DNA of 64,000 nucleotides from Blastocystis sp. Blastoise (GCA_039096225.1 JBBPEB010000013.1:1178001-1242000), one strand, 5' to 3'; positions 1 to 64,000 are shown, counted from the first letter of the stretch. Translations and numbers: made by a program. The notes: generated by a model from the letters alone, not told the origin.

Positions 1-865
1 ATTTCTTCTTTTCAAAATATAATATAATTAAAATAAAATATTAAAAATTAGAAATAAATAAATAAAAAATAAAATAAAATAAAAAAAAGAGAGATAATAA
101 TAATAATAGTAAGCAAGCAAATATTAGTTAAAAACAGCAATAAAAAAAAAAATAATAATAATATATATATATATATATATTATTAATATAAAAATTAAAT
201 TAAATTTTTAAATTTAAAAAAAAATAAAATAAAAATATTTTTGAATCAATATTATTTATTATTTAAATTATCTAACTTATTCATAATTATTTTTTGAGCT
301 TTTTCAAGAGCCTATATAATTTAATAAATCAATAAATATATATTTTATCAACATAATATTCATAATAAAGAAAAAATAAATATATTTACTTCACGTTTTT
401 CTTCATTTTCAAATGATCGTAACATACCCTATATCATATATATTAAATATTACAATAATAAATATTACAATAATTAAACAAACTTACAGAATAATCTAGA
501 GAAGAACCATATAATAAACAATATATTATTATATAAAATAATATTAAAGAAGATATTAAACCAAAACAATTGATTTGTCGACTCATTCGTATTATATTTA
601 ATATATTAAATAGAAATCAAATCAAATTCAAAAAAATCAATCCTTCTTTTACTAAAAAGAAAAGAATACTATAATAAAGAAATTTCTATCAGAAATTTTC
701 ATTTTCTCTTTAACAACAAAAAAGAAAAGAAAAAATAAACAACAAAAATAATCCAGTTTCAATGACTAATATATTCTTAAAATATATTCAGATGTTTTAC
801 TTTCATTTTCAGTTTGTTTCGTTATTTGTTTCTTTATTTCTTCTTTTTATTATTATTTAATTATT

Positions 866-1475
866 ATGTCAATAAATAATTCAATTAATGCAATAAAGAA
901 ACGATTAAATATCTTAGGTTGTCCTTTTGCAGAAAATCAAAATTTATTAAATATGATTTATTATATTTATTATATTTATTTATGTTTATTTATATTTATT
1001 ATATTTATTATATTTATTATATTTATTAAATTTATTTATATTTTATTTTTTATTATAATAATAAAAATAATAATATTTTTTAGATAAACAGATTGTTGTG
1101 AATATTATATCATGGTTAGAAGATACAATTATAAGAATGTATCCTCCTGAAGAAAGAATAGGAATTCGATGTAATAATAGTAATTGGAACAAAGAATTAT
1201 ATAAAGTATTATTATATATTAATATATATATATATTAATATATAATAATAGTATTTATATAATTTGGCTTGTCCTATAAAAGAATCTTATTGTGAAGAAA
1301 ATAAGATAAAGATATTATTATGGATAACATCTTATGCTATTAGTATTGAATATGAAGATAAAGGTAAATATTTATATTATTATTATTATTATTATTAATC
1401 TATTTATTATTATATAGCTGATTTATATAATAATGTTATACCTAATAAAGAAAATATAATGAAAAGTATTTATTA

Positions 1476-1512
<37 letters not shown>

Positions 1513-1528
1513 GATTATTATTACTGTA

Positions 1529-1561
<33 letters not shown>

Positions 1562-2127
1562 ATAATAATAATAATATAGAGATTGAAATAAATCGAGAAA
1601 CAATACATTCTATATGTAATTTATTAAATATTAATTATTCTGAAGATATTGATTTACTCTCTATTATTACTGTATATTATTATTCTATTTATTATATTTT
1701 ATTTATATTTATTTATATTTATTATTATAACTAGCAAATCAAAAATGAACTGAAATCTCGTTATCCTAATGGCTTTCCTATAAATTCAAATCAAAATGAA
1801 TCTCAAATCATCGAATGGAATTATAAACAATATCCTCTTGGATTTAATACAAATAATGAAATGTTAAATAAATGTTGTGTTGTCATGAAATTATTATATT
1901 TAGAAGATATTAAACAATTCCAAAATGGATCTAATAAACTTATTGCTATGGTTCAAGTATTTATTTATTTTATTTTTATTATTTATTTTTATTCATTTTT
2001 ATTTATTTATTTTTATTTATTTTATTATTCTATTTATTATATATATTTTAATTATTATTATTATTTTATTTAGGAATATACTGCAAATCCTATCACAAAT
2101 ACAAATTCTGTACAAATAGGCAAATAA
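866..2127 (+). CDS. RTRAF: RNA transcription, translation and transport factor (RTRAF/C14orf166/CGI-99), multi-exon
   Basis: Spliced exons give KKRLNILGCP, IISWLEDTIIRMYPPEERIGIR...WNKELYKYLYNLACP, YPLGFNTNNEMLNKCCVVMKLLYLEDIKQFQNGSNKLIAMVQ|EYTANPITNTNSVQIGK*, matching RTRAF motifs (WLEDxxIRxY; LGF...RLL...LQ...TAxPxT...GK). The first intron donor is uncertain. Confidence 0.88.
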
Positions 2128-2558
2128 TTAATAAATAATATAAATATATATATATTTTAATTATTATTATTATTTTTTCTCATTATATTTCATTCTTCAT
2201 TTCTTGTTTTGTTATTTCTTCTTTTTATTATATTTATATATTTTTTACTAATAATAATCATATTCATAATTAATCATTATCTATTCATATCATAATCTTT
2301 ATTCATCTTTTTATAATCATAATTATTCTTATAATTGTATTCTTTTCGCTATATTCATTATTCACTTTTCTATTATATAATTTTATTTAATGTTTATTTA
2401 TATATACAATTTGTGTATATTTATATTGTTAAAACTATTTAAAACAAACATATGCAATATAACATTATAACTATTAAAATAATGAAAATTATAAAGATAA
2501 AGAATATATTATAATACTATATATAAATATATTATGTGTATATTAATAAATAACTTCT

Positions 2559-4081
<1,523 letters not shown>

Positions 4082-5021
4082 TATAAAACACTCTTATTAA
4101 ATGTACAAAACTTAGTTTTTACCAAATAATATTATTTAATATAGTAAGAAGAAAAACAAAGAAGTTAACTATGGAAACAAGGACTATTGCCGTCAATTTA
4201 TTATGATTCCCGTGAATCTCCGCCTTATAAAAAAGAAGTTTCTATAAAGAAAAACTTTTACTTCAGATATAACCTTCAGAGATAAGTAAGATTGTCTTAT
4301 TTATATTACAGTTGATCTGAATGACTCTATAAGATCCGTATGATAAGTTATATTAATATATATTTGGAAACCCAATTTCAAATCTTCTTTCATTATTTCT
4401 CATTATGATATATTAGTATTTCCAAACAGTCAATGACTGTTATGAAAAAACTTAAAAACATATTCTTGTTTATTTGCAAATTCAATCATTGTTATAAGTA
4501 TCACTGTATGTACAGGAAACATAAATAAAAGCCAGAAATATGTTATACTCTTAGAATAGTTGTGACTTTATTTGATTAATAGCTATAAAAGATGAAAAAT
4601 ATTAAAGTTTTGTTGTTGAACTGATCCTGCCAAATACGAATATATCCATTGAATAGTGCACAACACATATGTAAATATTGATAATATAGAATGGCTGTAA
4701 ACTATTATCTCACAAATAACTTATTAATTATGAAAAAACAATCATTCCATGACATTAGGATACGAATAATATTTAGAAAACCTTTTAATACGTATCAAAT
4801 CATAATATATGTTTGCTTCTGATAAATATTAATAATTAATAATAAAATGATATTTCAAGATTATCAGTGTTTTATCATAAATAAGGTATTACATCTCCTT
4901 TATTTAATTTAAAGATCGTTTGAAATTAAAAATGCAAAAATAAAATAGATACTCAGAATAAAACTGTTTATGTTTTTTATTTTGTTGTTTATATAGCGTG
5001 CATAATTTTTGTAGAACAACT

Positions 5022-6568
5022 ATGAACTTTTTTTACGAAGCTGTGCTTGTACTATTTCTTGTACTACAAAACACATCACTGACAATGATTTATCGATATT
5101 CACGCCTTATTGGAGAGCAGAATTATGCTACATCTACTGCCGTTGTTATGACTGAAGTGTTTAAAATTATAGTTGCATTTACTGTTTACATGGTACTCAA
5201 TATCAGATTGTTTAAAACATGCAATATTTCTGTATATTTCTCGTTTTTTCCTTTTATTTTCCTTTTTAGGATTTATGGACGTCATTAAAAACAAAGGATA
5301 GTCTTATTTTAATGATTATTCCCTCTATGTTTTATTCATTACAAAATAATTTATCGTATTTATTAATTAAGTATATAATATTTTTGCTTATAGATATTTT
5401 GCGGCATCTAATTTGAGTCCTTTTGTTTTCAGTGTATATAGATATGTTAAATATTTTATTCTTTTATAATATATATCTATATATATAGGTCTTATCTCAA
5501 AGCAAATTATTTTTCACCGTTCTGTGTAGTGTTATTTTCTTAAAGAAGCACGTGTCACGTGTCCAATGGATGTCTTTATTGATTTTACTGATGGGTGTTG
5601 TATCGGTAGACTATGATAATAATCATAGTAAACAGTCTATTCAAGGAGATGTATATATATTCTTTTTTTATTTTATTTCTGATTCGATTAGTCTTTTGTA
5701 TATAGATTTCTATTAAATATATACTGTTATTATTATAAATTATTTACTTATTTATATATAGCATCCTTTACTAGCCTCTCTTGCAGTTCTTCTGTCTGCC
5801 TTTTCATCTGGTATATATATTATACTATCCTATTTATATATATATATATATTTCTTAATTCTCATTAGTGTTATTATATATGTATATATATATATATATA
5901 TTCTAAAGGGTTATGTTCAGTTCTTATGGAATATATATATAAACATACTAGTACTACTCCTTCTACTCCTGTTACTCCTTCTTCTTCATCTTCTATGCCA
6001 TCTTCATTCTTATATACATTATATACATTCTCTATGCAAACACTTGCTTTGTCAATTGGAGGCTTAGTATACTCACTTCTTATTGCATACATGACACATG
6101 GAACACAAATAATAGCGAATGGATTCTTTTATGGATATAATAAATATGCTATAATCTGCATTGTTCTAAGTGTATATACATATTATCATTATTTTCATTT
6201 AAGTATACTTTGGTTTTTTCTTTTCTTTACTGTTGTTTCTATAGGGAGTTGGAGGTATATGTGTTGGTATGATGCTGAAATACTTGAATTCTATATATAA
6301 AACAGTCTCAGTATCCATTTCATTAATTGTTTCCTGTGTTCATATCCTTATATATATATATATTAATAATAATAAATATTTCAGTATTATTGTTTTATAA
6401 TCTAGTAAGTGAATATATTTTTTATATAAATTTGGTCACCTTAATTGTTTACTCTCTGTTCTTCTCTTCCACTATAAGTTCTCCATCTATTTATTTATTG
6501 GATTATTATGTGTCTTATTCTCTTCATTTCTCTATACATATGACTCTAAACAAAAGAAATCAGATTAA
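5022..6568 (+). CDS. SLC35A-family nucleotide-sugar transporter (UDP-Gal/CMP-Sia/UDP-GlcNAc type), multi-exon
   Basis: LVLQNTSLTMIYRYSR, YATSTAVVMTEVFK, IPSMFYSLQNNLSYFAASNL, SQSKLFFT, QWMSLLILLMGV, GFFYGYN, GVGGICVGMMLKYLNSIYK, ending LLCVLFSSFLYTYDSKQKKSD* once the AT-AC intron is removed. Confidence 0.9.
6342..6452 (+). other. U12-type (minor spliceosome) AT-AC intron, 111 nt
   Basis: 5' site ATATCCTT (6342-6349), branch-like CCTTAA (6439-6444), 3' end AC (6451-6452). Removal joins GTT C|TC TCT to give SLIVSCVLSVLLF in frame. Confidence 0.88.
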
Positions 6569-6915
6569 TATCAATATAGATTTATCAATATATATATTTT
6601 TTTTTTAAATTCATAGTTATAATAAATATTCTTATATTCCCTTTTATAAGTACATATCTTATCATTCGTATTTTCTTGTGTCACTTCATTCATTCATACT
6701 ATTATCATAACAATGAAATTAATAATCTTTTAAATAATTCTCAATTAAGCATATATGTTTCTTAATTCAAAAGAATAGTTATGAATATAAATTATATTGA
6801 TATATTAATAGATAACAAAAAGAGCCATAATTTTTATATGACCTAGTAGACTTTGAATAAAAAAAGTAATAGAAAAAGGAAAAAATAGAAAAGGAAAAGA
6901 TAAATAACATCAATC

Positions 6916-7701
6916 TTAATGTTTCTTCTTTCTTGAATTTAAATCTTCAGCAATCTATATAATAATGTTTATTAATAATAATGATGTAACTATAAAATTT
7001 AAAAAAATATAAATACTGTTTTAACTGTGGTATGTGTTTTTATTAAGTCTTTACTAATATTTGCATATTCATCCGATGAAAAGAATGCTAATACCTAAAT
7101 ATATAAATAATGAATATATTGATAAAAAAAAATAGTTCTTGACAAATACATTTTGAGCTTTTCTTTCTATAGATTTTTCTTTCCACGATTGAATATTTAT
7201 TTTTCTATATATATATTGTATATTATATATATATTATTCATTTATATTTATACTCATCAAGAATTGGTTCAGGAATAACAACTTTAGTTTTCATTTGCTC
7301 ATCATCTTCAACTGTTTTTTCAAAAGATTCTAATAATTCATTTATTCTTTTCATTTTATCTTGATATTCTTGTTGTAACTTTTCAATTTCAGAATCTAGT
7401 AATGTATCATCTGGTTCTTCTGGACCTTTTTCGTCTTTCTTAATATCATCTGGACGAGTAGTATTGGATTTAATGAGTCTTATAACATCATCTCGAATTG
7501 ATTGTGTTGCTTTTCTGATATTCTTTACAATTCATAGTTAATTAAGTGCATCCTAAATCATACCTCTTTATGTTCATCACTGATTGTCAGATCAGATATA
7601 TATTTCTGCGTACTAGTTGCAAAAGAAGTATCTAACTCGTCAACTAAAGAAGGATAACCTCCATAAACCAAAGGTATTATAGCTTGATTCTGAGTAGACA
7701 T
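6916..7701 (-). CDS. Small coiled-coil protein, possible Nsl1/Mis14 (Mis12 kinetochore complex) homologue
   Basis: Not in the ORF track. Splices as MSTQNQAIIPLVYGGYPSLVDELD...IRDDVIRLIKSN...EEPDDTLLDSEIEKLQQEYQDKMKRINEL...TIAEDLNSRKKKH*. The EPxDxxLxxxIxxL helix resembles Nsl1. The gene is likely real; its identity is tentative. Confidence 0.5.
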
Positions 7702-8366
7702 GAAAAAATATAAAATACATTTAAAAATTAATTTTTTTAGCTTATCCTGTAAAGAATATATTCTAAAATTTTTATATATTTGTTTTTGCGGAATAATAAC
7801 AATGTGTCAAATACTCATACATTTAAAAAAACGTATTTAGGAAATGACTATCAACAAAAGCGTTGATTTATCTTTTTTTTAATGTATTTCTTATTTGCTA
7901 ATAGTAGATTATATTGTATTTACTATTCTCATTGTATATCATTCGAATCCAAATGATTGTCACCATTGTGTGAAGTTCCATTTCCATTAACATAAGCAAA
8001 ATATTTATGTTCATCATATAGATACATGAGTGGAATAGTATTCATCATATTTATATATCTTAAATGATAAACAATGTGGTGGTCATTAAGTCAACTAAAA
8101 AACCAACTCTGTTCTTCCTATGTGACATAGTCAGATAATCTCAGATATGTACATTTTAAAACTTTTCAAGTATTTTAGAAGAAGAATAAAGAAATAGAAA
8201 TAAACAAAAGTAGATTCTCGATTGTGTAACTTGTTCTGGCTTAAAAAATGAAAATTCCCATTTCTGTTTTTCAATTCCCATACTTCTATTTTAAACCAAT
8301 TTTGTCTTTATAATTTGTTGTTGTTGCATTTTGCTGATTGAACATTTTAATAATCAAGTCAGCAGA

Positions 8367-19523
<11,157 letters not shown>

Positions 19524-19793
19524 TAGCTACTTGGTCCTATAACTCGTTGATTGTATTCCTTTATAGCTTATGTTTTTTTTTTTCCGTTTTACTTGTTCAC
19601 TTTTAAGAGTATCAAGTATCTTTATATATATATTAAATGCTATTTTTGAACATATTTACTTCTTTAATTATATTGTTTAGTTATTAATTAAAAATGTTTT
19701 ATTTAAAATAACAATACAAAATGATGAACTTCTATATGACTGATAAAAAAAACGAAAAAAAAAAATAAAAATAAGAATAATAATTTATATATA

Positions 19794-24302
<4,509 letters not shown>

Positions 24303-24934
24303 TTGATTCTGATAATAAATATTTTGTATTTAAAAATAAATTCATTTTTTGAAATTTGGATCATGTGAGTTAAATGTCGTTTTTTCTTAAAATTTAAAAA
24401 TTATCAAGAAATACTATTCATCATCATGCATATTATTCTTTCGACATACAAAAATCCTTTTGGAACTTTTTATTATACAAAACAAAATAATAGATTTTTG
24501 TTGTTATTTTTCGTGTTGAATTTCTATTCATATGTATATATATATATTTCTTTAAGGTAAGTTTATATTAGTACGTAGTATGCATAGTTATAAATCTATA
24601 ATTTCATCAAAACCATAAATCACCCATTAATGTTATATTAGCTTAATAAATGAAATATGAAGTTATAAGAAACGTGTTGATATTTGTTTTATGATTCCTT
24701 TTGAAAAATATATGTTAGTGAAACTAAATAGTTTAAAATGTATGTCCTACATCTCATGTTGTTATATAGTCATATATCCTCTTAGAAAGACTTGTATGTA
24801 TTAGAAAAAAACACTAAAAACATTTGTCAGTGAACCATTCATTTTTATTATCTTATACCATCATAAAATAACAAAACAATATAATACATAGTAATTTAAT
24901 AACAATAACAATCAATAAACAATATAGCCTTTTA

Positions 24935-26308
24935 TTATTTCATATTAATAGCTTTTAATAATTTTTTATTTGTAACTTTTGGTTTTCCTAAAAGTGATGT
25001 TTTTGATTGTTCCTTCTTATGTTTCTCGTGTTTCTTATGTTTCTCTTTATTCTTTTCTTTCTTTTTCTTATCCTCATTCTCAGTATTTTCTGTGAGTTTA
25101 CTATCCTTAGTAGATGATAAATGCTTTTCTTTTTCATTATTATTTCCATCTTTATTTTCTTTATGATGTTTCTTCTCTTTATGATGTTTCTTTTCCTTAT
25201 TTTTTTCGATTAAAGAATCTCCTTCTTGATCTTTATTACCGCGGTTATCAGTTTCATTACTTGATTCTTTAGTATATGTAGAATTAGTATTATGTTTATC
25301 TATTACATTTTCATGAACATTATTACTATTATTCATTTGACCAAATTTAGCGAAGAAATCTTTATTAATTTGTTTTCCATTTAAACTTGTTTCTTTTGGA
25401 ATTCTATTTTGAGGTTGAGGTAATGGTACATAAGGTGTTTTAATAAACTGATCTACATCCACTAATTCTTTTGTACTTACGTATCTTCTTAATCCACTTT
25501 TATCTAAATATGTTTTCCCTTTAAATAAATTATTAATAGGTATTTCACCATCTCTATCTGGATCAGATCGTAAACAATGTATACTATTAGCATTTGATTG
25601 TAATATTTTATAATATTGAACCATTTCATTCTCTGTAAGTCCACGTGCATGAGCTACAATAGTATCCACACTTTGTTTATTAAATATAGATTCATTACGA
25701 TTATATTTAATATTTATATCACCTCCTTTTTTAATTGACTTTAATATTAAATAATCTCTATCTGCTATTTGATCATCTGTTTTCTCTGTAAGAATTAGCA
25801 TTTCTTCCATAGTATTACAAAATACACGATAATCTTTACCATCGTGATAAGGATCTATAGGCTCAACATATGGGCTACTATTTTGTATTTGATCATATAT
25901 ATACTTTAATGTATCTTCTATACTAATAATCCTAGAAGAAGAAGAAGAAGAAGAAGAAGAACCAAGGCGAGCATATAATTGTTTAAATCTATATTTACAA
26001 GAAAGACAAAAGTAAGGAAATTGAAAATGAACCCTATATATATATATTATATTCTATATATCAAAATATAGTATAATGAATATTTGAGAAAATTTAATTT
26101 ATATATATATATATATAATATACCAATCCATATTTTTAACAAATGGTTTTTTAGTGTCATAAAATGGTTTCATCTTATAATATTCTTGAAGAAGACCTTC
26201 CATTAATAATAAGTCTAATGTTCTATGCCATGTTCTTCTATAATATATATATATTATTTATTGATGATATATAACATATATTTATATTAATATTACATAA
26301 AAAAGTGT

Positions 26309-26355
<47 letters not shown>

Positions 26356-26561
26356 AATGATATATATATATATATACGAGACAAGGAAGTATAGTCTAGT
26401 TACATAGAATATATTAGCGTCAATACTCGTTCTATAAGGAATACTCATAGAAACAACAACCCAGGGTATCTTTGTTATAGGCCATCCAACACCTATATAT
26501 ATATATATAGGTAATCTATATTAAATAAAATAATAATAGTAATAATAATTATAATAATAAT

Positions 26562-26630
<69 letters not shown>

Positions 26631-27336
26631 AGGATCAATTGACTTATCGTAATATTTTAATATAGCATGACATAAAGCATCCATCTATATATATATATAT
26701 ATACAATAAGAATAATAGATATATATATAATAACATATATATATATATATACTTCTTCTATTGACCATTCACCAGTGTTTTTATTCTCTATATAATGTTC
26801 ATACATCTTCTTTAATATATCTTGAGGTCTATATATATATTATACATAAATTGATAAATAGAATATCCATATATAAGATAACAATACTCTTAATATTTAA
26901 AAAACCGTGATTATATACCTATTCATTATTTGTGAAATCTTCGGCCATTGTTTTCCATGCTCCTTGACCTATAAATAGTATAATATTATACTCTAATCAT
27001 ACAAAAATGCTAAATATTTACTAAATTAATTAATTCCATATATTCATCATCACTTATTCTTGTTGAACTATAAACTTTCGATCTTAAAACACTTTGAATT
27101 TCTCGACCTAATCGTCCTCGATGCTCGGGATATAGAGATATAATCATGTCATACAAGTTTCGAAATCCTGATTTTATCAATCCTTTTTCCATTATCATGT
27201 TGTATCCCACTTGCTTGTCTATACCTCCTTTAGTAAGTTCTGCATCAATCAATTCTAAATAGCTTCGCCTGATTTCATTAGTCAACTGCAATTTAGCTTC
27301 ATGACGGAATTTCTTCTGACGTAATATTGACTCCAT
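24935..27336 (-). CDS. Myb-repeat DNA-binding protein, Reb1/TTF1/DMTF1-like, with K/H-rich basic tail
   Basis: Spliced exons give ISDDEYMELINL|VKEHGKQWPKISQIMNR...KNTGEWSIEE|MDALCHAILKY...IPWVVVSMSIPYRT...RTWHRTLDLLL, i.e. tandem Trp-spaced Myb/SANT repeats in the Reb1/TTF1 arrangement. Confidence 0.72.
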
Positions 27337-27744
27337 ACTTATTCTCAATACAAATATTTATTATTTCCTAATCTAATGCTGTATCCTTTCAATATAAAGA
27401 AGAATCAAATGAGTATTCATTATCACGATTTTTATTTTATTTCTAGTCCTCTTTCAAAAATTCCATTAAATATGAATAGAAAAAGTTTTCCTGTTCTTAG
27501 TTCAATTTATCTCTGATTTCTGAGATTACCTATCTCGTTATACTGTAATTAATTTATAAACAGTATCCTTTTTATAAGAAATATATATATATTCTATTAT
27601 TTCCTTCCAAATTTCTGCTCAAAGAGGTCGATATTAGGTATATCTTGCTATTTTGATAGTCTCAACACATAGAGCAGAGTTTTTGCTCAGGTTTATTATA
27701 CCTCCTTCTACAATAATTAGCTTTCTTAAAAACAAATTCTATTA

Positions 27745-28239
27745 ATGCATACGAGGCCACATTTTCGCTCGTCAAGAACAGATTATATATACAACAGAAT
27801 TGAATTTAATACAATTCGAAGCTCAAATGATATAGATATTGATATGGGTATACATTATGAACCTATACGATACGATAATGTACAAAATTTGAAACATCAA
27901 ACAGTTGATCAGAACATTGAGCTTTTGAATTCTATGATTAATAACAATGAAAATGAATCTAAAAAGAGAATTAGAATTAAAACACAAATAATTGATTTTT
28001 ATGGAAATGTTGTATCTACATCAAATGATGAGCTAGATAGTGATAGTAGCGATTCTGAAACTGAAATTAATCTCGATGAAAATGTTGAAATTACAAAGAA
28101 AGAACTCCAGTTAGAAAATGTTGTCACATTCAAAGATTTACTTTATCAATTATCTTCAGATGATGTAAAACTCTATCAAAACTCTGAATTTATAGATTTT
28201 ATTCCCGAACTACCACCTTTAAAAGAATTTTGTAGGTAA
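27745..28239 (+). CDS. Hypothetical protein; probably has additional upstream exons
   Basis: 164-aa open frame with natural composition and an acidic SDSSDSETE patch. Short GT-AG intron-like segments occur upstream (27638-27720). Confidence 0.55.
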   Translation: MHTRPHFRSSRTDYIYNRIEFNTIRSSNDIDIDMGIHYEPIRYDNVQNLKHQTVDQNIELLNSMINNNENESKKRIRIKTQIIDFYGNVVSTSNDELDSDSSDSETEINLDENVEITKKELQLENVVTFKDLLYQLSSDDVKLYQNSEFIDFIPELPPLKEFCR

Positions 28240-28463
28240 TTATTGTTTCTATATTGTTAATTTTGTTTTGTTTGTATATAATAGTTAAATCTATATATTG
28301 AGTGTCAATTTATTAATAAAATCAAGTTTCAATTTTTATTTTTTTTTAAAAGAATGTTTTTTTTTAAATGGAAAAATATATATGGTAGTATAAATAGGAA
28401 GCTGTGAACATTTTTTTGTTGTGTTTTCTTATTTTTTAAGTTTTTTCTTCCGTTATTTTGAAG

Positions 28464-30006
28464 ATGGTGAAAGAAAAGGTGTTATTTGATATTGATAAGT
28501 TTAATAGATTGAAGGAGGATATCAATGTATATGAAGAATTGATGAAAGATGTTGTTAATGTATTTGGATCAGTAATGAATCTTGGTATACATTCTGGAAT
28601 ATCGATTAATAGGCTTATTAAGCATATTGGAGATGATTGTATTGAAAAGGAAGATGAAAGAAATAGATTTGAAAAGAAATCTTTTTATGAAAGAAAGAAT
28701 AATGAAGATATGAATATCAATATGGATGATAATAATGATAATGATAATGATCTAATTCAGTTTACGAATAATGGTCCTGTATTTCAAATATCGAAATCTG
28801 TTTTGGATACCTTGAAAGGTTCTTTTATTGAAGAACAACGTGAAGAAGAATATAGAACAAATGATGGATTCATATATCTTGACTACAGGGGTAATGATAT
28901 TTTTATTTACTATTTAATAGATTATTTGAATGGAAAGAAAGTAGATTTTTCTCAATTTTCTTATGAAGAACAATTAGAACTATTGAATTTATTTGAATAT
29001 TGTGGATTAGTGATTCCTATAGAATTAATCAATTGTAGAGAAAGAAGAGATCGAAAGATGAAGAAATATGAAGAAGAAAATGAAGTTTCTTTGATTATAA
29101 ATGAAAATAAGAATGATATTATTAAAGAATATTTGATACAGAATGGATTATGGAATGAATATGTTAAGAATTATGATAATGGATTTATTAATTATAATCC
29201 TATTGATAATAGTTTATATATGAATAAGAAATATGAATATATTGAATATATTACTGAATATGTGAATAATGGAACTATAGATATAGAAGAAGAAAAGTTA
29301 AGTGATATTAATAAAGAATTATTAGAGAACGAAATGGTTGAATTATTTGGTGAAAAAGGAAGAGAAGAAGCAAAAGAAGCAATTACTCCATTTAAATGTT
29401 TTAATGATACAAAAATACTTATAAATAAAGTGATGGAAACTCCTTTAGTGAATTGGCTTGGTAAAGAAAAGAAATGGAAATTGTTATTTAGAGCAAGTGA
29501 TCATAATTATTCTGCAAGTGAATTCCATAAATATTGTGATAATAAAGGAGAAACAGTAACTCTAATTAAACATATCGGTCATAATAATCATATGAATATA
29601 TTTGGAGGATATACAGATCAAAGTTGGAAATCTGGGTCTGGAAGTATATATTTATTATATATAAAATATATATTTTATAATTTAAATAGGTTATAAACCT
29701 TATTCAAAAGAATTTCTCTTTACATTAAATAATGAACATAATATTCCTCCTACTCAATATGATTATACAAATACTAGTAAAAGTTGTGGTATCTATTGTT
29801 CTTCTTCTTATGGTCCTGTATTTGGAGGTGGTCATGATATTTATATATGTGATCAGTGTCATAATAATACTAATTCTTATTGTACTGTTTCTTATTATAC
29901 TCAAGTGAATACTCCTCAAAAGAATTCATTATTTGTAAATACGAATGATGTTAATTCTAAAAATCATTTTATAGTAGAAGATTATGAAGTTTGGGGAAGA
30001 ATGTGA
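28464..30006 (+). CDS. BTB-like x2 + TLDc domain protein (copy A), one intron 29644-29689
   Basis: DGFIYLDYRGNDIFIYYLIDYLNG resembles the KCTD-type BTB motif. TLDc: WKLLFRASDHNYSASEFHKYCDNKGETVTLIK...IFGGYT...FLFTL...GPVFGGGHDIYI...EDYEVW. Confidence 0.88.
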
Positions 30007-30269
30007 GTTGATTAATAAATTTCATTTGTTTCTTTTTTATATATTATTCATTTTTTATCTTTAATCCTTTTTCCTTATTGTTTCAAATATATGTAAATGC
30101 AAATATATGTATATTTATTTTTTTTTTGTTTAGATATATTAATAGTATTATAACAACAACTCTCATCTAAAAAAAATATTTAATAACAAAAAAAAATGAA
30201 ATATAAATAAAAAAAATAATAAATAAATTTTTATACAATTCATAATAAGCAAAAAAAAATAAATAATTA

Positions 30270-33200
30270 CTACATGTAATATATAGTTTCACATCTAAAA
30301 TTGGGTTCAGATAAAGAAACTCTAAATTGATGATTCGTTGTATTTATATAATTATCTAATAAAGTTTGATATTTCGTAAAATCAGTTGGTCCTATATTAA
30401 TAATATATTTAATATATATAATTTAATAATAGCAAATATATATACTTCCAAAAAGAGGATAGAATTCTTTTAAATGAGGTAGATTTCCATTAGTTATAAT
30501 AGAAATAATTGTATCTAAGACATCTGTAGAATTACGTACATCTATATAAAATATATACAAATAAATAAAAGATAATTTTTTTATAAATACTTATAAAATA
30601 ACAATAATTCTATAAATACTAAAAATAAAGAATCTACAAGTATTTGTATATTTTTGTGTAAGTTGTTCACAAATATAATTATAATATAAATCTTCATGAA
30701 TACAGTCATATATAACACATGTATTAATACATAATATAGGTTTATGAAAACAAAAAGCTAAAGAAGGAAAAGACTCGAACATATTAGGAATTCTTTTTAC
30801 ACTATTTGTACCTAGAATAAAGAATATATATTTGTAAAACAATATACATATAGTCAATATTAATCAATATATAGTATATAGAAAAAATGTCTGTTAATAA
30901 TAATAAGTTTATATATACTATCAAAATATATAGAGAATTCATCTAAGTAAGGAAGTGAAATAGAAGTATTAGCATTTAATAAGTCAATAAATTCAAATAT
31001 CCATGAATAATCAAAGTTTTTATCTATATAAATATAATAAAATATGATAAATAAGAACAAATAAAAATAAGAATACTTTTCAATATGATTCTTAATGATT
31101 TTAAATGTAAAAGTTGATTCTGTTTAAAATAATCAACAAGAACAACAAGTATGTCTTTCAATTCTATATCATTTTCTATATATAAAATAATAATAATAAT
31201 ATATATATATAAATAATTTATACCAAAAGTATATGATAGATTTTGAACATTATTCCATAAAGGTAAATTAATAGATTCTTTTAATAAAGATAAACTATCA
31301 AAACATTTCTCCATAACTATACAATAATTATATATAAATAATAATAGATATACATGAGAAATTAATATCTTGAATATGGTTGGAAAATAATGATAAGAAA
31401 TGATATAATTGTTGATTATTTTCTTTCATTATTATTTCTTCAGGATGTATATGAATTTTATAATAATCATTCTCATCATAATCATGATCATAATCATGAC
31501 TACAATCTTCATATTTCTCATCCTCTATTATATATATATATATTATTCATTATATATTATTTTAATATATATATAAATATACTGATGGTTAATTGTTCTA
31601 CATTATTATATTGATTAGAACGGAGAATCGAAAAATATTCTTTTGTATAATAAATTGATTCATTTTTAGTATTATGTACAACTAGAATAATTAAAAGAAT
31701 ATTTTTTTTAATATAATAATATATATACATCTCAATTGAACAGAATTTACTTTATTGAAATTCATATTTTCATACATAGTTTTTAAGTCTTCAAAAGAAT
31801 TGATATTTTTATATACCAAATCAATATCTATAAATATATCAATAATAATAAAATATATATATATATATACCTATGATAATATTTTTAATTTCATTTCTAT
31901 TTAAATGAATAAGTGGAGTACCAACATTAGAAAAAGATGATTCAAGAACTTTATATATATTATTATATAGAATAAAATAAAAATATATATGAAATTAATA
32001 TTATCAATATATATCTATAAAAACAATACATTGAAAACAAATTTCATCAAATAATAATTGTCCATATTGTCCTAATTCTATGAATCGAGGTTGATCATAA
32101 ATTATTAACGATTGAACTATATATAGAAATATATATATAAAATTATTGTATAATAGATATAATACTTTCAATATAAAATGGATCATTATGTTTCGATCTA
32201 ATTATATCTTCAATTAAATTAAAATTACTTATTTTTATTGTATCAATTAATTTCATAAAAGAATCAGGAAATAAACTAGATTGTAACTCATTCTCTTCTG
32301 TTGAATATCCTTTATGAAGATTAAATAAATTATATATATGTAATTTTGGGAAATGTTCACGAGTTATTACTGATAACAATTCAATTTCATGATTATAGTC
32401 AAACAAACTCATTGCTAATCATATAATAATAATAATATCAAATATAATAATAAAATATATCTTATAAAAATAATTGATTCTATTTAATAATAATAATATA
32501 TACATCGAATTCTAATAGTGGTAACATTTGCAAAAATTCTAGTTGTAAGAATTCTTTTTAATACTTCTTTATATACATCAAATGAATGAGGTGTAATAAC
32601 TATATATATAATAATAATAATAATATCAATAACTAATTTTATATATATATACATCCTAATAAGTCTATAATTTGAATTGTATTAAAGAAACCTTCTTCTA
32701 GTATGTTTAAAAATGGAGGAATATTCAATTGTAATGGATAATCTCCTCCACAGAATGCTATTTAAGATATATAGAATTAATAGATAACTAATATAGTATA
32801 TATACATTTATCATCATAATTATAAAGTTGTTTACAAATAGGTATGTTTGCTATATAAGCAAGGATATCATCACTATTACACATATCTTTCCTATTTATA
32901 GAATAATTAATAAATAGAAAATAATATATATATATATATACACAAAAAATGGATTTGAGGTGTTCTTAACTATATAAATAAATGTCATTAATTTATATAT
33001 ATATATATATACTTCCATTACTAGTTTTAAAAACAAAATGAGTTATTATAAATTTTGTATTATTCATTTTATAATACATTTTTTGATCTACATTTTGTTT
33101 ATTCATTTCTTGTTTATTATATTCACTAGAATAATATTGAGACATTGTTATATTTAATATAGGTTTTTCTTCTTCTTTCTGTTTTCGTATTTCTTCATCA

Positions 33201-34345
33201 ATATCCATAGGTATCTTTATTTCTTTTATATTATTATTTTTATTATTCTCTTCATCTTTCTTAATATCACTAGTTTCATTAATATTATTATTCTCTTCAT
33301 CTTTCTTAGTATCACATAATTCAATATGATAAGAATTTAATGAATATCTTGGATAGTTAGTATGACGTCGTTGATACAAATAATATTCTTTTGGAGATTG
33401 TTTATGATAATAATCTAATAGATATTGCTTGTAAAATATTGAATAAACTGGATCTATTGGTTTTACTTGAATTGTACATTTCGTAGAAAAATAGTGAGCT
33501 ATATAATAAATAAATGATTTATAATATATAATAATATTATATATATTTATATACGTTGTATTGTATATTCCTCTAATTTAGGAAACAATTCATGTAAATT
33601 AGATGGATAAATGTATTCATAAGGAATATCTTCACAAAAACTATCTATATATAAGTAGAAGAAGAGATTCTATAATAATAATATTCATATACATTCTAAA
33701 ACAACATTTGTTATATTTAATAAATCAAATAGTCCAGAATAACTCAAAAACAATTGATTTCGTTCTTTAGTAATAATACCTAAAGAAATAAACTATTTTA
33801 ATTATTTATATATATATACCATTTATAAGAAGTCTACGTTTCTTTAATTCATTATATAGAAAAGGTGGCTCTCTATAAAAAATAAAGTATAAATATAATT
33901 ATTATTGAATATACATTTCAAAATTATTCTCTTTCATAATTTTATACATCGCTTCAACTAAATATTCATATATCATCATTTCACATTCATAATTATCATT
34001 GTGAAAAAAGTATTTTGAAGTTTTATATATGCTATAAACTTCATGGATAGATAGAGAATCAAGAGATAATGATTCTTCCATATAAGCTATCAACTTATCG
34101 ATGAGTAAATGTGGAGAACCCAAAAAAAAAGCATTTTTCTCCTTTATGAATTTGGCGGGATCATTATACGTAAGAGATAACAACGAATTCGGGTATTTTT
34201 CTAACAGGTACATAGGTACACTTTGAGTGAATTCATCTTTGAAGACAAATTCAATAGAATCAGAAACAGATCCATATGGATCTGTTTCATATTGGTTTTT
34301 ATATTCTTTTTGTAGACGAGTAGAATCATCAATAGTATTTGACAT
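30270..34345 (-). CDS. BTB-like + degenerate LRR-like family protein (copy B1), intron-rich
   Basis: N-terminus FVFKDEFTQSVPMYLLEKYPNSLL...FFLGSP; family motif IPYEYIYPSNLHELFPKL; repeated FPxLxxxx[LI] units (HFPKLHIYNL, FPSLAFCFH, LPHLKEFY). Confidence 0.75.
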
Positions 34346-35086
34346 CGTATTATTTTCTATTTAATAGAACTTTGTATTCTCAAAAGAAAAATATAAATAG
34401 AAAACAAAGGAGAAGAAAGAAAAGAATTGCAAGTTTTGATTTGGTTTGTTTTTTATTAATATCATGTAAAGTTTTATTTGAACAAGCTTTATATATTTAA
34501 TAGAAGAGATTTAAAAAATAGAAATGATATGAACGAGTTCATTACTCATTTATTGTTTACAAGTGTTTACATAATTCTATATTGCTATTTATGATATAGA
34601 TTTATTATTTGGGGATTTGAGAGTAAAACAGGTGAATCAACTATTCTTTTTATCATGAATTATTGCAAGTAATAAGAGTTTTTATGCATGTTTTTAAGAA
34701 ATGATAATCATTTTTATTTTTTTAAATATATAAAGATATATATGAAATTATTATAAAGTTATCTAACGTCAACACAAGATGATTAAAAGAATAATTTGAA
34801 AATTTTGATTATATGTTAAAAATATAATAAATTGCAAACCTAAACAAATTATTAATTTATTTATAACTATATGTATTGAATACACAAAAAAAGTAAACAA
34901 GTTTAACAACAGCAAATACTATAATAAAATTCTTTTTAATATTAGAAACAAATTTAGAAAATATATATATATATACTATAGATTAATAAAAAAGAACAAG
35001 ATAAACATATATGTAACATAACTGAATATATAATTTATATTTAAAAAAAAAAGTATATTAAAAAACTAATTAATTCAACAACTGTT

Positions 35087-37338
35087 TTATACACTTGTAT
35101 ATACTTCAAAATCAATTAAATCAAAGATATTTTCTTCATCAGGTTTATCAGTATTAACAAAGAAACTATTACCTAATTCAGGATAAGGAGATATATATAT
35201 TGGGTCTTCTTCATCATCTAAAAGATCATTATTACCATTAATAAATTGATCGTCATCAATATCAGTTCTTAAATATAAGCCACAATAAAATTCGAGTTCA
35301 AATAATGGATTATTACTAGCTAATGCATATACTGAGTTTTCAAGATTAATATCTAATTTCGTATAATCATGTCCATAAGGATTTGTTAATGAAAATAAAA
35401 AGGCTTTTGGATCTATTCTCCATCCCATACCTTCACTATCTTCATCTGTATCATCTATATGATTCTTACCCCAACCAACACTAGTATATCCTCCAAATAT
35501 ATATGATTTATTATCTTTTCCTTTTCCTTGTATAATTACTAATGATTCTTTCTCATCACATTTCTCATGCCATTTTCTTACACTTCTATTCTCATCAGAA
35601 CATCTATATAGAATAATATATAATTATAAACAATATTTAAATTATATATAATATTACCTATATAATAATTCCCATTCTTTATTCTTATCAAACCATCTAC
35701 TTAACTCAATACCCATTTCTTTAGTAATAAGAATTGAGTTTGGTAAATATAAATCAGAATTTGATATGATTTCATATACTTCATAATCATCAACAGTAAA
35801 ACAATTTAATTTCGTTGGTTCATCTGTATTCACAAATAATGACGTACATTGAGGAGTAAGACTTTGAGAATATTTATTAAAATGCTCATTAATACAACTA
35901 TGATAATTTTTATGACAATCATCAGAGATATGTATATCCATAAAATCAGGACCACTTGTCTTATCACAATATAATGCATAATCATGTTTTAATAGAGGAT
36001 ATTTAGTAGGAGGAATATTATGTTCATTACTTAAAGTAAATAAGAAAGATTCATCATCATACTTAAAATCTATAGAATCATTTATATTAGATAGTATTAT
36101 ATAATATATACCTTTTTCAGTTATAGATTTCCAATATTGAGTAGTATATCCTCCAAATATATTAATCTTATTATCATGACCTATGTGTTTAATAATAGTC
36201 ACAGTAGGACATTTAGTATCACAATATTTATGAAATTCACTTGCTTTAAAATCATGTTCACTTGCTCTATATATAGATAATAAATTAAATCTATAAAAAA
36301 TATATTCATATACCTAAATATTAATTTCCATTTCTTTTCTTTGCCTATCCAATTCACTAATTGGGTTTCAAAATATTTCTCTTCAATTATCGTTGAATCC
36401 GCAAATACAGTTGGTATTCCATTCAAATATGTTTTAACAGCTTCTTTTTGTTGATCACCAAATATACTATATACTTCTTCCTCCAATAAGTTAGTATCTA
36501 TATTTTTGATTTCTTCTTTTTTTATATAAAGATAACCACTTTCCATACATCCATTAATATACTTCATATACTTATAACTCATATTTATAGACATAATATC
36601 ATTCAAATAATTATAATCAACATATCCATTCTTATATTTCATTATATAATCATCCCATAAATTATTGTTTATTAAATAATTCTTAATCATATCATTTTTC
36701 TTTCCATTAATATTTAGAGAAACTTCATCACCTTTTTCATACTTTTTTTGTTTTTTATCTCTTTTTTCTCTACAATCTAATAATTCTATAGGAATTGGCA
36801 AATTACAAAATTCAAATAACTCTAGCAACTTTAATTGTTCTCGAAACTTAATTTGACTATAATCTATAACTTTATCATTCAAGTAATCTATTAAATAATA
36901 AACGGATGCATCGTTTCCTCGATAATCAAGGAAAATATTTCCATCACTTGTTCTCAATTCTTCTTCAGATTGTTCATAAATATAGGAATAAGGGATCGAA
37001 TTGATAATTGTTTTTGATAAGGAAAACAAAGGGCCGTTTCCAGAAAAACGAATAAGCTCAGTATCATTAGTATCACTCATATTCATTATTGCAGTAGCTT
37101 TTCCTGTAGCATTATCAAGAAAATGTTTCAATTTTGAGAATTTATCACTTCCTCTTTGAATGCAATCTTCATTTAGATTATTAAGAGCACCTTGAAGTTT
37201 CTGACCAGAATAAAGTGTCAAAGAAAGGATAGAAGTGAATCCTTCTACAATCTTCTTCATTAATTCATCTAAACCACTAACAGCTTCTTTAACTTGATTC
37301 AAAGAATCTAAATCAAATAAAACACCTTCTTTTATCAT
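35087..37338 (-). CDS. BTB-like x2 + tandem double TLDc protein (copy C), three introns
   Basis: Paralogous N-terminus MIKEGVLFDLD, DGNIFLDYRGND. TLDc1 WKLIFR|ASEHDFKASEFHKYCD...DDYEVY; TLDc2 WELLYR|CSDENRSVRKWHEKCD...IFGGYT...IDFEVY. Confidence 0.87.
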
Positions 37339-37628
37339 TGTAAAATGAGATTAAAATGAAGAAAAATAAAATTTTTAATGAAATTGTGTATCTAAAACTT
37401 GCAAAAATATAATCCAAGGAATAAAGCAATTTTTCAGCTATTTTTCATCATATTTTATGATTTATCAAAAATAAATAGAAAAATATATTAATCTGTTTTC
37501 TTCATAGCCTTCAGTGATTTTAATTAATTTGAGTAAGTTTTTAGCAATTAATTAACATATATTTAATATATATCTGTTTTTTATCATGATTTTTGAATTC
37601 ATTATGTCATTATAGTTCAATTACTATC

Positions 37629-39695
37629 ATGTCAAACGCTGAATCACAGTTATTGGAAGATAAATGTATTTAAATATGAATAAAAATTATTTATTTTCTT
37701 TTAGATTTATTTACATTTCAAGATGAGACGCAATTATGGATTTCTAAGGAATTTATTGAGAAATATCATCAATTTCCCTTTTATGATATCATTGAACACT
37801 CTGATAAATATGAAGATGATAGTTATTATATAGATATGTTGCCTTTTCATATAGAAAAAGTGATTGTTTTTTTGATAGACAAAAACATGGATTTTGAATC
37901 ATTAAATCTACGAGATGGTTATGATATATATAAAACACTTATTGAATATTCATTTTCACTTGATAGTGATATACAAAAAGAATTATTAAATCAAGTTAAA
38001 AAATTATTTATTAATTATTTGATAGAAAATGATTATGATCTATGTTCATATGAGAATGGATATAAGCTCTTACATGAAGTTCCTACCAGACTGTATAGTT
38101 TATATAATGTAAAAATATATATAAAAGGTAAATATATATAATTATATAGTAATAATAGAGTGTATATAGGATTGTTTACTCCTCAACGACAAGAAGAATT
38201 ATTATATTATTCGCTTCTTATTAAAATGATAGATATAGTAGTAGTGACCATTAAATGTATATATGTTTAATATATTACTAATAATCTATAAATAGATGAT
38301 TATGCTTCGAATATTCCATTAAAATATATACATCCATCAAATATTCGAAATATATTCCCTTCATTAAGAAGATTAATAATAACTGGTATATATATATATA
38401 TATGTATTTATATTACTTCATATATTATAATATATATAGTAATTACACATTATAAGAAAAGTGAAATATTATTAAATCCGAATACCGAAGAATATACCTT
38501 GGAATATCTTCGTATATATAGTGAACTTAAAAATAGCAAAAATAATTATTGTAAATATGATTATTACTCAAGATCAGATATAAAAAAATATAAGAGAATA
38601 TCTTTATATATGAACAATTTACAAAATTTCAATAATTTTAAATTTTATCATGAGAAGAGGCCAAGAAAGTTATACAAATTATATAAGAATTTCATTAATG
38701 AAGCTATATATACAAATGATTATTCACAAGTAGAAATAATTAAACCAGAAAATGAATGTACATTAGAAGATACAGTTGAAATTGAAGTTTATTGTATGTA
38801 TAATATAATTATTCCATTATTATCATTATATATAGATAACTCAAATCATAACGAATTCTCGTATATAATTATACTTCTTTATATTATGAATTATTTTAAA
38901 CATATATGAATAATAGTATTAAGGAAGTGTCTTCAAAAATAGGTATGTATCAATTATTACATCTTTTTTCTTTTTATAAAAATTCACAAATCAAGTTTTA
39001 TCCATGTATATAATTATATATAATTATATTAAATAATCTATTTTAGATAGTATGTCAAAATATAAGTCTATAATTCTTATAAAAGCAGCAGAAGAAGGTG
39101 TTTTTGACTCTTTCACTACATTAAGTTTTGGATGGAGTATTATTTAATTGTTCTTATATATATTATTATTCAATGTAGTTAAAAGAGAACCTCAATTAGA
39201 TTATAATATAATTAAAAGAATACTGACAACTCATGTATTTCCAAATGTTATTGAACTTATATTTAAATATTATGGTATCTATTTATTTAAATATATATAT
39301 ATATAGATGTATCCTTTATATCTTTAATAAAAAAAGAATGTTTTCCAAAACTACATATTGTCACCTACGATAATTCTACCGGTAATATATATATATCAAT
39401 AAATATTCTATTTTTTATACTAGATATTGAAAGCTTTAAGTTTTTATTTCCTGTTAATATAATATCAATGATTGATACTATTCATATACATGAAACTGGT
39501 TTTTATCAAAAAGAGAAATTAGCGCTTCTTTTTGATAATCTAGCTTATACTCATTCAATTCATATTGATGGAATTGATGAGTTGATTTTCTTTTTACCAC
39601 ATTTAAAAGAATTGTTTGAAAAGAATCTTATTTCCTTTGATGAGCTTAAAAGTATATAATATGTAGATATTCCTTTTTTTTAATGTGCTATGTAT

Positions 39696-39733
<38 letters not shown>

Positions 39734-41270
39734 ACTTAATCTATAAAGTTGATTCTTCTGATTCTGTGCATGCTAAAAAATTAGAGTGTTTTGAAAATTA
39801 CAAGCAAAATATTGATTGGTTATGTATTAAATTAAATTGTATTTTATGTTTAATAATAAATAAATAATGTATAATTTAATACGAATTCTTATTGATTTAT
39901 AGATTATAGAAAAGATTGTCATAATTTAAATACTCCAGAAAGAATTGATGACAAAAAATGTTTAAAAAGATTCATAAGTAGTAAAAAAATTCAATATTTG
40001 GATTATTTATTTATTAAGCGTATATTCTTTATAATATTATTATCATATTTTTTATAATATTTATAGCTGATTATACTATGAGTATAGAATACTTAAAATG
40101 GATATCAAATATCTTTGATGATAATAATATTATTACTATACATGCATTAAATATTAATTGTATATTATATTGTTAAATACATGATTTATATAGTATGTTT
40201 TAATGGAAAAAAAGTATTAATTGAATATTATAATATATTTGAAAATATATTGTCTAACTTAATACCTAAAGCTTCTGTTATTACAATGGAGGGTAATTAT
40301 TTATATACATTTATAATCATTATGATAATAATTATTTAATTACTTTTACTATACTTAATAGCTAGCTGTTTGTTTTTTGTAAGGCGATTAATTCAAAAAC
40401 GTTATTTTTATAATACTACTCAATTATATATACGTATATATATTATATATATATTTTTCATTCATATAATATATTTTATTCTATTTTAATATAAATATTA
40501 TAGATGATTTTGGTAAATGTTATGAAAACTTTTTTGATGTATATACTACCGACAATTTACCTCATTTAAAAGAAATCACTTTTAGTATTTATTAATAACA
40601 ATAAAATATTATATTATAAATCATATTTTATGTATATTTTTCTTATATTTTGATTCGATTTGAATTAAATATTATCTAAATCTATAGAACAATTAAGCCG
40701 TGACGAATCGTGGATATCCTTTATTCATAAATTTTATAAATGTATTAGTAATAAAAACTTTCCAATATCAACTACTATTTATTTCTCATGTATATCCATA
40801 ATAAAGATTCTATTAATATGAATTATAATAATATTTCTATAGCTTCCTTTTTTCCTGGTTATCATTATGATCCTAATACTTCTATTTTTCGATTTAAATA
40901 TGATAGTAATTATTTTATGGATACAATTAGATGTACAGGAAGTATATATATATATATATATATATAACGTATTATATATATATATATAGATGAAACCATG
41001 AATGAATATGAGATGGAAACGTTATTTGAGTGTATAATAGAAAATAAAACTCAAAATATAAGATATTTAGAAATACTTGTTTATTATGAAGAACAAATGT
41101 CAAAACTTATCAATTTTATTATTACTGGAAAATTCCCGAAATTGAAAAAGTTAACTTTATATACTTATCGTACTATTTCAGAAGAACAGAATAATGTATA
41201 TATACAACTATTGAATGATTCTTCATTTATTCAAGAAAATCATGTGAATTATACAATCAAAAAATATTAA
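37629..41270 (+). CDS. BTB-like + degenerate LRR-like family protein (copy B2), intron-rich
   Basis: MSNAESQLLEDK|...FTFQDETQLWISKEFIEKY...YYIDM; YASNIPLKYIHPSNIRNIFPSL; THVFPNVIELI; CFPKLHIV; GKFPKLKKLTL. Confidence 0.78.
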
Positions 41271-41754
41271 TAACTTTTGTTGTATATACTTATTTGTTAT
41301 ATCCTTAAAATTATGTTTAAATATTAATTTATTCTACTATTATTCTTTAAGTATTCATAACGTTTCTATTAATTATATATATATAAAAGTATTGTTTAAT
41401 TCAAAAAATGAAATGATAGTTATCAATTTATATATAAAAATAACTTATAATAACAAGTATATAATAATTGGATGTTTTCTTCAATTCTATGCAGTTGTTA
41501 TGACAAAGATGATTGTTTTTTATTTCTTAATTGAACATTTTTAAATAATGAGTTTTCTTGGATAAATTTAAAAGAAATAGCTTACAAAAATCTATGAATA
41601 TTCTATAAATACAATATTTAGAAACAAAACTTTTTCTAAAACAAATAAAAATATATATATAAATTACAAATATTGATAGATATATTATTTTTATATATAA
41701 ACCAATGAGAATATAAATGATTCATATAAATATATATATAACAAAGAATCATTA

Positions 41755-44700
41755 CTAATCATAATCATCAATTTGTCTATTATGATATGTTATATTTAAA
41801 TTAGGATTATATTTCTCTTTATAATTATTAATAAATGATGAATATTTTGTATAAGTATCATTATCTTATATAAATAATAATTCATTTACAATATTAAATA
41901 ATAAAAATATAAATTATAATATATATAAATATTTACCATAAAAAAGTAATGAAAGATTTCTTAAATAACAAAAATGATTATTTATAATTAAATAAATAAT
42001 ATTAGATATAACTGAAGATTCATCTATACCTATAAATAAATAATAATAAATACATTCATTATAATAATATATATATACATAAATTGAGGTCAATAATATT
42101 TTTACAATAATTTTGTTGTAATTGATTATATATATATTGATCATATAAATCATTCTCATCTTTATTCTCTTCATATTCAATTATAGAATCTTTCATACGT
42201 ATATACGTAATAGGTTTATGAAGAAAATATAAAAAAGAAGGAAAGAAATTGAATACATTGTAGGATGTTGGCTCCTCTTTATAGATTATATTAGTATTAG
42301 TAAATCATAAATAATAATAGAATAATTACTATAGTTTATGTATTTAGAATAACTAATAAAATACTATATATACTTTTTTTTATAATAATACTAAATGTAT
42401 CTAGAAAAGGAAGAGAGAAAGAAGAATTCAATGTGAATCCCTCAATAAACTCAAGAAAACTGGATAATTCAAAATGATCTATATAAATATCTATAAATAA
42501 AATAATAATAATAAATATACGTCCATAATTAAATTTTAAAGATATTAAATTTCTAAGTTTTTCATTTTTAAAGAAATGTGTTAAACTATTTAATATCTTT
42601 TTTTTACCATCACCAACTATATATATATTATAACTACTACTATTTAGCAGATATAAATGTACTTAGGTCTAATGATAAATGCTGAATATTTGACCAAAAA
42701 GGCAGACTAATATATTTTTCGGTTAAAAATATACTATTTCTAACAAAGTGACCTATATATATTCATATATAATTATACATTATATATATACCATCAATTT
42801 TGAATTCTTTAATATTATCAGAGAATAAAGAAAAAAATTGATAGATTATATCATTTAATGTATGTATATCGGATTCATAAAGTTGTTCTAATTTCTTTTC
42901 AATATTTTCATAATCATTAAATTTATTCATATCATAGATTTCCGAGTCATCTGATTCCTCTAATTCTTCTTCAATGTTCATATGAAAAACTATATTATTA
43001 TAATAATATGCATTCTATGATAATTATATAATTTATAACATAGTTATATTTTTAATTATATAAAAATATAATTTAATATATATATAAAATAAATATTAAT
43101 ACTATATTATAAAGAATACTTATAGTTAAAGAAGTAACAGTATTATAATTTCCTTTACACAGAAAAGAAAAGTATTTATTGATGAATTCAACAACATCAT
43201 ATTCTTTATTATATAGATCACACACTAAATAGTATATATATAAAGGATATTAAAATATATGATATTATATAAAAAGATACAGTCTATTGTTAATTTTTGT
43301 AATTCTTGATAATTCATATTCATATATATATTCTCAAGAGACTCTAATTCTTCGTAAGAAATAGAATTAATTCCTATTATATATATAAAGAATAATATAA
43401 ATATATATACATTGAGAGATATTAAATATTTCTAATGAAGAATATAGTGAATCTTTTAAGAATAATAGCAAAGGTGGTATTTCTAATTGTAATAAGAACT
43501 TCAATTTATAAACTATATATATATTATAATATATATATATTCATATATACAATTAATTTTTATATTTTTGAGTTGCTTACATATAGGTAAATTTAATATA
43601 TAGAATAATATATCATTAGATTCAAAATCTCTTTCACTATATATAAATTATTTATAAATATTATATATATACTATAATATTGGATGATGTCGATCAATTA
43701 CTATAAATAAATATATTATTATAAATTATATATATATATATTATACTTTCATTATCATCAACAAATATAAAATAATATAACGAATGTATTATTTCGTCAT
43801 CAATCGGTGAATCCATCTTCTTTTTCTTTATCATTTCTTCATTATATTCACGGGAATAATCAGATAACGATTCTATATATATATCTGGTTTCTCTTCTTC
43901 TTTCTCATTTCTTATTTCTTCATCAATATCTATATCAATAATTTCATCATGAATTTCTTCTTTTTCTTCTTCTTCTTCAATACTCTCATTATCCCCGTGA
44001 TTATTCATAGGATATATATGAACTTGACCTTCTTCTATCTTTTTTTTTTTTCTATTTCTGGATGTTCATCTTTATATATAATAAGTTTCAGGATAATACT
44101 TTTCATAATATTGACGTTTATATTCCTTATATAATGGTATATAATGAATATCAGTTGACTTAATTTGTATATATTTCTTTAATGGATAATAACAAGCTAG
44201 ATATATATATATAATAAATTTATAAATATAAGAGAATATACCTTCGATAACATAACGTTTTATTTTTGGAAATAATTCATGTAAATTGGAGGGATATATA
44301 TATTCATAAGGAATTCTATCATCAAAATCATCTATATATATTTATTATATATATTATAATATATATATACAATCTAAAATGACGTCTATAACATTAAAAT
44401 AATCAAATAAATAAGAATGTTGAAGAAATAACTTGTTTCTTTCCTCAGTAAATACATCTAAATAATAATTAATAAAATGTAAATAATAACTGAAATATAT
44501 AATATTAACAAACCTTTTAGAGTCACACGAATAAACTTCCTAGAATAGCATTTTATCTCACTATCTACTTCACAATTATTTTCTTCAATAAATGTCAAGA
44601 ATAATTTTACGAGGAAATCAGTAATCTTCATTTGGTAATCAATCGATTCATATCCTAAAAAATGAATTAAAGTTTCGCTCAAATCAATAAGTTCCTGAAA

Positions 44701-44997
44701 TGAGAATGAATCAAGAGGAACAGAATTACACATGACATCCACTAATTTATCAATAGATAAAAATGGAGAATCGATATAATAGGCCCCTTCATCTTCCAAA
44801 TAACTTTCAGAACTCGTATATGCTTTATATAACATAGAATTTTGATAATTCTTCAAAAACGACAATGGAATACTTATTTTCCTCTCATCTTGGAAAATAA
44901 AGTTTATATGTGATATCTCATCACTTTTAGCACTCAGTAGGCCTAGATTATCGCACTTTCGTTTCTTATGTACATATAAATGTGTTTCTTGGGACAT
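41755..44997 (-). CDS. BTB-like + degenerate LRR-like family protein (copy B3, shorter), intron-rich
   Basis: FIFQDERKISIPLSFLKNYQNSML...GAYYIDSP; IPYEYIYPSNLHELFPKI; DIDIDEEIRNEKEEEKPDIYIESLSDYSREYN, shared with B1 and B5. Confidence 0.75.
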
Positions 44998-45340
44998 TTT
45001 CAAAGTACTAATAGATATATTTATATATTTCTGATATATATATGATACATAAAACAGAATTATTACAGATATTCTAGTATTTGCTTCAAAAAGAAGAATA
45101 AGAAAAAAAATAATTTATTTTTTTACTGTTAAAGAGGAAAGATTCCGTGATTATAAGCAGAAAACTAGATTCTAGTTTAAAAAAAGTGTTCTTGTTTTAT
45201 TTTATAAGTTTAATAAGTTGCTCTTTGTTTATTTTATAAATTTATCAAGTATAATTATTGTACATGTTGAAAATTATATTTGAAAATACTTTTTTTTCAA
45301 TATTTTGTAATTCCATTGTTAACATTGTTTATTTAGAATC

Positions 45341-47040
45341 ATGTCAACAACTGAAACTAGTCTAAGCGAAGATAAATGTATTTAAATTTAATTAAGAAAT
45401 ATTTATTTTCTTTTAGATTTGTTTACGTTTCAAGATGAGATGCAATTATGGATTTCTAGAGAATTTATTGAGAAATATCCTCAATCTACCTTTTATGATA
45501 TTATTAAACACTCTGATAGATACGATGATGGTAGTTATTATATAGATATTCCTTATTCTCCTATGAATAAAGTGATTGATTTGTTGATGGATGATAGTAT
45601 AGATATATTTTCATTAAATCTACGAGATAGTTATGATATATATAAAATACTTTATGGATACTCAGTTACTATTGATAATGAAATAAAGATTGGTTTATTA
45701 TTTCATATTAAAGATCTATTTCAAAATTATTTAAAGGAAAATAATTATATTGTACATGAATGCTATTGTGAAGATAATTCATTATATATTCCTATGGAAT
45801 TATTTAGTTCAAAAAGTAGAAGAATGTGTATAAAAGGTAATTGTATATTATTATATACACATTAAATATTAAAAAATATAAAGGATTATTTACTCCACAA
45901 CGAAAAGAAGAATTACTATATTACTGGCTTCTAATTAAAATGATGAATATTACTGATGTTTGTATTGAATGTATGTATATATATATATATTATATAAAAG
46001 CTAATATTTTATATATCTAGATTCATATGCATCAAATATTCCATTAGAATATATATGTCCATCGTGTATTAAAGATATATTTCCTTCTTTGGAAGAATTA
46101 ACAATAACTGGTAAATATAGAACTTTATTACATGTATATTATAATGTACATAGTAACTACAGATTATAAGAAAACTCATAAATTATTAAATCCAAATAGT
46201 GAGGAATATATAATGGAATATATTTGTTTATTTGCAAATGATATTGATACAATAGATAATCCTAAAAAATATAAATATTACTCAGATTTGGCCATAACAA
46301 TATATAATAAGATTTCTAATGTAGATCTAAATAATATATATTATTCCCCTGATTTAATATCTTCTTATATTTGGGAAAAAGCAATGAATCAATTACCTAA
46401 ATTATATAAATATGTAGTTAATGAAGCTATATATACAAATGATTATTCACAAGTACAAATAGCAAAGACTATTGATGAAAATACCATAAAGGATCAAATT
46501 ATAATATTATATGATAGTATATACTAATATAAAAGCATTTTGTTTATAATAATTATATATATAGAGAATAAAAACATTAGAAAACTATGGTATATCTTTG
46601 CTTTTTTACATATATGATTTATGATATATTTATATAAATATATATTAAATAGTATTTATGAAGTATCTTCTAAATGGGGTATATCTCAATTATTGAATCT
46701 TTCTTCATATTTTTCTATTTCACAAATCGAGATGAGCAATTGTAAATGACTATATATATTTATGAATATATATAATATACTTAATCATTTATTGTTAGAT
46801 GATTTTTCTGAATATAATGCAATAATTTTTATAAAACTATTAGAAGAAGGTATTTTTGATTCTTTAACTACATTAAGTGTTGGATGGGGTATTTATATAT
46901 ATATAATATTATTATTCAATAATATTTTTTTATTATAGTTAAAAAATTGACGGTAAATAAAAATAAAAATCTATTCAATAGAATTATGACAACTCATGTA
47001 TTTCCTAATGTTACTGAACTCATCTATGATGATTGTTATG

Positions 47041-47105
<65 letters not shown>

Positions 47106-49252
47106 ATCTTTCAAATTATCTTCAATAAAGAAAGAACATTTCCCCAAACTACATATTTTAAATTATAATGTTGAAATAAGTAAATCTATTTTATTTATAT
47201 ATTTAGCATAATTTTTATACTAGGTATTGAAAATTTTGTTTCTTTATTTCCTACGAATGTAGTATCAATGATTGATACAATAAAAGTTGAAGACATTAAT
47301 TTCAATCAAAAGGAAAGAATCATCTTTCTTTTAGATAATTTAGTTTTTAATCATTCAATCCATATTGATGGAATTGGTATTTTTAATAATATTACTATTA
47401 TTATTACTATAATTATTATTATATATATATATATATATATAATTATCTATATGATTAATTATATTTCTTTTTCTAATATAGATAAGCTTATTTATTATTT
47501 TCCACATTTAAAAGAGCTATTAGAGAAAAATCTGATTGTCTTTGATCAACTTTATAGTAATTAATATTTTTATACTTATTTTTACAAAATATTATTATAT
47601 ATATATATCTTATAAAGTTAATTCTTCTTGTATTGTAAATATTAAAAAATTAGACGATTTTAAAAATTATACACAAAATATTGATCGTTTAGATATTTCA
47701 TTCAAAAGTATGTATTTTTATTTAATGAGAATGTAGTGTATCTATAATACTTGTACTAATTATTATTTATAGATTATATATTGCGTAAGGATTTAAATGT
47801 TTTAAATGAATTTGATACAAGAAAATCTTTAGAAAGATTTTTAAAGAGTAATATATTAGAACATTTGAATTATTTAAATATTTCAGGTATATATATATAT
47901 ATTATTATGTTTTATATAATATGTTTCTAGTTGATGAGAATATAAGTATAGAACGTTTGAAATGGATATCAAGTCTTTTTAATAACAATAATTTTAAAAC
48001 CATTCATTGTTTATATTTTGATTGTATATCACTTACTATTATAAAACATATGAAAATATATATATATTTATATAGTAAATTCTATCTCAAAAGACTCATC
48101 ATCTGAGTATTTAATTGCATATGAAAATATAATAAAAAAATTAATTCCAGAGGCTTCTATTGTTACAATAGCGCGTATCAATATATATATATTGTTATCA
48201 ATAATTCGTTGATTCATTTTATCTTTATTCATAGATTGTACTATGACTTTTATAAACCAATTAATTCTCAAAGGTTGTTTCCATTATACAAAACAATTAA
48301 TTATTGGTATATACTAATATATTTATTATATACATATAATTTCTTTGATAATATTACATTATATATGTCATTCTCTTATTATATTAACGTCATTCTAGAA
48401 ATAAAGGATATAATAGATGAAAACTTTTTTGAAATATATACAAAAGATAATTTCCATGAATTAGAATCTATAGAGTTTCGTATATATATTAATAATAATA
48501 TTCAATTATAAATAGCAAATTATGTAATATATAAACATTTTTATAATATAAATTATTCTAATGAATCTATATAATAAATATCTATAGGTAATGATTGGGA
48601 TATAGAATTATGGTTATTTTTTATTCAAAAATTATGTAAATATATTCATAATAATAGTTTTCCATCATCAACTATAATTCGATTTAGTAGTATGTTTATA
48701 AGAATTATTATATTCATATAATTAAACTATAACTATATAGATACACTTGTTTCTAATGTATGCTTCACTTATCATCCTAATACTTCTATTCTTCGATGTA
48801 AATATGACAGCCATTCATTTTTAGATACAATTGTTGGTAATAAAGGTATATATATGTTTAACTATCATATGATATATTTATATTTAGACAAAATGATAAG
48901 TAGATATGAAATAGAAACATTATTTGATTGTATAAATGAAAATATAACTCAAAACATTAGATATATAACAATATGTATATATATATAATAATTATTAATA
49001 TAAATTTTTGTTGTTATAGATATTTGTGATGATACACAATTAGCAAAACTCATCAATTTTATAACTATTAGAAAATTTCCTAAATTGAAAATGTTCATTT
49101 TTCAGATCAGTATGTATATAGTTATTTATATTAAATGTTATATAGGTTATGATATTTCAACTGAACAAATTACTATATATAAACAACAATTAAAGGATTC
49201 GTCATTTATTCAGGAGAATCATGTAAATTATGAATTTGAAAAAACATTATAA
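45341..49252 (+). CDS. BTB-like + degenerate LRR-like family protein (copy B4), closest paralogue of B2
   Basis: FTFQDEMQLWISREFIEKYPQSTFYDIIKHSDRYDDGSYYIDIP; YASNIPLEYICPSCIKDIFPSL; THVFPNVTELIY; C-terminus DSSFIQENHVNY shared with B2. Confidence 0.78.
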
Positions 49253-50460
49253 TTTTCTTTACGATTATCTTTTATGTTTCTCTTTGCTATTATATTTAAT
49301 AATCTATTTTTATTATCTATTATCATTTCTAAGATTTTTATAGGTAATTACTATTTTATTTTAAAGCATTTGAAAAAATATTGCTTATGTATTTATTATT
49401 AATACATTTTTATGTTGTACTCACTCAGCATTTACTTTAAATATATATTCGAAATTATTATTATTATTACTATTATTATATGCTATTCTGAAATATAGAT
49501 AACTAAAAGTAATTCATAAACATTAGTTGCTATGTAAACGTTGATATGTTAAAAAGTAGTGATTCTAGTGAGTCACAATTATTTGGATATATATAAAAAA
49601 TAATGAAAATAGTATTATATTTCATATTTTGTTTATCACTTTATTGACTTTATTGTATACACTTTTGTTTATGTTTTTAAAATAATTATATAGCAAGTGT
49701 TATAAAGATGGTATTATTCATAGAGATTACTGAATAAAATGTTCAAATTTTTAATATAATTTTATAAATAATTTTTAATATATATGCTTTTATCGAAATA
49801 TAGATGTATTTATGTATTCAAAATTATGAAATAATATATATTACTATTAAATCTTTGACATAGCTTAAAGTTTTCAAACGCTATAACAAAAATGCATTTA
49901 TAGAATATAATTAGTGTATTCAAGAAGCATGATTTGAACTACTGTGTTTTATTCTTATTATTATTATATATATTTTTATAACTAATTTTAAATATAGAAT
50001 AATAATCAAAAATTACGAAATAAATATGCTTATAATAATATTATACTTATTAATATGATATATTTATTCATTTGTTGTAACATATTTAAAAAAATATAGA
50101 TTTCTTTTAAGATGAATATAATATTGAATAAAAGATCAGAAATATTCATTATTAATCCATATATAGATAACATAGTATCAATAGCAATAGTGATTATGAT
50201 TTGGATAGCTTAATCAATTATTGTATAAAATACTATGAATAAAATAATGTGAAATAGAAATGAAAGAGTAAGAAGAAGGAGATAGAAAATAAAGGAGAGA
50301 TTTTTGCATCTAAAGCTATAGAAGAGATTTTATTTGAGTAATAGAAACATATCATATAAATATGATATAAAAATAAATAATAATATATTAAATTCAGTCA
50401 GAAATCAGGAATGATTACATAAAAAATAAAAGTTATTCAACACTAGATAAGTAATAATTA

Positions 50461-50505
<45 letters not shown>

Positions 50506-50868
50506 ATATAAATAAAAATAAAAATGTATATGTTTAAAATAAGAGATTTATTAATCATAATGAAAAATAAGCAAGAAGTATTAATTCGTTAGGCATATTA
50601 TCCTGTTTCTAGTATCTTCTAAATTTTCAATTAATATTCAATCATCATTTTAAAGTAACTAATCAACTGAAGATCCATAATGAACTTTTTATTTTTAGAT
50701 ATTCTTAGCAGATTTTTTAGATCATATTGAGTATTAATTGTTGTATATAATGTTAATCATTACATATGAATGATAAGCGAATAATAAAGAAATAAAAAAA
50801 AAATTTTGAAAAAAGTAAAAATAAACAAGGGAAACAACAATATATATTTAATTAGCATTATTTCATTA

Positions 50869-52332
50869 ATGGTGAAAGAAAAGGTGTTATTTGATATTGA
50901 TAAATTCAATAGATTGAATGAGGATATCAATGTATATGAAGAATTGATGAAAGATGTAGTTAATGTTTTCTCAGCTGTAATGAATCTTGGTATACATTCT
51001 GGAATATCGATTAATAGACTTATTAAGCATATTGGAGATGATTGTATTGAAAAGGAAGGCGAAAGAAATGAATTTGAAAAGAAATGTGTTTATGAAAGAA
51101 AGAATAATGAAGATATGAATGTTAATATGGATGATAATGATGATAATGACATGGATTTGATACGATTTACCAATAATGGTCCTGTTTTTCAAATATCGAA
51201 ATCTGTTTTAAATACTTTAAAAGGTTCTTTTATTGATGATCAACGTGAAGAAGAAAAAAGAACGAATGATGGAGCTGCATTTCTTGATTATAGAGGTAAT
51301 GATATTTTTATTTATTATTTATTAGATTATTTGAATGGAAAGAAATTAGATTTTAATTCTTTTTCTTATGAAGAACAATTAGAAATATTAGATTTATTTG
51401 AATTTTGTGGATTAATAATTCCTTTAGAATTAATAGATTGTAGAGAAAGAAGAGATCGAAAAATGAAGAAATATGAAGAAGGAGAAGAAGTAGAATTGAT
51501 TATAAATGAAAATAAGAATGATAATATTAAAGAATATTTAGTAAAGAATGGATTATGGAATGCTTATGTTAAGAATTATGATAATGGATTTATTAATTAT
51601 AATCCTATTGATAATAGTTTATATATGAATAAGAAATATGAATGTATTGAATATATTACTGAATATGTGAATAATGGAACTATAGATATAGAAGAAGAAA
51701 AGTTAAGTGATATTAATAAAGAATTATTAGAGAAAGAAATGGTTGAATTATTTGGTGAAAAAGGAAGAGAAGTTGTGAAAGAAGCAATGATTCCTTTCAA
51801 ATGTTTTAAAGGTACGAAAATACTTATAAATAAAGTGATGGAAACTCCTTTAGTAAATTGGCTTGGTAAAGAAAAGAAATGGAAATTATTATTTAGAGCA
51901 AGTGAGCATGATTATAAAGCAAGTGAATTCCATAGATTGTGTGATAATAAAGGAGAAACAGTTACTATAATTAAACATATAGGTCATAATAATCATATTA
52001 ATATATTTGGAGGATATACTAATCAAAGTTGGGATTGTTCAGGTTCAAAAAACTATTCAAGTGAATTTCTCTTTACATTAAGTAATGAACATGGTATTCA
52101 ACCTACTCAATATGATCATGTTTATAGTTATGGTATATATTGCAATTCTTCTTATGGTCCCACATTTGGAGGTGGTCATGATATCCATATATCGAATCAA
52201 TGTCATAATAATACTAGTTCATACAGTAATCCTTACTCCTATTCTCAAAAGAATACTTCTCAAGGAAGTACTTTATTTGCTAATATGAGTAACTTCACAG
52301 TTGAAGATTATGAAGTATGGGGACGAATATAA
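50869..52332 (+). CDS. BTB-like x2 + TLDc domain protein (copy D), intronless
   Basis: Continuous ORF from MVKEKVLFDIDKFN; near-identical to copy A over the N-terminal two thirds; complete TLDc domain. Confidence 0.9.
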   Translation: MVKEKVLFDIDKFNRLNEDINVYEELMKDVVNVFSAVMNLGIHSGISINRLIKHIGDDCIEKEGERNEFEKKCVYERKNNEDMNVNMDDNDDNDMDLIRFTNNGPVFQISKSVLNTLKGSFIDDQREEEKRTNDGAAFLDYRGNDIFIYYLLDYLNGKKLDFNSFSYEEQLEILDLFEFCGLIIPLELIDCRERRDRKMKKYEEGEEVELIINENKNDNIKEYLVKNGLWNAYVKNYDNGFINYNPIDNSLYMNKKYECIEYITEYVNNGTIDIEEEKLSDINKELLEKEMVELFGEKGREVVKEAMIPFKCFKGTKILINKVMETPLVNWLGKEKKWKLLFRASEHDYKASEFHRLCDNKGETVTIIKHIGHNNHINIFGGYTNQSWDCSGSKNYSSEFLFTLSNEHGIQPTQYDHVYSYGIYCNSSYGPTFGGGHDIHISNQCHNNTSSYSNPYSYSQKNTSQGSTLFANMSNFTVEDYEVWGRI

Positions 52333-52679
52333 AAGAATCATAACTAGTATTATTATATAAATGTCATTATTATAATATTTATTATGTATTTCATTATTAT
52401 TTTATTTGATTTTATTAGTCTCGGTATCATTACAATAGATATTTATATATGAATTATGTTTTTATATAATACACTATCAATTATATATATGCTTAAATGA
52501 TTATTTTCATTTTGTTATGCTATTAACCATACATTTTTATTCTTAGTATTTCGTTTTTCAAAAATAATATAAGAATTCAACAATAATAAAAATAATTTGA
52601 AAACACAAAGAATAATTATAATAAATATTTCATATAACTATAAAACTATAAAAACTTAATAATTATTGTTAAAAAAGAT

Positions 52680-55402
52680 TTATAAAGGAACAGTAACACA
52701 ATTAATAGTCAACTTAGAATGATATGTTTTTTTACATTTATCAAATAAATGAGTAAACATATTCCAATCTACTTTATCTATATATAAATAGATAATTGAT
52801 ATTAATAATAGTAATAATATATATATATACCACTCTTAAGGGTTATAGTAGTAAGTTCAGAAAAATATCCTTTTCCTATTAATTGCATGACTTTCTGTAA
52901 GAACTTCGTATCATATATATCTATATATATAATAATAGTAACATTAACAAGAAGAAAGAAAAATGAATAAAAACAATATTAATATGAAGAATAATAATAA
53001 TAAAAAGAAGACAAAAAATACAAGAAAATATGTTAAAAAGAATGCTAATAATCATAATACAATATCTTTCAATAAACATATATATATATAATAATAAATA
53101 TCGAATATTCTTTAGATAATCTTGTGAGAGTTGTTCATATATATAATCACAATAGATCTTTGAATGTCTTGGATTCTTCACTAAATCACTACACATAAGT
53201 ATATAGGAAACAGATTTATGTAGATAGAAGGAGAGAGAGGGGAAGGATTCAAAAACATCATCAATATTCACTGAATTATCAATAAATTTAAATCTTGAAT
53301 CTAGATATATAATAATTTATAATTATAAGGAAATATATGATATAATGTATGGCTATAATATGAGTAGTAAATAACATAAATAGTAATACAAACATATATG
53401 AATAATGTAAAACAAATGAATATATATATATACTAGTAGGTGTGAATCGCAGTGCGAAATGATGGAATTCTGAAAGAGCACCAGAAGGGACTTCTTTTAA
53501 TAAATCAATAAATCCAAGGAAGGATTGAATATCAAAATCATTACTATCGAATCCAAGTGTAAGGTAACGAAGTTTTAAGAATTGGTTTTGAATAAAATAA
53601 GTTGAGAATGTTTGGAAGAATGAATTGATATTAATTGTACTATCAAATCCAAAGAATAGAAATTGTATATTTGTCCACAGGGGCATATTAACACATTCTT
53701 CTAAAAGGGATATTAAACTGAAATTAGATTTAAAAACTATATAATAAAAAATGAATAAATAGAATACATAGTATATGACAATTATTTTTGTAAAAATAAT
53801 TGATATATATATATACAAACAAAATCAAATTTAGTAAGTGCAGGAGAGAATAAAGATAAGAACCTCGCCATATTTTGACTGTTTTTAATTAGAACTTCTT
53901 CTGGTTCTACAGGGTTATCGCTTAATATGGATGTATCATTATTAATTATCTTTAAATGTTTAACTGTTTCACAGTTTAATTTGGAGAATAAATCCAGAAA
54001 GTCATTCATATAAGATACATTATAGGGTGTATTACGCGACTGAACTATTTATATGTATTCTTTATAAGATTTATGAATATAGAAGAAGATATTTAATTAT
54101 TATTGATAAGTTACATATATATAAGTAAAGCTAACCTATATCTTAGTAATTATATATATGTAATAAGTGTCATATAGATATTACAAATATATATACTGAA
54201 TATATCAATAGTTTCAAGATTATGGCAGTTAATACTACTTACCACAGGTATATAAGCATCAAGAAGTTTCCTACATGTTACATCTGCATCTATATATATA
54301 TATGTATATACATACACAAATATAAAGATAGATATAAGCTATGTAATAATATAAGCTATACAATATATATAAACTATATAAACTATATATACGAAAAGCG
54401 ATATGTTTTACATTCTGTTGACTCATATCAATAAACACATTCTTCTTCTCATCATCAAATGAAGAAAATGAGAAATAGATTTCATTTACAAGAAGATGTC
54501 CTGTTTCGTTTAATTCTTTCCAGGAAGAAGTAAGTTGTCTTGAGATTATAGCTATATATAGAGAGAGAAAAAAGGTTTGAATGAATCTCTACTATATATG
54601 TTATAGCTTGAACATTGATATTATATTTGTTAACTAGAGTAATGAGATTCTTCATAATAGGTTCACTAAAATGAACAGTATATGTGATAGGATCATGTTC
54701 TTCTTCATTTGATACTATAAGTGTATCTATAAGTAGAAGAAGAGAATCAGGGCATAAGGAATCGAATAATACTGAAGAATCATCCCACCAACAAGTATTA
54801 ACAAAGGATGTTATATCATATATATGTAACTTGGGGAAACATCGACGAGTTATTAAAGGTAATATTTCTATATTAAAAGTACTCTCTTCTTTCCATTTCT
54901 TAGGATCTAAACATATATATGTTAATTATATACATATATGAATATATAAATAGAGAATATACTAAAACAGAACAGTGTAGTTACATTAGGAAATCTATAG
55001 GTAGCGAGAATTCTTTTCAATAACTCCTTATGTTCAGGATATGAACCTGACTGTAAAACTATATATATTTATATAGTTATATAGTTATATAGCTATATAG
55101 TTCTTTATAAATATATATATATATATAAATACATAGATATTCATAGAAAAATATAAAAATAGATAAATAATTAAAAACTCATAAACAAAGAGATATATTA
55201 ATAAATATATATACATAGAGTTAAGTCAAATGTAGTAATATTATTTAAATATCCTTCTTTCAATAATTTTAATAGAGGAGGGGTATGTAATTGTAACTTA
55301 ACATTTTGTTTATTTGGATTAATAATCTTCTTTAGATGTTTACAAACAGGTATATGTAAAATATAATTAGTAATCTCTTCAGAATCTCTATTTGCCAATC
55401 TA

Positions 55403-55434
<32 letters not shown>

Positions 55435-56136
55435 AATTAGACTAACGATATAAAAGATTATATTCTATATAAAAGTATTATAAATATATAAAAGATTATA
55501 TTTTATATAAAAATATTATAAATATTTAAAAATATTATAAATATATAAAAGTATTATAAATATATAAAAGTATTATAAACATATAAAAGTATTATAAACA
55601 TATAAAAGTATTATATACGTCAGAATAGGGTGTTGATAATCCTTATCTATATACATATTAATAATAATAAATAGAATAATAATAATAATATACTATCATC
55701 ATCCCCATATACAAATTTATAACTACATTCTATTCTTTCTAGATTATTAGTACTGACTTTTTTCTCCGCAATTTGGCGAAGTTGAAATTCATTATATTCA
55801 CTTGAGAAATCTGAAATGGATTCAACATATAAATCGGGTTTTAATTCTTCTCTTTCATTCTTTATTTCATTATCAATATTTATATCTATCATTTTAAAAG
55901 GACATCTTCCTTTATCATCGAATTCATGTTGTATTACTGACTGATTTACACGAATTTGATCTCTATTTAATTTATCATTCTCTATATCAGGATGATCACG
56001 TTTATATTCTTCATAAGAATCAGGATAATATTCCTCAAAAAATTGACGCTTATATTCTTTATATAATACTTTATAATGAGGATCCATTCGTGTTACTAGA
56101 ACTTGCTTCTTTAAAGGAAAATAAAAAACTATAGAA

Positions 56137-56168
<32 letters not shown>

Positions 56169-56968
56169 ATATAAATATACATATAATTTCAAATTCTTTT
56201 ATTTTGGGAAACATAATATTCAGATCTGAAGGATATACATAATCATAAGGATTGTCATTATCAAAGAATGCTATAAAGAAATTTGTAAAAAAGAATAATA
56301 AAAAAATAATATACTTTGCATAGTAACACTGATAACATTAAATAACTCAAATAATTTTGAATATTTTAAAAACATATTCGATCTCTCTTCTGTAAAAGGA
56401 CCTATAAAATAATAGTTATATACAGAGTCACATAAAAAGATACCTCCTATAGTTAATTTATGTTCTTTAAGAATATCATATAGGCATGCATTATCATCAT
56501 AACGACTAAATGCTGGATACACATAAACAAATTCCAGCATGCAAAGGTTTTTATCAATAAATTTCTTTAATGATTCAGCCAAAAACACATACAACTTTGA
56601 CTCATATTCACAGGCTTCACTCCCAAAGAAATATTTGAGATCTTTGTACATAGAGACGACGTCGTTGATCTGTATATTGCTTAAAGAAAGTGTGCCTTTC
56701 ATAAATTGTGTCACTTTCTCAATGGAAAGAGGTGGTGAATCAATTCTATATGCATTCTTATCTTTCACAAAGTTGTCTGGATTATTGTAAGCAAGTGACA
56801 ACAGCGAATTAGGAAATTTCTTCAAAAAAACTAATGGAATCCGTTTCTTTGTTTTATTTTGAAAAATGAACGAAACTATATTGCGTTGATTTATAAGACT
56901 GAAGAATAAAAACCATAAATACCTTGTTGTTTTGGATCATTTATACTCTCCGTTATTTCTTCTGCCAT
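52680..56968 (-). CDS. BTB-like + degenerate LRR-like family protein (copy B5), intron-rich
   Basis: MAEEITESINDPKQQ|VSFIFQNKTKKRIPLVFLKKFPNSLL...AYRIDSP; NPYDYVYPSDLNIMFPKI; RFPNVTTL; CFPKLHIYDI; FESFPSLSFYLHK. Confidence 0.75.
55466..55616. repeat. ~19-bp minisatellite (ATATAAAAGTATTATAAAY)n in a B5 intron
   Basis: Several direct tandem copies visible. Confidence 0.8.
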
Positions 56969-57195
56969 TCTTTCTTATTTATAGTTCAATAATATTATTT
57001 TTCTATGTATTCTTGAAGTGTATTCAAGAAAGAGAAATAAATATTGTTATAAGTTCAATATTCAAACTAGAAATAAATAGAAATGTAGAGATAACTGCCA
57101 ATGAAAACACAAAACAGTGAACAAATTCTGAATAACGAATTTTCTGTGGGAATACAAGATAACTTTTATTCTTATTCTGTAGCTTATACTATTAT

Positions 57196-58867
57196 ATGAT
57201 GGTAAAGGATAAAGTAGATTTTGATGTGAGGAAGCTAGATGATATTCGGGATGATGTAGTTCATTTTGAAAGACTGATTGGTGATTTGGTTGGTGTTTTA
57301 AGTAAGTCAATAAGTTTTTGTATTCACTCCGGTGATTCTATTAATAGTTTGTTGATTCACTACTTAGGTAATAATGTATCTAGTAATATGGAAAACGATT
57401 GTGATCCAAAAGAAAATATTCAAGAGCCGTCTTGTATTAATAATAATAACATTGATACAAATGATATGGATTATATTCAGTTTTCTAGTAATGGAGTACT
57501 GTATTCGCTTCCCAAGAAAGTTACAAATAGTTTAATAGGTAGTTATTTGTATGAGCAATCTCAAGAAGATCAAAGAACTGTAGAAGGTCATATATATTTA
57601 GATTACCCTTATAATGATGCTTGTGCTCCTTACCTTATAGATTCATTAATGAATAAGAAAATAAATGTAGAACAATTAAATATGAAAGATCAAATTGATT
57701 TATTAAGACTCTTTGAATTTTGTGAATTACCTATTCCTGTAGAATTATCAAAGGGACTTATTGTAAGGAACTGTGAAATGAGAATATATAAAGAAGATGA
57801 TGATATTAAGCTGTATATAAATGGGAAGAAGGATATTTCATTGAAGAATTATTGGAAACGAAAAGGTAGATGGAATCAGGTTGTAAGAGAGTATTGTTAT
57901 GGATATGTTGATTATTATGAGCAAGAGAAACAATTGGTTATTAAAATGGAATATGAATATATTGAATATATATATCAATATGTTAGATGTAATTGTATAT
58001 ATATTTCACCAGAGAAGAAAGATCTAATTAATAAAGAATTATTAAGAAAAGAGATATATAAATTATTTGGTGATGAAGCATTAGCAATGACATTTGATTG
58101 TGATGTTAACAAGACATTTAATCAGTCTACAATCATTAATCAAGAGCTTGCTACTTCATTGATGAATTGGCTTGGAACACGAAAAATGTGGAGATTACTA
58201 TTTAGGTATATATATAATATTTTCGGTATATAGTATATACTATTATTTATATAATATAATATTATTTATATAGTATTATGTATATATATTATATAGTATT
58301 ATTTATATATATATTGATAACTATTCTACATATATAGAGCAAGTGATCATAATTATTCTGCAAAAGAATTCCATAAGTATTGTGATAATCGAGGAGAAAC
58401 AGTAACTCTAATTAAGCATATAGGTCATGATGATCATATTAATATATTTGGAGGATATACAGATCAAAATTGGGAATCAAAATCTGATAGTATATATATA
58501 TATATTCATTTATATATTCATTTATATATTCATTTATATATTCATTTATATAATTATAGCGTGGAAGCCTCATTCAAGTGAGTTCATTTTTACCTTAAGT
58601 AATGAGCATGATGTTTCTCCCACTAAATATTCTTACTCTCTTCATTATGAAAAATTTGCTATGTACTGTGACAGTACATCAGGCCCAAGATTTGGTAATG
58701 ACATTGATATATGTGATAACTGCCATTACAATCGTTCTTCATGTAATTCACGCAATTATAATGAATATAATACTCCTCAAAAGAATTCTCTATTTGTGAA
58801 TACTAATGAAGCTGATGAAACGAATTATTTTATTGTAGATGATTATGAAGTATGGGGCAGAGCTTAA
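57196..58867 (+). CDS. BTB-like x2 + TLDc domain protein (copy E), introns 58206-58337 and 58490-58559
   Basis: MMVKDKVDFDV, EGHIYLDYPYND; TLDc WRLLFR|ASDHNYSAKEFHKYCDNRGETVTLIK...GPRFGNDIDI...DDYEVWGRA*. Confidence 0.87.
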
Positions 58868-60877
58868 TTATTCTTTATTCATTATTTTTATTATTTTTTA
58901 TTTGTTTTTATTCGTTTCTCTAAGTTTTTTTATAAAATTACGCTGTTTATTATAAATTATATATACTAAAAACTTATTCGATTAGAACAATTTTATATTA
59001 ACTCATTTATTATTAAAAACACTTTATAAGTAATTTTTTAACTATATGAAATGTTATAAATGCATGTACTTACTAATTAATATATAAAATAATAAATTTC
59101 ACACTTACATAACAAATTAATAAAATTTCGAAACCTAAATTGATATTTTAGTAATCATTTTATTTTTATTTACTTTAACAAGCAATCTATGTTAAGTATT
59201 TCAATGATTTATCAATTTTTAAAAGCTAATAAAATTTCAAGAAGAACATTTTTTCTTCTATTAGTACATTCTTGCATAAAAAAATCTAAAAAAATGATAT
59301 ATTATCCATAATAATTATTTTTATTGATTTTTAAAGACGACTCCCTTACACCATTAACATAATGTTTTATATTATTGACAGTTATTGACAAGAATAAATA
59401 TCCAATGTAATTCTAGCTTCATTTGAATACTATATAACCATAAAAATGGTTATCAAGTAACTAATTCAAATATGATTTTTTACAATAATTGAATGTTTTT
59501 CATGGATAATATTTCAATATGCTGTTTATCAATGTTTCATCATAAAAAAAATAGATTTAGCAAGTCACATTAAAAGTATCTAACACACAATCATAATTTT
59601 TCATATACGAATATGTTCATATCTCTTCAATTACCCTATAAAACAATTTAAAAATAATATTTAAATGAAACAAGGCATAAAAGTTTTAAATGAAACAAAA
59701 GCGAACAAATTCAAAGAATGGGCAAAACAAACAATAGAATTTTCACCTCTTGTTTAATTTTTAGTATAAATTATATAATTGTTTAATAATTAATATATTT
59801 AAATATATATTTGTGTGCGGTATTATGTATGAATACTTTTATAATGGTTCAAAATGTAATAATGTACATAATTTGATAATGTTCATTTTATTATTTTGCT
59901 TTTGAGTTTAATCGGATTCATTTTTATTTTAATTAATCGATAAAAAACTCTTTTATGACTATATTATAAATATATTAGATAATTGATTCATTGTTTTGTG
60001 TATGAATCTATTAAGTTTCTCAGATTTTATTGGAATTTTATGAAAGAAGTCTATTTTTATAAAATATATATGTTCTAGAGATCTAAAAAATATTATTTTT
60101 TCTCATTAGAGTGAATTGAATAAACTCGTTTTTAAAAAGTCTATATATTTTACAGAAAATATCAGATTATATAGTAGATTTTAGAGTATATTATTTAAAA
60201 ATATAGTTGTCTGTCATTTCGATCTCCTGATTGTTATATAATTTTTAGGATTCCTGAAAGAATAAATATGCTCTTCAATAAACTCATACATTTATAGGTT
60301 AGACATGTAAAATAAATGAAGTTAAATTCCATTTAGTTGTTCTTTTGTTTTTGAATTTCTATAAGATTTGTGTTTTGTTAATATGCAACTAGATAAAAAT
60401 ATATCTACATATATTTTAGGATTAAAAATTATTGTTTATTTTCTAAAATAGTTCTATTTGCTGATATCAAATCCTGACTTCAAGACAAGTAACTGGTTCT
60501 AAAGTATTATATTATATTAGCAATAAATTTCTTTGAATAAAACCTATGACTTTTTCTTGTTCAAAGTATTAAACTATTTTTTGGAAATCTTTACAAATAA
60601 TCTACATATTTATATTAAAAACTATACATATAAAATAAAAAGATGATGAAGCTATTTATTTACTAAATTATAAATGCTGTTTGTATGCAATTAAACTCTA
60701 GATGACAGCGGCAATTATCTTTTTTTGATCTGTAATAAAGAAAAAAAGTATTTCTCTGCGATTTAATAAGGATTTAGAACAAATAGAAATTCTTGAACTA
60801 GATCCTTTGATAGTATTTACAGGACAGAAGAAATTGAAAAAAGAAAACACGAAGACATTTTTTATTTCTTTTATATC

Positions 60878-61202
60878 ATGCAAATTATTATTAAAGTATT
60901 TATAAATGATCTAAACAATAGCGAAATATGTTTATCTATAGACTCTTACTGATCGTAGACGTGAATTCAATGTCGAAGATAATGTCACTGTATATTCTAT
61001 AGCATTTTGAAAGTATAATTTGATTATTTAGATATCACAATTGAAGGATAGTTTAGCTGACAGAGAGGGTGTTTCAAAACAACAGTTTCGTCTTCTCGTC
61101 AATGGAAAAGTCATGGCAGAAAATGAAACGTTAAATAGTTACAAAATTAAGAGTGGAACTGTTATTAATATGATTCTTATTTTAAGAGGTGGTCAATTTT
61201 AA
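60878..61202 (+). CDS. NEDD8/Rub1-like ubiquitin-like modifier, two introns
   Basis: Not in the ORF track. Splices to MQIIIK|TLTDRRREFNVEDNVT|ISQLKDSLADREGVSKQQFRLLVNGKVMAENETLNSYKIKSGTVINMILILRGG-QF*: exactly 76 aa to the di-Gly plus a 2-aa propeptide. The EG at 34-35, GKxM and non-Arg residue 72 are NEDD8-like rather than ubiquitin-like. Confidence 0.82.
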
Positions 61203-61519
61203 ATATATTAGTTGTTCTCTATGTTTTATTTTATATGCTCTATTTATGCATGCCAATATTTTTGCTGAATTCATAATGGTTTTGGTTCCTCATTTTGTTT
61301 TATTGAGTTTTTATCCAACATATGATCACTACACTTTTAAATGAATGATTGCTTTAGTGCAGCTATAAGTGTGAATGATTACAGATAAAATAACAAGAAA
61401 AAAAAGGGATTAATAAAAACTAGTTAATCCATTCTTTTCATAAATGTCATAAATCGTATTTCTTTTTATATGTTACGAGAATACATTAGAAAATAATTAA
61501 GAAAAAAAATTATAAAATA

Positions 61520-64000
61520 ATGAATAGGACAAGTTCAATTTTAGAAGCAAAAAGTCTTTAAAAAGTGTGTATTATAAAGAACAACATAGTCAATAAGGAA
61601 ACCTCTTTTCTTAAGTAGAGAATAGTATTATCCTAGAAGCTTTGGGTCATTTTGTCTCTTTATTCTTTGAGGACAAGTGCAACGATTAGTTTGGAAACAA
61701 TTACTACTCATGTATATAATCTTTTGAAAGATAGAATTAAAAGAGAAAATAGCCACTAAATTCATGATTTATTGATGAAATCCAATAATATGGTTTTGTT
61801 ATATTAAAGTTCATGGAAAATGCAGGAATATTCTAGAAAATGGATGGTTGTGATTCATTAGATTAAAGTATAAATCATTTTCTTTTATTTGCTTGTTGAA
61901 ATAGTTGCGAAATTATTATCGCGATGCGAAGAATGAAAGTTTTGAAAGGTATTTCATCTGAATATACGAGAAAATCCGGCAATATGTCGTTCATAGGAAG
62001 CCATGCAATAATAAATAGTGTATGGAGCCAAGTAACGACAAAATATACGATTTATTTTCGTATCGGTTACCGTTCATGGCGTGTAACCCGCTGGAGATTC
62101 TTCTACATTTGCAAATGCAATTCTCTATTTTTATATTTCTTTAGAAAAATAACCCTTAGTGTAAGTGACAATTATCTATGTTTTAATGGGAATTGATGAT
62201 TGGATTCGCCCCTATCATATTATTCTGATGAGAGCCAAGTCCTCTACTACTTATCTGATCCCAAAACTATCTTATTATGATAGAAGAGTTGAGAATTCAA
62301 ATTCAAATAACAATAAGTATGCATATATTATTAATTTTTGTATTATAATTTATCCGATGATGATTATCGCCGCCCCAGTCCTACATAAACTGCGGATAAA
62401 ATGCGATTCCATTTCTGAATGAATATTTTATAATTATTAAAAGCATTTTTTTAAAATTATTCTATAGAAATATATTCTTATTGTTGTTTTATTATAGGTA
62501 TGTATTTGTGAATGATATAATATGTTGTTTTAATTGTTTTGGATTCGACTGCTTTATACTGGCTTTGATTTCATTGATGTTGATTGTTTTAAAATGATAC
62601 ATAAATTAATTGAAGCCTAGAGGAATATGTCTTCTTCGCAGTGAATCTTCATTCAATGAATTTATCATTAGTAGAAGTCTAATATTCTATATACAGGCTT
62701 GAATGGAAAATCATTTTGATACTTCTTGTTTATTGCTTTTAGGTATGTAGATAAATATTTTATAACTTAAGCATATTTAACCACAATGTATATTATTATA
62801 AATGATATGCTTTGCAAATGAATATGCAAGAGCGTTCTTTTATAATATCATGCTATTAATTCATTTTATATTCTATTAATTTATGATGTATACTAAGATA
62901 TATTTTTTATAGATTATAATGGTTTGAAGATCTCTATGTGTATGTATTTATGCTTGAAATATGTTCTTATTATGAGAAGAATGAAGGGCGTTGATTATAT
63001 TGATAGTTCTTAGAGTCACCAAATCAGTGAGGACCATTTACTATCACCACCCATTGACTGAGCCCTTTTATTTCTTTATTGGTTCCCTTGATATATTGAT
63101 CTGGAATTATTCTATACGACATTATGTTGTCAGTTCTTAATGAATTTTGTATGTATAGAATGTTACTTGCATATCAAGTAGATTCATTTTGAACGAATTT
63201 CATATGAGTATGTATCTAGATTTATATAATTATTGTATTCTTTGATGAGACTTCATGCACCACTCCTATGGATTTTATACTCTGTATAAACCATATGCGG
63301 ATTATGAATGTCTGAGAACACTTATAAACTTTGGATTCATTGTTAAGTTAATTATTTTATATGTACTGTAATTAACAGAAAAGATCCAAAGAGTGTTTGT
63401 TCCGAGGGATTGACTATATACTATATTATATTTTCTTTTTCAAAGGTTTCATATATTTATTTTACTTTTATTTAGATTTCATTACTGGATGATTGGATTT
63501 CAAATGCCTATTGGTTGAAGTGAGAGCTAATGTATGTATTTATCGTTATTATTATTATTTTTTTGCTTTTTTTTCTTTTTTATTTATTTTGTTTTCCTCT
63601 GATGAGTTAAGGATTTATGAGTATAAGATATTTCGTCTTATATATAATGACAACAATATTTAAGTCTCTGAGGATCCTTGAGGATGTCATAGTTGTGTAA
63701 GATACTTGCTTTTTTTAATTTAAAAAAAAAATTATTGGCAAAATATCTAAGGAACTATGCAAAATCCATCTGTCTTTTTGTTTGTCTTGTTTATTATAAG
63801 TTAATCTTATGCCGAATAGAAAAATAAAAGATATATTTATATAGTGTGGGTGATATATGTTGTTCTCGTTGTGTTTATGCTGCTATATAAAGTATGTGAA
63901 GATATTCATTTGTATTGAAATATACTTGTTGATGATGCAGTCTATTACATCTTCGAATATGGTTAATGTCCTATTCGAAGACCATGAGACATGCTAGACA
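61520..64000 (+). pseudogene. Degraded coding-like region, possibly a relic of an ABCA-type transporter N-terminus
   Basis: Higher sequence complexity than flanking intergenic DNA; fragments GQVQRLVWKQLLL (61675-61710) and YYSDESQVLYYL; I could not splice a continuous frame. Confidence 0.25.

Follow-up and report, generated by a model that had tools for sequence, protein, structure and literature searches.

The interval 28464–58867 of the window (the whole 64,000-nucleotide stretch of DNA that was analysed) is part of an amplification by which a conserved gene module has spread through the whole genome of Blastocystis sp. 'Blastoise' from the tortoise gut (genome 33.3 Mb, 22% GC), apparently in this lineage only. 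The module comprises one or two BTB-LRR genes (type a, often with a head-to-head type b) and one gene for a protein composed of a helix, a BTB domain, a domain of ~110 residues and a TLDc domain; its products are cytosolic and have a T1/KCTD-type BTB domain in common. With a probability of roughly 40%, the amplified module encodes a diversifying intracellular recognition/adaptor repertoire, with assembly through BTB, recognition through LRR and output through TLDc, rather than housekeeping proteins.

Layout of the nine-gene array

Nine consecutive genes occupy the interval, four of the TLDc family (A, C, D and E) and five of a second family, B, with intergenic gaps of 228–1620 bp (Table 1). 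Gene spans were assigned by blastp of ORF pieces and by placing annotated proteins on the window through exact matches, which confirmed the gene order and orientation given in the initial annotation as well as its statement that every TLDc gene in the window adjoins a B gene. In the published annotation, gene models needed RNA-seq-supported introns (PMC12129017). Each ORF of at least 100 aa in 28464–58867 is contained within one of the nine genes, and among these ORFs neither a transposase-like ORF nor any other gene was seen between the nine. A ubiquitin-like ORF lies ~2 kb from the array.

Table 1. Features of the array in window coordinates
Feature	Positions	Strand	Description
TLDc-A	28464–30003	+	Helix, T1-BTB, middle domain, TLDc; two exons; Pfam TLD 46.1 bits on exon 1
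B1	30273–34345	-	Type b BTB-LRR; annotated P0123, 952 aa, 20 exons; convergent with A
TLDc-C	35087–37338	-	Same N-terminal architecture, then two tandem TLDc domains (~700-aa subclass)
B2	37629–41273	+	Type a BTB-LRR; close to P0122, 714 aa; 51% identity to B4 overall
B3	41758–44997	-	Type b BTB-LRR; near P0145; head-to-head with B4, 344 bp between
B4	45341–49249	+	Type a BTB-LRR; P0121, 721 aa, 18 exons (exact mapping)
B4–D spacer	49250–50868	none	Blastn and alignment of 12 modules
TLDc-D	50869–52332	+	P0001, 487 aa, intronless; Pfam TLD (PF07534) 87.5 bits (cut-off 24.5)
B5	52683–56968	-	Type b BTB-LRR; near P0127, 862 aa; convergent with D
TLDc-E	57196–58867	+	Divergent copy, three exons; TLD match G000:C16:1236318-1236485

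Tandem, convergent and head-to-head arrangements are mixed within the window. TLDc-C is head-to-head with B2 (291 bp between), as is B5 with TLDc-E (228 bp between), while B3, B4 and D form a complete three-gene module of which B3 is the first gene. TLDc-A is a paralogue of D, C and E by blastp and shares 86% identity with D over its first exon; between TLDc-E and D, identity over the N-terminal exon is 38%. TLDc-C matches Pfam TLD on a single exon (28.9 bits), and its second TLDc copy was recognised from the similarity of 35090–35623 to 35657–36313 (E 3e-12); paralogues of 700–708 aa are common in the genome. Exact mapping placed 938 of the 952 residues of P0123 on B1, whose homology to B4 covers the BTB region and the beginning of the LRR. 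The two families initially proposed, TLDc and B, are both real, but B divides further into subtypes a (B2, B4) and b (B1, B3, B5).

Domain architecture of the two families

The model of TLDc-D (pLDDT 81) consists of a helix (residues 10–58), a T1-BTB domain (91–198), the ~110-residue domain (199–306) and the TLDc domain (309–487). The last of these superimposes on the TLDc domain of NCOA7-AS with Z 20.1 and an rmsd of 2.0 Å over 155 residues, and on OXR2, mEAK7, Oxr1 and Rtc5p with Z 15–19. The B4 model (pLDDT 75) places a T1-BTB domain at residues 9–116 and an LRR solenoid at ~290–660.

Judged from the modelled folds, the N-terminal motif is a T1/KCTD-type BTB domain in both families. Residues 91–198 of D match the KCTD5 and KCTD17 BTB domains (Z 10.1; 94–97 of 95–102 residues aligned), and residues 9–116 of B4 match that of KCTD13 (Z 9.1; 102 of 104 residues). 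Profile comparison by hhalign against BTB_2 (PF02214) gave a probability of 92% for the B N-terminus (E 7.5e-7) and 61% for domain 1 of the TLDc family (E 7.8e-5), so that the BTB assignment made from sequence holds on both fold and profile. In the window copies, Pfam BTB was not matched by exon-1 ORFs (to E 1) or by TLDc-family domain segments (to E 10); elsewhere in the genome, BTB_2 exceeds the Pfam cut-off at four places beside TLD matches and at the B locus C14:751246-751422, and reaches E < 0.01 in 3 of 48 B proteins. Searched against 1.84 billion representatives, a B profile also picked up BTB_2-repeat proteins (E 3e-7). The TLDc genes had been described as BTB-BTB-TLDc, of which the first BTB and the TLDc domain stand. 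The second BTB, at residues 199–306, is putative: its hhalign probability is 22% against BTB_2, though over the expected motif, and 0.1% against domain 1 of the same proteins, and 1 of 33 family members has a BTB_2 match there (E 0.088).

The B proteins combine the T1-type BTB domain with an LRR solenoid of the RNI/F-box/NLR-like kind. Strand and helix alternate from ~330 to 650 in B4, and the best Foldseek matches of the solenoid are almost all LRR proteins, including COI1, NLRPs and ribonuclease inhibitor (E 2e-5 for COI1, probability 1.0), with VIA Z scores of 8–9, which are moderate for repeat proteins. The LRR-like solenoid suspected from the sequence is upheld at fold level by Foldseek, VIA and the B4 model. 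No Pfam LRR family exceeded its gathering score in P0121, P0122, P0123 or the 48 scanned B members, and the distant member P0190 passed for LRR_6 (28.3 against 23.4 bits). No NB-ARC or NACHT family was found in the 48 B proteins or in the TLDc proteins of the window, nor any P-loop domain in the D and B4 models.

Linkage, duplication and divergence of the modules

At least 203 TLDc-family proteins were found, the 120 listed all being from Blastocystis sp. 'Blastoise', along with at least 156 TLD matches out of 346 candidates. The B loci number at least 150 (267 candidates examined), all of them at E < 1e-27. Most TLDc copies have open frames of ~500 aa, and in-frame stops occur in some TLDc and B copies. 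At least 28 contigs carry modules, and contig ends are only mildly enriched in them.

Adjacency of B and TLDc genes far exceeds chance across the genome. Of the 150 B starts listed, 73 have a TLD match no more than 10 kb away, compared with 35±5 expected under a 50-kb jitter preserving regional clustering, and a type-a B gene followed by a same-strand TLDc at +5–8 kb was observed 39 times, whereas 2000 permutations gave 3.6 on average and never more than 11. In all 20 fetched loci a same-strand TLDc gene follows a type-a B gene, its start lying ~5.1–5.7 kb past the B start in 19 and ~4.4 kb in one. A type-b B gene often lies head-to-head upstream of this pair, and divergent B–B pairs recur genome-wide, one partner being followed by a TLDc gene in six of eight. 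Both the jitter and the permutation tests thus bear out a non-independent distribution of the two families.

The DNA alignments indicate that modules duplicate as segments and recombine in the inter-gene spacer. The type-a B gene, introns included, retains ~70% nucleotide identity across modules over its whole length, and alignment of 12 modules extends through introns and upstream sequence; past the TLDc stop codon, these 12 share no similarity. Within the B4–D spacer, the first ~0.7 kb is unalignable between modules, and the last ~0.93 kb (about 49950–50868), which holds no long ORF, is 73–79% identical across clade-1 modules. The partners co-diversify, as had been anticipated for neighbouring genes: their divergences are correlated (Mantel r 0.50, p 1e-4), and two deep TLDc clades, with 38% identity between them, are tracked by the B sequences (p 2e-4). 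Their nearest-neighbour relations are nevertheless often discordant, and B1 and B5, the type-b genes beside A and D, share only ~41% identity although A and D themselves share 86%.

Crude Nei-Gojobori estimates in this 22% GC genome gave a dN/dS of 0.3–0.7 overall, 0.2–0.5 for the B BTB domain and 0.5–1.0 for the LRR. Identity in B is 64% for the BTB domain and 37% for the LRR, and at 62% TLDc ranks highest among the domains of its family. These values point to weak purifying selection on the modules, with the LRR as the fastest-evolving part and TLDc as the most conserved domain of its own protein. Since dS between many copies is only 0.04–0.5, much of the expansion is recent.

Co-duplication of DNA segments would by itself explain both adjacency and co-phylogeny, with no need for physical interaction. 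Unequal or ectopic recombination may simply have amplified an ancestral segment that carried a BTB-LRR and a BTB-TLDc gene by chance, the families adjoining because they were copied together and otherwise acting independently. This is a serious possibility, though a somewhat doubtful one; the alignment through introns and upstream sequence, the low dS and the only partial concordance of the partner phylogenies are all in keeping with it. Support for binding was likewise not obtained, the predicted complex of the D and B4 BTB domains scoring 0.00, a score that gives no verdict either way. Against mere co-copying, both deep TLDc clades keep the tandem arrangement and its spacing, with B tracking them, and pairing is retained while the spacer turns over. 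Both genes also stay open with dN/dS below 1, and one oligomerisation domain type is common to both partners.

Possible function and relation to known systems

Under the preferred reading, a diversifying recognition/adaptor repertoire, the shared type of oligomerisation domain and the pairing within a copied module suggest that the two families probably act together, and functional pairing may run through BTB contacts. KCTD/T1 BTB domains oligomerise, and here they could build multivalent assemblies by homo- or hetero-oligomerisation, in which the diversified LRR solenoids would supply variable recognition and the conserved TLDc domain a common output. TLDc proteins bind the V-ATPase, as in the structures 7u4t, 7uzg, 7fde and 9nn1, which are among the structural matches to protein D. 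By analogy with the animal and yeast proteins, the Blastocystis TLDc domain could plausibly bind and regulate the V-ATPase of a vacuole-dominated cell.

A less probable explanation, which can be regarded as unlikely, is that both families are receptors of cullin-RING ubiquitin ligases that expanded independently, as MATH-BTB and F-box families have, with BTB docking the cullin and LRR or TLDc binding the substrate. The BTB folds do resemble Cullin-3-binding KCTDs, e.g. KCTD7/Cul3 (8i79) and KCTD5/Cul3 (8u80), and the B solenoid the F-box LRR receptors COI1 and D3; the genome encodes at least one cullin bearing a neddylation domain, and the ubiquitin-like ORF near the array would also fit. However, six-frame searching gave only one clear cullin gene, the best PDB match of one 91-aa cullin exon being Cullin-4B and weak, and the fixed pairing of the families is left unexplained. 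Binding to Cul3 is, moreover, not universal among T1/KCTD BTB domains. It is very improbable that a mobile or selfish element carries the module as cargo, or that the copies are decaying pseudogene arrays: high copy number, dispersal with mild contig-end enrichment and occasional in-frame stops would fit, but there is no transposase-like ORF between the nine genes, the unshared sequence beyond the TLDc stop leaves modules without common element ends, most copies are open over ~500 aa with dN/dS below 1, and the published gene models required RNA-seq-supported introns.

Several known systems resemble parts of the module. Entamoeba has 54–343 TLDc genes per species (PMC12930195), and likewise has a T1-type BTB followed by TLDc; in this gut-dwelling anaerobic protist, too, the lineage-specific copy number is very large. 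The Blastocystis protein adds the long N-terminal helix and the ~110-residue domain, and its genes are physically coupled to a BTB-LRR family, a coupling unreported for Entamoeba. Atlas clusters with both PF02214 and PF07534 occur in Evosea, Rotifera and diatoms. OXR1, NCOA7, mEAK7/TLDC1, TBC1D24 and Rtc5p share the TLDc fold (Z 15–20, rmsd 2.0–2.9 Å, 152–166 residues aligned; 145 for Skywalker/TBC1D24) and the conserved core residues, but these animal and yeast proteins have other N-terminal partners, one or few copies per genome and demonstrated V-ATPase binding, which is putative in Blastocystis. The BTB domains align over essentially the whole KCTD domain (Z 9–10), and the signature motif aligns to BTB_2; compared with KCTD and Kv channel T1 domains, the window sequences are too divergent for Pfam and their C-terminal partners are LRR or TLDc. 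F-box-LRR proteins (COI1, D3, FBXL) and plant BTB-BACK-LRR proteins (FBL11 type; Atlas feature score only 0.84, a lead and not a test) also place a Skp1/BTB-class adaptor domain before an RNI-like LRR solenoid, whereas the B proteins carry a T1-type BTB and are massively amplified and paired.

The array had been likened loosely to paired NLR loci. The likeness to the plant pairs holds for tightly linked, often divergently transcribed LRR genes in rapidly diversifying clusters, but with no NB-ARC or NACHT in the 48 B proteins, with BTB as the would-be oligomeriser and TLDc as a third partner, it is an analogy only. The proposed pairing as a whole is sustained in its BTB and LRR folds, non-random linkage and co-diversification, and weakened by the sufficiency of co-duplication, by the missing NLR-type NTPase and by a BTB-TLDc architecture that is not new. 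It is quite improbable, though conceivable, that the hundreds of three-gene modules make up an undescribed intracellular recognition system of tortoise-clade Blastocystis without a STAND NTPase, in which two LRR sensors (a and b) and a TLDc effector, joined via T1-BTB rings, would link the recognition of ligands with the regulation of V-ATPase and central vacuole, in an innate-immunity-like role or in symbiont or virus surveillance convergent with NLRs.

With at least ~350 genes, i.e. at least 4% of the ~8,400 annotated genes (a total judged from the locus-tag range), the two families are among the largest features of the Blastocystis sp. 'Blastoise' genome. The genome paper's main text mentions neither TLDc nor BTB. 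The initial annotation was not aware of a described system with this architecture, which holds for the amplified paired BTB-LRR/BTB-TLDc module but not for BTB-TLDc proteins or TLDc expansion as such, both known from Entamoeba. If the pairing reflects co-duplication only, the locus still documents how a multigene family grows by segmental copying and recombination in a defined spacer. Little is understood about TLDc domains beyond their link to the V-ATPase; if a diversifying LRR repertoire has TLDc as its constant partner, the module would provide a new handle on the role of TLDc, and may help explain the amplification of TLDc genes in gut protists such as Entamoeba and Blastocystis.

Organisation of the nine-gene array

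The genome that holds the window comprises 33.3 Mb in 34 contigs and has a GC content of about 22%. Comparison of the stop-to-stop ORF pieces of 28–59.5 kb, all together, by blastp placed every coding piece of this interval in one of two paralogous sets, the TLDc genes (A, C, D and E) and the BTB-LRR genes (B1–B5, with subtypes a and b). The gene spans were obtained by exact mapping of the annotated proteins onto the window, and the gaps between genes measured 228–742 bp, with the sole exception of the one between B4 and D (1620 bp). Since all ORFs of at least 100 aa in the array interval lie inside one of the nine mapped spans, the gene order and orientation in the initial annotation were correct, as was its claim that nothing else lies between the genes.

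Positions of the features in the window (nucleotides) and in the proteins D and B4 (residues); the nine gene spans are from exact mapping of annotated proteins
Feature	Position	Strand	Description
P-type cation ATPase gene	20131-23306	-	multi-exon
A	28464-30003	+	TLDc gene
B1	30273-34345	-	type b; P0123, 20 exons
C	35087-37338	-	TLDc gene
TLDc domains of C	35087-36313	-	two in tandem
B2	37629-41273	+	type a
B3	41758-44997	-	type b
B4	45341-49249	+	type a; P0121, 18 exons
Spacer after B4	49250-49950		about 0.7 kb
Block upstream of D	49950-50868		about 0.93 kb before the D start
D	50869-52332	+	intronless TLDc gene
B5	52683-56968	-	type b
E	57196-58867	+	TLDc gene
Short ORF	61041-61202	+	ubiquitin-like C-terminus
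D, long helix	residues 10-58		AlphaFold model
D, T1-BTB	residues 91-198		AlphaFold model
D, middle domain	residues 199-306		AlphaFold model
D, TLDc	residues 309-487		AlphaFold model
B4, T1-type BTB	residues 9-116		model
B4, solenoid	residues ~290-660		model, strand and helix alternating

The introns of the B genes at 28–59 kb are very short and extremely AT-rich, many consisting largely of (TA)n, and separate 18–20 exons. All full-length B proteins used here were database proteins rather than self-assembled exon models. Because the published annotation demanded RNA-seq-supported introns (PMC12129017), the models with 18–20 exons are indirectly supported. One sequencing run of uncertain type, in which 14% of the words were present, gave short contigs, many of them from paralogues, without intron-spanning joints.

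The tandem TLDc domains of C were recognised by blastp of the ORF pieces, and the existence of paralogues of 700–708 aa (e.g. P0062, P0072 and P0076) suggests that this double-TLDc form of approximately 700 aa is a common subclass of the family and not a one-off duplication. Outside the array, the ATPase gene, with a GDGxNDxP hinge motif in its ORF translations, is unrelated to it, and the short ORF about 2 kb from the array, with its LRGG motif, probably represents the final exon of a UBL gene.

Domains and folds of the two families

When Pfam was run on the window ORFs and on domain segments, TLD alone was detected (87.5 bits in D), with both BTB and LRR absent. In the AlphaFold model of D, built from 66 paralogues (pLDDT 81), the C-terminal domain matched NCOA7 (Z 20.1), and the T1-BTB matched the BTB domains of KCTD5 and KCTD17 (Z 10.1), covering nearly the entire KCTD domain. 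This domain of the TLDc family also matched the BTB_2 profile with 61% probability, and the first of the two BTB folds predicted for these proteins was thus borne out. The middle domain, the putative second BTB, is unassigned in the model; its profile aligned to BTB_2 with 22% probability, over the expected motif, and to the first domain with 0.1%, and one of 33 members matched BTB_2 in Pfam, at E 0.088. Elsewhere in the genome, BTB_2 passes its Pfam cut-off at four places adjoining TLD matches; both domains are seen by Pfam as same-strand neighbours at G000:C4:1312482-1313579, C16:1813267-1814617, C33:218721-219554 and C21:421020-421856 (contig and positions). These more canonical BTB_2/TLD genes may be less derived relatives, from which the large family arose.

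The model of B4, built from 48 family members (pLDDT 75), likewise agreed with the BTB and LRR folds that had been proposed for the B family. Its N-terminal domain matched KCTD13 (Z 9.1, 102 of 104 residues aligned), and the best Foldseek matches of its solenoid were COI1, NLRPs, NLRC4, ribonuclease inhibitor and D3 (E from 2e-5, probability 1.0). The B N-terminal profile matched the BTB_2 profile with 92% probability and retrieved BTB_2-repeat proteins from 1.84 billion representatives, while a sequence search of the PDB with the same profile gave chance-level matches only. BTB_2 was the sole recurrent Pfam family among 48 B proteins and exceeded its Pfam cut-off at one B locus; P0190, a distant B-like protein, passes LRR_6. 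Outside this genome, the B N-terminal profile has its nearest matches in P0181 (953 aa) and P0183 (423 aa), eukaryotic proteins from an ENA contig of 1.1 Mb with 8 and 4 tandem BTB_2 domains, respectively.

Type a members, of approximately 720 aa or more, are 36–56% identical to B4, and type b members 17–22%. Homology between the two types covers the BTB region and the beginning of the LRR; type b has an acidic insert in addition.

Family size, genome-wide linkage and evolution of the module

With D as query, 203 proteins were found at E ≤ 0.001; each of the 120 listed carries the title "hypothetical protein WA158_… [Blastocystis sp. Blastoise]", at 42–88% identity. In six-frame searches of the whole genome, 346 candidates for TLD yielded at least 156 matches and 267 candidates for the B N-terminus at least 150, the B matches all having E <1e-27. 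All named B-family proteins that were looked up came from Blastocystis sp. Blastoise, and HMMER found only 73 clusters among the 1.84 billion representatives. The architectures of both families and their sizes are established. Both are dispersed; confinement to subtelomeres was rejected, as 14–15% of matches lie less than 50 kb from a contig end compared to 8% expected.

The adjacency of the families was tested on two coordinate lists (the B and TLD matches listed) against uniform placement and against a 50-kb jitter that keeps regional clustering. Among the matches listed, a TLD match was present no more than 10 kb away for 73 of 150 B starts, compared to 18±4 expected under uniform placement and 35±5 with jitter, and in 39 cases a TLD domain follows 5–8 kb downstream on the same strand, an arrangement for which 2000 jitter permutations gave a mean of 3.6 and a maximum of 11. 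The above-chance adjacency for which the initial annotation proposed a test was thereby confirmed, and the linkage of the two families is non-random, stereotyped and old. Other recurrent classes among the matches listed were head-to-head (12) and convergent (6) B/TLDc pairs. In six of the eight divergent B-B pairs listed, exactly one partner is followed by a TLDc gene, and a three-gene module can therefore be recognised, in which a type b gene stands head-to-head with a type a gene that is followed by a TLDc gene, exemplified in the window by B3-B4-D.

The tandem class was sampled as twenty 10-kb loci, all of which (20/20) consist of a type a B gene followed by a same-strand TLDc gene; the distance from the B start to the TLDc start is about 5.1–5.7 kb in 19 loci and about 4.4 kb in one. 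Across modules, the entire B gene including introns shows approximately 70% nucleotide identity, and the TLDc gene with 0.93 kb upstream 77–80% within one clade; the ~0.7 kb directly past the B stop codon are unalignable, with the exception of a single module, which is collinear over its full length. The block upstream of D is 73–79% identical across 12 modules and contains no long ORF, and the spacer preceding it is unalignable between modules. The block resembles a 5' region or promoter that the modules share, adjoining a recombination-prone spacer. A hidden exon was rejected, there being no long ORF, and since the identity equals that predicted by the dS of the neighbouring genes, neutral decay suffices to explain it.

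Co-duplication was assessed on 19–21 modules, chosen for being tandem; divergence between modules in the BTB exon of the B gene was correlated with that in the first exon of its TLDc neighbour (Mantel r 0.50, p 1e-4; 0.46 without recent duplicates). The B sequences also track two deep TLDc clades (p 2e-4). The nearest-neighbour relations of the partners are, however, often discordant, and modules therefore duplicate together yet also recombine. Within the array, identity is 86% between A and D and about 41% between B1 and B5.

Crude Nei-Gojobori estimates on close pairs (dS 0.04–0.5) gave overall dN/dS ratios of 0.3–0.7, lowest for the helix of the TLDc family and the BTB domain of the B family and highest for the B LRR (0.5–1.0). 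Mean pairwise identities agree with this (64% for the B BTB versus 37–38% for the LRR); in the TLDc family, the TLDc domain itself is conserved best (62%). Both families are under purifying selection, with a fast-evolving LRR.

Relation to known systems and possible function

Evosea, rotifers and diatoms already have the BTB_2-TLDc architecture; cnidarians and arthropods have TLDc fusions with many receptor-like domains, Entamoeba species have 54–343 TLDc genes each (PMC12930195), and plant FBL11-type proteins also combine BTB and LRR (lead-level Atlas score). In line with the initial annotation, which knew of no described system of this kind, no description of an amplified module coupling BTB-LRR genes to BTB-TLDc genes was found in the literature, and the main text of the tortoise-isolate genome paper (Genome Res 2025, PMC12129017) mentions neither TLDc nor BTB. 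Because Pfam found no STAND NTPase among 48 B proteins, the module is not an NLR system.

A six-frame search found a single clear cullin gene (G000:C15, about 290–292.5 kb), located ~5 kb from a type a B/TLDc module (B start near 285.8 kb; region G000:C15:276141-292540), which is probably a coincidence. Over one 91-aa exon, the best PDB match of this cullin is a weak one to Cullin-4B; Cul3 recruitment by the BTB domains is a candidate function. Complex prediction for the BTB domains of D and B4 gave a score of 0.00, which weighs neither for nor against binding. The partners may be assembled by their shared BTB domains, in which case the LRRs would provide a variable recognition surface and the TLDc domain a common output, perhaps on the V-ATPase.
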